Shown: piece by piece, positions 1-64,000 of the stretch | Position numbering within the stretch: position 1 is the stretch's first letter | How the letters are laid out: each line of letters begins with the position of its first letter | Assembly (NCBI GenBank): GCA_963845665.1 | Contig: CAWJTA010000002.1 | Span: 2,733,581-2,797,580, forward strand | Direction of reading: 5' to 3' | DNA: 64,000 bases | From: an uncultured Verrucomicrobiae bacterium | GTDB taxonomy: Bacteria; Verrucomicrobiota; Verrucomicrobiia; Limisphaerales; UBA11358 | Notes under the pieces: generated by a model | What the model saw: the letters and a program-made list of their open reading frames with translations, nothing else | What the model was told of the DNA's origin: nothing | The model's database searches: none | Made by a program: the position numbers and the translations under genes

Positions 1-2570
1 ACGATCTCGCTTTCCTTCATATTCCGCCGAATAAACCGGCAAGCAACTGGATCGGATCATGGGGGGCCCATGTCGCCTATGCGACGTTTTTTATCTTTGG
101 ATTGGCGGCGTTCCTCGTTCCTTTTCTGATTGGGGCCTTTGGCTGCAGTTTCATCCTGAATATTTGGCCTTACCTGCGAGAGCGGCGCGTGCATTTGAGC
201 ATTTGGTCGCTTGTCTTCCTTTTCTCATTTTCAGGACTTTTGGAACGGACAGGAAATCTCTTCAAGGCGTTATGGTCCAACATTGATTCGCCCGGCGCCG
301 GCGGCTGGCTCGGCAGCACGCTTTTTGATTTTAAGTTGTTTGGTGACGACTGGGGTTTTTGGGTTTTCGGCGGCGTCGGCGCGACGATCGTCTATGCGGC
401 AGTCTGCCTGATTAGCTTGCTGTTTCTCACCAATTTCCATTTGGGAAGCTGGATTCGAGCCTTGTTGGCCAGGAAGGCTGAGCTGCCGGGAGTAAAATCG
501 CCGCAGGAAACGAAATCGCCGCAGGAAGCGGTACTGGAACGGCGCGCGCGCGAGCTGGAAAAACAGGCGAAGCAGCTTCAGGAACAGGTGGCGCGCTCGG
601 GTCTGGGCGCCGATATGCAGCCCGTACCGGAACCCACCGTCCGCGATTTGTCCGTGCCGCAAGCCAAAGGCCCGCGCATCCGCAAAACGACTGTGCCGGA
701 AATCGCAAAAACCATCGAACCTGCGGACGAAGGGCAGGTCATTCCTGCCAAAGAATTGGCCGCTGCCACAACGGATGAAATTCTCGGCAAGAAAGAGGGG
801 GACAAACCAGCCGGAAAAATAGAAGAACCCAAACCTGCGGAAATAAAGGCCGAAAGCTCGACTGAGAAGGACGAACTGGACAAAAAGGAAAAACCGCCGG
901 CCGAAAAAATCGAATCCGAAGTCAAAATCACGGGCATCGCTCCGGCCAAACCAAAAGCAAGAGCTAAACCGATTGCCGTCGCCCAGACTCCAATTATTGG
1001 GAATTATCAATTGCCGCCCATGGATTTCCTGCAATTGCCGGACATGACGGTCAAGCCGACCGAGTCCAAGGAGGAACTCATGGCCAACGCACGGCTGATG
1101 CAGCAGACGCTCGGGCAATTCGACATTGAAGTCTCGCTCGGTGACATCACCAAAGGCCCGACGATCACGCGTTACGAATTGCACCCGGCGCCCGGCGTGA
1201 AACTTGAAAAAATCACCGCGCTGTCAAACAACATTGCCGCCGCGCTCAAGGCCGAGCGCATTCATATTTTGGCGCCGGTTCCAGGAAAAAGTTCCGTGGG
1301 AGTCGAAGTGCCCAACCTCGTCAAAACCAAGGTCATCATGCGCGACCTTTTGGAATCCGACGAATGGCGTGCGACCAAGACCAAAATCCCGCTGGCGCTG
1401 GGCAAAGATGTGTATGGACATCCGATTGTTGCCGATCTGGCGGAAATGCCGCACCTATTGATCGCCGGCAGCACGGGTTCGGGCAAATCGGTCTGCATCA
1501 ACGCCATTATCGCGTCACTGCTGTATCGTTTTTCTCCGGACCAAATGCGGTTCGTGATGATCGATCCCAAAGTCGTCGAACTGCAGCATTACAACGCGTT
1601 GCCTCACCTGGTTGTGCCGGTCGTGACGGACCCTAAAAAGGTCATCCTCGCCTTGCGCTGGGTCGTAAACGAGATGGAAAAGCGATACCAGATATTTGCA
1701 AAAGTCGGTGTGCGCAACATCGCCACATTTAATTCACGGCCAAACAAAAAACTTGTTCCACAGGAGCCGGAACTCCCTCTCATGTCAAAGAAAGAGAAGG
1801 TCGAGCCGGGCGCGGAAGGTTTCGCGGTGGAAGTGGACGAGGAAATTGTGGTGCCTCGCGAGGAAGACATCGTCATTCCCGAAAAACTCAGCTATATCGT
1901 TGTTATCATTGACGAGTTGGCCGACCTGATGCTCGTCGCGCCGGCGGACGTGGAAATGGCGATTGCACGTATTACGCAGATGGCGCGCGCCGCCGGAATT
2001 CATTGCATCGTAGCCACCCAACGGCCCAGCGTGGACGTCATTACCGGCGTCATCAAGGCAAACATTCCTGCGCGCATTGCCTTTCAAGTCGCGGCCAAGG
2101 TGGATTCGCGGACAATTTTGGACGCCATGGGCGCGGACAAATTGCTGGGCAAGGGCGACATGCTCTATTTGCCGCCCGGCTCGGCGAAATTAATCCGAGC
2201 GCAGGGTGCTCTCATCACCGACCAGGAAATCCAGAGTATCGTCGATTTCATAGCGCGTCAGGGTAAACCCAACTACGACCTGGATATCCATCAACAATTG
2301 TCCAAGCCGTCAGCATCGGATATTCCCAGCGGCATTGATGAGGACGAGGACCTGATCCAGGATTGCATCGAGGTCATCCGCAGTGAGCAAAAGGCGAGCG
2401 TATCGCTGTTGCAGCGACGCTTGCGCCTGGGCTACACGCGCGCCGCGCGCATCATGGATGAATTGGAGAATCGCGGAATCGTCGGGCCGAGTAAAGGTGC
2501 GGAACCGCGAGACATCCTAATTGATTTGGATGGCGGTGGCGCGGATGGGGCAGGGCAGGAAGCCGTCTGA
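1..2570 (+). CDS. ftsK: DNA translocase FtsK/SpoIIIE (5' end runs off the window)
   Basis: The frame is open from nt 3, with no stop upstream of the listed TTG at 102. Hydrophobic N-terminal segments are followed by a Pro/Glu/Lys-rich linker and then the motor domain: Walker A 'AGSTGSGKSV', 'VVIIDELADLM', and a C-terminal gamma domain 'SVSLLQRRLRLGYTRAARIMDELE'. Confidence 0.95.
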   Translation, partial: DLAFLHIPPNKPASNWIGSWGAHVAYATFFIFGLAAFLVPFLIGAFGCSFILNIWPYLRERRVHLSIWSLVFLFSFSGLLERTGNLFKALWSNIDSPGAGGWLGSTLFDFKLFGDDWGFWVFGGVGATIVYAAVCLISLLFLTNFHLGSWIRALLARKAELPGVKSPQETKSPQEAVLERRARELEKQAKQLQEQVARSGLGADMQPVPEPTVRDLSVPQAKGPRIRKTTVPEIAKTIEPADEGQVIPAKELAAATTDEILGKKEGDKPAGKIEEPKPAEIKAESSTEKDELDKKEKPPAEKIESEVKITGIAPAKPKARAKPIAVAQTPIIGNYQLPPMDFLQLPDMTVKPTESKEELMANARLMQQTLGQFDIEVSLGDITKGPTITRYELHPAPGVKLEKITALSNNIAAALKAERIHILAPVPGKSSVGVEVPNLVKTKVIMRDLLESDEWRATKTKIPLALGKDVYGHPIVADLAEMPHLLIAGSTGSGKSVCINAIIASLLYRFSPDQMRFVMIDPKVVELQHYNALPHLVVPVVTDPKKVILALRWVVNEMEKRYQIFAKVGVRNIATFNSRPNKKLVPQEPELPLMSKKEKVEPGAEGFAVEVDEEIVVPREEDIVIPEKLSYIVVIIDELADLMLVAPADVEMAIARITQMARAAGIHCIVATQRPSVDVITGVIKANIPARIAFQVAAKVDSRTILDAMGADKLLGKGDMLYLPPGSAKLIRAQGALITDQEIQSIVDFIARQGKPNYDLDIHQQLSKPSASDIPSGIDEDEDLIQDCIEVIRSEQKASVSLLQRRLRLGYTRAARIMDELENRGIVGPSKGAEPRDILIDLDGGGADGAGQEAV

Positions 2571-2687
2571 AATACATTGGAATGTTGAACCGTTGAAGTT
2601 GGCACGGAGCCCTGAGCGAAAATAGCTGGCGGTTGGCTATGTTTAGGACCGCTTGCGGAACCATTGAATTTCCTGTATTTTTGATTA

Positions 2688-2939
2688 ATGACGGTTTCAC
2701 TTGACAGCGACGTTGAAGACTTTCTGCAGAAGCAAGTCCGCGGGGGTGTATGCGCAGATGCAAGTGAGCTCGTTAACGATGTCATTCGTTCAATCCGCGA
2801 CCAACAGCAAAAACCATTTGAAGTGACACCCGAATTGGAGAATTGGTTGTTGGAAGCCGCTGATACACCTGCAACACCACTGACAAAGAACGACTTTGAC
2901 TCCATTCGAGAGCGTGTTCGCGGGCGGCATAAATTATGA
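2688..2939 (+). CDS. ParD-type (CC2985-like, ribbon-helix-helix) antitoxin
   Basis: 83-aa ORF. 'MTVSLDSDVEDFLQKQVRGGVCADASELVNDVIRSIRDQ' matches the ParD/CC2985 antitoxin pattern. Its stop overlaps the next ATG (ATGA at 2936-2939). Confidence 0.75.
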   Translation: MTVSLDSDVEDFLQKQVRGGVCADASELVNDVIRSIRDQQQKPFEVTPELENWLLEAADTPATPLTKNDFDSIRERVRGRHKL

Positions 2940-3240
2940 CCGTCCGCAAATCGGATGAGTTTCTCGGCAATACGAGTGGTATATTCTAAAGGGAAATCCG
3001 GAAATTGCGGAACGTTACCTTGACACTGTGCGGGCGACCATTCGGCTGATCGAATTGCATCCACAAATAGGGCCAACTGGAAGTTTTGTCCATCCTCGAT
3101 TAAGCGGCTGGCGTTTCTTTGTCGTGTTTCGTCCTTTCAACAAGCACGTTCTCTTTTACGAAATCGCCAACGGCGGCGTGATTTTGCGCCGCACAATGCA
3201 TGGACACCGGAATTTGCCGAGGCGTTTGCTGGAAAGCTAA
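2936..3240 (+). pseudogene. ParE/RelE-family toxin, split by a single-base frame change
   Basis: ATG at 2936 gives 'MTVRKSDEFLGNTSGIF*' with TAA at 2987-2989. The ParE body 'QYEWYILKGNPEIAERYLDTVRATIRLIELHPQIG...FYEIANGGVILRRTMHGHRNL' lies in the adjacent frame. That frame is closed upstream by TGA at 2956-2958 and has no canonical start before GTG 3028. Confidence 0.65.
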
Positions 3241-4742
3241 TTTCCCCAAACCCAATCGCCATTCAAATAGTCAACGGCCCCATTTTTCTTATAGGCTGTC
3301 TTTCCGCCGTCATCGGTCTCGTTCCAGCCGACGGAATAGAGGAGGAATTTTCCCTCTGGCGTGAGCCGATAATGTAACGGTTGGCCATCGATGATATCAT
3401 GCGGGAGGGATTCGATGAATTGTGGCGCGAGTGCGTTGAGCGTTTCGGGATATTGACCGTGAGCGATGCGGTAACGCTCCAATGCGCAAGCCACCCCAGC
3501 CAGACCAACGTCGGTTTGAGCTATGGCAAATCGCCTTGCGCTTGGAATAAGAGCCTGAGTCGCCATTACTGCCTCATACTGGTATGGCGAGGAGTGTTTT
3601 AGTTGCGCCTGAATTTCATCTTGCGTCCGCTTCGAGTATTGCGGTGAAACGATCTGGCGATTTGTGTCAACCAATGTAACGGCATATTGCTGCGACATTT
3701 GTGCCTGGGCCAATTCACTTTGGTAAAAGTAGGCGCTGGGCATGAGATAAAAATGTTGAGTCACGACTTCAGATGTATCTGGATCCAGAACCTTGAATTC
3801 GCGTGTGACTCGCTGGTTGTCGATTGTTTCAATTGCAGATGCGGCTTCCCCACGCATCGCGAATTCATAGTCCTGCAGGAAATCCATTTTTGCTAATGCA
3901 TCCTTGAGCGTAGCCAGTTGGTTATCCGTCCACCGATGCTTTGCCAGGCCTTCCCATATTGGCTGCATGGCAATATTAAAAACTGCTATGCGTACCAGAT
4001 GCGCAATCAAAAACGGCTGGTTGCGAATGGAGTCATTAAGCCGGAACATAAGTTTAATGTCCTCTAGTGCCTTGTCGCTTTCACCGTTTTGTAATTCCGC
4101 GATTGAGCGTAACCCCAGCGCTTGACCCGAACGCTTCAACAACGAAAGCCACGGCAATAATTCACCGCTCGTCACGTCGATTCCGAGATCGTAATCGAGC
4201 GCAAGCCGCGAATCAGGGCGCAGGCTGGCTTTGTGCAGATCTTCGATGGTCGAGTCGTATTTGCTCAAAGCCAGCAGCACGTCTGCGGCCGGCGTTTGCG
4301 ATTGGGGAGACACAGGAAATTCATTCGTCATTGCGGCCAGCGTGCGGTAGTACCGTTGCCAGCTTGCAAGGTCGGTCGTTGTTCCGTTTACCCAGTTACC
4401 GATATTTGGCGACGCTATGGAATCGTCATTGCCGTAGATACTCAAAGAAATACGGCCGGCAATATTCGTATTTGGCCATTCGGAATCGACCAGGCTCTTG
4501 AAAATTGGTGCTTTAAGGAAGTTCCGGTTATCGGACACCGCTGGCGGAGCAAAGGACTGCCAATCAAATGTTTCGCCTTTGGCTGCCATTTCGCGCTTGT
4601 AGTTGTCCCAGGCGCGTTTGCCGCGCCAGTCTTCTTCGGTATAAAAAGCGGCAATCAACGTGGCCAGAACAGCCAGAACGATTAAGAACCAGCGCAGGAT
4701 GCGCCAGCCCCATTTCGATTTAGGTTTGGGCGATTCGTCCAT
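3237..4742 (-). CDS. Membrane-anchored hypothetical protein (501 aa), last gene of the ECF sigma module
   Basis: Long clean ORF with one N-terminal TM helix ('WRILRWFLIVLAVLATLIAAFY'). Its start lies 3 nt after the stop of the upstream small gene. No family recognised. Confidence 0.7.
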   Translation of the reverse strand: MDESPKPKSKWGWRILRWFLIVLAVLATLIAAFYTEEDWRGKRAWDNYKREMAAKGETFDWQSFAPPAVSDNRNFLKAPIFKSLVDSEWPNTNIAGRISLSIYGNDDSIASPNIGNWVNGTTTDLASWQRYYRTLAAMTNEFPVSPQSQTPAADVLLALSKYDSTIEDLHKASLRPDSRLALDYDLGIDVTSGELLPWLSLLKRSGQALGLRSIAELQNGESDKALEDIKLMFRLNDSIRNQPFLIAHLVRIAVFNIAMQPIWEGLAKHRWTDNQLATLKDALAKMDFLQDYEFAMRGEAASAIETIDNQRVTREFKVLDPDTSEVVTQHFYLMPSAYFYQSELAQAQMSQQYAVTLVDTNRQIVSPQYSKRTQDEIQAQLKHSSPYQYEAVMATQALIPSARRFAIAQTDVGLAGVACALERYRIAHGQYPETLNALAPQFIESLPHDIIDGQPLHYRLTPEGKFLLYSVGWNETDDGGKTAYKKNGAVDYLNGDWVWGN

Positions 4743-4745
4743 AAT

Positions 4746-5177
4746 TCAAGTCATCAGAAGTTCCACGCGCCGTTCGCTCGCCGGACGCGGCAAATACGAT
4801 TTCTTCGCTTCAGCAACCGGCGGATCATCCGGCCCCATGAGTTCGCTCAATAGTTGTTGCTGTTGGCGAAACGTCATCATCATTTCAGGAGCATGTTTTG
4901 CCACTGTGATCGGCGACTGGTCGCTTATGGAAAAATTGACCACTAAAATCAGAATCCATACCGCCGCCAATCCCGCCCAAATCACCCGCGACGGCAAGAC
5001 CAGTTCGCGCCAGAAAACGTTTGGAATACCGCACAATGTTGAAATCAATCTGGCCGAAACACTTTGCGCTTTTGTGGCTTTGTTGTTCAATTTTGCGACG
5101 AAATCCCGTCGAATTTCATCCAGCTTCGGTTCGATTGCCTTGTGGCGTGCCAATAGAATTTTACGGGGCGTTTTCAT
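4746..5177 (-). CDS. Small single-pass membrane protein, putative anti-sigma factor by position
   Basis: Start taken at ATG 5177 ('MKTPRKILLARHKAIEPKLDEIRRDF...'), which overlaps the sigma-factor stop by 17 nt. Central TM 'VIWAGLAAVWILILVVNF'. The function is inferred from context only. Confidence 0.5.
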   Translation of the reverse strand: MKTPRKILLARHKAIEPKLDEIRRDFVAKLNNKATKAQSVSARLISTLCGIPNVFWRELVLPSRVIWAGLAAVWILILVVNFSISDQSPITVAKHAPEMMMTFRQQQQLLSELMGPDDPPVAEAKKSYLPRPASERRVELLMT

Positions 5178-5763
5178 TTTTTGCCTCCAATAAAGCCCGC
5201 AATGATTTTTTGGCGTAGTGCAACCGGGACTTGATGGTGCCAATTTGCGCCCCGGTAACGCGGGCGATTTCTTCGAGCGAAAAATCTTCGATAAAATGCA
5301 GCAATAGAACTGACCGATGGGGCAGGGGAAGTCGATTGAGCGCGTTCATAAATTCGGCCTCCGCTTCGCGGCGAATGAGCAGTTCGTCGGGACTATCAAG
5401 CGATTCATCCGGCGCCTCCGGAATTTCATCGAACAAAATTTCCTTGCCGCCCTTTTTCCGCCAATACTGGAGAATCCTCTGATGGGCGATGCCGAAGAGC
5501 CAGCTTCCAAGTTTGTCATCGTCGCGCAGGCTGCCGATATGCCTGGCGGCGGCGATAAACGTCTCCTGGACGAGATCCAGGCTTGTTTGCTCGTGATGGA
5601 CCAGTTCGAAAACATAAACATAAAGTGGCAATTGGTATCTGCGAAAAAGCGCGTCCCAGGCCGCCGGATTTCCTTCTCGGGCCTGTCGTACGGGCAATTG
5701 TTCGCTTTCAGGCATTGCCGGCATTCTCGAGAAGTGGAATGCGCGAATCGAGAAAAGGTTCAT
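5161..5763 (-). CDS. ECF-type RNA polymerase sigma-70 family factor
   Basis: Region 2 ('YQLPLYVYVFELVHHEQTSLDLVQETFIAAARHI') and region 4 ('LPLPHRSVLLLHFIEDFSLEEIARVTGAQIGTIKSRLHYAKKSL') are recognisable. The true start may be an internal Met (5724 or 5715). Confidence 0.9.
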   Translation of the reverse strand: MNLFSIRAFHFSRMPAMPESEQLPVRQAREGNPAAWDALFRRYQLPLYVYVFELVHHEQTSLDLVQETFIAAARHIGSLRDDDKLGSWLFGIAHQRILQYWRKKGGKEILFDEIPEAPDESLDSPDELLIRREAEAEFMNALNRLPLPHRSVLLLHFIEDFSLEEIARVTGAQIGTIKSRLHYAKKSLRALLEAKNENAP

Positions 5764-5837
5764 TTCTTTTTTTCAATTCGCGCTTGTCAACCTGCCGCCG
5801 GAATCCTAAAGTGCGTTAATCAGTTTGCGAAATTGAC

Positions 5838-6509
5838 ATGATGGAATTGATTCAGTTTCCGTGGAGTCCGTTCTGCATTGTGCAGCGGAGGATACTTGAA
5901 TTTTCTGGCGCCCCCTTCAAAATCGTCAACATTCCACATCAGGACCGTTCCCTCGTCTGGAAGCTGACTCGCGAACGCTATTATGGTGTGCCGATTGTGC
6001 GCGACGGCAAAAACGTGATATTTGAGATGGATGAGGATTCCCAGGTCATCGCCAAATACATCGATGAAGAAATGGAATTGGGGCTTTTCCCGGCCCGTTG
6101 GCGCGGGGTGCAATCGGTCCTTTGGACCTTTATTGAAAATGAAATCGAGGGGACCACGTTTCGTTTGAACGATATTTACTGGAAGGAAAATGTCCCGGCG
6201 GCCGATCAGCTTCAGTATCTCCGTCATAAAGAAAGAAAATTCGGGCGTGGCTGCCTTGACCAATGGCGCAAGGACCAAAAGTCCTGGGTCAAAAAACTGG
6301 AAGAGCAATTGATCCCGTTTGAAATCATTCTATCGCACCAGCCGTTTTTGCTCGATGAGCGGCCCCGCTTCGTGGATTTTGACCTGTTTGGAATGCTGGA
6401 GAATTTCCTGTATTCGGGCCATTACAAGCTGCCACCCCGGCACAAAGAAGTGAAGAGCTGGCATGCAAAAATGAGCAAAGTCAAAGTGACGGACTTTGGC
6501 AAAGAATAG
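5838..6509 (+). CDS. Glutathione S-transferase-like / glutaredoxin-2-like protein
   Basis: Thioredoxin-fold N-terminus ('LIQFPWSPFCIVQRRILEFSGAPFKIVNIP') followed by a helical GST-C-like part. Confidence 0.55.
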   Translation: MMELIQFPWSPFCIVQRRILEFSGAPFKIVNIPHQDRSLVWKLTRERYYGVPIVRDGKNVIFEMDEDSQVIAKYIDEEMELGLFPARWRGVQSVLWTFIENEIEGTTFRLNDIYWKENVPAADQLQYLRHKERKFGRGCLDQWRKDQKSWVKKLEEQLIPFEIILSHQPFLLDERPRFVDFDLFGMLENFLYSGHYKLPPRHKEVKSWHAKMSKVKVTDFGKE

Positions 6510-6630
6510 GCGTACCGGCCGCGGTTCCGGGTTTTAGTGAAATATTTTTGTTAAAATTTGTTAAATTCGTGTCAAATTGGGTGTGTGCCTCTATCTATTT
6601 AGCGCGCTCTCGTGGTAAAATTCCTCGTTT

Positions 6631-7944
6631 GTGAAAAACTATATTCTTGATACCAACGTTCTCCTGCACGATCCCCACTCTCTGATGAGTTTTGCGGAAA
6701 ATAGCGTGCTGATTCCCATTGAAGTCATTGAAGAGATGGACCGTTTCAAACGGGAATCCACTGAATTGGGCCAAAACGCCCGGTCGGTCTCCCGCATGCT
6801 CGACCGGTTCCGCGTGGATGGCCATTTAAGTGAAGGCGTGGAACTGCCCAACGGCGGGCAGTTGAAGGTTATATTTCATAAAAATGGCGCCGAGAAAAAT
6901 GGACACACAGTCTTTGCCAGCGACAGCGTGGATAATCGCATCCTCATGCTTGCCTCCTCCGTTCAAAAGGCGCAGCCCAAGAATCCGACCATCCTGGTTT
7001 CCAAGGACATCAATTTGCGTATCAAGGCCGATGCCCTGGGCTTGCAGGCTGAAGACTACGAAAGCGACCATGTGTCCATCACCGATCTTTATACGGGAAT
7101 GATTGACCTCTCGGTTTCCTCGGAAAAGATGACGGAATTCCGCGCCAAAGGGGAATTGTATCCGGACAACGGCAGAAAGTTCTTCCCGAATGAATATTGC
7201 ACGCTCACTGACGAAGCGAACCCCAAAAAGGCCGCGCTTACTAAAGTGGATGCCACGGGCACCAAGCTGGTGCCCATTGTGGATTGCCGGGAGGGCGTTT
7301 GGGGAATCAAACCGCGGAACCGCGAGCAGCATTTCGCGCTGGACGCAGTGCTGGACGACCGCATCAAGTTGGTGACCTTGATGGGCAAGGCAGGAACGGG
7401 AAAAACCCTGCTCGCCATGGCCGCCGGTTTGAAACGCGTGGTGAACGACCGCGAATTTCGTCGGCTTATCGTCGCGCGCCCGACCATTTCAATGGGTAAA
7501 GAGCTTGGCTTTCTTCCGGGCTCTCTCGAAGAGAAGCTGGCGCCGTGGATGCAGCCGATCCATGACGCGCTCGAGATGTTGAGCGACTTGAACATGGGTC
7601 ACGACCATCGCCGAAGTGGCGACCTGATGCGCAGCGGCAGCATCGTTGTCGAGGCGTTGAGCTACATCCGAGGACGCAGCATCGCCAACCAGTTTATGAT
7701 TATCGACGAGGCGCAAAACCTTACGCCGCTCGAAGCCAAGACCATCATCACCCGCGTGGGCAATGGAACAAAAATTGTTTTTACCGGCGACCCTTACCAA
7801 ATTGACAATCCCTACGTGGATTCGTCATCCAACGGGTTCAATTATGTGGTCAGCCGTTTTCGCGACCACGCCATCGCGGCGCACATCGAATTGCAAAAGG
7901 GGGAACGGTCGGAACTCGCGGAATTGGCCGCAAATATCCTGTAG
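6631..7944 (+). CDS. PIN-domain + PhoH-like ATPase (PhoH2/YlaK type)
   Basis: N-terminal PIN motif 'YILDTNVLLHDP'. PhoH ATPase with Walker A 'GKAGTGKTLLA', 'FMIIDEAQNL' and 'GDPYQIDNPY'. Confidence 0.9.
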   Translation: MKNYILDTNVLLHDPHSLMSFAENSVLIPIEVIEEMDRFKRESTELGQNARSVSRMLDRFRVDGHLSEGVELPNGGQLKVIFHKNGAEKNGHTVFASDSVDNRILMLASSVQKAQPKNPTILVSKDINLRIKADALGLQAEDYESDHVSITDLYTGMIDLSVSSEKMTEFRAKGELYPDNGRKFFPNEYCTLTDEANPKKAALTKVDATGTKLVPIVDCREGVWGIKPRNREQHFALDAVLDDRIKLVTLMGKAGTGKTLLAMAAGLKRVVNDREFRRLIVARPTISMGKELGFLPGSLEEKLAPWMQPIHDALEMLSDLNMGHDHRRSGDLMRSGSIVVEALSYIRGRSIANQFMIIDEAQNLTPLEAKTIITRVGNGTKIVFTGDPYQIDNPYVDSSSNGFNYVVSRFRDHAIAAHIELQKGERSELAELAANIL

Positions 7945-8103
7945 GACTCTCTCGATAAAAATTGCGCGCTGAATCCGGCAGGAACGGCGCGCTGCCGTCA
8001 CCATCCGTAGAGCGGGCGGAAAATGCGCGGAATGATGTCCAGCCCACGCTCGTCGCGCCGCTAAAAGCTCAGCGCGCTGTCACTACCATGTTCATGCAGG
8101 CAC

Positions 8104-11100
8104 TCATTCGTCGCCTCCATTGGATTCGGTCTTTCGTGGCCACCGTGACTGGCGCTCGGGCAACGTTGTGTCCACCTTGGCGTAATAGGTGCCTTCACCA
8201 AAGCGGGTGTCCGCTTCATGCTGCAATTCCAGCGACGGCATCACTGAAAACCGGTCATTCGCCTGCAAAAAAAAGACTTCGCCCGCCGGTTGCATAAAAC
8301 AAAGGAAAAGCGGGCATTTGCCCGGATGCCCCACAACCAGGTCGCGCACCGTCTCCAATTGAGCCGGCTCCAGATGCGCTGTCTGCAACCGCAGATGGAC
8401 CTGTTTCGTAAATTTTTTTGGCGCTTCCTCGAGCGCGATAATTTCCTGCGGAAAAATCTTTGGACGCTCGTCACCAACATTCACTTCCCCGGTAACCAGG
8501 ATTGCTTTGTTGAGCTGTAACAGGGCCTTGAATTTTTCGAAGTTCTCGTTCATGCACAGGATTTGCACGGTGCCCTCCAAATCCTCCAGCGTGACCATGG
8601 AATAAGGTTTGCCGGATTTTTTGGACACGCCGTTTTGAACCGTGGCAATAAGTCCTCCGATGCGGGTCATCCCGCGATTGGGCAGGCCGGCCAGTTGCGC
8701 GGTATTGACGAGCGCGTATTTTTTCAATAGCGGGACATAGGGCGTTAGTGGATGGCCTGTGACGTAAAAGCCCAAAAGTTCTTTTTCATAGGCCAGCAAC
8801 TCGTGCTGGGGCCATTCCGGGAGGTTCTTTTCCGTCTCGCTCATGCCGCCGGCCGCGGGCTTGTCTTCGAACGCGCCAAAGAGCGAGCTCTGGCCCTTTT
8901 GCTTGTCCGATTGAATGCCTGCGGCGCGCCCCAGGGCCCGGTCAATCTGCGAAAACATCGTCGCGCGCGTTTGGCCGAAACAATCGCACGCTCCGCACTT
9001 GATCAGGGCCTCAAGGACTTTGCGGTTGAGCGCCCGGCTTTCAACCCGTTCGCACAAGTTAGCGAGCGATTTGAACTTTCCGTTTTGGTCGCGTTCCTTT
9101 AGGACGCTTTGTACGGTCGCTTCGCCCACATTTTTAACTGCGGCGAGCCCGAAACGAATAGGGCGCTGTGGATGGGATTCTGACTTTGCAGACTCAGAAC
9201 CCGTTCCAGCATTGCTCGGTTCAAAATAGACACCACTCTCATTCACGTCCGGTTGCAACACCTCAACACCGAATTCGTGCGCTTCATCTATATATTTGCT
9301 CAACTTTTCCGTGTCAGCCATATCGTTGGTCATCATGGCGCAGAAGAATTCGACGGGAAAATTCGCCTTCAGATACGCGGTTTGATAGGCAACGATGGCG
9401 TAAGCGGCGGCGTGGGATTTGTTGAAGCCGTAACCGGCAAATTTTTCCAGCAAATCGAAAATCTGGTTCGCTTTGGTGGCGGAAATCTTGTTTTTTTCAG
9501 CGCATCCTTTAACAAATTTCTCGCGCTGTTTCTGCATTTCCTCGACTTTTTTCTTGCCCATGGCGCGGCGGAGGATGTCCGCGGCGCCCAGCGTAAATCC
9601 AGCCAGGATTTGCGCAGCCTGCATCACCTGCTCCTGGTAGATCAAAATACCATACGTCTCGCTGGCAATGGGCTCGAGCAACGGATGTTCGTACTCGATT
9701 TTGACGTCACCATGCCGGCGTTTGATGAAATCAGGGATCAGATCCATTGGGCCAGGCCGGTACAATGCCACCAGCGCTGTGATGTGCTCGATGGAACTAA
9801 TTTGAAATTTACGGCACAGGTCGCGCATCCCGCCGGATTCCAACTGGAACACGCCAAGCGTTTCGGCCCGGTTCAATAAATCGTAGGTTTTTTTGTCGTC
9901 CAACGGCAAATGGTCTATGTCAATTTCGATTCCCTGGGTGCGCCTGGCCATTTCGCAGGCGTTGCGAATGACGGTGAGGGTCTTGAGTCCCAGGAAGTCC
10001 ATTTTCAACATTCCCAGGTCGCCAACAGGGTTCATCGCGTATTGCGTGACCAACGAGCCGTCTTCATCCTGTTTGAGCGGCAGCAGGTTTACAAGAGGCT
10101 GGTCGCCGATCACCACACCCGCGGCGTGGACGCTGGAGTTGCGCGTCAAATCTTCGAGGACCAGGGCCGTGTCAATCAGTTCGCGCGTTACGTCCTCACT
10201 ATCATAGGCAGTCTTGAGTTCAGGGGATTGCTTCAGCGCCTTTTCGAGCGTCATTTTTAAATCGGCCGGAATCATTTTCGCCAGGCGATCACCGTCGCTG
10301 TAGCCCAACCCCATGACCCGCGCGACATCGCGGACGACGCTTTTGGCCCCGAGAGTGCCGAACGTTATAATTTGCGCCACCGCGTCGCGTCCGTATTTTT
10401 CGCGGACGTACGCAATCACATCAGCCCGGCGATCGTCGGCAAAATCAATGTCAATGTCGGGCGGATTGACGCGCTCAGGATTCAAAAACCGTTCAAACAG
10501 AAGGCCGTAACGGATCGGGTCCACGTTCGCAATTTCGAGCAAATAAGTCACCAATGAACCAGCGGCGCTTCCACGGGCAACGCAGGAAATGCCGTGCTCA
10601 CGTCCGTACCGGACAAAGTCGCCGACGATTAAAAAGTAACTTAAGAAACCCGTTTTCTCGATGACTTTCAGTTCGAGGTCCAAACGGTCCAGGACAACTT
10701 TGACTGCCGCTTCCTCAGAATCCTTAAAGGAGGGCAGCAATTGTGCGTTTTCTACTTTTTCGACTATGAATTGGGCGCCTTCAGCCCGCGCGTGAATCCC
10801 ATAACGTTTCTGCAAGCCTTCGGCCAGAAGCTTTCGCAGGTATCCTTCGCGCGTAAAATGTTCGGGCGGATGGAATACGGGAAAATGCAGGTTCTTGCCA
10901 TCCACTTGCAGTTCCAAATTGCATTGTCCAGCCACCTCCAAAGTGTTTGTGACGGCCTCGGGCGTTTCCGCAAATCGGGCCTTCATTTCCTCGGCTGAGC
11001 GGAGATAAAACTGCTCGGCCGGATAGCCGGCGCTCATGCGTTTTGGGTTGCTCAACAGGTCCTGCGTGCCGATGCAAACCAGGCAATCGTGCGCATGCGA

Positions 11101-11751
11101 ATCGCCTTTTTTGATATAATGAACGTCGTTGGTGGCGACCAGTTTGAGGCCGAATTCTTTTGACCATTCAATCAAGTGCCGGTTGACCTTCGCCTGCTCC
11201 GGCAGCCCGTGGTTCTGCAGCTCGAGATAAAAATTTCCGGCGCCCAGCGTTTGCCGGAACCAGTCAACCGTTTCCCGCGCCTTGTCCAATTGGTCTTTGA
11301 GGATCAGGTCAGGAATTTCGCTGGCCAGGCAACCGGACATGGCAATGAGACCGTCTTTGTGGGCTGTGAGGATTTCTTTGTCAATGCGGGGCTTGTAATA
11401 GTAGCCCTTGAGGTGGGCGTCCGTCACCAGTTTGATGAGGTTTTTGTAGCCGGTTTCGTCTTTGGCCAACAGCCCGAGATGATGATAAACGTCCCGGCCG
11501 CTGCCGGCCTTTTTTTCCAGGCGTGAGCCGGGGGCCACATAGACTTCGCAACCGATGATGGGTTTGATCCCCTTTTCCCGGGCCGTTTTGTAAAAATCAA
11601 TGGCGCCGTAGAGCGCGCCGTGGTCGGTGATGGCCATCGCGGCAAATCCGAGTTCAACTCCCTTTTCCATGAGCCTGTCGAGACGGCAGGCCCCATCGAG
11701 CAACGAATACTCGGTGTGCAAATGAAGATGAACAAAATCCGCGTGCGGCAT
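8104..11751 (-). CDS. dnaE: DNA polymerase III alpha subunit
   Basis: 1215 aa. PHP domain 'FVHLHLHTEYSLLDGA', polymerase core 'GRDAVAQIITFGT', 'LGLLKMDFLGLKTL', 'GFNKSHAAAYA', and a C-terminal OB fold. Confidence 0.97.
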   Translation of the reverse strand: MPHADFVHLHLHTEYSLLDGACRLDRLMEKGVELGFAAMAITDHGALYGAIDFYKTAREKGIKPIIGCEVYVAPGSRLEKKAGSGRDVYHHLGLLAKDETGYKNLIKLVTDAHLKGYYYKPRIDKEILTAHKDGLIAMSGCLASEIPDLILKDQLDKARETVDWFRQTLGAGNFYLELQNHGLPEQAKVNRHLIEWSKEFGLKLVATNDVHYIKKGDSHAHDCLVCIGTQDLLSNPKRMSAGYPAEQFYLRSAEEMKARFAETPEAVTNTLEVAGQCNLELQVDGKNLHFPVFHPPEHFTREGYLRKLLAEGLQKRYGIHARAEGAQFIVEKVENAQLLPSFKDSEEAAVKVVLDRLDLELKVIEKTGFLSYFLIVGDFVRYGREHGISCVARGSAAGSLVTYLLEIANVDPIRYGLLFERFLNPERVNPPDIDIDFADDRRADVIAYVREKYGRDAVAQIITFGTLGAKSVVRDVARVMGLGYSDGDRLAKMIPADLKMTLEKALKQSPELKTAYDSEDVTRELIDTALVLEDLTRNSSVHAAGVVIGDQPLVNLLPLKQDEDGSLVTQYAMNPVGDLGMLKMDFLGLKTLTVIRNACEMARRTQGIEIDIDHLPLDDKKTYDLLNRAETLGVFQLESGGMRDLCRKFQISSIEHITALVALYRPGPMDLIPDFIKRRHGDVKIEYEHPLLEPIASETYGILIYQEQVMQAAQILAGFTLGAADILRRAMGKKKVEEMQKQREKFVKGCAEKNKISATKANQIFDLLEKFAGYGFNKSHAAAYAIVAYQTAYLKANFPVEFFCAMMTNDMADTEKLSKYIDEAHEFGVEVLQPDVNESGVYFEPSNAGTGSESAKSESHPQRPIRFGLAAVKNVGEATVQSVLKERDQNGKFKSLANLCERVESRALNRKVLEALIKCGACDCFGQTRATMFSQIDRALGRAAGIQSDKQKGQSSLFGAFEDKPAAGGMSETEKNLPEWPQHELLAYEKELLGFYVTGHPLTPYVPLLKKYALVNTAQLAGLPNRGMTRIGGLIATVQNGVSKKSGKPYSMVTLEDLEGTVQILCMNENFEKFKALLQLNKAILVTGEVNVGDERPKIFPQEIIALEEAPKKFTKQVHLRLQTAHLEPAQLETVRDLVVGHPGKCPLFLCFMQPAGEVFFLQANDRFSVMPSLELQHEADTRFGEGTYYAKVDTTLPERQSRWPRKTESNGGDE

Positions 11752-11970
11752 GACACCAATTTAGCTTTTCACAGCGGCAAGACCAAGAGGCAAAGTTGAA
11801 TACAGCAGACTATCGATGGCAGGGACGCTGCGCTGCGGCGCAACGGGCTTGGCCGGACCTGTCGCTTGATCAACCCGCTTTACGGGCGGTGACGGCGCAG
11901 GGCGCCGTCCCTGCCAACAATCCCTCAGTTTCGCTTTGCCTTTCGGGCGTTTGTCGAGCACTTTAAGTCG

Positions 11971-12669
11971 ATGAAAAGATGGTCGTTTGTTTGGTTTGGA
12001 GTATCGTTTGTTGGGATATTGTTGTCCCCGCAGTTTGCGGGCGCGGCGTTGGCCAGGTACGTTGTACTTGAGGGAAACGTGGGTTATTTGCGCGTTGCCA
12101 AAACGGACAAGGACCTTGCGAGCGGCATAGCGGCCGCGCTGAACCATTTGGCAGCGACGAATGCAATCGCCGGAATCGTCGTTGATTTGCGCTTCGCCGG
12201 TGGAAATGACATGGGCGATCTTCGCGGGATCGAACAGCAGTTGGAGCAACCCAAATTGCCGCTGGCGATCTTAATCAACGGCCAAACCGACGGCGCATCC
12301 GCAAAGGTTGCTGAAGATTTGCGGGAAGAAAATACCGGCCTGGTTTTTGGTTCAGCCGCGGAGAATTTTCAACCGGACATTCCCGTACCGATAAACTCCG
12401 ACGACGAGAAGAAGCTTGTCAACGACCCTTACGCGGAGTTGCCGGAGAGCTACACTGTGGATGCCAGCACAAATTTGCTGCCGCTGGTTGAGATCGACCA
12501 CACCACTGAAGCGGATCTGGTCCGCGAAAAAATCAAGGACGGCGACCAGGACGATAGTGATCATCCTGCCGTACCGCAAAAGCCGTTCATCCATGATCCG
12601 GTTCTGGCACGGGGCGTGGATTTTATCAAAGGAGTGGCCGCGTTGCATCTGAGCGCCGCCCAGCCCTGA
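11971..12669 (+). CDS. Secreted protein with an S41 (tail-specific protease)-like domain; catalytic dyad not recognisable
   Basis: Signal peptide 'MKRWSFVWFGVSFVGILLSPQFAGA'. 'GYLRV...GIVVDLRFAGGND...LAILINGQTDGASAKVAE' resembles the S41 core, but I could not find the SASA-E / GKG Ser-Lys motifs. Confidence 0.35.
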   Translation: MKRWSFVWFGVSFVGILLSPQFAGAALARYVVLEGNVGYLRVAKTDKDLASGIAAALNHLAATNAIAGIVVDLRFAGGNDMGDLRGIEQQLEQPKLPLAILINGQTDGASAKVAEDLREENTGLVFGSAAENFQPDIPVPINSDDEKKLVNDPYAELPESYTVDASTNLLPLVEIDHTTEADLVREKIKDGDQDDSDHPAVPQKPFIHDPVLARGVDFIKGVAALHLSAAQP

Positions 12670-12779
12670 GGGGAACCAAAGTTTGAAATATCAAAAGAAA
12701 CGGGCGCATCGCATAAATTTTCTTTGCATTCGGAATTGACGAGTCGGCCCCTACAATTCACTTTAAATCTTCGCTCTGG

Positions 12780-14948
12780 ATGAAGACGATTTTGTTTATA
12801 TGCACCGGCAACGTTTGCCGCAGTCCCATGGCCGAAGGGCTTTTTCGCAAGGCTGCGGGCAACGGCGAGTTCCGTGTGCTCTCGGCCGGGCTTGGGGCCG
12901 TTGACGGACAGCCTCCGACACCGCATTCCGTCTCGGCCATGCGTGAACTGGGGATTGATATTTCGAGCCAGCGCAGCCACACGCTGACAGGCGAGTTGGT
13001 GCGGCAGGCTGATTACATTTTTGGAATGACCCACTCCCACGTGGACACCGTGGGCCTTCTTTACCCTGCGGCAGCGGACAAAACGTTCCTGCTGCGCGAA
13101 TTTAATGAATTGGTCCCTTCTTATGAAAAGGACATCCCTGACCCGATTGGATGCCCGTATGATATTTACGTCGTCTGCCGCGATCAAATTTACCAAAGCA
13201 TCAATTCTCTTTTGAAATTTATGGAACAACATGAAACTCTCCAGACGTCCACCTCCGAAACGCCTTCATTTGTCAACTTTGCCGTCGGCGCCGACCACGG
13301 CGGCTTCGACCTCAAAGAAACGCTAAAGAAAGAACTCTTGAGTCGGGGATTGACCGTCAGGGATTTCGGCGCGGTCAGCAAAGATCCGGCCGACGATTAT
13401 CCGGATTTTGCCATCCCGGCCTCCGAATCCGTAGCCGAAGGGCGCGCCGAGTTTGCTCTGCTGATCTGTACCTCGGGGGTTGGTATCAGCATCGCCGCTA
13501 ATAAAATTCCCGGCGTTCGCGCCGCCCAGGCGTTCAATGAAAAGGAAGCAGACTTGATACGGCGGCACAACGACGTAAATGCCCTTTGCCTGAACGGTGA
13601 CATGGAACCGGAACTGGCGAAACGCGTTCTTAATGCATTTATCGCCGGCAAGTTTGAAGGCGGACGGCACGAACGCCGGGTCGATAAGCTCGACTTCCGG
13701 CTGGCGCCAGTGCAATTGCGTTTGCGGAACGTGGACCCGGCAGTGGGCGCGGCGATCGAACGGGAAAAAAACCGGCAGCGCGAAAACATTGAGCTCATTG
13801 CCAGCGAAAACTTTGTCAGTCCCGCCGTTTTGGAGGCGCAAGGCTCGGTTCTAACCAACAAGTACGCTGAAGGCATTCCCGGCAAGAGGTGGTACGGGGG
13901 TTGCGAAAATGTGGACATCATCGAACAACTCGCCATTGATCGGGCCAGGAAGCTCTTCGGCGCCGACCACGCGAACGTACAGCCGCATTCCGGAAGCCAG
14001 GCGAACATGGCGGTTTATTTCGCCGTGCTCAAACCCGGCGACAAAATGCTGACGATGGATTTGACCCACGGCGGCCATTTGACCCATGGCAACAAAGCTA
14101 ATTTCAGCGGCCGATTTTTTGAAATCATCCATTACGGCGTTCGCAAGGACACCGAGCAGATTGACTATGACCAGTTCGCGGCGCAGGTGCGGGAACACAA
14201 ACCCAAAATGATCACCGTGGGCGCCAGCAATTATTCGCGCACGATCGATTTTAAACGGATGGGCGATATCGCCCGCGAAGCCGGCGCTTTTTTGATGGCC
14301 GACATGGCTCATATTGCAGGGCTCGTCGCCACCGGATTGCATCCGAGCCCGGTACCGCATGCGGATTTTGTGACCACCACTACGCACAAGACATTGCGCG
14401 GTCCGCGCGGCGGACTGATTTTGTGCCGTGAAAAATACGCGAAGGAAGTGGATTCAACAGTATTTCCCGGCATCCAGGGCGGTCCGCTGGAACACGTCGT
14501 CGCCGCCAAGGCTGTCTGCTTCCATGAAGCCTTGCAGCCCTCGTTTAAGGCGTATCAGGAGCAAATTATCAAAAACGCGAAGGCTCTTGCGGAAGGAATT
14601 AAGCGCAATGGTTACCGTCTTGTCAGTGGCGGTACTGACAATCACCTGATGTCGGTGGATGTGGGTGCCAAGGGCCTGGGCGGCAAGGATTGCCAGCTGG
14701 CGCTGGATGAGGCCGGGATTACCGTCAACAAAAATACGATTCCGTTTGAGACGCGTTCGGTATTTCAAGGCAGCGGCCTTCGCCTGGGCACACCGGCAGT
14801 GACGACACGCGGCATGAAAGAACCTGAAATGGCGGCCATCGCTGATATGGTATCGGAAGTACTGATGGACATTAAAAATACGGAAGTCATTGGAAAAGTC
14901 CGGCAGCGCGTTCGCGAATTGACCGCGAAATTTCCGTTACCTTATTAA
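12780..14948 (+). CDS. glyA: Single 722-aa ORF fusing LMW protein-tyrosine/arginine phosphatase + ribose-5-phosphate isomerase B + serine hydroxymethyltransferase
   Basis: Residues 1-150 (nt 12780-13229): '[14 protein letters not shown]' C-X5-R P-loop and 'IPDPIG'. Residues ~165-304 (nt 13272-13691): RpiB '[12 protein letters not shown]', '[15 protein letters not shown]', '[11 protein letters not shown]'. Residues ~313-722 (nt 13716-14945): SHMT '[29 protein letters not shown]' and PLP lysine '[14 protein letters not shown]'. There is no stop codon between the modules. Confidence 0.85.
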
Positions 14949-15377
14949 ATGCAACGGCAAAAGAGACGGCGAAATTCAATCCTGTGGGTTGAAGCGGGGG
15001 GATTTTCGCTGATCATTGTCATGTCGTGGCTGACAGAGCTGTTCCGGATTCCACACTATCTCTTTGGCGAATCCTTCGTCCCAAACTGGCATCGAGCAAT
15101 TCTCCGGACGCTGGTCATCGGCGCGATTTGGATATGGGTTTATTGGATTACGCGGCGCCTGCTTAGGCGCCTGCATTACCTGGAGGAATTTCTGCGGATT
15201 TGCAGTTGGTGCCGCAAGGTTTGCCACGACGACGAATGGCTAGGGCTGGAAGCATTCTTCAATTCAAAATTCGCGACGCGAACGTCGCACGGGATGTGCC
15301 CGGAATGCCTGAAGAAGAAGGTCCTCGAACTGTCGCCGGATGAAAAGCCGTCAAAGCCGCAAAACCGGCTCAACTGA
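14949..15377 (+). CDS. Small membrane protein with a C-terminal Cys-rich (CxxC...CxxC) tail
   Basis: The ATG directly abuts the TAA of the fusion ORF (TAAATG). Two TM helices, then 'ICSWCRKVCHDDEWLGLEAFFNSKFATRTSHGMCPECLKK'. Confidence 0.6.
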   Translation: MQRQKRRRNSILWVEAGGFSLIIVMSWLTELFRIPHYLFGESFVPNWHRAILRTLVIGAIWIWVYWITRRLLRRLHYLEEFLRICSWCRKVCHDDEWLGLEAFFNSKFATRTSHGMCPECLKKKVLELSPDEKPSKPQNRLN

Positions 15378-15392
15378 GCAGAGGGGATGAGG

Positions 15393-15515
15393 GGATGATT
15401 GGATGATTGGATTAACGGATTTTTGGCATGACGAGTCGTCACATGGATTTTTGGATCGCGGGAATTGTCCGGTGCGGATTACCCATTATCCATCCATCCA
15501 ATAATCCATTTATCC
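15393..15515. repeat. Imperfect 20-nt inverted repeat (GGAT-rich arm / ATCC-rich arm) flanking an 83-nt spacer, between convergent genes
   Basis: 'ggatgattggatgattggat' (15393-15412) pairs with 'atccaataatccatttatcc' (15496-15515) at 17 Watson-Crick pairs plus 1 G-T out of 20. The spacer holds 'ggatttttgg' twice, flanking the palindrome 'tgacga-g-tcgtca'. Confidence 0.6.
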
Positions 15516-15522
15516 AGGGCCT

Positions 15523-15783
15523 TTAGGCGGCGGCTGGCTTCCAATTCCGCTTCGGGGCCTTTGTAACCAGGCCTTTTTTGAGGGCGGTGGCGGCCACGCG
15601 GATGTAACGGACTTCGCCGCTGGGCAAAAGGGCTTTGACACGCTGAAGGTTGGGCATGAATTTCCGCTTGGTGATCGCGGTCACGTGCGTGCCGATACCG
15701 CCGGACTTTTTGGACTTACCAGAGCGCCAGATAATGCTGCCCTTCATTGGGCGTTTGCCAGTCAATTCACAAATGCGTGCCAT
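15523..15783 (-). CDS. rpmB: 50S ribosomal protein L28
   Basis: 'MARICELTGKRPMKGSIIWRSGKSKKSGGIGTHVTAITKRKFMPNLQ' is the canonical L28 N-terminus. Confidence 0.95.
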   Translation of the reverse strand: MARICELTGKRPMKGSIIWRSGKSKKSGGIGTHVTAITKRKFMPNLQRVKALLPSGEVRYIRVAATALKKGLVTKAPKRNWKPAAA

Positions 15784-15888
15784 AAATCAAATTTCAGTTA
15801 AAGAGGTGAAAGAATAGCCATTTTCCGCGCAAAGGCAAGTGCTTTCACGAAGATTTTTAGGCATGAATGACGCTAATCAGCAGCAATT

Positions 15889-16182
15889 TCAGGCCTCGTA
15901 ATCGAAGACTAGAATTTCGGCGCGAATTGGATTGATAAAAGTCTTCACAACGTGCTGATGCTCTGGATGCTGAATATATGCGTTCAGGGCTGCCCGATCT
16001 TTGAAGCGGAAGACCATTCCGTACGTAAAGCCTTTCGCGCGTTCAGAGAAATTCGTGCCCAAAGATAAATCCATGATTTCCGGGATTTTTTCCTTCAAGC
16101 CACGTAGTTCCATTATCGCGCGGTCAATCGCTTCCGGATCGGCCTTCTCGCTCCAGCGTAATAAAAGAATGTGTTCAACCAT
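15889..16182 (-). CDS. Dabb (stress-responsive alpha/beta barrel) domain protein
   Basis: 97 aa. 'VEHILLLRW...', 'GFTYGMVFRFKDRAALNAYIQHPEHQ' is the typical Dabb pattern. Confidence 0.85.
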   Translation of the reverse strand: MVEHILLLRWSEKADPEAIDRAIMELRGLKEKIPEIMDLSLGTNFSERAKGFTYGMVFRFKDRAALNAYIQHPEHQHVVKTFINPIRAEILVFDYEA

Positions 16183-16207
16183 TGTATTCTTCTTTCAAGC
16201 CAAAAGT

Positions 16208-16236
16208 AGTGGGACAGGCTGCAAGCCCGTCCCACT
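16208..16236 (-). terminator. Intrinsic-terminator-like hairpin downstream of ohr
   Basis: 'agtgggac-a-ggct-gca-agcc-c-gtcccact' is a GC-rich hairpin. On the minus strand it is followed by 'ACTTTTGG', and it lies 12 nt after the ohr stop. Confidence 0.55.
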
Positions 16237-16247
16237 CAACTCTTTAG

Positions 16248-16703
16248 TTATAGCAGATTTACTTGCACGTCGATGTTCCCTCGCGTTGCTTTGGAGTACG
16301 GACATAGTTGATGGGCCGCGTCCACGATAGATTGTGCCGTCTCATGGTCGACGCCCGGCAGGCTGACATTGAGACGAGCTCGGATGAAATAAGCGTCCTG
16401 CGCATCCTGGCAAAGGTCCACTTCGGTGTCCATTGAATGGTTAGGGGGAAATTTTAGTTTCATCTTGCCCGCAACCGCCTTCATTGCGCTGGTAAAACAC
16501 GCTGACCATCCTGCCGCGAACAACTGCTCTGGATTCGTGCCATTGCCAGGCGCTCCGGGAAGGGAAGTTTTGAGGTCCAGCCGTCCGTCCGAACTTTTAA
16601 GCGAACCGCCGTCGCGGCCGCCCGTCGTATGTACGCTCGCGGTGTAGAGGATCTTTTTTGCCTGGGGAATGCCAATTTCTTCGGTCGTTTCAGTCATATT
16701 CAT
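16248..16703 (-). CDS. ohr: Organic hydroperoxide resistance protein (OsmC/Ohr family)
   Basis: 'GTNPEQLFAAGWSACF' and 'AHQLCPYSKATRGNI' contain the two conserved Ohr cysteines. Confidence 0.9.
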   Translation of the reverse strand: MNMTETTEEIGIPQAKKILYTASVHTTGGRDGGSLKSSDGRLDLKTSLPGAPGNGTNPEQLFAAGWSACFTSAMKAVAGKMKLKFPPNHSMDTEVDLCQDAQDAYFIRARLNVSLPGVDHETAQSIVDAAHQLCPYSKATRGNIDVQVNLL

Positions 16704-16860
16704 AACGATCTCCTTTTTTTGTTTGGTTTATTACGTGTGTTTAGAAGTGAAACACGGCACATGGCGTCGCGACCCAACGGCAGACCATACCACGCGGACA
16801 TTTAATGTCAAACGGCCTCCTGTGTTATTACACTGATGCTAATTGTCACACTCGCGCCCC

Positions 16861-16888
16861 TTGACATGTCAAAGAATGCCTTGATAAT
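16861..16888 (+). promoter_or_regulatory. Sigma-70-like promoter candidate upstream of the SPFH-like gene
   Basis: TTGACA (16861-16866), a 16-nt spacer, then GATAAT (16883-16888). The -35 is embedded in a perfect 12-nt palindrome 'ttgacatgtcaa'. Confidence 0.35.
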
Positions 16889-16997
16889 TTTGCGTGACGC
16901 GGGATGGGCTAAATTTTCGCTCATCTGCGCCGCGCCGAGTACGCGCGGCAGGCAGGCGCAATAATCACTATCACTATCAGCAACTGAAAGGTTCTTT

Positions 16998-17918
16998 ATG
17001 GCTGCAATTCGTGGCGTTATCTCAACATTGACAAGCGATGGCAAGGAGGCAATGGGGCCCGATATTCTCATGTATCACTACCCGGACAACTCGATTGTCA
17101 GTGGAACTCTTCTGACCGTGGAATCGAACCATTTCGCGGTGCTAAAATCACGCGGAGCTGTCCTGGATATTTACGAAACGGGCCAATTTCCGATTCAGAC
17201 GCCCGATAAGCCGCTGCTGGGCTCCTTTACGCAGGCGTTTTTCGGCGGGCAGAGTCCATGGCAATACGAAGTTCTTTACGTCAATAGAACCAAAATGGTG
17301 GTCAAAGCGTCCGGCATGGCTTTGTCCAGGGAGATGGCGGAAATGGGTTACGAAGTGGATTACTACTTCCATGTCGCGAAAAAGGACGACGCGCTGGCGC
17401 TGGTCACCCATATGCCGCAAACGGGCCATTTTGTGACGACGTCCCAAGTCAATACCTACGCCGGACCGGTAGTGGAGCAGGCCATCAATCAAATTGTACA
17501 ACTCACACCGCTTGAAAGCGTGAATGAAAAGATTCATGAAATTACGCAATTGGTGCATGACCATTTGCAGGAGTTCTTGAGTGGCTTTGGAATCACGCTC
17601 GATACGGTAAAGGTTTTGGTGTTTCCCAAAGATGAGCGCATGCGCCAACTCATTTCTCTGAAGGCCTTTGGCCTTAGTGAAATAGACGCGGTCCGCTACT
17701 ACACGGCAATGCTAATGGCCGAACGAGGAGTGGTTTCGGCGCCGAATATGGCAATGGGAGTTCCGTTCACCATTGGAGGTATTCCGCAGGTCCAGGTACC
17801 GCTGGATCTTGGCGGCGGCGGCGGCCCTGTTCCAAAAACCCCGCCCACCAAACCTTCTCCAGGAAAGCTCCCTCCCAACCTTCCGCCAATACAGGATAAC
17901 CCGGAACAGGAGCAGTAA
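16998..17918 (+). CDS. SPFH/band-7-related protein (YdjI / 'virion core protein'-like), Pro-rich tail
   Basis: 'LLTVESNHFAVLKSRGAVLDIYETGQFPIQTPDKPLL...SPWQYEVLYVNRT' resembles COG4260-type SPFH proteins. The C-terminus is 'GGGGGPVPKTPPTKPSPGKLPPNLPP'. The start may be an internal Met. Confidence 0.55.
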   Translation: MAAIRGVISTLTSDGKEAMGPDILMYHYPDNSIVSGTLLTVESNHFAVLKSRGAVLDIYETGQFPIQTPDKPLLGSFTQAFFGGQSPWQYEVLYVNRTKMVVKASGMALSREMAEMGYEVDYYFHVAKKDDALALVTHMPQTGHFVTTSQVNTYAGPVVEQAINQIVQLTPLESVNEKIHEITQLVHDHLQEFLSGFGITLDTVKVLVFPKDERMRQLISLKAFGLSEIDAVRYYTAMLMAERGVVSAPNMAMGVPFTIGGIPQVQVPLDLGGGGGPVPKTPPTKPSPGKLPPNLPPIQDNPEQEQ

Positions 17919-17922
17919 GTTT

Positions 17923-18483
17923 ATGAATTACAAACTTCCCGGTGAGGGGTCTCCGCTGTGGGAGACTTGGATCATGCTCCTCAATGGATACGGGTATAAT
18001 TGGTACCGGGCAGATAATCAGGCGCGAACAGACGATTTGCTCATACGCCAAAAGGTTGGGTATTTTCTCGGGCTTGCCGCGTCAAAACTGCTTGAAGCGG
18101 AAGCGGCGTACCAGCGCAAATATCTTCCCCCAGGCACACGGGAAAATCCGTTTCCGCCTGCGGACAAAGTTGCCGCGCATCGCCGTCTCCGCGAGTTTCG
18201 GCAGGCCGTTTTGTCAATGGAAGGGGTTGTTCGTTCGCTTCCAGCACCGCCTTCGGACAAAATCTGGCAGCGGCATCGTCTGGAATGGACGACACTCAAG
18301 AGGCTGACAGATGCGGATGTCGGAATGATTGGCGGAGCCAAGCTGCTGGCCGATGAAACTGAAAAGACGACAGTCGACCAATGGAATGAGAATGAGACGC
18401 CTGAAAAGCTCAACAACATTCTCGGAGGATTCAAGAATCTGGTCGAAGAACGACGTGTGTTGCTGCTTATTGACGGCGTATAA
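17923..18483 (+). CDS. Hypothetical protein (186 aa) coupled to the SPFH-like gene
   Basis: ATG at 17923 lies 4 nt after the upstream stop. The protein looks soluble. No family recognised. Confidence 0.5.
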   Translation: MNYKLPGEGSPLWETWIMLLNGYGYNWYRADNQARTDDLLIRQKVGYFLGLAASKLLEAEAAYQRKYLPPGTRENPFPPADKVAAHRRLREFRQAVLSMEGVVRSLPAPPSDKIWQRHRLEWTTLKRLTDADVGMIGGAKLLADETEKTTVDQWNENETPEKLNNILGGFKNLVEERRVLLLIDGV

Positions 18484-18520
18484 TTTGGCCGCATTTTGAT
18501 TATCGGCCTTGGGGATTTCG

Positions 18521-21064
18521 TCACCCCGCCTTTAGAACGGCTTTGACGGTGGTATGAAGCTCCGACAGCGTAAAAGGCTTGGCCAGACAGGGGCGCTTCT
18601 CTGTTTCCAGGAATTGCCGCATCTGGTCGTTGATGACGTCGCCGGTGATGAAAATGATACGCCGGCAAAACTGGGGATTGGTGCGGCGCATTTGCTCGTA
18701 TACCTGCTGGCCATTCAAGCCGGGCATCCGCCAGTCGCAAAACGCCAGGTCGAAGTGATTTGTTTCGAGTTTTTCCAGCGCGGTCTTGCCATTCTCAGCC
18801 AGTTCGACTTCGTATCCACGAACCTCAAAGTCGTTGTGGAGCAGGTTGAGGATGGGTTGCTCGTCATCAATGACCAACACTCGCTTGCCCTGGCCTTCGG
18901 TTGTATCTGGTATTTCCGGCGCTGGCGAGGTTTCCGTTTCGACGGGCGCTTCGGCATTCTCGGCATTCTCGGCGACGGGCAGTTCGATGATGAATGTTGC
19001 GCCCTTGCCCACCTGGCTCAGGGGTGTGATGGTGCCGCCGTGGTCCTTGACATAGCCGTAGCAAAGGCTCAGACCCAGGCCGGTGCCCTTACCGACCTCT
19101 TTGGTTGTGAAAAATGGATCAAATAGCCGCCGCATATGTTCCCGCGGAATGCCCGGTCCATTGTCCTGTATGGTAATGCGGATGTTCGGCGCCCGGCTTT
19201 CGGTCGTGATTTGGATTCGACCTGGTTGCCCGCCGGCTTCGATTGCCTCTTGCGCGTTGTTGATCATGTTTAGCAATACCTGCTGAATTTGGCTGGAATC
19301 GACCAGGACCAGCGGCAGGTTGGGTTCGAGCCTGGTGACGACCTCAATGTTACCGGTTCGCAGCGCGTAGCCGACAATTTCCAGGGCCGTTTCAATGAGC
19401 TTGTTCATCGCAGCGAGCTTGCGTTCGGACTGTTCGCGTCTCGCGAAGCTCAAGAGCGATTGGACGATCCGCTTGCAATGCAAAGCGGACTTAAGGATGG
19501 TATCTGAGTACTTGCGGTCGGTGTCATTCAATTCACTTTGGATGAGGAGTTCCGAGAAACCCACGACCGCCGACAGAGGATTGTTCAATTCATGCGCCAC
19601 CCCGGCGACAAATTTTCCGATGGCCGATAATTTTTCGCTCTGGACCAGTTGCTCCTGGGTCGTCTTGAGCGTGTCCACGGTTTTTTCCAATTGCGACCGC
19701 GATTGCTGGATCTTTTCGGTCATCTCGTTAAAGACCAATGCCAGTTGGCCGCACTCGTCGCGGCTGCGCACCGGCACACGCCGGTCGAGATCGCCGGACC
19801 CGACCGCTTTGGCGCCGTGCCGCAACTCCCGCAGCGGTTCGGTGACGCGGTTGATGAAAAGTGAGACCGCCGCAATGCAGAACAAAACGGCCAGAAATCC
19901 TGTGAAGGTCAGCATCTGCTGCGTCGTCCCCATGGCGGCCAGCGACTGTTCGCGCGAACTCAACAGAACGTAACCGAGGTTGCTGTCGGGGTTCAGGGAG
20001 GCAAACCGTCCAGCGACGCAATAGTAATGTACGCCGTTGAGAGTTATCGGTTTTACGCCTGCGCTCGAATCGTCACTGCGATTCGCGGCCATGGCGCCCT
20101 CAAACGCACTGACAAACTGCGCGTTGAGGTCCAAACCTGGCAGGGTGGAGGCGACCAGGCGCCCATTGGCCATCAGCGCAATCTGGCTTTGCGTCAGTTT
20201 GCTGAATTCCTGCGCCGCCGCGCCGCCGAGTTCCAATCCCAACGTCAACACGCCAACCTGTTGGTTATCCTGGTTGTAGGCCGGGACGGTCACCACGTCG
20301 TAGAGTTTTCCGCCTACCCAGATGGTGTCCGTCCTTTCATCACCGTGCAAAGCCATCTGCAATACCCGGCTCGCCGCTGCCTCAAATTCCGAGACGGGCA
20401 ACTCCGGATCGCTTTTCTCGACATCAAGGATTTTGCCCCGGTTGGATGCATAAATCAGAATGTCCACCCGTTGCATTTGCATGAGGTCGCTCAAGGTATC
20501 GTGCAGTTCCCTGGCCTGGCCGAATTGGAAGACCTGCCGCCAGAGGGGCTGGTTGGGCAGGTTGTGAAAGCGCAACAGCAGGTCGGTACGGCGGGAATCC
20601 TGCAAGGAACAAATGACCGCATTGGCTGTGGCCAGCGTGTAGCGCGCCTCCTGTTCTGATTGCTTCGTGATGCGATGGTCCACGACATAGAACGTTACGG
20701 CCATGGTTACCGCCATGCAACTCACGACCGGCAACAACACTTTGGCGCGGAAACTGGAGTCGAAGATTTCGTGCGCGCGGGCTGCTAATGATTCGACCGG
20801 CCGGCGAAGTTTTTCTGGAGTCACCGCTGCCACGAGGCGCCCGCAAAGGGTAACGAATTGGAATTTGCGGCCGGAATCGGGCGCATTGCCGGCGCCGTCT
20901 ACTTTCGTGGACGGGTCAGCTTTGGCGCGCGCGTGTGCCTCTTTCCAATTGAGCAAACGGCGAAGTGCCTCTCCGGGTTTCATCTGTCTCCGGAAACAGC
21001 AACTCATATGCCTGATAAGCTTGGATAAAGCTCGCGGCAGCCGAAAATAGCATTCTTGAGCCAT
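18521..21064 (-). CDS. Hybrid sensor histidine kinase (extracytoplasmic sensor, HAMP, HisKA, HATPase_c, C-terminal receiver)
   Basis: HAMP '[23 protein letters not shown]', H-box '[16 protein letters not shown]', G-boxes 'DNGPGIP...GTGLGLS', receiver '[12 protein letters not shown]...[14 protein letters not shown]'. The exact start is uncertain. Confidence 0.9.
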
Positions 21065-21181
21065 ATCGAATGCTGGAAATTATTGTAACAGCCTCATAAA
21101 GAGCGGGATGTGGCTATTCGCTGATTGAAGTGAACCCTGGGCTTGAGTCACCATTCCCGGCACTCTAAAGTTATTGGGTAA

Positions 21182-22162
21182 ATGAACGAATCGTTGAAAG
21201 CTCAAACGAGCGAAGTATCGGGTTGGATTCAAAAATTGCGTGCGGAGATTGGCCGCGTCATTGTCGGCCAGGAAGCTTTGGTCGAGCGCCTGCTCATCGG
21301 CCTGCTCGCCAACGGTCACGTGTTGCTCGAAGGCGTTCCAGGCCTTGCCAAAACACTGTCCGTTCGCACGCTGGCGTCAGCGGTGCAGGCGACGTTTCAC
21401 CGTATCCAATTTACGCCCGATCTATTGCCGGCGGACATTGTCGGCACTCTCATTTACAATCCGCAGGATGGAAAATATCATGCGACTCGAGGTCCGGTCT
21501 TTGCCAATTTTGTGCTGGCGGACGAAATCAATCGCGCGCCGGCCAAGGTGCAGTCCGCCCTGCTCGAAGCCATGCAGGAACGCCAAGTGACGTTGGGAGG
21601 CGAAACGATGCGGCTGCCGTCGCCGTTTTTGGTGATGGCTACAGAAAATCCGATTGACCAGGAAGGCACGTATCCACTGCCGGAGGCGCAGGTGGACCGC
21701 TTTATGTTCAAAGTGATGCTGGATTATCCCAGTGAACAGGAGGAGCGAATGATTCTCGACCGGATGGCGTTCACCAGCCCTGAATCCCCGACAAAGCCGG
21801 TGGTCGGCCTGGAAGACATCCTGCAGGCGCGCCGGCTCGTGGACCAAATCCATGTGGATCCCAAAATCCGCGATTACATTGTTAAAATCGTCATGGCCAC
21901 GCGCCGGCCGCAGGAATTCAAGCTTGACCTGAAGCATTTTATCCAATTTGGTGCCTCGCCGCGGGCGACTATTTACCTTACGCTGGCCGCCAAAGCCTGG
22001 GCGTTGTTGCATGGCCGCGACTACGTGATTCCCGAAGACGTGAAAAGCATCGGCCCCGACGTACTGCGCCACCGCATCATTCTTACCTACGAGGCCGAGG
22101 CGCAGACCGTTTCGTCCGATGCGATTGTCAAACAAGTGTTGAACGCTGTGCCCGTGCCGTGA
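21182..22162 (+). CDS. MoxR-family AAA+ ATPase
   Basis: 'HVLLEGVPGLAKT' Walker A, 'ILLADEINRAPAKVQSALLEAMQE', 'FLVMATENPIDQEGTYPLPEAQVDRF'. Confidence 0.95.
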   Translation: MNESLKAQTSEVSGWIQKLRAEIGRVIVGQEALVERLLIGLLANGHVLLEGVPGLAKTLSVRTLASAVQATFHRIQFTPDLLPADIVGTLIYNPQDGKYHATRGPVFANFVLADEINRAPAKVQSALLEAMQERQVTLGGETMRLPSPFLVMATENPIDQEGTYPLPEAQVDRFMFKVMLDYPSEQEERMILDRMAFTSPESPTKPVVGLEDILQARRLVDQIHVDPKIRDYIVKIVMATRRPQEFKLDLKHFIQFGASPRATIYLTLAAKAWALLHGRDYVIPEDVKSIGPDVLRHRIILTYEAEAQTVSSDAIVKQVLNAVPVP

Positions 22163-22220
22163 ATTTTGGGATTTGCGCATTAAGAGCCGTCAAAACCGGA
22201 GCGCCGTTCGCAAATCGTTA

Positions 22221-23198
22221 ATGGAATCTGTCATGACTGCCACTGAACTTTTGGAGAAGGTCCGCCGTATCGATGTGCGCACCAACCGGCTTGTTAACGA
22301 TATGATGGTCGGAGGGTATCTCAGCCATTTCAAAGGGCGTGGCATGGACTTCGAAGAGCTGCGCGAATATGTGCCCGGTGACGACGTGCGGAACATTGAC
22401 TGGAACGTCACTTATCGCATGGGCCGTCCTTTTGTAAAATGTTTCCGGGAGGAACGTGAGCTGGCGATGGTGCTTGCTGTAGACGTCTCGGCGTCATCGG
22501 CCTTTGGGTCCGGCAACCGTACCAAACGCGAGTTCGCCGCTGAAATTGCCGCCACACTCGCCGTGTCCGCCGCGAAGAATGGCGACAAGGTCGCGTTGCT
22601 GTTGTTCACCAGCGAAGTAGAACTGTTTGTTCCGGCGCGAAAGGGACGCCGTCACGTCCTTCGACTCGTTCGTGACCTTCTGGCCTTCCATCCCCGGCGG
22701 CGTGGCACGGATATTTCCCGCGCGCTTGAGTTTCTGGGCCAGGTGCAGCGGCGCCGCGCAATTGTTTTCCTGCTGACGGATTTTTTGCACAGTTCCGGCA
22801 GTGGCGCAGGCGGCACAGTCCCGAAGTCGCCTCTTTCGCCGAATAGACAAAGAGCCGGCGCACCCGTCCGGTCGCGTGATTTTATCAGCCAATTGGGCGT
22901 GACCAACATGCGGCATGATGTCGTCTGTCTGCATCTCCACGATCCACACGAAAACACACTGCCGGACGCCGGTCTGCTCACCATTGAGGACGCCGAGACG
23001 GGCGAACTCCTCGAATTGGATTCCAAAAGCGGCGCCGTGCGCGCGCGTTTTGCGGCCCATAACACCGAACGGCTGGCGGAACTGGACCGCTGTCTCATTC
23101 GCACCGGTGTGGACACACTACGGCTGAATACGGCCGAACCATTTGCGCCGGCGTTGCAGCGATTTTTCGAAATCCGGCGCGGCCGCCGGCGAGGCTGA
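22221..23198 (+). CDS. DUF58 (vWA-like) protein, MoxR partner
   Basis: 'SHFKGRGMDFEELREYVPGDDVRNIDWNVTYRMGRPFVKCFREERE' is the DUF58 signature. The start is taken at ATG 22221 (alternative 22233). Confidence 0.9.
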   Translation: MESVMTATELLEKVRRIDVRTNRLVNDMMVGGYLSHFKGRGMDFEELREYVPGDDVRNIDWNVTYRMGRPFVKCFREERELAMVLAVDVSASSAFGSGNRTKREFAAEIAATLAVSAAKNGDKVALLLFTSEVELFVPARKGRRHVLRLVRDLLAFHPRRRGTDISRALEFLGQVQRRRAIVFLLTDFLHSSGSGAGGTVPKSPLSPNRQRAGAPVRSRDFISQLGVTNMRHDVVCLHLHDPHENTLPDAGLLTIEDAETGELLELDSKSGAVRARFAAHNTERLAELDRCLIRTGVDTLRLNTAEPFAPALQRFFEIRRGRRRG

Positions 23199-23202
23199 CA
23201 CG

Positions 23203-23832
23203 ATGAACATCGAACATCGAACGCAGCGTGAAAGCATCGTGAAACCGTTCTCAGGTTTGTTTTGCTTTTTCTTCCTTGCTGCCTCGAGTGTCTTTGGCCA
23301 GGACACAACGAACGCGTTGCCGAAACTCGTACCCCCGCATGGGACGTTGCCACCGACATTCTGGGAGCAAAATGGAACGGCAACCGCAGCCGGCGGTGTT
23401 ATTTTTCTGGCGCTGGCTGCAGTTCTCGTGTGGCGGAATCTGAAATCGAGGCCGCAATGGGTTTTGCCTCCGGACGTCGTTGCCCGAGAGGCTCTGGCGA
23501 AATGTCGAGGCCAGCCTGAAGACGGAAAAGTCTTGAGCGAAGTTTCACGAGCGTTGCGCCGCTATATCGGGGCGGCTCTTAAATTTCCACCTGGCGAATT
23601 CACGACCGCCGAATTTTGCCGCGAACTTGAGCACCGCGAACAAATCACGCCTCAATTGAAACGAGCAATTGCCGATTTTTTGCTCGCATGTGACGAGCGA
23701 AAATTTTCCCCGGCCGTTTCATCCGGGCCGCTCGATGCCGCGGGCCGCGCTTTGGAATTTGTCGATCTTACCGAAAAAGAAAGTTGCAGGCAGGACGACG
23801 CCTGTGCCGCTAAAAATGAACGGTCAGTTTGA
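23203..23832 (+). CDS. Small membrane protein in the DUF4381-like position of Bat operons
   Basis: ATG at 23203 lies 4 nt after the DUF58 stop. It has a signal/TM segment and a second TM 'AAGGVIFLALAAVLVW'. It overlaps the next gene by 17 nt. Confidence 0.6.
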   Translation: MNIEHRTQRESIVKPFSGLFCFFFLAASSVFGQDTTNALPKLVPPHGTLPPTFWEQNGTATAAGGVIFLALAAVLVWRNLKSRPQWVLPPDVVAREALAKCRGQPEDGKVLSEVSRALRRYIGAALKFPPGEFTTAEFCRELEHREQITPQLKRAIADFLLACDERKFSPAVSSGPLDAAGRALEFVDLTEKESCRQDDACAAKNERSV

Positions 23833-24853
23833 ATTTCAATATCCGTGGGTCCTGGCGTTGTTGACGTTGCTGCCGGTTTACGCCCTGTTGCGTGGTAAAT
23901 TCGGGAAGTGGTCGGCCCTCAAGTTTTCCAGCGCGGAAATCGCCCGGGCGGCCGGCGCACGGATGCGTACGGCCGCGGGGCGTTTGCTGGCGTTTCTGCG
24001 GCTGCTGGCTGTCGGGCTTGGTATTGTGGCGCTGGCCGGGCCGCGGTTGGCGGATTATCACGTCGTCACTGAAACGCCGGGCATTGACATTATGCTCGTG
24101 CAGGACGTGTCCTGGTCCATGATGGCGGTGGACATGGAGCCGGAGGAAAGGCTTTCCCGTTTTGCCATCGCATCGGGGGTGTTGCAGGACTTCATCCAAA
24201 AGCGGCCCAACGACCGGGTTGGTTTGATTGCGTTTTCCGGCAAGTCTTACCTCGTCGGTCCGCTCACGTTGAACCACGACTGGCTCATTCAAAATCTTCA
24301 GCGGTTGCACATCGGCATTATCACCGACCTCGGCACGGCTATCGGAGATGCAGTCGTCGTCGCCGCCAAACGGCTGCATGCGGTACCTAATGCCAAAAGC
24401 CGCGTGATCATCCTGTTGACCGACGGTGACAACAACCTGGGCCAGGTTAATCCGCTTGCCGCCGCGCAAATAGCCGCCGCCCTGGGCGTCAAAGTTTATA
24501 CCATCGGCATCGGTGTCGAAAAGCCGTGCAACATGCCGAAATTCGATCCGCAGACCGGACAGTTTCTCCTCGACGCTAACGGCAACATTATTCCATCCCT
24601 TCTGCTGCAACCGGCAAACTTTTCGGTATTGGGACAAATGGCCAGTTTGTCAGGCGGCCAATTCTACCGCGCCACCAGCCAGCACCAGTTACGAAACATC
24701 TACGACCAGATTAACCGGCTGGAAAAAAACAGGATTACGCGGCGCCGATTCGCCACGTATCATCCGTTATTCGAATGGCCTTTGCTGGCGGCCCTGGGGG
24801 TATTGGCGCTGGAATTGATTTTGGCGAATACGAGATTTCGAAGGGTCCCATGA
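23816..24853 (+). CDS. batA: BatA-type vWA-domain membrane protein
   Basis: 'FEFQYPWVLALLTLLP' N-terminus. vWA MIDAS 'DIMLVQDVSWSM', 'VIILLTDGDNN', 'VKVYTIGIG'. C-terminal TM. Confidence 0.85.
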   Translation: MNGQFEFQYPWVLALLTLLPVYALLRGKFGKWSALKFSSAEIARAAGARMRTAAGRLLAFLRLLAVGLGIVALAGPRLADYHVVTETPGIDIMLVQDVSWSMMAVDMEPEERLSRFAIASGVLQDFIQKRPNDRVGLIAFSGKSYLVGPLTLNHDWLIQNLQRLHIGIITDLGTAIGDAVVVAAKRLHAVPNAKSRVIILLTDGDNNLGQVNPLAAAQIAAALGVKVYTIGIGVEKPCNMPKFDPQTGQFLLDANGNIIPSLLLQPANFSVLGQMASLSGGQFYRATSQHQLRNIYDQINRLEKNRITRRRFATYHPLFEWPLLAALGVLALELILANTRFRRVP

Positions 24854-25881
24854 CAAATTTTGCCAATTTTCATTTTGCCGCGCCGGGCTGGCTTTGGCTG
24901 GCCGTCCTGGCGCCGATCACGCTGGCGTTGCTGCAGCGTTACGCGGAGAAAGCGCGGCGGGAAGAACTGGCGCGAATGGTTGCATCACGTTTCGCCGGGC
25001 AACTCACCGCCTCCCACAGCCCGGGGCGGCGGTGGTTCAAAAACGGCCTGCTGCTAGCGGCGTTTGCGCTGGCCGGCGTTGCTTTGGCGCGGCCCCAGTG
25101 GGGCCAGGTGCAGACTTCCAATGGCTGGGTTGGTGAGGATATTGTTTTTGTGGTCGATTGCTCGCGCAGCATGTTGTCCACCGATGCCCAGCCGGACCGG
25201 CTGGACGCAGGGAAATATGCGATTCTGAATTTTGTCCGGCGCTACGCCCGCGGACGCGTCGGCCTGGTGGCCTTTGCGGGCAGTGCTTTCACTGAATGCC
25301 CTTTGACCTTTGACTACGATGCATTTGATGAAACATTGTTGGCAATGAACGACAAAACTATTCCCGATCTGGGCACCGACGTTGGCCAGGGGCTGTACGA
25401 AGCAAATCGGGACATGGATAAGCACAGCCGGCGAAAGCTCATCGTGCTGCTCACCGATGGCGAGGACCTCGACAAGACCGGCGCAGCCGCTGCCAGGTCG
25501 CTGGCGACAAATGGCGTGGTTGTATTTACAATCGGTGTGGGCACGCCCGCCGGGAAGGAAATCCAATTTGTGAACGACGCCGGCCAAAAGGAATGGGTGC
25601 GCGATGCCCGTGGCAATCCCGTTCGCAGCAGGCTGGATGAACGAACGCTCCACGAAATTGCCGAGGCGACCGGAGGCCAATATTATCCACTCGGCGCGGC
25701 AGGAAACGGTTTAATGAACGTTCGCTTCGCCGTTCACGCGCTGGACACCGCCGGCAGCACCCGCCGTTCTGAGGCGACCGGGGTGGATCGCTTTCATACA
25801 CCTATCGCCCTTGCCCTGGTGTTGATTGTGGCCGAATCATTGATCAGCACGCGCAGGAGGTTAACCTTGGAGAACTCATGA
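24850..25881 (+). CDS. batB: BatB-type vWA-domain membrane protein
   Basis: ATGA overlap with batA. 'FHFAAPGWLWLAVLAP', vWA 'IVFVVDCSRSM', 'LIVLLTDGED', 'VVVFTIGVGT'. Confidence 0.85.
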   Translation: MTNFANFHFAAPGWLWLAVLAPITLALLQRYAEKARREELARMVASRFAGQLTASHSPGRRWFKNGLLLAAFALAGVALARPQWGQVQTSNGWVGEDIVFVVDCSRSMLSTDAQPDRLDAGKYAILNFVRRYARGRVGLVAFAGSAFTECPLTFDYDAFDETLLAMNDKTIPDLGTDVGQGLYEANRDMDKHSRRKLIVLLTDGEDLDKTGAAAARSLATNGVVVFTIGVGTPAGKEIQFVNDAGQKEWVRDARGNPVRSRLDERTLHEIAEATGGQYYPLGAAGNGLMNVRFAVHALDTAGSTRRSEATGVDRFHTPIALALVLIVAESLISTRRRLTLENS

Positions 25882-26825
25882 TCTCGCCCCCAAATTTGAG
25901 ACGGTGTTTGCTGGCGTCCATGCTGGCATTGGCATGCTCAGCGTTCGCCGATTCTCAGACAAATTCCATCGCGCCGGGTGATCTACCGGTGAGCGCCCGG
26001 GATTTTTACAATGACGGAACGGAACTGCTCGCCTCAAAAAAATTCTCCGAAGCGGAACAGATGTTCCTGTCCGCGCTTGCTGCGCAGGATGAGCACGTGC
26101 AGCCGGCGGCGCTTTATAATTTGGCCCACGCGCGATTTGGTGAAGGGTTGGCGGCGTTAAAGAAAGGGCCGAATGCCCAATCCATTACGGCGCAAAGCAG
26201 CGGACCCGCTGCGGAGACAGCATCGGCAATTCAACAGGGAGAGGCGGCGCTGGGGGGAAATGATTTGTCAAAACTGATTGCCGCCTACATGGCGGGACAC
26301 GGAGCTCGCCACGACCTGCGCACCGCCGAGGCAGCCGTCAAGGAGGCGATCGAAACTTATGGTGAAACACTGCGCAAATGGCAGCGGGCGGACGATGATT
26401 TCAAAAGCGCGGCCGAGTTAAATCCAGCCGATGTGGATGCCGCCCGAAATGCCCAAATCGTCGAGCAATATATCGCGCGCCTTGTGGATAGCCTGCGTAA
26501 AATGCAGGACCTTGGCGCCAGGCTCCACGACCAGCACAACAAAATAAATCAGGTCCTGCGCCAAATCGGCGGCCGTATTCCGCAACCAAATCTTCCGCCC
26601 GGCGCCCCAGGCGACAAGGATGAGGACGACGGAATGCAGCCCGACCCAGGATCGTTGGAGGGTATGAAGGAAGGCGCCACGCGCACCGGCAGCCCCATCG
26701 GAACGCCTCTTTCGCCGGATCAGGCCGCGCAAATCCTCAATGGCATCCCGATCGACTCCGCGCAGCAGCTAATGATGAACGAGGCTAAAACCGGCCGTAA
26801 CCAGCAACCCGGTCTTACATGGTGA
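25878..26825 (+). CDS. batC: BatC-like TPR protein
   Basis: ATGA overlap with batB. Lipoprotein-like signal 'LLASMLALACSAF', TPR-like helices and an acidic C-terminal region. Confidence 0.6.
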   Translation: MISPPNLRRCLLASMLALACSAFADSQTNSIAPGDLPVSARDFYNDGTELLASKKFSEAEQMFLSALAAQDEHVQPAALYNLAHARFGEGLAALKKGPNAQSITAQSSGPAAETASAIQQGEAALGGNDLSKLIAAYMAGHGARHDLRTAEAAVKEAIETYGETLRKWQRADDDFKSAAELNPADVDAARNAQIVEQYIARLVDSLRKMQDLGARLHDQHNKINQVLRQIGGRIPQPNLPPGAPGDKDEDDGMQPDPGSLEGMKEGATRTGSPIGTPLSPDQAAQILNGIPIDSAQQLMMNEAKTGRNQQPGLTW

Positions 26826-26834
26826 TGATTTAAC

Positions 26835-28610
26835 ATGCGTTTTGTTCAGTGCCTCATTTCGATAATATTTGTGGCAGTCGCGGCGCCATTGTCGCGGGCG
26901 CAGGTCTCGCCTCACGTATCCCCAGAGCAGGCCGCCAGGTTGCAGGTTGCCCAACCATTGGCAGATCTCTCTTCGCCGATCACTGTCACCGCGAATTTTG
27001 ATCCGCCTGCCGCGCGAGTCGGCCAAAGCGTATTTTACAGGGTTGCGCTTGACGGACCCGGGGGAGACATCAAATGGCCCGGCGCTATTTCTGCGTCGCC
27101 TCAGTTGAAGTTCGGACCACTTTCTCAGGACCAATTGGTGCATGGTTTCGCGAATAAATACCTTCTGCTTACGTCGTTTCTCTACGAAGTGCGGGCCACG
27201 GCGGCGGGACATTTTATCGTCCCGGGTTTCGATGTGACGGTCGATGGCAAGCCCGTTCAAATCCCGGCGGCAACCCTGGATGTGGACAAATCCATTTCCG
27301 GACCGGCGCCCCGCCGCCTGGTGCTTGAGGTTTCGAGCACAAATGTCTTTCTCGGTCAACCCCTTCGTGCCCGCGTCATGCTGCCCGCCACACCGGACAA
27401 TCAAATCGAGGCACTTCGCGAGGTTCAATTCGGCGGCAACGGATTCAGCAGCGATCTAACCACGATGGGCCAGGCTGTGCAAACCATCGGAGTTGACGGC
27501 CATGCTGTTCCGGCGTTCATTTATGAAATTACCCTGACGCCGATCGAGGCAGGGCCGCAGGCGTTTTCCGCGCAGGCGTTCGCCGCCGGACGTGACTTTT
27601 TTGGATCCATCACAGTTGCCGGCCACGTCGCCATTTCCGGCGGACAGCCGAACTATGTTTTGCTGGCTTCGAATCCCGTTCGTGTAAATGTTCGTCCGCT
27701 GCCGGTTGCCGGCCAACCGGCTGGTTTCAACGGGTCAATTGGATCCTTCTCGCTCGGCCGTCCTCAGTTGTCTACGAATCGGATTCAGACGGGCCAACCG
27801 ATACGGCTCACGGTTGCCGTTCACAGCCAGGGTGCGTTGAATCGCCTGGTCGCCCCGGCGCCGCCGGCTGTCAATGACTGGGAAATCATCCCTGACAACC
27901 CTCCGGATTTTTCCTTCACATTGATTCCACTGACCGATACCACCCGGCAGACGCCCGCGATTCCGTTCAGTTGTTTTGATCCGGCTCTTGACGGCTACGT
28001 GGATTTGACCATTCCCTCTCTGCCCGTCACGGTCACATCCCAGGGGCTGCCAACCGAAATTGCCTCGGAGGATTCAGGAATTACGAATTCCTCCCCATCG
28101 AGACTGGGCGAGTTATTGCCATCGCCCGGCAGTATGGTCGCCGGCCTCGCTCCTCCACAATTCCGTGGCTGGTTAATCTTTCTCCAAATTGTTCCTTTGC
28201 TGGCGATTCTTGGGTTGTGGCGATGGGACCGCCACCGTCGATTTTTGGAAGCGAATCCGGCCGTCGTGCGAAGGCGGCAGGCGCGGCGCCTTTTGCGGCG
28301 CGAAAAGCGCCGGCTGCGCGCCGCTGCCAGCCGTGGTGACGCTGCGGCTATCGTTTGCCATGCGGCCGAAGCGATGAAAATCGCATCAGCACCGCACTAT
28401 GCGGCGCATCCGCAGGCCATGGTCTGCTCCGACGTTTTGGACCGGCTCTACGATGCCGACCAGAGCGGCGCCCTTGGCAAAACGGTCCGTGAAATTTTTG
28501 CGGCAGAAGACGCGCGATTCGCGTCGAAAAAACCTCGGACGCAAACCAATTGGCCCGCGCTCCAGGCGGATGTGGACGCTGTGTTGCTGAAACTGGAGGA
28601 GCGCTTATGA
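26835..28610 (+). CDS. batD: BatD-like (oxygen-tolerance) protein
   Basis: 591 aa. Signal peptide, beta-rich body, a C-terminal TM 'WLIFLQIVPLLAILGLW' and an Arg-rich tail. This architecture and position are typical of BatD. Confidence 0.65.
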   Translation: MRFVQCLISIIFVAVAAPLSRAQVSPHVSPEQAARLQVAQPLADLSSPITVTANFDPPAARVGQSVFYRVALDGPGGDIKWPGAISASPQLKFGPLSQDQLVHGFANKYLLLTSFLYEVRATAAGHFIVPGFDVTVDGKPVQIPAATLDVDKSISGPAPRRLVLEVSSTNVFLGQPLRARVMLPATPDNQIEALREVQFGGNGFSSDLTTMGQAVQTIGVDGHAVPAFIYEITLTPIEAGPQAFSAQAFAAGRDFFGSITVAGHVAISGGQPNYVLLASNPVRVNVRPLPVAGQPAGFNGSIGSFSLGRPQLSTNRIQTGQPIRLTVAVHSQGALNRLVAPAPPAVNDWEIIPDNPPDFSFTLIPLTDTTRQTPAIPFSCFDPALDGYVDLTIPSLPVTVTSQGLPTEIASEDSGITNSSPSRLGELLPSPGSMVAGLAPPQFRGWLIFLQIVPLLAILGLWRWDRHRRFLEANPAVVRRRQARRLLRREKRRLRAAASRGDAAAIVCHAAEAMKIASAPHYAAHPQAMVCSDVLDRLYDADQSGALGKTVREIFAAEDARFASKKPRTQTNWPALQADVDAVLLKLEERL

Positions 28611-29335
28611 GAATCGCCACTTCCATCTTCGTCTCGGTCCTGATTTGCTCACTGGCGAGCGCCCGGGCAGCGACCAATGATGCTTTTGCCCTGGGCGTCG
28701 CGGCATATCGCAGCGGAGATTTTGGCCCTGCCGCGCGGGCGTTTAAAGATGCCGCCGCAGCTCAGCCGGCTGCCGGCACGTTCGTCAACCTGGGGCTGGC
28801 GGAATGGCAACGCGGCCACGGTGGTCCGGCGATATTGGCCTGGCAACAGGCGCTGTGGATTGATCCGTTCGAAAAGCGCGCCGCCGAAAACCTCCACTTT
28901 GCACGCGAGGTGACCCAATTGGATGCGCCACAGCTTAACTGGTTTGAAGCATTGTCCAATTGCCTGCCCTCCGCGGGTTGGCTTTGGCTCTCCGGAGCCA
29001 GCCTCTGGCTGTCCGCAGGTATGTTGCTATTGCCGTCCGTTTTCCGGCGGCAAAAAGCGCCCTGGCATCAAACGCTGGCAGCGTGCGGTCTTTGCGTTTT
29101 TTTGTTCAGCCTGGCGGGAAACTGGGGCGTCATCAGCCGCACGCGCGTCGGATTTGTCCTGCAAGATAACGCGCCGCTGCTCTTGACGCCCACGCGCGAC
29201 GGCGAAGTCACTTCGACTTTGACCTCTGGCGAGCCGGCGCGTGAACTTCGGAGGCTGGGAAATTACTACTTGATTCGCACTGTGTCTGAAACGGGATGGG
29301 TTGAACGCGAAGAATTCGGCCTGGTATCGCAATAG
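28607..29335 (+). CDS. batE: BatE-like TPR + TM + SH3-like protein
   Basis: ATGA overlap with batD. Signal peptide, TPR ('AFALGVAAYRSGDFGPAARAFKDAA'), two TM helices and an SH3-like end 'GEPARELRRLGNYYLIRTVSETGWVEREEF'. Confidence 0.6.
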   Translation: MRIATSIFVSVLICSLASARAATNDAFALGVAAYRSGDFGPAARAFKDAAAAQPAAGTFVNLGLAEWQRGHGGPAILAWQQALWIDPFEKRAAENLHFAREVTQLDAPQLNWFEALSNCLPSAGWLWLSGASLWLSAGMLLLPSVFRRQKAPWHQTLAACGLCVFLFSLAGNWGVISRTRVGFVLQDNAPLLLTPTRDGEVTSTLTSGEPARELRRLGNYYLIRTVSETGWVEREEFGLVSQ

Positions 29336-29585
29336 AGCGTCGCTCAAATTCCACGCCAATTTGCCTGAAGTTCACGCTTTCCTTCTCTTGACATTTTTCC
29401 TCATTCTTTTAATTGCTTTGTAAATTGACAAAATCCTGCATTGGCACCTGTCGTGCTTGTTTGCGAAAACCGTGTGAACTCGAATGCGCCCAGTCGCCAG
29501 CGGACCTTGGCATTGACCTTGACCGTTGTATGTCCGGATGACAAACTGGCTGGCACAGATAAGAACCCCTGTCCCTCAACACGTT

Positions 29586-32500
29586 ATGTTACAAAAAATC
29601 CCTCGGACTCTCCGGCTGATAATCTTCTCGATTTTTTGCCTTCATCTTATGAGTGCTGAAGCCAGCGTCACCGTGAGTATTCTGCAGGGCAACCAGACTG
29701 TGTCGGTGGGCGAAACAGTTGACTTCGGCGCCACAGTCACGACAACCGCGGGCGAGGTGATCACGGGTTATCAATGGTTGATGTCAACCAATGCCCAGGG
29801 TCCGTTCACCGTGGTTGGCAACTCAAGCGCCCTGGTTCTGGCTGACGTTCAAACCAATGCTGCCGGATATTATTTTGTGAGTGTCACCTATGGGCCTGTT
29901 GGCAACCAGCAAACAGTATCCAGCACAGTGGTGAGTCTGGTGGTGAATCTCCAACCGCAAGTCGCAGTCCAGCCGGTGAGCCTGTCCCTTCCGGTGGGGA
30001 GCAATGCCGTGTTCAGCGTTGTGGTTGGTGGAGCGCCACCGCTGACTTTGCAATGGCAAAAAAACGGGACAAATCTGACGCATAGCAGCCGCGTGACGGG
30101 AACCACCGGTACGACTCTCGAAATTCAGAATTTAGCGCTGACCGATTCCGGCAATTACGAAATTGTCGTGACCAATTCCTACGGTTCAACTAATAGCCAG
30201 GTGGCTGCATTGCAGGTGTATTTGGCTCCGCCAGTCTTTACCGGCCCGACCAACGCGGTTGGAAAACAGGGATATGCTTTCAATTATACGATTTCAGCCA
30301 CTGGCACGGCGCCGATCACGTTTGGCGCCGCCGGATTGCCTGCCGGCCTGAATGTGAACTCGACGAACGGCGTGATTTCGGGCATCCCGTCCGTTGCGGG
30401 CGTTTTTGATATTGGTCTTTTCGCGACGAATGCTGCGCAGACGACCATCGGAAATCTATATCTCACATTGGCCGATGACATTCCCGTCATCACCAGCGCA
30501 ACGAGTGCGACGGGCCAGCAGGGGCAACCATTCAGCTACACTATTACGGCTACCAACGACCCGGCATTATTCAGCGCCGTATCGTTGCCTCAGGGACTGA
30601 GCGTGGACCCAAACAACGGCATCATCTCCGGCGTGCCGCTGGTCAGCGGTTCGTTCCCCATAACAATAGGCGTGACCAACGCCTATGGGTCCAACAGCGA
30701 AACGTTGACGTTGAATCTGGCTTCCGGCGCGCCAACCATCATCAGTCCCCTCGGGGAAAATGGCGCGCAAGGACAATCGCTCAGTTACACGATCGCGACT
30801 CACAACAACGCTGCTTTGTTTAGCGCCGCGCCGTTGCCTGAGGGTCTGAGTCTGAATACGAGCAGCGGTGTCATTTCGGGTGTGCCGTTGGTCAGCGGTA
30901 CGTTCCCCGTCGCCATTGGCGCGATGAACCAATATCGGTTCCGACAGCAAGACCGTCACGTTTGACATTGGCGGCGGAGTGCCGGTCATCACGAGTCCCT
31001 TGAATGTCACGGGCTGGGAGGAGCAGACGGATTTCGATTATACTATCACCGCAAGCAATGCGCCGGCCGTGTTTTGGGCCTCGGACCTGCCGACAGGACT
31101 TTCGGTGAATACGAACACAGGTGACATCGCCGGCTACACCACTCTATGCCGGCAGCTACGCCATTCCGTTGTTTGCCGCAAATGCCTGGGGAGTCGGAAC
31201 GGCCACCCTGCAATTGACCATAACGAACATGGCTATCACCAATCTCGTCATCGCCAATGTAATGACCAATTATTCGTCTCCCTATCTGCTGGAGTTCAAG
31301 TTTTCGCTGCGTCGACGGCAATGATCCAGACGAGCCATGCCGTGGTCGCGTCGCCCTCTTTGATGTCCGTGACCGCTTTGAAAATGGCGTGCCGGTCAGT
31401 CCGTCGGAAACCTCCGTCCTTCTCCGGCCCATTGACAGCAGTCCGCCAAGGTCCTCAAGGGGTATCTGGTTCTGGACTTCACCGAGAGCATCGCCTCGAC
31501 CGGCCAACGGCGAAGACGGCAATGGCATTCCCGACGCCGTTGCCGCCGAAGTCGCCAGCGCCCAAAGCTTTGTCAACGAACAGCCGGCCGACGTCGCAAA
31601 TCGGTGTCTATGAGTTTCACCGGGACGATGAAGCGCCGCAGCAGGTGCATGTCGTTAACCACCGATAAAACTCTTCTGGACAATGCTCATCGCCGGCATC
31701 TGGACCAATTATGTCCAGAATTTCCGCCGGTGGCTCGCGCATATGGGATGCCTTGGGCGATGCGATCACCGCCTTGGCGCCGGCCAACAGCGACGAGAGC
31801 CACTACATCGTCTTCATGTCCGACGCCCAGGATGACTCCAGCACCAACACCTTGCAGAACGTGATTGACGCCGCGACCAATGCCAGCGTGCAAATTTACA
31901 CCGTCGGCATCGGCGACGATGTGAACACACCAACATGCTCGAGCCATTACCAGTTCCACCGATGGCCGGTAATATACCCCTCCACCAATTTGGTCGGACT
32001 TCGCCCTTGATTTCGCCCAGATCGGCAAGGACCTCAGCAGCCAATACATTCTGCGCTGGGCCACGCTGCAGCGCGCCGCCGTTCCATTCATGCCTTCGTT
32101 CCAAATCACTTATCAAGGTGTGACCGCCGACTCGCCCACCAATCCGCCCCCCTTCATCAGCGGCACAAATTTTGTGACCGTCACGAATTCCGACGGTGTC
32201 ATTGAGCACCAACGACGTTTATCTTTACACGACCAATGATATCATTCCGCCCTACGACCCTGCCACCTACGCGGGCGACGTGTTCGCTGGCTCACTGCGC
32301 TTCGTTTCGGATGCCGGCGTGGATCCGCCGGGAATCACATTGTGTGCCACTTACGCCCCGCGCTATATCAGCCGCCTCCATCTGCATTATCGCGCCAACT
32401 GGCCCGCCACCTTGAGCCTGGAATCCACCAATCCCGGCGAAATACTGGCCGGCTGGACTTTGACCCAAACCAACGACGGTGCCGGCGGTCAATGGGCATA

Positions 32501-33093
32501 TTCTGAGCAGCCCGAATCCCTCCATTTTATCCGATTGCATCCCGTTTGCTGATTTCGGCAAGCCTCCTGACCTTTTCTTTCCAGGATCCCATCATCGTCA
32601 GCAATGCTTTCAGCGAGTTTGCAGTGGACAACACCATTTACACCAATACCGCCGGAACGAATTTCTACGGGTTCACGCTCCAAAATACCAACGCCATTTT
32701 CACCTTCTAGCCTTGCCGCCGCCCCACGGAACTCCCATACCGTGGTTGCAGTCAGCTACGGGTTTACAAACAATTTCGCCGCGGCGGAACTGCTCGACCC
32801 CAACGGAAATGGGTTTGACGGTCTGGCAGGACTATCTCGCCGGGCTGGATCCACTGGACACCAACTCCACTTTTGCCGTCCAATACGCCTCGTCGCAAAA
32901 TCCGCCCCAAATCGTCTTCAACACCGCTGTTGGACGAACCTATCGTGTTGAGTGGGCCATAAACCCGGATGACGAATGGACGGTGTTGCGCGACGGGATT
33001 GTCGGCACGGGCAGCGATGTGATTTTCACAGATGAGCGTAATTTGAGCGGCGCACCAACTATGTACTATCGCGTAGCCGTGGAAGTTCCGTAA
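29586..33093 (+). pseudogene. Giant secreted Ig-like / He_PIG-repeat / vWA adhesin-like gene, disrupted (~1165 codons if repaired)
   Basis: Signal peptide 'MLQKIPRTLRLIIFSIFCLHLMSAEA', Ig-like modules, 4 He_PIG-type repeats, a vWA-like domain ('YLVLDFTESIAS', 'IYTVGIGDD', 'STDGR*YTPP') and a C-terminal beta-sandwich ending 'MYYRVAVEVP'. The frame is intact from 29586 to 30935. After that, the homology-consistent reading changes frame about 16 times and passes an in-frame TAA (31970-31972) before the stop at 33091-33093. Confidence 0.8.
30228..31228 (+). repeat. Four tandem ~249-nt (83-aa) He_PIG-type 'putative Ig' repeats inside the adhesin-like gene
   Basis: Units start at about 30228, 30480, 30729 and 30979. 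Each has the pattern 'P.I(T/I)S....G..G..FSYTI.A.N....F.A..LP.GLS.....G.ISG.P...G.F...'. Confidence 0.8.
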
Positions 33094-33230
33094 TTCCCGT
33101 GGATCTGATTTGACGCGCCGAATCGCGGTTTGTCCCCGGTGCCCACGCCACGACGAGAACGCGCGAAAAGAGCACTCTCTGATCCGTAGTTGGCTCTCCG
33201 CTTTTGGGCCCAAAAAACGAAGTGAGAATT

Positions 33231-35630
33231 TCATTTTTTTGATGATTGGGGCAGTCCTGAAAAAGAATCCTGGTTTGTAAATCTTAGGGACCATTTAATG
33301 GTCCGGCTCGTTTTAGAGGAGATCATAACACGAAGCCAACCACTTTCTTCATCTGCCGGGGGATTGGGAGTGATGATCGCGTCTTCCGCTGATACCGAGG
33401 CAGAGATAAATTTCCAGTTGCTTGAGTCGTCATCTACTCCGGCAATCCGAATCTCGTACGGGTCATTCCCGACAACCTGGCTGGTCGCCGAAAGCGTTCC
33501 TGTAGATGGATTCCATTGCTCGCCCTTAACGTCAACTATTCCCTGGGTTACATGCTGTGAAGTGCTAACAAGCACGGGGTGGTCTTCAGCAGCGCGGACC
33601 GCAATGACGCGGCATGATTCCGCCGGCACATCGAATTTGAAAACGCCTTTGAAAGACGGCAGAGGTGATTTGTTCCAAAAGTCAAAGGCGTAATAAGACT
33701 TCGTCGCATCCAATCCCGCTTTGGCGGCGTCATAACTTATATATTTCTTCTCGCTGTCCCAATTATACAGCCCAAGGACGTCACGATGCACGGAGCCGCT
33801 GGCGTCTGTGGTCAGCCAAATCTCCGGCATCGTGGTATCAAAATAATCCACCGGGCGTGCTGTGGCATGATAAGGAATCATACAACGTTTGAGAATATCA
33901 AGACGTTCAGGTGAAAGGCCGGGAAGCCAATCGCTGTCGAGGTTAAACATTCCGCTCAGAGCCATCCACGAGGCAAGCAGTTGCGCATGATTCAGCTTTA
34001 CGCTGTCGCGAACGTACGCGGGATCCGGATCATTCCACCATACGCGTCCATTCAGAAAGTAAAGCCGGTTGCCGCGAATTGGTCCGGTGATGATGCCACC
34101 GCCATCGGGATGAATAATCTCCTTGCGGTAGTCCTCCCAGCCAAACCCGTTATCCGGGCCAATCCGCATCGAGTCCACCAGGCCGATGGAGCCGCCCAGG
34201 GAACGCATATTCTGGCTGGCGCAGCAGCCGGAGAAAAAGACATTTGGCCCGGCGCCTTTGCGCAGAAGCTTTAATCCATCCCGAAGCGCTTCGATACTGG
34301 TTTTCATCGGGTTGTAAAAAGGCAGATAGTTGCCGATGGCATCATCTTTATACCCATCGTTAACATATAGTTGTTCTGTGACAGAACCTGTCCACAGCCC
34401 GTCCAACTTAAAATAGTCATAGCCCCACTCATGTATCGTGTGAGCCAGGTCTATAATGTGTTTTTGAACATCCGGCCTCGTTAAATCGAGTGACGTGCCG
34501 CCCCAAACCGTATCGTAAGGGCTGCCATCCAGGCGTTTCATGAACCAATTTTGTCGGCCTATATATTCCGGGTCCTGATAGTTGCGGGCAAAGGGGATAA
34601 ACCATATTCCAGCGGTCAACCCGTTGCTTTTTATCATATTCGAAATCGGCTTCATGCCGCGCGGATAGGCGCCACCAGGCGCCGCCCTGGTAAACCCCCG
34701 CCGGGGACCGTTAAATAACCCGCCATCCTGCCATCCATCATCGATCTGCACAAACGAGAATCCGTAAGGCTTGAGTTCTTCAGCTGCGTATTTAGCCAGC
34801 ATGGTGATGTTTTTCTCGTTGCTGCAACCGCCCCCGCCTTTTTTATCAGTCAGTCCGCCTACCTCGGAATACCAGGTACAATAACCGGCAGCTTGCGGAT
34901 GGAGCTGAATGTGATACCGCTTTTTAATCGCATCGGCGTAGGTTTCTTCGCCGATTCGCGCATCATCAAACACACCGATGGCCAGAGTTTCCAATGTTTC
35001 TGACCTCCTGGGAAGTATATGCAAATGGCCGTAGTCAATCTGGGCTTTAAATTCAGTACGACCATCTTTCAAGCTGGAAAATATCACTCCACTGCCGCGG
35101 TCTTCAGTCAGCCAGCCGGCGACAACCCCGCGGCGTGTCCCTGGATCGGCAAGTGTCAGGAACAGATAACTCCCAGGGTTCATGTCGGGAGCGGTCAAAC
35201 CGGCTGTTCCCATCGTGCGGAGTTCGCCAGGCGACTTGCCGAGATCAAGGTCGAATGTCACCACAGCAAGCTTGTGGTAGTCGGTGACAGCGGCGCAATT
35301 ATTGCGCAATTCCCTGCGAACAAGAAGAAACGGAAGATGGTTATAAAGCTCGAGATTCACGATGCTGCCGTTGGCCTGTGACACCACGATTCTCGATCCC
35401 TTGCCAAACACCGGGTCATTAGCAGGACGGATAGCCGCCTCCTTTACCCCGCCTTCCAATTTGCCATTAACCAGAAAGCGGTCGCCTGTGGCCTTTTCTA
35501 TTCCGCAGAACGCTCCGGTTACCGCGTCAAACTCAATGGACAATGCTTCATTACCGATAGTATATGGAGTCGCAATTAATTCATTTGGAACCCAAACCGC
35601 TAAAATTAAAATAATTGCCCAGTATTTCAT
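33231..35630 (-). CDS. Secreted alpha-galactosidase-like glycoside hydrolase (GH36/GH27 clan-D-like)
   Basis: Signal peptide. 'FSFVQIDDGWQDG' and 'EWGYDYFKLDGLW' match the DDGW and Y-x-K-x-D motifs of melibiase-type enzymes. The family assignment is tentative. Confidence 0.6.
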   Translation of the reverse strand: MKYWAIILILAVWVPNELIATPYTIGNEALSIEFDAVTGAFCGIEKATGDRFLVNGKLEGGVKEAAIRPANDPVFGKGSRIVVSQANGSIVNLELYNHLPFLLVRRELRNNCAAVTDYHKLAVVTFDLDLGKSPGELRTMGTAGLTAPDMNPGSYLFLTLADPGTRRGVVAGWLTEDRGSGVIFSSLKDGRTEFKAQIDYGHLHILPRRSETLETLAIGVFDDARIGEETYADAIKKRYHIQLHPQAAGYCTWYSEVGGLTDKKGGGGCSNEKNITMLAKYAAEELKPYGFSFVQIDDGWQDGGLFNGPRRGFTRAAPGGAYPRGMKPISNMIKSNGLTAGIWFIPFARNYQDPEYIGRQNWFMKRLDGSPYDTVWGGTSLDLTRPDVQKHIIDLAHTIHEWGYDYFKLDGLWTGSVTEQLYVNDGYKDDAIGNYLPFYNPMKTSIEALRDGLKLLRKGAGPNVFFSGCCASQNMRSLGGSIGLVDSMRIGPDNGFGWEDYRKEIIHPDGGGIITGPIRGNRLYFLNGRVWWNDPDPAYVRDSVKLNHAQLLASWMALSGMFNLDSDWLPGLSPERLDILKRCMIPYHATARPVDYFDTTMPEIWLTTDASGSVHRDVLGLYNWDSEKKYISYDAAKAGLDATKSYYAFDFWNKSPLPSFKGVFKFDVPAESCRVIAVRAAEDHPVLVSTSQHVTQGIVDVKGEQWNPSTGTLSATSQVVGNDPYEIRIAGVDDDSSNWKFISASVSAEDAIITPNPPADEESGWLRVMISSKTSRTIKWSLRFTNQDSFSGLPQSSKK

Positions 35631-35773
35631 CTTTTACCATCATTCTGCAGCCCGCCAAGGTTGAATAGACTGATTGGGATTGCCCGTTGCTCTGTATTAG
35701 TACCTATCAGTCCCATTTGTCTCTTTCGCCGGCTGTTCTAATTTCTATTCACATTCACGCGACGGTTTAATTC

Positions 35774-36700
35774 TCAAGGATGAGATTCAGGAGTCCAACC
35801 CCGGTACCAATACAAAGTCCAAAGTAAATCGAGACGGACGAGCTTGACGTGGGCGTCAGCGAAAGCGACGTTTATAGACCCGGGAAGGATGCCGCCGGCC
35901 GGCCATTGTGTATGAGCTTTGGCAGTTGGATGCCCGGAATAGCTGCCGTGGCGCGCAATGCAGAATCGTTCGATACCTTCAGTGCTGCCGCTTGGATCAT
36001 TTGCCGTTGAACCCATCGTCTGCGTATACAGGCTATAAGGCGGAAACTGGTTCACGTCCGGCCAGGCATCGCACCACAACGCATCCGCGATGAGAGGTGT
36101 TTCTGCCGGAAACTTCACCATGGATTCCTTTTGAAAATTGATCGTGGTATCTCTGTCATAGTAAAAATAACCGTTCAAGCCGTAGCCTCCCTGATACTCT
36201 GTCGTATTTGGATTGCCACCATAAGGAACACCGTTGTAATACCATACTTTATCCGCTGCGCCATACATGGAGTTGGCCGGAATTTGGGCGCCGAATAATT
36301 CCGGCGTCATGGGACAAATGCGAACCTTTTGCACTGTAGATTGATAGCTAATCAGATTCACCATCCATATGCCCTGACCCTGGCCTCCACCATTGTTAAA
36401 AAAAGTGGTGCCATTGTCGTCGAAATACATTTTGCAGGCGATGGCCATTTCCTTTTCGTTGCTCATGCAGGCGGCCTGCAGAGCCTTTAACTTGCCCTTG
36501 TTCAATGCCGGCAATAGGATCGACGCCAGGATGGCAATGATGGCCACCACTATCAAAAGTTCTATTAGAGTGAAGGCCGATGGACCATAAACATTTGGCT
36601 TTTTCACGAATAGCATCGAATTTTCAAAGCGGCCTGCCATACTGACAGCCGGGAGATTTCTCCCGGCTGCCATGCTGTTTGATGACTGAATTTCCAACAC
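35774..36700 (-). CDS. Prepilin-type N-terminal cleavage/methylation domain protein (pseudopilin-like, H-X9-DG/DUF1559-like)
   Basis: 'SAFTLIELLIVVAIIAILASILLPAL' and C-terminal 'INVAFADAHVKLV'. The start is either ATG 36700 (4 nt after the LamG gene) or ATG 36616 ('MLFVKKPNVYGPSAFTLIEL'). Confidence 0.85.
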   Translation of the reverse strand: MLEIQSSNSMAAGRNLPAVSMAGRFENSMLFVKKPNVYGPSAFTLIELLIVVAIIAILASILLPALNKGKLKALQAACMSNEKEMAIACKMYFDDNGTTFFNNGGGQGQGIWMVNLISYQSTVQKVRICPMTPELFGAQIPANSMYGAADKVWYYNGVPYGGNPNTTEYQGGYGLNGYFYYDRDTTINFQKESMVKFPAETPLIADALWCDAWPDVNQFPPYSLYTQTMGSTANDPSGSTEGIERFCIARHGSYSGHPTAKAHTQWPAGGILPGSINVAFADAHVKLVRLDLLWTLYWYRGWTPESHP

Positions 36701-36704
36701 TTTC

Positions 36705-38846
36705 TTATGGCGGTGTTAAAGTTGTGCGATAAAACGCCGCCGGACCATTTGCCGGAACCGCGTACGGGGATGTCGCAGTATTCGCGTATGTCCAGGGACC
36801 GTTAATTGAGGTGGCTTCCTGCAGATAGCCAGAGTTCCAGGTAATGATGACGTTCGGGCCTGAAAGCTGGATTGAGACAAGCGGAGGAGAGGCATTTGTT
36901 CCTGTAAGGCCAATTTGGTAATGCTGCTGGATTTGGGCGGGTGTCAGAGCATAATCATAAATGGCTACGTTGTTTATTGAACCGTCCAGCGATGGCGGTA
37001 TCACCCCGGCTGGACCATTTGCCGGGCGTGCCCCGATCGCCCACCCCCCGTTGGCCGTAACAGCGCCCGGCGGCATATTCGTGTCCAACATGTCCGCAAT
37101 ATCAACGCCGTTGCGATACAAACGCCAATATGTGCCATCCGCCACGCCGACCAAATAGACCCACTGCCCCTGATCTTCGGGGGGGACCGCGTAATAAGGA
37201 CCAAAAGTCGGAGGAATGGCGACTTGCACGTCGCGTTCGAAGCTATATTCACCATATGGATCAATTTCAAGAGCGTCGTCTGACTTGTTCGGGTTTGCAT
37301 CAATTGCCGGCCCATGGGTGACAATGTATTGTTGATCAGAGATATCCTGAAGCTGGACCCAGGCTTCGATCGTGAGCGGCCCGACAATGCCCATCGCAGT
37401 GGGATTATTAATGTAAATACCGTTGGTAGCGGCTGAATCTAAAGTCACCGCAGTTCCAAGATAGCTGCTGGCTCCGGGTTGTTGGAAAAGCACGGGTGCA
37501 TTGGTCGCATCGTAGGTGACATAAGTGCCGTTATTATCAACAGGGTCAATCAAGTCATAACAGACCGGGCCGTTTGTTTCATGCAACGGGTAAAAAGCCA
37601 CGGGTAGGGCACTGATAACGTTGGACTGATAAACATCCAAAGGCAACGCCTGGACCAGTAGTGTGACGGGACCGATATTGGTGCTGCCGAGGATGTTCGT
37701 GACGGTGACGCTGTAACTGCCCGAATTCGTCAATTGAAGATCGTTTAAAGTCAATGTGTTGTTTGTGGCGCCGTGAATGGGCGATGCGCCGTTATACCAT
37801 TGATAGGACAAGGGCTGTGTTCCACCGGCAGTGATGGAAAAGGTACGGCTGTAGCCGATGTAGTTTGTCCCACCGACCGGCGGCGCAGACGGGAAAGGGG
37901 CCGACACGTTCGCACCCGAGACACCAGTCAAATAATGGTTCAGGATTTGGGTAGGTGTGAGAACATTGGTATAATACGCGACATGCGATACGGCACCGTT
38001 AAAAAACAAGTCGCGCGTATTCCCCGTGTTCCCGGCGCCACCAAAATAGGATTCACAATACGACCCAATGATAAACGGTTCTATGTGAGTTGGCAACGCG
38101 AAGATGCCTGCATAGGTCGGGTTGTTAGCCGCGTAGATCAAAACTCCGTTCTCATAGAATTTAAAGGAAGATGCACTATAAGTAATAACCATATAACTGT
38201 CCGCCCCTGCCACGTTATTTGTAAAAGCTTCTGGAGTGGGCCCGCTCGAGGTCCAGCCAGCATGGTTTCCATGGGCAAGGTTTACGTCCACTATTCCCGC
38301 GGAACCCGAACCATCAACATGAGTATCAATCCACCATCCGGCCTGGCTGCCGCTGTTGGCTTCGAGGCCTAAAATCACCTGTTCATTTCCGTTGGTATAA
38401 CCAATCGGGTAAGTTGGCAAATGCACCCAGGCTTCCATCGTGAAATTGCTGGCCGGGTCCATTTGAGCATTGTAGGGGACCACAATTTGTGCGTTGGTTA
38501 ACTGGCCGTCTAAGTTTGTGAAATACACGGCAGTTTCATTCGGGAATCCAGGCAAAAGGCCGGGGCCTCCCATGTTATAGGAGATGCCGTCTGATGATCC
38601 GGCGCCCGCGGGAATAAATGACACGTGATAATCCTTGGTTGTCGGCAAATCCGTGGAGGTCATCAGAGTCCCGCTATTGGTGCCGGCGACGTCGTTGATA
38701 ACAGAACCGGATGTTTCCTGCAAAGGCCAGTATGCGTAAGCCCCGTCACTCAATACTGTGCTATCGTAGGCCGTTAAACCAAGCGCAAGGCTGGCGTTTA
38801 GCATCATCAATGCGGCGATCAAGGTGCTTAGTTTATTTATTTTCAT
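36705..38846 (-). CDS. Secreted double LamG (concanavalin-like lectin) protein with a central Ig-like module
   Basis: Signal peptide 'MKINKLSTLIAALMMLNASLA'. Two 'YWPL.E..G....D' LamG starts. Ig-like 'PLSYQWYNGASPIHGATNNTLTLNDLQLTNSGSYSVTVTN'. A conserved C-terminal ~60-aa module follows. Confidence 0.8.
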   Translation of the reverse strand: MKINKLSTLIAALMMLNASLALGLTAYDSTVLSDGAYAYWPLQETSGSVINDVAGTNSGTLMTSTDLPTTKDYHVSFIPAGAGSSDGISYNMGGPGLLPGFPNETAVYFTNLDGQLTNAQIVVPYNAQMDPASNFTMEAWVHLPTYPIGYTNGNEQVILGLEANSGSQAGWWIDTHVDGSGSAGIVDVNLAHGNHAGWTSSGPTPEAFTNNVAGADSYMVITYSASSFKFYENGVLIYAANNPTYAGIFALPTHIEPFIIGSYCESYFGGAGNTGNTRDLFFNGAVSHVAYYTNVLTPTQILNHYLTGVSGANVSAPFPSAPPVGGTNYIGYSRTFSITAGGTQPLSYQWYNGASPIHGATNNTLTLNDLQLTNSGSYSVTVTNILGSTNIGPVTLLVQALPLDVYQSNVISALPVAFYPLHETNGPVCYDLIDPVDNNGTYVTYDATNAPVLFQQPGASSYLGTAVTLDSAATNGIYINNPTAMGIVGPLTIEAWVQLQDISDQQYIVTHGPAIDANPNKSDDALEIDPYGEYSFERDVQVAIPPTFGPYYAVPPEDQGQWVYLVGVADGTYWRLYRNGVDIADMLDTNMPPGAVTANGGWAIGARPANGPAGVIPPSLDGSINNVAIYDYALTPAQIQQHYQIGLTGTNASPPLVSIQLSGPNVIITWNSGYLQEATSINGPWTYANTATSPYAVPANGPAAFYRTTLTPP

Positions 38847-39009
38847 GATTATTGATTTAGGGTTTTGTTTTTGTTTGCTGCGCTCTGCCAGGGCCAGGGT
38901 CCGCCGAGCCTCACCTCAACACGTAAATTGAAAATGCGACGCCGAAAACATTGTTGTCGGGTATTCATGCTGATAGTTAGTTTTTACACCAGTCGTGACT
39001 TCCGCACAA

Positions 39010-39025
39010 TCCGTCAAATGACGGA
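39010..39025. promoter_or_regulatory. 7-2-7 palindromic box TCCGTCA-AA-TGACGGA, copy A (between the LamG operon and the sensor kinase)
   Basis: Exact 16-mer. On the minus strand it is followed directly by TTGTGC (39004-39009), 17 nt, then TAAAAA (38981-38986). It lies 19 nt upstream of the kinase TTG start. Confidence 0.6.
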
Positions 39026-39043
39026 GACGCGCTTTTTCATTGA

Positions 39044-42000
39044 TTGGAAGGCGAATTTACTTTACGGTTGAGCCGCTTGAACCCCTCCCACGAACAGTAT
39101 TTTTTAGCCTCCTGGCGATGCTGTTGCGGTCTGCCAAAGCTGCTGTTCTGGGTGCTGCTGGTAAATTGTGCGTGCGACCCGAAAGCGCTCTGCCAGGAAT
39201 ACCAGGTTCGAAACTGGCACATAGAAGATGGCTTGCCGGACGGCGAAATCACAGCCATTGAACAAACCCCTGACGGCTATCTTTGGATCGGCACGGCAAA
39301 GGGGTTGGCCAGATTTGACGGGACTCGGTTTAAAAGTTTTAAAGCGGGGCCGGGTTCTGTTCTCACCGATTCGCAGATTACCAGCTTACTAACTGGTCGT
39401 GACGGTACACTGTGGATAAGCACGCAGGATGGGAGCGTCATTCGTAGACGGAATGGAAAATTTGAAAACACGCAGGCTCCGGTTGACATTTTGATCGACC
39501 AAAAGACAAAGCGCGCGCCTGGAAGCTGGTTATGGGATCGCCGCATGCGGGTCATTGAAGGAACAGAAGGCAAGGATTTGCTGGATGACAGCACTCATCT
39601 CATCGGAGATGCCGAAGGGGCCGTTTGGGAATACGTTTCGGACGGGATCGTTGCGCGATTGGATGGCAATAACTGGAAGATCTTTACGCCGACCAATGGG
39701 TTGCCAGGCGGCGGGGTCAAGCAACTAACGGCGGACCAGGAAGGACGTATTTGGATTGAAGCTGGAGGCAGGTTGTATCGCTTTGGCAGCGAGGGATGGA
39801 TTTACAATTCCAACGCGGTGTCCGTAGATGAGCCCTGGCCCGTATTTGCCCCGGCAAATCATGGAGGAATGTGGGTCGCCGAACCAAAAGAAGGTTCGTG
39901 GTTGCTTGGCGGCGGACAAGTGCGAAGATTTGCCGACGGGCAGTGGCAAAGCCGCCCGGAATTAATTCCGACGACTCCTTTCTCAGCGCGTTCAACCGTT
40001 ACCTGCCTGATGGAAGATCGTTCGGGCCGCATTTGGTATGGGACAGCGGCCGGCGGAGTTTTTTTCTCCAGCCCTGATGGCAATTGGGAAAGGTTGATTG
40101 CCAAGAATCCTTTTTCCCAGGGTTATATATCATGTTTGTTTCAGGATGCGCAGGGCAATATTTGGGTGGGAACGGTGGGAGATGGTCTTTACAGAATTGC
40201 CCTGCAGCCGCTGGCCATGCTTACGCTGCCTCCCCCGCTGGAGAATGCCGAGATCAGCACGATCAGCCTGGCGCACAACGGTGCCATTTGGGTAGGGACA
40301 GCCGGCTTTGGCCTGGCTCAATGGTATGATGATAAATTCAAAATTTATGGAGAGGCGCAGGGACTAAGTGACCCTCATGTCTGCACGATCTTTGAAGATT
40401 CACAAAGCAATGTATGGGCAGGGACTTCTGAAGGACTTTTCCAATTAAAAAACCAGCGCTTTACATCAGTTGCAGGACCGCCGGAGATGTCAAATTGGGT
40501 AAAAGCTCTGTTTGAAGACCATCATAGACGGCTCTGGATTGGCACGCTCGGTGGGTTGATATGTTTGCAGGACGGCCATTTTAAGGTATTCCACTTGCGC
40601 CCCGACCAGGGGTATTGCGATATAAGGAGCATAACTGAGGATGCGTCCGGCAATATTTGGATTGGAACCATCGGCCAGGGGTTGTTTTGCCTTCCCAATG
40701 ACCAGCCGGAGAAACTTCACCGGGTGGAAGATTATCCGGCGACCGATGCCCGATCACTTTTTTACAGTAAGGATGGGTCGCTATGGGTTGGCAGTTGGGG
40801 TGAAGGCTTAATCCGGAAATACCAAAACGCGTTTACAATTTTCACCACAGATGATGGGTTACCCAGCGACAGGATTCAATCTATAATAGATGACGACGGT
40901 GGCCGGCTTTGGCTAAGTACCGACAACGGGATCGTCGGGTTTTTGCCACAAGCGATCGAGAACTACAGGCGCGGAGACAACCCGCCGCCCTCATACGAGC
41001 ACGTATCCCTGTCGGAAGGATTGGCCAACCGGAGTTGTTCTGGCTCGGGCAAACCCGTATCTGCCCGTTTGGCGAATGGCATCCTTTTGTTTCCTGATTA
41101 TGAAGGCATCGCCGAACTTAATCCGCGCACAGCGGCAACCGAACCTTTGTTGCCCACTGTTTTGCTGGAGGAAGTGCTGGCGGATGGAAAGCCGCTGGTG
41201 GCTGCGCCTGGCGGAGAGTTGCGCGTTTCTTCCAGTGCGCGGCGAATTGAGTTCGATTATACCGCGCCTGATTTGACGCTGCAGCACAATCTGAATTTTC
41301 GATACAAATTGGAAGGATTAGACCACAACTGGGTAGAAGCGGGCGGTCAAAATGTGGCGTATTACAGCCAATTAAAACCAGGGCGATACCAATTCCAGGT
41401 TATGGTTGGCGGCAGTGACGGCGTATGGCACGGAATGACACATGCGGCAAACCTCTATGTTGTGCCGCGATTATGGGAGCGGCACTGGATACAGGCGTCA
41501 GGCGGCGGAATATTCGTTTGCGCGCTGGTTAGTGGAATTGTCTGGAGACAACGGCGCAAGTTTTTGTTGCAGGTCGAACGATTGGAAATGCAGGAGGCTG
41601 TGGAAAAGGAGCGCCGCCGCATTGCGCGAGACCTGCATGATGAACTCGGAGCGCGCCTGACAGCAACTGCCCTTCAGGGTGAGTTGGCCGCCCAGGACGG
41701 AACCATCTCTGATAGCGCAAAATTCGAACTCAATTTCATGAACCGGCGCGTTCGGCAACTTATCGGATCGGTTGACGAAGTCGTTTGGACGACCGATCCC
41801 CAAAACGATTCGCTTCCGAATCTGGCCGCCTATTTATGCGATTATATTGAAACTTTTCTCGCGCCCGTCGGGATCGGTTGCAGACTGGACGTGGACCCGG
41901 ACCTGCCGAATTTGCCCTTGCCGGCGCTTGCCCGGCGCAATTTGCTCCTGGGTTCCAAAGAAGCGCTCACCAACTGTGTTCGTCACGCCAATGCGAGAAT

Positions 42001-42232
42001 CATTTATTTCAAGATTCATCTTAAAGATCATCTGTTGAACATAGAAATTTCCGATGACGGCGGCGGCTTTGCATTTGACGGCATGCGCGCAGGCGGCAAA
42101 GGCCTTCTTAATATTAAGAGCCGGATGGAACTCATCAAAGGCGAAGCCACAATACGAAGCGCAATCGGAAAAGGAACAACTGTTTTGCTTTCATTACCGG
42201 TGCCAGGATTCATTCCGGGCAATAAGAAATAA
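39044..42232 (+). CDS. Sensor histidine kinase with periplasmic two-component-regulator-propeller + Y_Y_Y domains and a HisKA_3/HATPase_c transmitter
   Basis: Repeated 'G.LW(I/V)GT..GL' propeller blades, a Y_Y_Y region ('FRYKLEGLDHNWVEAGGQNVAYYSQLKPGRYQFQV'), a TM, H-box 'ERRRIARDLHDELGARL' and 'GKGLLNIKSRMEL'. The start codon is uncertain (TTG 39044 or later). Confidence 0.9.
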   Translation: MEGEFTLRLSRLNPSHEQYFLASWRCCCGLPKLLFWVLLVNCACDPKALCQEYQVRNWHIEDGLPDGEITAIEQTPDGYLWIGTAKGLARFDGTRFKSFKAGPGSVLTDSQITSLLTGRDGTLWISTQDGSVIRRRNGKFENTQAPVDILIDQKTKRAPGSWLWDRRMRVIEGTEGKDLLDDSTHLIGDAEGAVWEYVSDGIVARLDGNNWKIFTPTNGLPGGGVKQLTADQEGRIWIEAGGRLYRFGSEGWIYNSNAVSVDEPWPVFAPANHGGMWVAEPKEGSWLLGGGQVRRFADGQWQSRPELIPTTPFSARSTVTCLMEDRSGRIWYGTAAGGVFFSSPDGNWERLIAKNPFSQGYISCLFQDAQGNIWVGTVGDGLYRIALQPLAMLTLPPPLENAEISTISLAHNGAIWVGTAGFGLAQWYDDKFKIYGEAQGLSDPHVCTIFEDSQSNVWAGTSEGLFQLKNQRFTSVAGPPEMSNWVKALFEDHHRRLWIGTLGGLICLQDGHFKVFHLRPDQGYCDIRSITEDASGNIWIGTIGQGLFCLPNDQPEKLHRVEDYPATDARSLFYSKDGSLWVGSWGEGLIRKYQNAFTIFTTDDGLPSDRIQSIIDDDGGRLWLSTDNGIVGFLPQAIENYRRGDNPPPSYEHVSLSEGLANRSCSGSGKPVSARLANGILLFPDYEGIAELNPRTAATEPLLPTVLLEEVLADGKPLVAAPGGELRVSSSARRIEFDYTAPDLTLQHNLNFRYKLEGLDHNWVEAGGQNVAYYSQLKPGRYQFQVMVGGSDGVWHGMTHAANLYVVPRLWERHWIQASGGGIFVCALVSGIVWRQRRKFLLQVERLEMQEAVEKERRRIARDLHDELGARLTATALQGELAAQDGTISDSAKFELNFMNRRVRQLIGSVDEVVWTTDPQNDSLPNLAAYLCDYIETFLAPVGIGCRLDVDPDLPNLPLPALARRNLLLGSKEALTNCVRHANARIIYFKIHLKDHLLNIEISDDGGGFAFDGMRAGGKGLLNIKSRMELIKGEATIRSAIGKGTTVLLSLPVPGFIPGNKK

Positions 42233-42236
42233 CCTT

Positions 42237-42887
42237 ATGAAAATTAAAGTCGGCATTGTCGAGGATGATCACGAGGTCAGGGAAAATTGGATCAAGGTTT
42301 TGAACGCCCATCCAAGGCTCAAATGTGTTGCAGCCTGCGACTCAGGTGAAATGGCGGTCAAGCAATTTCCTGATTACCGTCCGGAAGTAGTCCTGATGGA
42401 TATCAATTTGCCGGGCATGTCAGGGATTCAATCAACTGCGCTCTTGAAGGAACTCATGCCCAGGACCCAAATTCTCATCGTGACGATTTATTCCAACAAC
42501 AATTTCATATTTGACGCCCTTCAGGCTGGAGCCAGCGGCTACATTTTAAAGACCAATTCATCAGTGGAAGTCATTAAATCGATCATCGAAGTCGTTGATG
42601 GCGGCGCGCCGATGACCGGCCAGATTGCCCGCCGGGTTATTGAGGTCTTTCGAAAGCCGGTGCGCAGCGACCTGTCCAAAGCACAATTGACCACGCGGGA
42701 AAAAGAGATTTTGGAATTAATTGCCAAGGGTTATACCAACAAAGAAATCGCCTCGCATATCCAGGTAGAGGTGTCCACGGTGCGAACCCATATCGAACAT
42801 ATCTACGAAAAACTGCACGTTCACTGTCGAACGCAAGCCGCGGCAAAATTTTTGGGAAATACGGGTCACGATAAATCGGAAAAGTAA
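42237..42887 (+). CDS. NarL/FixJ-family response regulator (receiver + LuxR-type HTH)
   Basis: ATG lies 4 nt after the kinase stop. 'IKVGIVEDDHEVRE...VVLMDINLPGMSG', HTH 'LTTREKEILELIAKGYTNKEIASHIQVEVSTVRTHIEHIYEKLHV'. Confidence 0.93.
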   Translation: MKIKVGIVEDDHEVRENWIKVLNAHPRLKCVAACDSGEMAVKQFPDYRPEVVLMDINLPGMSGIQSTALLKELMPRTQILIVTIYSNNNFIFDALQAGASGYILKTNSSVEVIKSIIEVVDGGAPMTGQIARRVIEVFRKPVRSDLSKAQLTTREKEILELIAKGYTNKEIASHIQVEVSTVRTHIEHIYEKLHVHCRTQAAAKFLGNTGHDKSEK

Positions 42888-42946
42888 GCGCATGAGGCCG
42901 CCAAAGCTGTTCAGCGTTCACCGGCCTCAATCCAACGGATGTTATT

Positions 42947-44824
42947 GTGAAAACTATTTTTAATACCCGGGCAACGCCGATTTCCAGTTTCTTTCGGCTT
43001 TGGTCGCGAATTTGCCCTCCTCTGCCAATTCTCATCTTGCTTTTGAATCTTTGCGGGACCAGGACCCATGCTTTGGATCTTTTTCCGTCCGGTGACACGC
43101 ATCAAACGGCAACCGGTGATAAGGCTCCAGCAGCGCTTTCCTCCAGCCCTGGACGGAATCTTTCAGATCCCTCGCAGTTCACATTTGTCATGGACATGGT
43201 CCATAACAATCCCGGTGAACCGCTCCAACCCACCATCTTTCGCAATCCAAAAACCTTGAGCGATTTAGGTTATAACGGCCAGGTAATAATGGCTGAAGCC
43301 GACTCGTGCGAGAGCTTTGACTCAATCGCGCACGACATTTTGCCAAAGGGCAACGAGGCGCGGATTTGGATCGATCAGCACGCGCAGACGCTCGAACATC
43401 TGGCCGCTCAAGCCCATTCCGCCGGAATCAAAGCGTATGCCTGGATGCAATTCATCGTGCTTCCCAAGGCCCTGGTGGCGCGTTTCAAGGGCGAGATCTG
43501 CGATGACCAGGGCCGCATAGACCTTGAACGTCCTATGACGCAGAAGATAATCCGCGCGCAGATCGATGAATTGTTCGACCGCTGCCCCTCCCTCGACGGC
43601 CTGGTCGTGCGTACTGGCGAAATTTATTTGTTCGACAGCCCGTACCATGCTTCCAGCGGCCAAAGCGGTGAAAATAAAATGCAAGGCGCCACCGCGATCA
43701 TTCACGGGCCGGACAGCCATATTGCCCTGTTAAAAATCCTGCGCGACGAAGTTTGCGTGCAACGCGGAAAAATGGTTTTTTACCGAACCTGGGATTTTGG
43801 CGACAATTTTCATATCAACCCGAAATATTATCTGAAAGTAACCGATGCAATTGAACCGCATCCGAACCTCATCTTTTCCATCAAACCGCAGGCGGGAGAT
43901 TTTTTGCGCATGACCCCGTTTAATCCAACGCTTGGCATCGGCGCGCACCGGCAAATCGTGGAAGTTGAGTGCCAATGCGAAGCGTATGGCAAAGGCGCCC
44001 ATCCTTATTATGTTGGTGACGGCGTTATTAACGGCTGGGAGGAATATGCTGTGAAATCCGGCCGGCCAAAAGGCCTGCGTGATATTGTAAACAACAGGAA
44101 CTTTGCCGGTGTGTGGACGTGGTCGCGTGGCGGCGGTTGGGAAGGACCTTACATTACGAACGAACTTTGGTGCAGGTTGAATGCGTACGTTATTACCAAA
44201 TATATTGAGGCCCCAAAGTGCACTGAAGAGGAAGTCTTCAACGAGTTCGCCACTCGGCAACTTGGCTTAAAGGGGGTCGATATCAGGCGCTTCCGTGAAC
44301 TCAATCTGCTGGCAGCCGCAGCCGTGTTGCGAGGGCAATGCAGCCTATTAGGGCCCGTAGACCTTTGGTGGGCGCGAGACGATTTTATAGCGGCCCCGAA
44401 TTTGGATTTCTTTATCACGAATAACATGGTCGCTGACGCGCTTGCAGAAAAAGCCGAGGCAGTATCCATGTGGAAAAAAATTAATTCACTGGCGCAACAA
44501 ATAAACTTCCCCGATCCGCGGACAAAAGAATTTGTAGTCACGTCAGCCGCTTACGGACGCATCAAATATTCAATTTTTGAGCAGGCATGGACCATATTGC
44601 TTTACGGCGCTTCAGGGGATAAATCGGGGCATTACGACCGCAAGAGACTTTCGACTGCCATCGCCAAATACGATCGGCTATGGAAAGACTGGCAAAGACT
44701 AAAGGACCAGCATCCATCCTGTGCAACGCTATATAAGGATGTTGCTTTTCAGGATGAACCGGGCATCGGCGATGCCGTAAATCGTTATCGAAAAATCTGC
44801 CAAAAATCTCCGCCTGATTCTTGA
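42947..44824 (+). CDS. Secreted hypothetical protein, possible glycoside hydrolase
   Basis: Signal-like N-terminus, long clean ORF, 'MDMVHNNPGEP...' and a TIM-barrel-like alternation. I cannot assign a family from memory. Confidence 0.5.
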   Translation: MKTIFNTRATPISSFFRLWSRICPPLPILILLLNLCGTRTHALDLFPSGDTHQTATGDKAPAALSSSPGRNLSDPSQFTFVMDMVHNNPGEPLQPTIFRNPKTLSDLGYNGQVIMAEADSCESFDSIAHDILPKGNEARIWIDQHAQTLEHLAAQAHSAGIKAYAWMQFIVLPKALVARFKGEICDDQGRIDLERPMTQKIIRAQIDELFDRCPSLDGLVVRTGEIYLFDSPYHASSGQSGENKMQGATAIIHGPDSHIALLKILRDEVCVQRGKMVFYRTWDFGDNFHINPKYYLKVTDAIEPHPNLIFSIKPQAGDFLRMTPFNPTLGIGAHRQIVEVECQCEAYGKGAHPYYVGDGVINGWEEYAVKSGRPKGLRDIVNNRNFAGVWTWSRGGGWEGPYITNELWCRLNAYVITKYIEAPKCTEEEVFNEFATRQLGLKGVDIRRFRELNLLAAAAVLRGQCSLLGPVDLWWARDDFIAAPNLDFFITNNMVADALAEKAEAVSMWKKINSLAQQINFPDPRTKEFVVTSAAYGRIKYSIFEQAWTILLYGASGDKSGHYDRKRLSTAIAKYDRLWKDWQRLKDQHPSCATLYKDVAFQDEPGIGDAVNRYRKICQKSPPDS

Positions 44825-44923
44825 TTTCATCTTTTGATCGTGAAGCAAAAACGCTCAAATCAATTTAACGTTTGGATTGCTTCATGGACTGATCACCAAT
44901 CACCAGGACATTGTGCTTTTGGG

Positions 44924-46327
44924 TTACGGCTTGGTGGCCAGAGTCACTTTGAAGACCATGTCTCCAAACGTTTTTACATCGAGCCAGTCACGGTTCTGAA
45001 GCAATAGGACTCCAATGTCATCAAACTGGACAGGTGACCCGGTCCGCAGATCGACGACAGAGGCAATTTTGTATCCATTTTTTGGCACGCGCAAATGATC
45101 CGCATCCGGTGCAGTCGTGACGTGAATATAGAGAACAGTTGGATCTTTTAAAGAGACTGTAATTGAACCGTAGGCGCCGTCATTCCACCAGCCCGGGTTG
45201 AGCGCCGAGCCTTCGCCGCCAACCGTGTCATAGATCGATTCTGCGGCCCATGCGAAATAATTATGCAGACATTGAACCATCGGCTGGAGACTGGGAGCAA
45301 GCTTGCCATCAATCATAGGCCCGACGCCGAGCGCAAAATTCCACTCGCGCCGCTGGCCCAGCGAAGAAACCATCTGCCTGACGACGAACGTCGGGTCTTT
45401 GGCGTAACGTGAGTTTTGGTAGCCATCGACGTCCGGCCCCCTGGACGTATACCACCAGGTGCCGACGCAGGGGATGTCTTCATTATAGTCGCGGTCGGGC
45501 GGGAGAAGCCCCCACCGGACATGGGTCTTAACCAAGCCGGAAGGCCGGCTATAATCCGGATCAGCCGGGCCGGTTAGAAATTCAGTCGTTCCATAGTCGA
45601 TGTTTGGATCACTTGTGCTGCCCCATCCAAAATAATCATCGTTGTTATGAACGACGATACACCCGGGGAAGTGCTGCCTCATGTAGGCGGGCAGGTCGGA
45701 TGGACTTCCATCGATCCAGAACCCGGCAATCTCGCCGGGGCAACGGGCCGCCAATTCGTCAAGCAATCCTTTTGTTGCTTCAACATATTTCTTTTCGTTT
45801 CGCATCGATTCGTCGAGCCAGTCGCCTCCTTCAAAACCATGATCAGGTCCGCCACAAAGATAGAGCATCAGCGGGATATGTTCCTCATGACAGCGAGCCG
45901 CCAGGGCGCCTATGTAATCCTTCGTCGTCGTAACCTTAAAACCAGGCGTTTTAGCCGGGAAAAGTACTGCATGGCGATCATCGCTGTGCAGCAATGAAAA
46001 AGTGATATATCTTGCCCCCATCATTTTAGCCGTGGCCACAATATTACTGGCAATAGCATTAGGATTGTCGGCCGCCGCTTCAAACTCGGCAATGGTATTG
46101 TAATGCGTGACGTTCGCGTTGTCGTTACTGGCCCCTGTGTACAATCCCCAGTGGCAGAAAAGCCCAAACCGGGCCGGCGCATACCACTGGCTCACCCGTT
46201 CCTGGCGTTCCTGATATTCTTTCTTAAGAGGCAAATCTCCTTCAATATTCAGAGCGTCACCAGCGCGGGCAGAAACGATTACAAATAGAATAGCAATAAA
46301 TTGGGCGGCTATGCGGGTTCGCGTCAT
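44924..46327 (-). CDS. GH29-like (alpha-L-fucosidase family) protein
   Basis: Signal peptide. 'ARFGLFCHWGLYTG', 'AKMMGARYITFSLLHSDD...' and 'IPLMLYLCGG' resemble the GH29 N-terminal barrel. The similarity is distant. Confidence 0.5.
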   Translation of the reverse strand: MTRTRIAAQFIAILFVIVSARAGDALNIEGDLPLKKEYQERQERVSQWYAPARFGLFCHWGLYTGASNDNANVTHYNTIAEFEAAADNPNAIASNIVATAKMMGARYITFSLLHSDDRHAVLFPAKTPGFKVTTTKDYIGALAARCHEEHIPLMLYLCGGPDHGFEGGDWLDESMRNEKKYVEATKGLLDELAARCPGEIAGFWIDGSPSDLPAYMRQHFPGCIVVHNNDDYFGWGSTSDPNIDYGTTEFLTGPADPDYSRPSGLVKTHVRWGLLPPDRDYNEDIPCVGTWWYTSRGPDVDGYQNSRYAKDPTFVVRQMVSSLGQRREWNFALGVGPMIDGKLAPSLQPMVQCLHNYFAWAAESIYDTVGGEGSALNPGWWNDGAYGSITVSLKDPTVLYIHVTTAPDADHLRVPKNGYKIASVVDLRTGSPVQFDDIGVLLLQNRDWLDVKTFGDMVFKVTLATKP

Positions 46328-46329
46328 AA

Positions 46330-48051
46330 CTATTTGGCCCGTGGATCGAGATCAAAATTGCGAAACATGCGTAGATTGACCGGACTGCGTCCCGTGAAGC
46401 GGATCTCCCCAAAGAGCCCGCGCATCAGTGCTGTCAAAACGGCATCAGAAGCATCATAGGCGTTTATATAGGTGTCGGCTGCCACAAATTCGTCGCTGTG
46501 GAAAGGATTATCGAGTGAAATGACAATGGTTTTTTGGCCGCCAGCCATACCCGAGGTCCAGGTGTCTGACTGTGCCGGGCTGTCATCCCAGGTTTGAAAG
46601 CCGATTTCCCCAACCAGGTAGATGATAAGGTCATTTTCCGCCGCAACTTTGGTTATGTCGTCCAACCAAAGTCCCCTGTGAATGGAAGCAGAAATGCCGC
46701 GGGCCGCAAAAGCCGCCTGCAAGTGTTCAGCTGCATCTTCGACGCGCACGTGTTTGCTCGTTATTGGAATGATGGCGACATGGTGGATGGCAGTGGAATT
46801 TAGGGGCAAAAGGTGATTGCGATCACGAACCAGTGTAATGCTTTTTTCCGCGATGTTCTGCGCTGTCTCTTCGACGAAAATTCTGTCCCTGCTGTCCAAT
46901 GGACGTGATGCGGGAGCATCTATATCCAGCAGGCCAAGTTTTTGCTTTAACCGCCAGATGCGTTCCACGGCGTCGTCGAGTCGTGACACGGGAACGCGAC
47001 CACTTGCTATCGCCTTTTCCATGTCATCAAAATATCGTTCCGGCGGCCAAAGCAACATATCCGTGCCCGCAGCGAAGCAATGGACGCATGCGTCGTCGCC
47101 ATAAAATTTGCTGAAACCGCCCATAATCAACGCGTCAGAAACCACGACGCCTTTAAATCCCATTTTTTGCTTTAGAAGCTTGGTAATTAAATCGTGGGAA
47201 AGCGTGGCCGGCAGATAACGGCCATCCACCTTTCCCGATTCGCTCTGATAACACGGCAGGGAAATGTGACCGGCCATGATCGCCATCACATTATTATCGA
47301 TCAGCGCCTGGAAAACGGCGCCGTGGTTTCGGTCCCATGCCGCTTGCGTCAGCCCATTGCAGGAAGTGGTTTCGTGCTGGTTGCGATAATCCACTCCATC
47401 GCCGGGGAAATGCTTGGCAGTGGCGGCCACTCCGTTGTCCTGGTAACCGTTCACTATACTAATTAAAAGTGGCGTTGCCATCTGCGGGTCATCCGATATG
47501 CTGCGATCGGCCACGATGTAGTTGAACGGGTTTTGCACAAGGTCCGCCACGGGAGTAAACAGCCAGTTGAACCCGATTGAGCGCGCCTCGATGGCAGTGG
47601 CTCGTCCAAAATCGTATGCGAGCCTTCTTGATCGGGTCGCTCCCACACCTGGTAAATGGGTAATCCTTGTAAAACCCCGTACATTCGCGCCGGCGCCCGA
47701 CTCCATGTCCCCACAAATAATCAGGGGAATTTGCGAAGCTTTGCGCAATCGCACGATGCGCTCTTCTATTTGAGATGCCGCAGGCCCGCTGTCAAAAATG
47801 ACAGTCCCTCCATCAAATACACCGCCCACGGGATAATGCTTGAGATAGAGAGCCAGTTCCGCATCTGTCGTACCGCTATGAACCAATGATTCGCCCCGCA
47901 TTATCACGGTCTGGCCTATCTTTTCACGCAAGGATAGTCTTTTCCAGCCATCGTCCAGAGGCTGCGTTTTCAATTCGCCCTGTGCACCGCACGCAATTAA
48001 GCTAATCAGATAAAACGCAGAAATGCTGGCGATGGTATTCTTGTTGCTCAC
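46330..48051 (-). CDS. Glycoside hydrolase family 3 protein (NagZ / beta-glucosidase-like)
   Basis: 'LREKIGQTVIM', 'GFNWLFTPVADL', 'KHFPGDGVDYRNQH', 'MGFKGVVVSDAL'. There is a 2-nt gap to the downstream gene and an 11-nt gap to the upstream gene. Confidence 0.85.
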   Translation of the reverse strand: MSNKNTIASISAFYLISLIACGAQGELKTQPLDDGWKRLSLREKIGQTVIMRGESLVHSGTTDAELALYLKHYPVGGVFDGGTVIFDSGPAASQIEERIVRLRKASQIPLIICGDMESGAGANVRGFTRITHLPGVGATRSRRLAYDFGRATAIEARSIGFNWLFTPVADLVQNPFNYIVADRSISDDPQMATPLLISIVNGYQDNGVAATAKHFPGDGVDYRNQHETTSCNGLTQAAWDRNHGAVFQALIDNNVMAIMAGHISLPCYQSESGKVDGRYLPATLSHDLITKLLKQKMGFKGVVVSDALIMGGFSKFYGDDACVHCFAAGTDMLLWPPERYFDDMEKAIASGRVPVSRLDDAVERIWRLKQKLGLLDIDAPASRPLDSRDRIFVEETAQNIAEKSITLVRDRNHLLPLNSTAIHHVAIIPITSKHVRVEDAAEHLQAAFAARGISASIHRGLWLDDITKVAAENDLIIYLVGEIGFQTWDDSPAQSDTWTSGMAGGQKTIVISLDNPFHSDEFVAADTYINAYDASDAVLTALMRGLFGEIRFTGRSPVNLRMFRNFDLDPRAK

Positions 48052-48062
48052 TTATTAAATGT

Positions 48063-51000
48063 CTAGGGCGACGGAGAGATACTTCTAAAGAATAGGGTCT
48101 GATTAGTCAACCCGGTTGAATAGGGCGGCGCTGTATTGGTGACATATGTCCAGGGGCCGTGAACCGTAGGAGCCGCCTGCAAATAACCAGAGCCCCATCC
48201 TACGTTTATCTTGTTCCCGGAGATTTGAATGGACATCATCGGCGGCGTTAATGGTATCCCGGTTGAACCCACCTCATAATGCTCGGAGATTTGGGTCGGC
48301 GTCAGCGCATAGTTGTATTCCGCCACGTTCTCCATCCCCCCGTTGTAGAACCGCGTAGAGCCGCTGTTATTGTAGGCTCCCAAATACAAGGGCGTCCCGG
48401 CTGTCGCCTGCGCGTACCCGGACGAACTGCTCACCGCCAGCACCCCGTTGGTATAAACCTTGAAGCTCGTCCCATCATATGTCAGAACATAATACGACCA
48501 TGATCCTTGCAGGCTTGTCCCGGAATTCACTCGGGTCCAGGCGCCCCCGGATGCCAGCCAGCCGTACAGTAGAGGGTTGGCCCCGTTGGGATAGGCGATC
48601 TCAAACGTCCATCCGTACGGGTTAAAGGCCACGTCAAAACTTAACGGGTTCATATCCGCACCCGCTCCATTGACCGGAAAGATCGGCATCTTCAGCCAAG
48701 TTTCGACACTGAAGTTCGGCGTGTTTAAGGTGCTCGAATAAGGAATCCGGATATAGCCGCTGTTTGTGTTTTGGAAATAGATTGCTGTGTCCGAGTTCAC
48801 CCCGTTGGAATACAGTACGCCCGGACCGCCAAACGTCAGACCGGCGGTATTCATGGCTGTGCCATTGTTGGTGCCAGCCACGTCATGAATGACCGTCCCG
48901 CCCATTTCATTGAGCGGCCAGTAGGAAACAGGATGATCGGCAAGGATTGTCGTTTGATAGGATGAGTTGGTCAGGATGGTGAGGGTCGCTTTGGCGCTAG
49001 TGACGGAACCATAGGAATTTGTAATGACCACCAGGTAATCCGCGGCATTGGCCAGTGTTAAATTCGAGATCGTCAGGGTGGCGTTGGTTACGCTGGTGAT
49101 TTGGCTGTTGACTGGCAAATTCGCGTATACTCCGCCGCCGGCAACTCTCGCCATCCATTGATACGATAATTGCGCCAGTCCGGCGGCACCGACGGTGAAT
49201 TGAATGCTCTGGCCGACAATGCTCGTCTGGTTGGACGGTTGCATGGTAATAGTTGGTGCCGGGCTCAAGACAGTCAATGTTGCCACGGCGCTGTTGACCG
49301 GCCCATTCGAATTGCTGACCACGACCATATAGTCAGCAGTATTTGCAAATGTCAAATTGGAGATAGTTAAAGTTGCATTGGTCACGCTGGCGATTTGGCT
49401 GTCAGGCAGCAAATTGGTATAAATGCCGCTGCCGGTGGCACCCGCCATCCATTGATAATACTGGGAACCAATGCTGCCGGCAGTCACCGAAAATACTGCA
49501 GTTTGATCGATGTAATTAGTTTGGCTGGACGGCTGCACGGTGATGACAGGAAATGAATAAGGATTTGGAAATGGCTCGGGCTCAAAATTTGCTCCCGGGA
49601 CCCAATAGGTTCCTCCCGCCTCATAAGCGCCGATGTCTGGAGCAGCCCCAATATATCCATCTGTATAGGGTGAATATACCTCGCCTCCATCAATGGCTCC
49701 CGACCCCGTCTGGGGTACGTAGTTCGATCCCAATGGAGGGTACCAGCCATCATCAGTCAGAGTCGTGCTGCCGCTAAATGCATTGTTCTGGCTGGTTGAG
49801 TGCCAGATATTATTGATGAACGAAACATTAATATCGCCGCCCCCGTTACATAACAAGTCGGTTCCGTTCGAGACGGCAGTATTATTGATAAATAAATTAT
49901 TGGTAAACGAATTGAAACACATTCCATTGGCGTTGCTGTAACAGACGTTCCGATACACAATGTAGTTATTTTGACCTTGATCTACATATACCCCGGCCCA
50001 GCAATTGTGCGCCCAATTATGATGGATGATCGTGCCATTCCCATTGCCTCCTCCCACATACACGTAGGTAGCGCCTCCATCACTGGTCAAAAGCGTCCCA
50101 AAACCCAGGTCGTTATATGCGATATCGACATCCGTAGCGGAGGCGCCAACCAAATATCGGCCACTATACGTAAACGTGTTATTGAGGATCCTCGTCCCAT
50201 TGCCGCCGCTATAGGCAGTGACCGCCGCATAATAAGTTCCAGGATAGTAATCCACCTGCTGGATCACACAATTGCTCACAACCTCATTTTGGCCGCTGCA
50301 TCGGATGCCGTCCTGCGAACTGTATTTAATTGTCGAATTCTCCCACATGCTTCCGCTTCCGCTTACTTGGTTGGCGATGGGAACATCCATCGTCCAGTCC
50401 GCGGTTGTGTTATGTTGCACGTATTCAAGGTTGCAATTGTTCACGATGCAATCGGTGGTATTGGCCATGGAAATACCCGCAGCAAACACATACAGGCCAT
50501 TTACCGTTATGTAGGCCAGATTATCGAGGGTAAAGGCACTGGTTCTTGCCTTGATCTCGACAGTGTGATTGGTCGGGGACGCACTGTCGGGGCACCAGAG
50601 ATATAGCACCTTGGCGTTGGTGTCCAGGTACCATTCGGTTGAGATATCCAGCAGCGGTAATGCGCCGTAGATATAATAGTAGGTGGCGGTCGCACCGGAA
50701 TTGAAAATATTTCCGTTCCACGAAAGTTTCTTCGCCACGGGATCCCAGGCTGTGATAAGACGGGTATTGGCCGCGTAACCCGAATTATTGTACTCATTAG
50801 GGAATATATGAAGGGTTGCTCCCAAAAGATTTACATTTGGCAGAGAGCTATCCATCAGATTTGTCAGCGTGCAGGAATTGGGGGTCGATCGTGGCGCGTA
50901 GAGCAGATTATTGACCGTGGCATTGGGCCAGCGCGCTTCATTCATCATGACTCCATCCACGAAGAGCTGCCTGAATGAACTCGTCGTGCTCGCCTGGTAA

Positions 51001-51335
51001 ATGGAATTACTATAAACGTTCCACGTCAGGCTGATCGGGTTGGCGCCGCTGACTATCGGAATTGCACCGGGGTAAGCGGCGAACGTAATGGGCAAACCGG
51101 CCGTGCCACTATGCGCCGGCACGACTGTCTCGCGATAAGTTCCCGAAAAAATATAGCAGGTATCACCGGCATTCATGACCGATGCCGCTTTCTGGATGGT
51201 TAGAAATGCGAGGTTCGTGGTGCTTCCGGGATTTGAGTCATTCCCGGATTTTGCCACGTAGTAAACTGCAGCCTGCCCGGATTGAGCCAGAAAAACAATA
51301 GCCAGAAACGTGAAAAAAATATTTCTTACAGTCAT
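48063..51335 (-). CDS. Secreted right-handed beta-helix (pectate-lyase-fold) protein with two Ig-like modules and a C-terminal LamG module
   Basis: 'YYVAKSGNDSNPGS...TIQKAASVMNAGDTCYIFSGTYRE', many beta-helix coils, 2 x 98-aa Ig-like repeats. The LamG start 'YWPLNEMGGTVIHDVAGTNNGTAM' and the C-terminal tail are paralogous to 36705..38846. Confidence 0.85.
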   Translation of the reverse strand: MTVRNIFFTFLAIVFLAQSGQAAVYYVAKSGNDSNPGSTTNLAFLTIQKAASVMNAGDTCYIFSGTYRETVVPAHSGTAGLPITFAAYPGAIPIVSGANPISLTWNVYSNSIYQASTTSSFRQLFVDGVMMNEARWPNATVNNLLYAPRSTPNSCTLTNLMDSSLPNVNLLGATLHIFPNEYNNSGYAANTRLITAWDPVAKKLSWNGNIFNSGATATYYYIYGALPLLDISTEWYLDTNAKVLYLWCPDSASPTNHTVEIKARTSAFTLDNLAYITVNGLYVFAAGISMANTTDCIVNNCNLEYVQHNTTADWTMDVPIANQVSGSGSMWENSTIKYSSQDGIRCSGQNEVVSNCVIQQVDYYPGTYYAAVTAYSGGNGTRILNNTFTYSGRYLVGASATDVDIAYNDLGFGTLLTSDGGATYVYVGGGNGNGTIIHHNWAHNCWAGVYVDQGQNNYIVYRNVCYSNANGMCFNSFTNNLFINNTAVSNGTDLLCNGGGDINVSFINNIWHSTSQNNAFSGSTTLTDDGWYPPLGSNYVPQTGSGAIDGGEVYSPYTDGYIGAAPDIGAYEAGGTYWVPGANFEPEPFPNPYSFPVITVQPSSQTNYIDQTAVFSVTAGSIGSQYYQWMAGATGSGIYTNLLPDSQIASVTNATLTISNLTFANTADYMVVVSNSNGPVNSAVATLTVLSPAPTITMQPSNQTSIVGQSIQFTVGAAGLAQLSYQWMARVAGGGVYANLPVNSQITSVTNATLTISNLTLANAADYLVVITNSYGSVTSAKATLTILTNSSYQTTILADHPVSYWPLNEMGGTVIHDVAGTNNGTAMNTAGLTFGGPGVLYSNGVNSDTAIYFQNTNSGYIRIPYSSTLNTPNFSVETWLKMPIFPVNGAGADMNPLSFDVAFNPYGWTFEIAYPNGANPLLYGWLASGGAWTRVNSGTSLQGSWSYYVLTYDGTSFKVYTNGVLAVSSSSGYAQATAGTPLYLGAYNNSGSTRFYNGGMENVAEYNYALTPTQISEHYEVGSTGIPLTPPMMSIQISGNKINVGWGSGYLQAAPTVHGPWTYVTNTAPPYSTGLTNQTLFFRSISPSP
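48965..49555 (-). repeat. Two tandem 294-nt Ig-like coding repeats
   Basis: 'ggacggttgcatggtaat' at 49233 versus 'ggacggctgcacggtgat' at 49527. The protein repeats both end 'TNATLTISNLT(F/L)AN(T/A)ADY(M/L)VV(V/I)(S/T)NS'. Confidence 0.8.
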
Positions 51336-51423
51336 TAAAATGGGCCGCTGGCTTTAGCGGAGCGGTAAGCATTAGCCATGTGTTTGTGTTGATATTCTTA
51401 CATCAGGTTTTGCTGTTTCACAA

Positions 51424-51439
51424 TCCGTCAAATGACGGA
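51424..51439. promoter_or_regulatory. 7-2-7 palindromic box, copy B (upstream of the beta-helix/GH3/GH29-like operon)
   Basis: Exact 16-mer. On the minus strand it is followed by TTGTGA (51418-51423), 17 nt, then TAAGAA (51395-51400). The operon start codon is at 51335. Confidence 0.6.
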
Positions 51440-51499
51440 GGCTATTGTGTACAGACTCATTATTCAAAGACGCGATATCTGGAATTCTCTGATTTTGCC

Positions 51500-52987
51500 T
51501 TAATTTACATCCGTGCGAAACGGGGTCGCGGGGAGCCCTTGCTGGTTGACCAAATTTACATCGGGCACATTTGACCAGCCATAGCGAACCTCTGCAGGCT
51601 TTGCCACTAAGGGATTATAGACGACCACTTTGTTTCCCTCAATTTCCGCTATGGCGTCAAAAAACTGCCCTTTCGGGCCGGCGATTTGGAAGCCTTTAAG
51701 TTTGCCTCCTCTGGCTGCCAGGCCGCCGGTCGCATGGCTGAAGTAAATGATCGCGTGGTCTTTTTTAATTTTCATCGAATCATAGACGGGCCCCGAATAT
51801 TCTATCTTTTTGCCGTAGGCAACAGCGCGCGCCGCCAATGCAAGTCGGGCGCCGACGGGTTCTTTTCGCGTGGGATGAATATTATTCGTGTCGCCAACGT
51901 CGGTAATAACCACCATCGCCGTTCGAGGCACCTGTTGCCAGGTCAATAATTGTGCTTCACGGATTTCCGGAGTCATGTCACGCTGCGGCGCAATTTGGAC
52001 AAACAGAAATGGAAACCTGCTTTCTCCCCAGGCAATCCTCCAGCTTCGAATCAGGGCGGGGAAGAGTTTGCGATATTCATTGGCGCGCTTGTTGTTCGAC
52101 TCACCCTGGTACCAGATGACACCTGCAATTGCAAAAGGCTGAAGAGGAGCTATCATGGCATTATACAATCCGGCGGGACGGTTAAAGCTAATGGCCGGGC
52201 TTTTGGCGACCTGCACCCTGGATACATCTTTGCCTTCAGCTTTTGCTTCAGCGACGTTCGTTTGGTATTCGGCCCGGGCCTGGGCCGGATCAAATGTTTT
52301 TACGGCCAATGCCTGTCGTTCGAGGATTTGCTTTAAATCCGGGTCCTCTTCAAGAGCAGTACGAGCAGTCCAGGCTTCGGCTGGTGTTCCTCCAACGGAT
52401 GAATGAATCAGACCGATGGGGATTTTCATTGTCCTGCGAAGATCGCGTCCAAAGAAGTATCCTACCGCGGAAAAATATTTCGCCTTTCCAGGCGTTGATT
52501 CAACCCAGGACCCGGACACATCGGTCTTTGGTTCATCCGACGCCTCATGAGCAACCGTGAAAAAACGCAATTGAGAGTCTGAAGCGGTGGCTAAAGCTTC
52601 CGACGCATTCGTGGTGGCAGCCAACGGCATTTCCATGTTTGATTGCCCGCTGCAGAGCCAGACCTCACCCACCAGAACATTGGTAATCGTAACAATATTT
52701 TCACCGGCAATGGTCATAACAAATGGTCCGCCGGCTTCTAAAGGTTTGAGATGCAACATCCAGTGCTCTTCGCGCGCTGTGGTGGATACCGTTTGATTTT
52801 GAAATTTGACGGTTATTTTTTCGCCATCTCTTGCGCTGCCCCAGATTGGCAGTTTGACTCCTCGCTGCAAGACGACACCGTCGGAAAAGAGAGCATTTGG
52901 TTGGACGGCATACATCGATAATGGCCGGCAGGTCAACAACACGACGATTTGGAAAATGTGAATTATGCGCGAATTGATTTTCATCAT
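51500..52987 (-). CDS. Sialate O-acetylesterase-like (SASA/SGNH) carbohydrate esterase
   Basis: Signal peptide. 'LFSDGVVLQRGVKLPIWG', 'GEVWLCSGQSNME', 'GVIWYQGESN'. Confidence 0.85.
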   Translation of the reverse strand: MMKINSRIIHIFQIVVLLTCRPLSMYAVQPNALFSDGVVLQRGVKLPIWGSARDGEKITVKFQNQTVSTTAREEHWMLHLKPLEAGGPFVMTIAGENIVTITNVLVGEVWLCSGQSNMEMPLAATTNASEALATASDSQLRFFTVAHEASDEPKTDVSGSWVESTPGKAKYFSAVGYFFGRDLRRTMKIPIGLIHSSVGGTPAEAWTARTALEEDPDLKQILERQALAVKTFDPAQARAEYQTNVAEAKAEGKDVSRVQVAKSPAISFNRPAGLYNAMIAPLQPFAIAGVIWYQGESNNKRANEYRKLFPALIRSWRIAWGESRFPFLFVQIAPQRDMTPEIREAQLLTWQQVPRTAMVVITDVGDTNNIHPTRKEPVGARLALAARAVAYGKKIEYSGPVYDSMKIKKDHAIIYFSHATGGLAARGGKLKGFQIAGPKGQFFDAIAEIEGNKVVVYNPLVAKPAEVRYGWSNVPDVNLVNQQGLPATPFRTDVN

Positions 52988-53063
52988 TAATTGCGGTCAA
53001 GTCGGTTTGTTGTAAAGCCGGTCTATTGAGGATTTATCAGCCAAAGATTTGCGCCCTGAACAG

Positions 53064-53079
53064 TCCGTCAAATAACAGA
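53064..53079. promoter_or_regulatory. 7-2-7 box, copy C (one perfect half-site, one degenerate) upstream of the esterase gene
   Basis: 'TCCGTCA-AA-TAACAGA' has 2 mismatches in the right half. On the minus strand it is followed by CTGTTC (53058-53063), 18 nt, then TGATAA (53034-53039). The start codon is at 52987. Confidence 0.45.
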
Positions 53080-53089
53080 ACCATAGCAA

Positions 53090-53959
53090 CTATTGCGGTT
53101 GTCCTGCATACTTCATTATAAAATCCACAATTGGCGCAGGATCAGTTAGGCCGTGAGGATGATGGCCGACACCATGCTTTACGATTAACGTGATGTTCCC
53201 TCCTAAATCACGATAACGTTTGGCCACGATCCCTGTATTTTCGTCCCAAGGCACAACCGGATCCGCATCCCCGTAAACATGTAGCAGCGGGACTCTGTGG
53301 TCCGCGAGGGGTTTGAGGTTATCGATCGGATTTCCGGGATAAGCTATTGCTTCTGCGTCGGACTTGAAACCGTATGCTTTGAGCATTTTTCCCCATTCTT
53401 CCTTGCTGCCGTCACCTTTGCCCAAATTCCTGGCTTTTCCGCCCGGCCAGCTTTTGAAATCACAAACCGGGGCATCTGCATAAATACACGCCACCTTGTC
53501 AGGATTGGCTGTCGCCCAGTTATAACAATAGAGGCCGCCGCGGCTCAAACCAATCAGCGCGACTTTTTTCGCGAATCCGTATTTCTTCGTCAGTTCCCTG
53601 TAAAACGTGTCCCAAAGCTCGACTGCTTTGGGACTTCCAAACATATCTGGCGTGCTTAAAAATGCGAGATAAAGACCGTTGGTGAGAAGCGCCGCATCTG
53701 CATTTGCATAAATTCCGAAGAACTCTCCGCGCCATGCCCACGGGCGGTTCGGCAATTGTTGCCTCGGCGCGACCACGATGGCGTTCCTGCCCCCGACTTT
53801 AAAATCATACCTGTCAAAACCATTCCATTTTGATTTTATTCCCGGAAACATTGCCGCATTCGTGGAGGGCGCGTACGCCGCATCAGATCCAGCCATTCGA
53901 CCGGGCAATAGCAAAGCCACCAGGATTATAATAACAAATGGAATCAAACGCGTTGACAT
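53090..53959 (-). CDS. Secreted alpha/beta-hydrolase (esterase)
   Basis: Start taken at ATG 53959 ('MSTRLIPFVIIILVALLLPG' signal). Nucleophile elbow 'GLSRGG'. C-terminal 'HGVGHHPHG'. Confidence 0.75.
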   Translation of the reverse strand: MSTRLIPFVIIILVALLLPGRMAGSDAAYAPSTNAAMFPGIKSKWNGFDRYDFKVGGRNAIVVAPRQQLPNRPWAWRGEFFGIYANADAALLTNGLYLAFLSTPDMFGSPKAVELWDTFYRELTKKYGFAKKVALIGLSRGGLYCYNWATANPDKVACIYADAPVCDFKSWPGGKARNLGKGDGSKEEWGKMLKAYGFKSDAEAIAYPGNPIDNLKPLADHRVPLLHVYGDADPVVPWDENTGIVAKRYRDLGGNITLIVKHGVGHHPHGLTDPAPIVDFIMKYAGQPQ

Positions 53960-53993
53960 GACCGGCTGTTGTATATTTAAAAATTTGTTCGAG

Positions 53994-54019
53994 TACAATC
54001 CGTCAAATGACGGATTGTA
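53994..54019. promoter_or_regulatory. 7-2-7 box, copy D, extended to a perfect 26-nt palindrome between divergent genes
   Basis: 'TACAATCCGTCA-AA-TGACGGATTGTA'. Minus side: TTGTAC (53993-53998), 17 nt, TATACA (53970-53975), then 10 nt to ATG 53959. Plus side: TTGTAA (54015-54020), 17 nt, TAAACA (54038-54043), then 13 nt to TTG 54057. Confidence 0.65.
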
Positions 54020-54056
54020 ATGCGGATCGGAAATCATTAAACAAATCATATAAGTT

Positions 54057-56750
54057 TTGAAGAAAACAGTTCCCTTTTCACGAGCGCGATTACTTGCCAC
54101 TGCCATTGTTGCGTTTGTGTGCCAGATTTCTGAGGCAACACATTTTTACGTGTCCACGAATGGTAACGATGCGAACTCCGGCCGCGGTCCGGGCAGAGAA
54201 CAATCTCTAAAAACTATTCAGGCCGCGGTCGATAAACTGCGGCCTGGCGATTTCCTTTCAATTGGCGGCGGTGTCTATCGTGAAACCGTTGTTTTTCATC
54301 ATAGTGGGACCGGGGAAAGTATAATTACCGTCGAACCATACAGAAATGAGCGAGTGATCATCACCGGTTGTGAACCTGTTACCGGGTGGACCAGGTACAC
54401 AAATAATATTTGGATGGCTCGCATGAATTGGACCCTGGGATTGGGGCGCAACCAGGTATTTGACGATGGCAATGTGTTGATTGAGGCCCGCTATCCAAAC
54501 GAGCCAGACCGCGGCCTGGAAATTCCAGTTCGCGGCTTAAGCAAGTTATGGCCGACTTTTGGCGAATTCTCGATCCCGGCCGACACCGGAAAGTCGCAAC
54601 CGGGAAGGATTGTGAGCAAATTGCTTGAAAGGGAGCCTGATGATTACTGGAGGGGCGCCCTTTACTACGGCGTTCACTACCAGGGCTGGTCCGCACAAAC
54701 GGGTATTATAGAAAGTTCAAAAGCCGGAGAAATTGTTGTCGGAGATCGCACCAAAACGTGGTGGTTCGCCGGGACACGATATGGGGAAGAAATGGGCCGG
54801 GGAATGATTATTGGTCATATGCATGCCCTGGATCAACCCGGCGAATGGGTTTGGCAGCGGAACATGCTCTATATGATTCCGCCTGCTGGCGCCGCCCCGG
54901 ACGGACTTATAGACGCCAAAAAAAGGCAATTGGCATTTGATCTGTCCGGCCAGAGCTACATCCATATTCGTGGTCTTGCCGTCAACGCCGCTTCTGTCAA
55001 AATGGATGGGTCGGCCTGGTGCTCTTTTGACCACTGCGACTTCAGCTATATCTCGCATTTTACGCTAATGTACGGAATCGGGCAGGTCGAAAAAGGCCGG
55101 GACACGATCAAATCCGGCGAAACGGGTATTTTTATCAGCGGCCACGACAATGCATTCCTGAGTTGCAGCGTCCGTTTCAGCGCCGGCGCCGGATTCTATC
55201 TTCGAGGTTACCACCAGACGATCCATAACTGCCTGATCGATGAAGTTGATTATTCCAGCCACTATCTCAACGCCATTACCGAGGCGGTGGCAGATTTTCA
55301 AGACGATGAAGACCTTCTTGTCGGCGGCCACGTGATTACCTGCAACACTATGAGCAATGCCGGAAGGCATTTTTTTAACTTTTCAGGCAATGGCACCAGC
55401 ATGGTATCGCGCAACCGCGCGCCTATGAATTATATGGCTACACTGTTTGCACACAATCACCTCTTCAACGGCATGCTTGAAACAAGGGACGCCGGTTTTC
55501 TCACGGGTTACTTCAGCAGTGGCGGCACGCTTGACGGGTTGAACTCGCAAGTGGCGTTCAATGTCATGCATGATTCTTACGACCCTTTTGGCATGCGAAT
55601 CAAAAAACTAGGGATCATTTATTTGGACCAGGGAACCTGCAACGTGGATCTCTATGATAATTTGCTTTGGGCCAAACCCGGGTCCCTGCAGCAGGGCTTT
55701 TGGTACAACACGTGTTGCGTTGGCATTCGCGAAACCAATAATGTCTTCTATACGAACTTTATTCGGTCCGGCAATGAATTAAGGCCTGGCGATTTTCCGG
55801 AAGGCAAGGCATTTCAATTCGGTTGCAATTTTAGCCATCCACCACCCATACCTCAGTGGCCGCCACTCGACAGTCAATGGGAGTCGGCGGAATCAGTCAC
55901 AAGCTTTTCTCCTGGGATCGTGAAATCAACCAATGGTCTCACCGGTTTGACCAATGGCAGCTGGCTTTGTTTTGGCAACGTTGACTTCAACCAGCATTGG
56001 CAATCGATTGTTTTGCACTTTTCAAGTGACGCCAAACAAATGAATACCGACAAAACTGATCGGACTCCTCCACGCCACCAGAAAGCAACTGACCCATTGG
56101 TGTTTGAATTCGCCGCTAATGATGGCGTTCGGGCGGATGTGCAAAAATACTGGACCTTTGTTCATGGATTCACCAACGGCGCGTGGTTGCGTTTCAATAA
56201 AGTCCCGATGGGCAACGGATACCGCCGATTTCGGATAATCTATGGCCATACAAATGAAATTCCCCGGACGCTTGAAGTCCATATGGATAGCCCAACCGGC
56301 CCGCTCATCGGCACTGCACCTCTTTCCAAAACCGACAAGCCCAGGATCGGCTGGACGCAAATTTATGGCGAGGCTATCGGTGAGATCTCAAGCCTGGCAG
56401 TGGGTACTCATGACATTTTTTTGGTCTTCCATTCCAATGACGCGAAAACAATCGGAGAATTTGAGTATTTCCGGTTTGAGCAGTATCGGGGAGAGATCGC
56501 CTTGCAGAAGAATGATGTAAAACTCGAAATCCGTATTGACAGCAAAGACGGAGAGAAAATCGGCGACATTTTCCCGCATTTTACCGGCGGATCTGCTAAT
56601 TTTACTGATTTCGTCGCCTCGATTGAACCAACCAAAGCAAAAGGCCCCTTGTTTATTGTCGTGCGGTCAAAACTCGATTCGCCTATCGGTGAAATCGGGT
56701 GGATCCGTTTGGATAGAAAAAAGGATTTTATAACGGGAATTCAACAGTGA
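54057..56750 (+). CDS. Secreted right-handed beta-helix protein with C-terminal CBM6/35-like carbohydrate-binding modules
   Basis: 'HFYVSTNGNDANSG...TIQAAVDKLRPGDFLSIGGGVYRE'. Two CBM-like modules ('GSWLCFGNVDFNQHWQSIVLHFSS', 'GAWLRFNKVPMGNGYRRFRIIYG'). Confidence 0.8.
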   Translation: MKKTVPFSRARLLATAIVAFVCQISEATHFYVSTNGNDANSGRGPGREQSLKTIQAAVDKLRPGDFLSIGGGVYRETVVFHHSGTGESIITVEPYRNERVIITGCEPVTGWTRYTNNIWMARMNWTLGLGRNQVFDDGNVLIEARYPNEPDRGLEIPVRGLSKLWPTFGEFSIPADTGKSQPGRIVSKLLEREPDDYWRGALYYGVHYQGWSAQTGIIESSKAGEIVVGDRTKTWWFAGTRYGEEMGRGMIIGHMHALDQPGEWVWQRNMLYMIPPAGAAPDGLIDAKKRQLAFDLSGQSYIHIRGLAVNAASVKMDGSAWCSFDHCDFSYISHFTLMYGIGQVEKGRDTIKSGETGIFISGHDNAFLSCSVRFSAGAGFYLRGYHQTIHNCLIDEVDYSSHYLNAITEAVADFQDDEDLLVGGHVITCNTMSNAGRHFFNFSGNGTSMVSRNRAPMNYMATLFAHNHLFNGMLETRDAGFLTGYFSSGGTLDGLNSQVAFNVMHDSYDPFGMRIKKLGIIYLDQGTCNVDLYDNLLWAKPGSLQQGFWYNTCCVGIRETNNVFYTNFIRSGNELRPGDFPEGKAFQFGCNFSHPPPIPQWPPLDSQWESAESVTSFSPGIVKSTNGLTGLTNGSWLCFGNVDFNQHWQSIVLHFSSDAKQMNTDKTDRTPPRHQKATDPLVFEFAANDGVRADVQKYWTFVHGFTNGAWLRFNKVPMGNGYRRFRIIYGHTNEIPRTLEVHMDSPTGPLIGTAPLSKTDKPRIGWTQIYGEAIGEISSLAVGTHDIFLVFHSNDAKTIGEFEYFRFEQYRGEIALQKNDVKLEIRIDSKDGEKIGDIFPHFTGGSANFTDFVASIEPTKAKGPLFIVVRSKLDSPIGEIGWIRLDRKKDFITGIQQ

Positions 56751-56811
56751 AGTGGCCACAGCGCAACTCACCCTTGAGGGGAGGGACACATTCGCGAACT
56801 TTTAAATCCAA

Positions 56812-56888
56812 TGGTGCACGCATCAGGAGTTGAACCTGAAACCTTCTGATCCGTAGTCAGATGCTCTATCCAATTGAGCTATGCGTGC
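56812..56888 (-). tRNA. tRNA-Arg (anticodon ACG), CCA encoded
   Basis: Hand-folded 77 nt: GCACGCA-TA-GCTC-AATTGGATA-GAGC-A-TCTGA-CTACGGA-TCAGA-AGGTT-TCAGG-TTCAACT-CCTGA-TGCGTGC-A-CCA. All four stems are fully Watson-Crick paired. Confidence 0.95.
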
Positions 56889-57460
56889 CCATCGAAAACC
56901 TTGAAGATTCAGCCCCGCTATTGGTGCCATGTGGTCTGACGGCACCGGGACGCCTCTTGCAAATAACACTGCAAAAGTAAGCACAATCGGTGCGAACGGC
57001 AAGGGAAAAATTCCTCGCCATGGAGGCCGTTCGGTGTCCGGCCCGCGGGCTGCAACATTCAAACGCGTTCCATGAACCTGGCAGGGGACCCTCCCGGGCT
57101 GACCGCCATAGCTTTCGAGACGGCGGCCCCGCCTGGGCACGTGAGATCGCAAGCGGCGCTACCACCGGCGTAGTGCGCCGTCCCTGCTACAGTCAGAATT
57201 GAGAACATCAGCCGTGTCCGTTACGTTTCCATTATTCCCTCCTTTGTTGTTGACAAAGTTTTCTTATTCTGACTATCCTGCCTGTCTTCAGCGGGTTTTA
57301 AAAGGAACGATTCAATTGGATCGGTCGTGGTTGCTTGATTTTTTGCTCGGCGGCCTGCTCGGCGCTTTGTGCAAAAATCTGTGGCGCATCTGCTTCCCTC
57401 CAGTTAGATCGTTTCGGCTTAGGCGGCAGGAAGGTCCTGCCGTCAACCAAGGAGAAACAC

Positions 57461-59182
57461 ATGAAAAACCGCGTCCTAAAAGTATCCACCGCGCTGGCTC
57501 TGCTGGCGTTCAGTCTAACTCATATTAATTCAAACGCACTTGCCCAGAGCACGACCTTTACGTATCAGGGCCGCGTTACCGACAATGGCACGAGCTTCAA
57601 CGGCACGGGCCAGTTCCAGTTCGCGCTGGTCACAAGTACCAACGCCAGCGCCGCTACCGCAGCGGCCAGTCCGCCCGCTAGTGGTTCTATTACCGCCATT
57701 AACGTCACGGACGGTGGCAACGGCTACACATCCCCGCCCGCCGTGAATATCACCGGTGGCGGGGGCTCGGGCGCAACGGCCGCCGCCAGCATCAGCGGCG
57801 GCGCCGTGACTCAGATCACGGTTACCCATGGCGGTTCGGGCTACACCAGCGCGCCGACGGTCACGGTAGCGCCGCCGTCGACTCAGGTTCTTTATACCAC
57901 CTGGTGGAGCAATGACGGCAGGAGCGTCAACGGCAGCGAACCTTCCTCCGCCGTGAGGGTGAGCGTAAACCAGGGGCTGTTCACGGTCATATTGGGCAAC
58001 ACTGCGCTGCCAAACATGACCGCCATCCCTGCGAGCATTTTTAGCATGGAACCCAACCTCCAATTGATCATTTGGTTCAATGACGGCGTAAATGGTTTTG
58101 CCATGCTCAACCCGCCGCAGAACCTGACGCCTGTGCCATACGCCGCATTTGCCGAGAGCGCGAGCAATCTGTTGGGTACAGTGTCCACGTTGCAAGTGAC
58201 CGGCACGATGCTGTTGTCACAATTGCCCGTATCCGTGCTGACGAATGACGAAACCAGCGTCACGCTGGATAATTTGACGCTCGACGGCACGTTGAACCTG
58301 CCCGCGCCGGCGACCATCAATTCCGGGGGCGTCCCTCTGCTGGTCTCCGATAATAACGAAAATTTTTTCGCCGGTCCTTACGCGGGAATTGAGACGACAA
58401 GCGGATCCTTCAACGAAGCCAATGGTTACGGAGCGCTTAGCGCCAACAGGAGCGGCAGCTACAATACGGCCAGTGGCGCTATAGACCTTCCCAACAACAC
58501 GACCGGCAGCTATAACACAGCCGCCGGGTATTTGGCGCTTTTGAACAACCAGAGCGGCAACGACAACACCGCAGACGGCTATGATGCGTTGTCAGTTCTC
58601 GGTTCCACGACCGGTGCGGGCGGTACCAATGATATTGCGTTGGGTTTTCAGGCCGGCGGCGAACTCAACGGTGACGAAAGCTTCGACATTGACATCGGAA
58701 ATCTCGGCGTCTCCGGCGAGAGCCACACCATTCGCATCGGCACCCCGGGTGTGCAAACGGCCACGTATCTGTCGGGCACCGTTTATGCCAATGGCGTGGC
58801 CTTGAGCAGCGACCGTAATGCCAAGGAGAATTTCACTTGGGTCAATCCGCAGACCGTGCTGGCCCAGGTGGTTTCATTGCCAGTCAGCGAGTGGAATTAC
58901 AAAACGGACAAAAACGCGGAGCATATCGGCCCCATGGCGCAGGATTTTTACTCGGCGTTTGGGTTAAACGGAGGCGATGACAAACACATTTCCGTAGTCG
59001 ACGAAGGCGGTGTGGCGCTGGCGGCCATTCAGGGATTGAACCAAAAAGTGGATGAACTCAAAACCGAATTGGATCGCCGTGACGCTGAGAACACGCAGTT
59101 GAAACAACAGAACGATGCTCTGGCAGGAGAATTTAAAAAACTCGCGGCGGCCGTGAAATCGCTGCAACAAAACGCGAATTGA
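57461..59182 (+). CDS. Secreted tail-fibre-like protein with a C-terminal S74-type intramolecular chaperone (endosialidase chaperone) domain
   Basis: AAGGAG lies 7 nt upstream of ATG 57461. Signal peptide 'MKNRVLKVSTALALLAFSLTHINSNALA'. 'GG.GYTS.P.V' modules and short N-T-x-G / A-x-G-x-x-A-L repeats. 'SSDRNAKENF' (from 58805) followed by 'IGPMAQDFYSAFGL' and a coiled-coil end is the Peptidase_S74 pattern. Confidence 0.8.
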   Translation: MKNRVLKVSTALALLAFSLTHINSNALAQSTTFTYQGRVTDNGTSFNGTGQFQFALVTSTNASAATAAASPPASGSITAINVTDGGNGYTSPPAVNITGGGGSGATAAASISGGAVTQITVTHGGSGYTSAPTVTVAPPSTQVLYTTWWSNDGRSVNGSEPSSAVRVSVNQGLFTVILGNTALPNMTAIPASIFSMEPNLQLIIWFNDGVNGFAMLNPPQNLTPVPYAAFAESASNLLGTVSTLQVTGTMLLSQLPVSVLTNDETSVTLDNLTLDGTLNLPAPATINSGGVPLLVSDNNENFFAGPYAGIETTSGSFNEANGYGALSANRSGSYNTASGAIDLPNNTTGSYNTAAGYLALLNNQSGNDNTADGYDALSVLGSTTGAGGTNDIALGFQAGGELNGDESFDIDIGNLGVSGESHTIRIGTPGVQTATYLSGTVYANGVALSSDRNAKENFTWVNPQTVLAQVVSLPVSEWNYKTDKNAEHIGPMAQDFYSAFGLNGGDDKHISVVDEGGVALAAIQGLNQKVDELKTELDRRDAENTQLKQQNDALAGEFKKLAAAVKSLQQNAN

Positions 59183-59194
59183 AGGGTTCGGATA

Positions 59195-59222
59195 GGGCAG
59201 GGCGGGCCTGCCCGCCTTCCCT
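59195..59222. terminator. GC-rich hairpin between convergent genes (possible bidirectional terminator)
   Basis: 'gggcagg-GCGGG-cctg-CCCGC-cttccc'. There is no clear U-tract on either strand. Confidence 0.3.
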
Positions 59223-59298
59223 CCATGGCTTTAGCGACGGCGGGTCCGCCGGGCGTGCGCTGTTGTGGGCCATGTGCGCTTGCAAGGGCGTTGCCGCC

Positions 59299-60660
59299 TT
59301 ATTTCAAAAACCCTTCCACTCGCTCTGCGGCAGCCGTGCCGGACACTATCGAATCGCCCAGCGAAATGCCGTCTCGAAAATGTCCGGCAAAGAACAAACC
59401 TCCGGCCTTGGATTCAATGTCGTTCAAGAGTTGTTTGAATTTTCCGTAGCCGACATTGTATTGGGGTATAGCCCGGGGATAAACGGCTGTGCTCCGAAAA
59501 ACCGGCGCTCCTTTCACGCCCAGCAAAATATCCAGGTCTTCGCAAGTTAATCGGACCAGTTCATCAGGTTTAAGGCCGGCGAGGTCGGGAGAACGCTGTC
59601 CGCCAAGATAACTGGTCAACAAGACATGGCCGGCGGGCGCGCGGTTCGGAAAAATTGACGATGAAAAAATGGTGCCGAGGATTTTAAAGCCTTCGATTTT
59701 TGGAATAAGCATCCCAAAACCCTGGCACGGATGCGGCACGTCCTCACGCCGAAAGCCTAAAACGACACTGGCTACCGGCGCGTAACGAATTTCGGCAAAG
59801 GCCGAAACGTTTACGGGCGATGGCGCTGAGAGTTTCAATTCCGCCAGGCCGTACGCCGTCCCACAATAGATGACTGCCGCAAATTCCCCCTCGTCCTGCG
59901 CGCTCGTCACGCGCCAGTCATTGCCAATTTGAGCGAGCCGGACAACCGGCGCGTTGACTTTCAAAGCATCTCCCAGCTGAGCCGCCAGCGTATCCGGCAG
60001 CACCTGCAGCCCTTCATCAAACGAAAATCCCCGCGCCCGGTCTCGGGCCACTTGACCGCCCTTCTTTCGTTCGCGCGCCCCAAGGAATTGTCCTTTGATA
60101 AGCGAACCATATTTTGCTTCAACTTGATACAGCCGGGGCAGCGCATGCTGTATCGAAAGCCTGTGCGGATCCCCTGCATAAATGCCACCTACCAGTGCGT
60201 CCACCAGACGTTCCAAAAATTCGCGATTCAGCCGTCGCGTCACAAATTCCGCCACAGTTTCTTCTTTCCCGTCTCGTCTGCGTGGCACGAACGGCTCTCG
60301 CAGCAGGGCCAGTTTGGACCTGGCGCTAAGCAATGGAGATGTAAATATTCCGGGAGGCGACGACGGCATGGCAACGGGTCGCCGGTCCCGCACTACGAAC
60401 CGCGACTTGGCGTCCGGATCAGTATACAGCCTTCGGGATTCAAGGTTGACTTCGCCGATGAGCCTGGAAATTTCCGGCGCGGTTTCCAGTATCGTATTCG
60501 GGCCTGATTCAGCCAGAAACCCGTCTTTTCGCACGGATTGAATGACGCCGCCCGCTCGCCCGCTCGCTTCATAGACAGTAAAGGGGATACCCTTGCGTTG
60601 CAGGCAAAATGCCGCGGTCAAACCCGTGATGCCGGCGCCGATGACTGCGACAGGTTTCAT
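59299..60660 (-). CDS. hemY: FAD-dependent protoporphyrinogen/coproporphyrinogen III oxidase (HemY type)
   Basis: 'KPVAVIGAGITGLTAAF' dinucleotide fold, 'GGVIQSVRKDGFLAESGPNT', C-terminal 'GLFFAGHFRDGISLGDSI'. Confidence 0.88.
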   Translation of the reverse strand: MKPVAVIGAGITGLTAAFCLQRKGIPFTVYEASGRAGGVIQSVRKDGFLAESGPNTILETAPEISRLIGEVNLESRRLYTDPDAKSRFVVRDRRPVAMPSSPPGIFTSPLLSARSKLALLREPFVPRRRDGKEETVAEFVTRRLNREFLERLVDALVGGIYAGDPHRLSIQHALPRLYQVEAKYGSLIKGQFLGARERKKGGQVARDRARGFSFDEGLQVLPDTLAAQLGDALKVNAPVVRLAQIGNDWRVTSAQDEGEFAAVIYCGTAYGLAELKLSAPSPVNVSAFAEIRYAPVASVVLGFRREDVPHPCQGFGMLIPKIEGFKILGTIFSSSIFPNRAPAGHVLLTSYLGGQRSPDLAGLKPDELVRLTCEDLDILLGVKGAPVFRSTAVYPRAIPQYNVGYGKFKQLLNDIESKAGGLFFAGHFRDGISLGDSIVSGTAAAERVEGFLK

Positions 60661-60923
60661 TTAAGATTTAAATCGTTTTCGATAGTCTGGTATTTTGAGT
60701 CGTGGATTGCGAATTGATTCTAAGATGCAATCCTGGGTCGGTCCTTGCGCCGAAGCCCGTTGGGCCGGCGTATCTGTAGAAAGCTTACGAAAACGATTCC
60801 CAAAGCTCCATAGGAGCGGCGTAGTCTGAGCCTGCATTCATTAAGGCGGCTCGGGGCAACCAGAGGCCAAATTCTTGACTTGGCTCATTCCAATGCTGAA
60901 ACTTTTGGCATCTTCATTCGATC

Positions 60924-62201
60924 ATGAAATGCGACGCCTGCGGACTTGAATCAGATTACTCAGCAGCCTTTTTCAAGGAACGAAAAGCATTTGGAAAGGT
61001 AGTGCAAAGTTTTTGTCCTAACTGCTGGGCCCGTCGAGGCAGGATGATTGCCGCGTGGCCTCTGATCGGAATAATATTGATAGGAATTATTGGATGCGTT
61101 CTTTACTGGTTGAAAGTGTGCCCGGAATTGGCGCAAGCTTTGAACTCAATTTTTCTTTGTTTCGTCTTCTTTATTTTGAGCGTGGTTCCTCATGAGTTGG
61201 GACACGCAATTGCAGGCTGGTTGCTTGGTTTTCGGGTATTCGCTGTTGCATTTGGTTACGGAAAACAGATTTTCAAATTCCACTTGTTCGGAACGGTTGT
61301 CAGCGTCTGCTCAATACCGGCGGGCGGCCTTACTCGATCTGCGCCAAAAAGCGTCCACTGGTATCGTGCCAGAACTTTTTTCAGGGTTCTGGCCGGACCG
61401 GCTGCAAATGCAATCATCGTGGTGACGATTGCTTTGATTTCACCATATCATGCTGGTGTACCGACGTGGGCGCAAATGTTCCTGATTGCTAACCTCCTGG
61501 TTTTAATCGGCACGCTCGTGCCTTATCGCGATCCATTTTCGAAAAGAGATAGCGATGGCAAAAATTTGATTAAAGCATTCTTCATGAAACCGGAAGAAAT
61601 ACAACAGACCCACGTGTCGCGGTTTGTATTAGAGGCGGGACTACGGGAGGATGAATATCAGGATTTCGAGGGCGCGGCTGAGTGGTGCGAAAAAGGGCTC
61701 GCTCTATATCCGGATGATTTGCAGCTGCTGAATTTAAGCGCCACAATTTGGGTCGAGCGGCGAAACTATACCATTGCGCGGCAGATATTTGTGCAATTAC
61801 TGCGACGGGAATCAACGCCGCCAGAATGGTATTTTAGCCTCCTAAATAATATTGCGTATACAGATGTGTTGATCGGTGATCCGACATTATTATCAGAGGC
61901 GGACTCCTTTTCGGAAGAAACATATCGAAGCCATCCCTGCGTCAATTTCGTCATAGGGACACGGGGCATCGTGCTTGTAGAGATGGGAGAATATGAGGAA
62001 GGTATAAAACTTTTGAAGGTAGCGATTGAAAAGCATGAAAATCTACGAAGTAAAGCTTTGAATGCCTGCTACCTGGCGATCGCTTGTGCGCGAATGGGCA
62101 AATACGATCAGTCTGACAAATATCTTAAGCTGGCCCGCCAATTTGATTTACACTGTTCGTTGCTGGAACGTGCCGAAGCAGAACTGCTCAATCGGAACTG
62201 A
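60924..62201 (+). CDS. M50 (site-2 protease-like) membrane metalloprotease with an N-terminal Cys4 motif and C-terminal TPR repeats
   Basis: 'CDACG...CPNCW'. 'VVPHELGHAIAG' HExxH within TM helices. TPR-like C-terminal third. Confidence 0.75.
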   Translation: MKCDACGLESDYSAAFFKERKAFGKVVQSFCPNCWARRGRMIAAWPLIGIILIGIIGCVLYWLKVCPELAQALNSIFLCFVFFILSVVPHELGHAIAGWLLGFRVFAVAFGYGKQIFKFHLFGTVVSVCSIPAGGLTRSAPKSVHWYRARTFFRVLAGPAANAIIVVTIALISPYHAGVPTWAQMFLIANLLVLIGTLVPYRDPFSKRDSDGKNLIKAFFMKPEEIQQTHVSRFVLEAGLREDEYQDFEGAAEWCEKGLALYPDDLQLLNLSATIWVERRNYTIARQIFVQLLRRESTPPEWYFSLLNNIAYTDVLIGDPTLLSEADSFSEETYRSHPCVNFVIGTRGIVLVEMGEYEEGIKLLKVAIEKHENLRSKALNACYLAIACARMGKYDQSDKYLKLARQFDLHCSLLERAEAELLNRN

Positions 62202-62341
62202 TTTTTAACATCGCCGACAATAATTCCACTTGTCTTATTGTGAAATGGGTGGAGGTTAGTGGTCCGGACGTTTGGGCTTCGACGGTTCCAGGCGCGATAC
62301 CTAGGGGAGAAGAAAACAATCAAAAACAAAAGGAGATTCAT

Positions 62342-62908
62342 ATGAACGGCATTCCAGAAATCAATCGTGAAATCAGATGGTCCATCGTGGTGAGCATTTT
62401 GATGATTCTGGTGGGTTGCGTGGCAATATTGGTACCGCCAATATCAGGAATCGCGGTGACCCTGTTCGTGGCGTGGCTGATGATATTGGCCGGCGTGGCG
62501 CATTGGGTCTATACATGGCATCGACGGCATCGGCCCGGAATGTGGTGGGGATGGCTAATGGGCCTGCTGTTTATCGGCGTCGGTATTTGCATGTTGGCGT
62601 TCCCCCTGGCGGCTTTGGCGTCATTGACTCTCGTGCTGGGAGCCTACCTGATCGTCGAAGCGGTGCTGGAATTTACACTGGCTTTTCGTTTGCGCCCGCG
62701 GGACGGCTGGGGCTGGCTGTTTTTTGACGGATTGGTGGCACTTGTTCTCGGGTTTATCATTTTCGTGAGGTGGCCCCACAGCGCGTTATGGGTCATCGGC
62801 ACATTAATCGGTATCAGTATATTTTGCAGTGGCGTGACGCGGTTCATGATGTCCCTCGCGGCCCGGGATGCGGCCAAAGGCCTGGAACAACCCACGCCGG
62901 CGCATTGA
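62342..62908 (+). CDS. HdeD-family (DUF308) membrane protein
   Basis: GGAG lies upstream of ATG 62342. Six evenly spaced TM helices with the 'GI..I..G' periodicity typical of HdeD/DUF308. Confidence 0.7.
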   Translation: MNGIPEINREIRWSIVVSILMILVGCVAILVPPISGIAVTLFVAWLMILAGVAHWVYTWHRRHRPGMWWGWLMGLLFIGVGICMLAFPLAALASLTLVLGAYLIVEAVLEFTLAFRLRPRDGWGWLFFDGLVALVLGFIIFVRWPHSALWVIGTLIGISIFCSGVTRFMMSLAARDAAKGLEQPTPAH

Positions 62909-62928
62909 AGGCGAAGCCGTGGAGCGGG

Positions 62929-64000
62929 CTAACTCGCTTTCACCGCAGCGGATATCGCTTGCAAGGAGGCCCGGGCGTCACCAAAGAGCATGCGTGTGTT
63001 GTCCTTGTAAAAGAGATGGTTCTCGATGCCGGCGAAACCTGCGGCCATCGAACGTTTCATCACAATCGTCGTCTTGCAGCGGTCCGCTTCGATGATGGGC
63101 ATGCCATAAATCGGGCTGCTCTTTTCCTCGCGCGCGGCGGGGTTGACCACGTCGTTTGCGCCGATGACCAGGCAGACGTCAACACGGTCCATCGACGGAT
63201 TGATTTGCTCCATTTCAATGAGCTGGTCGTAAGGCACATTCGCTTCGGCAAGCAGAACATTCATGTGGCCCGGCATGCGGCCCGCGACTGGGTGAATGGC
63301 GAACTGCACTTCAACGCCGCGTTTGCCCAGTTCATCGGCCAGTTCACGCACCTGGTGCTGCGCTTGCGCCACCGCCATTCCGTAGCCGGGCACCACCACC
63401 ACACGCTGTGCGTAGGTCAGCAGCAGCGCCGCTTCATCGGCCTGCACCGGCTTGACCGCACCGACGACGCTGTTGGACGCCGCCTTGCTTCCGCCCGACG
63501 ACCCGAAAGCCCCAAACAGAACATTGGTCACAGGCCGGTTCATGGCTTTGCACATGAGCAGGGTGAGCAGAGTGCCCGAAGAGCCGACGAGCGTTCCGGC
63601 GACGATCATCGCGGTGTTGTTGATGGCAAATCCGTCCGCGGCGACTGCCAGGCCGGTGAACGAATTGAGCAGCGAAATGACGACCGGCATGTCCGCGCCG
63701 CCGATGGGCATGACCATGGCGACGCCGAAAAAGAGAGCGAGCGAGAACATGATAATGAACGCGGCGGAAGCGTTGGCCTGGCCCGTGTTGAAAATCAGCC
63801 AGCCGCACAAGCCAAGGATGACCAGCAGAATAAGGCCGTTCAGGAAATTCTGCCCAGGGAAGGTCATCGGCTTTTCAAACTTACCCTGGAGCTTGAGATA
63901 GGCGATGATGCTGCCGGAAAAGGAGAGCGAGCCGATAAGCGTGGCAAAGAGCATCGGGACCGAGATGAAAGCCGAGACGGATTCCAACGCCTGAGTGTGG
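62929..64000 (-). CDS. pntB: NAD(P) transhydrogenase beta subunit (N-terminus beyond the window)
   Basis: 'VVVPGYGMAVAQAQH', 'AIHPVAGRMPGHMNVLLAEA', 'NPAAREEKSSPIYGMPI', 'LFGDARASL'. The frame stays open to the window edge. Confidence 0.93.
   Translation of the reverse strand, partial: HTQALESVSAFISVPMLFATLIGSLSFSGSIIAYLKLQGKFEKPMTFPGQNFLNGLILLVILGLCGWLIFNTGQANASAAFIIMFSLALFFGVAMVMPIGGADMPVVISLLNSFTGLAVAADGFAINNTAMIVAGTLVGSSGTLLTLLMCKAMNRPVTNVLFGAFGSSGGSKAASNSVVGAVKPVQADEAALLLTYAQRVVVVPGYGMAVAQAQHQVRELADELGKRGVEVQFAIHPVAGRMPGHMNVLLAEANVPYDQLIEMEQINPSMDRVDVCLVIGANDVVNPAAREEKSSPIYGMPIIEADRCKTTIVMKRSMAAGFAGIENHLFYKDNTRMLFGDARASLQAISAAVKAS

Follow-up and report, generated by a model that had tools for sequence, protein, structure and literature searches.

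A 16-bp palindrome, TCCGTCAAATGACGGA (TCCGTCA-AA-TGACGGA), that recurs at the promoters of a glycan island is probably (with a probability of roughly 0.75) the operator of the NarL/FixJ-type response regulator encoded in that island (42237-42887), and with the promoter elements beside it would form a conserved activator operator-promoter module. In a scan of the window, meaning here the entire 64-kb stretch of DNA that was analyzed, exact copies were located at 39010-39025 (box A), 51424-51439 (box B), and 53999-54014 (box D), along with a copy, TCCGTCAAATAACAGA at 53064-53079 (box C), that has two mismatches to the 16-mer, both in the promoter-distal arm, and an intact proximal arm, TGACGGA (no strand is assigned to any box). 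The scan reproduces the coordinates given in an earlier note on this DNA, as well as its statements that all copies are intergenic and that the window holds no further full copy. All four are intergenic; box D falls inside the longest possible ORF of an alpha/beta-hydrolase gene (from ATG 54106), but ATG 53959, the start of that gene that precedes a signal peptide, leaves it between the two genes. When the two central bases were unconstrained and up to three mismatches were allowed, the only extra matches in the window were 3-mismatch sites at 1027 and 27980, both within coding sequences, and these look like chance. Seven strand-matches (≤3 mismatches) were observed in the window compared to a mean of 0.78 in 100 dinucleotide-preserving shuffles, none of which reached seven; the box sites in the window are real and non-random. 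Box A lies between the divergent LamG and kinase operons, while box D, also between divergent genes, is extended by its ACAA ... TTGT flanks into a 24-bp palindrome. The putative operator is really about 18 bp in length, A-TCCGTCA-TT-TGACGGA-T. Its two 7-bp half-sites, inverted and 2 bp apart, have the 7-2-7 geometry of a NarL site, yet the half-site TCCGTCA does not match the NarL heptamer consensus TACYYMT, and the box is no NarL-specific site.

All of the -35- and -10-like hexamers that had been placed beside the boxes were found at the claimed spacing, and the gene contents named for the five promoters agree with a Pfam scan. Promoter A (38981..39009, minus strand) comprises TTGTGC (39009-39004), a 17-nt spacer, and TAAAAA (38986-38981), and is predicted to drive target operon A (33231..38846, minus strand), which encodes a LamG/Ig protein (36705-38846), a prepilin-type N-methyl protein, or pseudopilin (35774-36700), and a Melibiase/GH36-like protein (33231-35630). 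Promoter B (51395..51423, minus strand; TTGTGA-17-TAAGAA) faces target operon B (44924..51335, minus strand), which encodes a beta-helix/Ig/LamG protein (48063-51335), a GH3 protein (46330-48051), and a GH29 alpha-L-fucosidase (44924-46327). A SASA-type carbohydrate esterase gene (51500-52987) lies behind promoter C (53034..53063, minus strand; CTGTTC-18-TGATAA), which is predicted to drive it. Box D is flanked by promoter D-left (53970..53998, minus strand; TTGTAC-17-TATACA), lying 10 nt upstream of the alpha/beta-hydrolase gene (53090-53959; start at ATG 53959), and by promoter D-right (54015..54043, plus strand; TTGTAA-17-TAAACA), with TTG 54057 of a beta-helix/CBM6 gene (54057-56750) 13 nt on; leaders from both would be 3-7 nt long.

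The box-linked promoters are too weak to be picked up by a scan for the E. coli-type sigma-70 consensus. Set against the near-consensus promoter of the kinase gene (TTGAnn-17-TAttnT), their weakness fits activator dependence. The gene-facing TTGY-17-TA geometry places the box center at about -43.5 and the box itself at -51 to -36, assuming, in a phylum whose own promoters are poorly described, an E. coli-like promoter geometry for the -10 and transcription that begins 7 nt beyond it, which agrees with the position near -43 claimed earlier. The geometry is that of E. coli yeaR, where a single NarL 7-2-7 site, TAACCAATAAATGGTA, just upstream of the -35 and centered at -43.5, is enough for activation. 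The earlier description of the position as classic class II implies a contact with sigma region 4, but the published NarL mode, seen in a NarL cryo-EM structure, is a non-canonical class II mode that operates via the C-terminal domain of the alpha subunit (PMC10853779). That a NarL-type dimer can act from a 7-2-7 site at -43.5 was already established, and the advance here is one of scope and annotation power rather than of principle. It is unlikely that the regulator instead binds the box as a repressor, its bound state blocking the adjacent -35 until a glycan signal lifts the block. The box does touch the -35 hexamer, and NarL-family proteins are generally known to repress at some promoters (PMC10853779), but the box stops short of the -35 and leaves the -35, the -10, and the start, where repressors usually bind, uncovered. 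The -35 and -10 elements are poor and fail the consensus scan, whereas the kinase promoter is near-consensus; weak core elements at a fixed distance are the signature of activator-dependent promoters, and the same geometry activates at yeaR (PMC10853779).

The Pfam results agree with the earlier description of the island as encoding a HisKA_3 kinase with a Y_Y_Y propeller together with a NarL/FixJ-type regulator. The sensor histidine kinase (39152..42232, plus strand; longest ORF from TTG 39044) combines a Reg_prop/Y_Y_Y beta-propeller sensor (Reg_prop 1e-47, Y_Y_Y 3e-12) with HisKA_3 and HATPase_c domains, is 1026-1062 aa long, and ends 4 nt before the separate gene of the 216-aa regulator (42237..42887, plus strand). 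The regulator consists of a receiver (Response_reg, 5e-23) with Asp55 and a GerE/LuxR-type helix-turn-helix (GerE, 2e-17) with the recognition helix VSTVRTHIEHIYEKL. Its residues D10, D55, T83, and K105 are invariant in 33 homologs. Among solved structures, those of VraR, DevR, and NarL come closest, with matches over the full length at E-values of 1e-26 to 1e-31. The third operon gene (42947..44824, plus strand) encodes a secreted protein for which no Pfam family was matched and a GH67/GH138-like fold is predicted; in most orthologous loci, too, this gene is found behind that of the regulator. The kinase-regulator pair is mostly adjacent in related loci, but divergent in one (L215) and separated in another (L213).

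Feedback onto this operon had been proposed because box A lies 19 nt before TTG 39044. The kinase start is probably GTG 39152 and not TTG 39044; orthologs align N-terminally only from ~39150 on, and the gene call on a near-identical contig (L001) starts at window position 39152. Between box A and this start lies a separate, consensus-like promoter for the kinase-regulator operon (39040..39068, plus strand; TTGATT-17-TACGGT). Its equivalents in four relatives (L121, L203, L204, L206) conform to TTGAnn-16/17-TAttnT, with TTGACG, TTGATG, or TTGAAC, a spacer of 16 or 17 nt, and TATTGT, TATTCT, or TATCGT, and the distance from box to kinase promoter varies, being 14 nt in the window versus 22-23 nt in these relatives. 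Feedback is therefore not supported, because the kinase probably starts near 39152 behind a conserved promoter of its own.

Conservation of the box at orthologous promoters, a check that the earlier note had called for, was evaluated in eight related Verrucomicrobiae islands (L121, L203, L204, L206, L208, L209, L210, and L215; 156 kb) that were picked by protein homology and not by the box, and whose regulators are 74-81% identical to that of the window. The boxes recur there: a total of 18 (≤1 mismatch) were found versus 0.025 expected. All 18 are intergenic, and 17 are wholly outside even the longest-ORF set, in which non-coding bases make up just 8.5%. The position of box A is kept at 3350 in L121, 6748 in L203, 6747 in L204, 6749 in L206, and 16293 in L209, and the orthologs of promoter A consist of TTGYnn or TAGCGC, a 17-nt spacer of diverged sequence, and TAAATT, TTATGA, TTATAA, or TAAAGA. 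Since the spacer is not conserved, it is position, not ancestry, that is kept. An exact ortholog of box B is found at 6354 in L007, between the start of the beta-helix/LamG ortholog and the end of the SASA ortholog; in L203, a box at 15178 with TTGTGC after it likewise accompanies a SASA homolog; and orthologs of box D, by the alpha/beta-hydrolase gene and divergent, are found at 7275 in L208 and 9944 in L210. The module is also directional. The bases adjoining 28 gene-facing box sides are T in 27, T in 22, G in 26, and Y in 28, then T in 21 and A in 22 at +24/+25, whereas among 18 non-gene-facing sides, serving as the control, TTGY and TA are each present in a single case (for TA, the background frequency is 0.033). 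Gene-facing sides, as compared to these controls, thus have the site upstream of and adjoining a -35, with a -10 at 17 ± 1 nt.

The half-site was found to shift along with the recognition helix. Aligned regulators at 72-100% identity, including all of those with canonical-box islands, keep STVRTH(I/V)EHI, followed by Y in all but one, and the islands of such regulators carry TCCGTCA. A 70% relative with the helix YTVRKHVEHIY has TTAGTCA-TT-TGCCGAA, then TAGACC, 17 nt, and TAAATT, twice, and a 62% relative with the helix GTIKVHLEHIY has TATGCCA-TT-TGGCATA, then TAGCGG or TAGAAG, 17 nt, and TAGAAC or TAAAGT, also twice; the 7-2-7 geometry is retained in both variants, and the covariation spans three classes. 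The canonical box was absent from 613 kb around relatives of 40-62% identity, and a loose scan for the architecture over distant loci returned eight matches, a number that does not clearly exceed chance given the ~4 obtained with shuffled sequence.

These results bear on whether the box might serve another transcription factor encoded elsewhere or, together with TTGY, be the -35 of an alternative (ECF-type) sigma factor, the two-component neighbor being coincidental. This is improbable, as the half-site changes when the recognition helix of the regulator does, and as each of the seven fetched loci with a kinase or regulator gene has a box adjoining it, between the kinase gene and a divergent gene (the position of box A) in six and directly after the regulator gene in L215. 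In favor of this reading are L210, with three boxes and no regulator gene found within the fetched 21 kb, and the orientation of the motif, in which the central TT and TTGY always point toward the gene in unidirectional sites. However, the promoter-distal arm is conserved equally to the proximal arm, which suggests a dimeric helix-turn-helix protein and not a sigma -35, and the Pfam scan turned up no further DNA-binding regulator in the ORFs that it covered. Very improbable is a structural or selfish element of no regulatory role (an intrinsic terminator stem, REP-like dispersed repeat, or miniature mobile element), given the conservation of only ~22 bp between diverged flanks at orthologous positions in species whose proteins are 62-83% identical, the gene start at fixed -35/-10 geometry after every copy in the window and the related islands, and copy C, which forms no hairpin. 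In favor of such an element, the 16-mer is, among the matches listed, mostly a hairpin stem flanked by A-runs/T-runs in unrelated phyla and, in one Myxococcota MAG, the center of a larger palindrome that is dispersed; boxes B and C follow closely on the 3' ends of upstream genes; and the box can fold as a 6-bp RNA hairpin. An intrinsic terminator in particular was ruled out, in that no copy is followed by a T-run in the direction of transcription and none of eight variant sites is compensated (seven are changed in one arm, and L215 19784 in both without restored pairing).

The preferred reading, that the boxes constitute the regulon of the adjacent NarL-type system as first proposed in the earlier note, is supported by recurrence in relatives, gene-facing TTGY/TA, helix-linked half-sites, and the yeaR precedent. 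In the model suggested here, the Y_Y_Y/beta-propeller kinase would detect, on the periplasmic side, a product of glycan breakdown and phosphorylate Asp55 of the regulator, which would then form a dimer that docks on the two inverted 7-bp half-sites. The box abuts a weak -35 (TTGYnn) followed by 17 nt and a TA-initiated -10, and a dimer centered there may recruit RNA polymerase as NarL does at yeaR, turning on five promoters and, through them, some nine genes that encode glycosidases, esterases, and surface proteins of the LamG/pseudopilin kind. The kinase-regulator operon, on its own consensus-like promoter, would probably be expressed constitutively. The sequences show the sites, with their conservation, directionality, linkage to the regulator gene, and joint change of half-site and helix; from these we infer that the regulator binds the box, that it activates and does not repress, where transcription starts, and what is sensed.

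Three known systems offer comparisons. First, as with E. coli NarX/NarL at yeaR-yoaG, a NarL/FixJ-type regulator (receiver plus GerE helix-turn-helix) is paired with a HisKA_3 kinase, and each promoter has a single 16-bp inverted repeat of two heptamers 2 bp apart, upstream of the -35. Unlike NarL, the recognition helix has R/T/E in place of K188/V189/K192; a periplasmic Y_Y_Y beta-propeller stands in place of the nitrate-binding module of NarX; and the targets are glycan-degrading genes in the phylum Verrucomicrobiota. Second, Bacteroides HTCS similarly tie a periplasmic Reg_prop/Y_Y_Y beta-propeller sensor to control of a local glycoside-hydrolase island, with one sensor per glycan locus. 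In those systems, however, sensor, kinase, receiver, and AraC-type helix-turn-helix are fused, whereas a HisKA_3-type kinase and its regulator are separate proteins here, and the output is GerE/LuxR-type. Moreover, the Pfam scan of island ORFs yielded no SusC/SusD pair; in its stead there are proteins of the LamG and prepilin types. Third, LuxR/TraR-type quorum-sensing activators place a dimeric GerE-type helix-turn-helix on the lux box, a 20-bp palindrome near -42.5 of a weak promoter, much as a presumably dimeric regulator would do here on a palindrome adjoining or overlapping the -35, but they are ligand-binding one-component proteins that act unphosphorylated, and the lux box (18-20 bp) has another half-site spacing.

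Control of polysaccharide breakdown in Verrucomicrobiota is almost unknown, and their glycan loci are without the SusC/D genes that delimit PULs in Bacteroidota. The module permits regulon assignment from sequence alone, including for LamG, pseudopilin, and unclassified proteins, offers a direct look at promoter form in this phylum, and supplies reagents for tests in the form of box DNA, the regulator, and five promoters. More tentatively, and with somewhat less than even likelihood, the module may exemplify a family-wide promoter code of the Verrucomicrobiota, in which many Y_Y_Y kinase/NarL-type pairs, paralogous as well as orthologous, would each run one island via an 18-bp operator followed by TWGY, 17 nt, and TA, specificity would derive from half-site positions 2, 3, and 5 co-varying with two to three helix residues, and the GH67/GH138-like enzyme of the third operon gene would be a constitutive 'sentinel' that makes the inducer. 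The pairs in this code are STVRTH with TCCGTCA, YTVRKH with TTAGTCA/TTCGGCA, and GTIKVH with TATGCCA. If such a code holds, the operator would both define and delimit glycan-utilization loci in a phylum that lacks SusC/D, and the circuits would be mutually insulated.

The palindromic boxes of the glycan-degradation island and the promoters that abut them form a candidate conserved operator-promoter module for the island's NarL-type regulator. The earlier note had proposed that boxes and promoters define the regulon of this regulator, and the proposal appears largely right when judged by related islands, promoter geometry, and covariation between the recognition helix and the half-site. The 7-2-7 palindrome TCCGTCAAATGACGGA occurs exactly at 39010 (box A), 51424 (box B), and 53999 (box D) in the 64 kb window, and a copy with two mismatches (box C) lies at 53064. 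At up to three mismatches, 0.78 matches were expected by chance, and the observed number was reached in none of 100 dinucleotide-preserving shuffles. When the central two bases were left free, again allowing up to three mismatches, the only extra matches in the 64 kb were two three-mismatch sites at 1027 and 27980, both within coding sequence. The left flank reads ACAA at boxes A, B, and D and ACAG at box C, box D carries TTGT on its right flank as well, and in five of five cases this flank points toward a gene start. Likewise, the central dinucleotide, read toward the target gene, is TT in all three unidirectional copies (A, B, and C). The conserved element is thus longer than 16 bp and directional. 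Box D falls within the longest ORF of the alpha/beta-hydrolase gene; the start that precedes the signal peptide is ATG 53959, which makes this box intergenic.

A Pfam scan bore out the gene map of the earlier note, as the sequence scan and shuffles did its box copies and positions, and every hexamer and spacing that it listed was found as stated. To the left of box A, on the minus strand, lie genes for a LamG/Ig protein, a prepilin-type protein, and a Melibiase-like protein. To its right lie genes for a kinase with a Reg_prop/Y_Y_Y sensor and a HisKA_3 domain and for the Response_reg and GerE regulator (42237-42887), directly followed by the gene for a 625-aa secreted protein without a family (42947-44824, plus strand). 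Genes for a beta-helix/LamG protein, GH3, and GH29 make up a minus-strand operon that starts at box B, the SASA esterase gene starts at box C, and the genes for the alpha/beta-hydrolase and a beta-helix/CBM6 protein diverge from box D. Just upstream of the island, and apparently unrelated to it, is a Bat/MoxR-type operon without a box (21182-29335, plus strand) that encodes an AAA_3 MoxR ATPase, a DUF58 protein, two BatA/vWA proteins, a BatD-like protein, and a TPR protein. A boxless gap of 585 nt separates the CBM6 gene from a downstream gene for a 615-aa protein with a Peptidase_S74 domain (57335-59182, plus strand); this domain, the 'chaperone of endosialidase', is an intramolecular chaperone that is commoner in phage tail-fibre proteins.

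A scan of species genomes (a set of 185,579) for the 16-mer returned at least 119 loci. The matches listed were mostly chance occurrences or terminator stems in unrelated phyla, and among them only L007 and L051 were informative, because both represent the orthologous island. Two further matches were rejected: L061 lies inside an ORF, and L099 (Opitutales) departs from the architecture. The metagenome contig L001 (8.8 kb) derives from the same strain (99.98% identity) and is uninformative. On a Verrucomicrobiae MAG contig turned up by the 16-mer scan, whose island orthologues share 62-83% amino-acid identity, an exact box lies between the start of the beta-helix/LamG orthologue and the end of the SASA orthologue, which is the position of box B. 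The regulator itself belongs to a large and well conserved family from Verrucomicrobiota metagenomes (E ≤1e-20 for 7929 of 8000 candidates scored), many members being 65-88% identical to it. Eight related islands (L121, L203, L204, L206, L208, L209, L210, and L215) were retrieved via exact-protein look-ups of regulator and alpha/beta-hydrolase homologues, and were thus picked by protein similarity rather than by the box. Their 156 kb contain 18 boxes at up to one mismatch, against 0.025 expected by chance. Even against the set of longest ORFs, in which just 8.5% of bases count as non-coding, seventeen of these are entirely intergenic; the remaining one overlaps nothing but an ORF extension ahead of the called GH29 start. 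A box adjoins the kinase or regulator gene in all seven loci that carry them; six of the seven have it at the box-A position, with the kinase gene on one side and the divergent gene on the other, and the seventh, L215, has it directly behind the regulator gene. Counterparts of box D, with TTGY on both sides, adjoin the hydrolase gene at L208 7275 and L210 9944. Across these islands the content of the regulon is kept (LamG, pseudopilin, GH36-like, GH29, GH3, SASA, alpha/beta-hydrolase, beta-helix/CBM6, and GH127, with GH116 found in the same gene strings) while gene order is shuffled.

Alignment of 28 gene-facing box sides revealed a fixed layout next to the box. The four bases past it are T (27), T (22), G (26), and C or T (28); then come 17 positions of low information content, and T at +24 (21) and A at +25 (22) are followed by A-rich positions. 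Among 18 control sides, oriented toward a 3' end or toward the kinase gene, TTGY and TA at +24/25 each occur once (background TA frequency, 0.033). A reading of TTGT as a mere extension of the palindrome was rejected since TTGY is confined to gene-facing sides (26 of 28) but for the single control exception (1 of 18); the first flanking T, common to both sides, probably belongs to the operator. In five orthologous box-A promoters (TTGTGC/TAAAAA, TTGCGC/TTATGA, TTGTAA/TAAATT, TAGCGC/TTATAA, and TTGTGC/TAAAGA) the spacer sequences differ and both hexamers remain in register, which, as judged from the alignment, is the footprint expected of -35 and -10 elements. For a transcription start 7 nt downstream of the -10 hexamer, the box would span -51 to -36 and be centred at -43.5. 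At box D, the -10 hexamers lie only 10-13 nt from the start codons (ATG 53959 and TTG 54057; 53959-53975 and 54038-54059), and in the orthologous hydrolase promoter of L210 (9983-10003) the distance is likewise short, at 12 nt. No Shine-Dalgarno sequence is visible at these starts, and the short distances predict near-leaderless mRNAs.

The box could instead be a terminator or REP-like element, given that the 16-mer, where it occurs in unrelated phyla, usually serves as a hairpin stem between A-runs and T-runs and that a longer dispersed palindrome in one Myxococcota MAG is built around it. The evidence from the island goes the other way: no copy is followed by a T-run, the stem cannot form in box C, changes at eight of eight variant sites are uncompensated in the other arm, and the copies lie upstream of gene starts in a fixed promoter geometry. 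In the Myxococcota MAG (BC1.7), four copies are spread over three contigs (L006 4433, L082 5938, L093 7364, and L104 4373, the last with diverged flanks), and the longer palindrome reads roughly GCCCGACGCnTT-box-AAnGCGTCGGGC; it resembles a dispersed hairpin of the REP type and has no relation to the Verrucomicrobial operator. Repression rather than activation by a box-bound regulator is disfavoured by the position of the site upstream of the -35 element and by the weakness of the core promoter. This weakness follows from a consensus scan of 38000-57500 for E. coli-type sigma-70 promoters and terminators, in which none of the box-linked promoters was recovered and the total did not exceed that of shuffled controls. 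Equal conservation of the promoter-distal and proximal arms makes it unlikely that the box is an element of an alternative sigma factor.

By sequence comparison, the adjacent regulator shows all the features of a functional NarL/FixJ-type protein; no second DNA-binding regulator was found among the ORFs scanned against Pfam. Its recognition helix, STVRTH(I/V)EHI, is kept in aligned homologues that are 72-100% identical and is followed by Y in all but one. This set includes every regulator whose island has the canonical box, and those islands carry TCCGTCA boxes. A 70% identical relative with the helix YTVRKHVEHIY has TTAGTCA-TT-TGCCGAA followed by TAGACC, 17 nt, and TAAATT in two places (L211 2762 and 6732), upstream of the kinase-divergent gene and upstream of the next gene. 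A 62% identical relative (helix GTIKVHLEHIY) has the perfect palindrome TATGCCA-TT-TGGCATA with TAGCGG, 17 nt, and TAGAAC after the regulator gene, and a one-mismatch copy with TAGAAG, 17 nt, and TAAAGT before it (L123 4476 and 5295). In this small sample the layout appears to be kept while half-site positions 2, 3, and 5 change with the helix, a pattern that recognition of the box by the adjacent regulator would predict. The relatives listed by a metagenome scan with the regulator alignment were all 40-62% identical, and around these the canonical box is absent (four two-mismatch matches in 613 kb versus an estimated two or so by chance). A looser scan of distant loci for the architecture (a palindrome containing CA..TG, followed by T.G and by TA at +24/25) gave eight matches versus 1-9 (mean about 4) in shuffles, which is not significant overall; only individual matches are convincing, namely those of L123, L211, and perhaps L137 (TCATCCA-TT-TGGATTA at 1084, with the same box-hexamer-17 nt-TA layout). 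Such differing 7-2-7 palindromes beside distant regulator homologues hint at a family-wide operator code. In L163, two identical stretches of more than 80 nt, 954 nt apart (4555 and 5509), each contain TTCGTCAAATGTCACA and probably reflect the tandem duplication of a domain within a gene; they are unlikely to be operators.

The kinase gene is preceded by a near-consensus promoter of its own (TTGAnn, 16/17 nt, TAttnT; 39040-39068, plus strand) that is conserved at equivalent positions in L121, L203, L204, and L206. Between it and the box lie 14 nt in the window versus 22-23 nt in the relatives, placing the box centre at about -57.5 and about -65.5, respectively; the phase is thus not conserved. 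Conservation of the kinase sets in near 39150, which is also the gene-caller start on L001, and the conserved promoter implies a kinase start that would lie near 39152 and not at TTG 39044. The suggestion of feedback in the earlier note, based on a box 19 nt from the kinase start, is therefore unsupported. The kinase-regulator promoter would offer a view of a constitutive promoter in these Verrucomicrobiae.

The gene for the 625-aa protein also follows the regulator gene in L121, L122, and L203-L207, which are most of the orthologous loci fetched via regulator homologues. The protein has more than 1,200 'hypothetical' homologues and no sequence match in Pfam or PDB. Its AlphaFold model (pLDDT 87, pTM 0.86) matched GH67 alpha-glucuronidases and a GH138 rhamnogalacturonan-II (RG-II) alpha-galacturonidase in Foldseek (E 1e-10 to 1e-8, query-normalised TM 0.51-0.55, 10-14% identity). 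The model suggests that the protein probably represents an unclassified glycoside hydrolase family co-expressed with the sensor, and it may be an enzyme that is expressed constitutively and produces the inducer.

The closest precedent for the module is NarL at the E. coli yeaR promoter, where a single 7-2-7 NarL site (TAACCAATAAATGGTA) 'just upstream of the -35 element (centred at -43.5)' suffices for activation (PMC10853779). Cryo-EM revealed a class II complex of a non-canonical type: the alpha-subunit C-terminal domain occupies the minor groove between two NarL monomers and sigma region 4 is not contacted (PMC10853779). The A/T-rich centre of the box (CATTTG) would fit this mode. With a half-site of TCCGTCA versus TACYYMT, the box is not a NarL site by sequence. 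A sensor domain and a one-sensor, one-locus logic are shared with the hybrid two-component regulators of Bacteroides, whereas their defining fusion architecture is absent here and the output domain is GerE, not AraC. A search of an incomplete body of literature for Verrucomicrobial two-component and CAZyme regulons or promoter motifs turned up neither the motif nor regulons of this kind. For a phylum without marker genes in its glycan loci, the module would define a regulon and would indicate what an activator-dependent and a constitutive promoter look like in Verrucomicrobiota, and the box variants suggest a small, testable recognition code.
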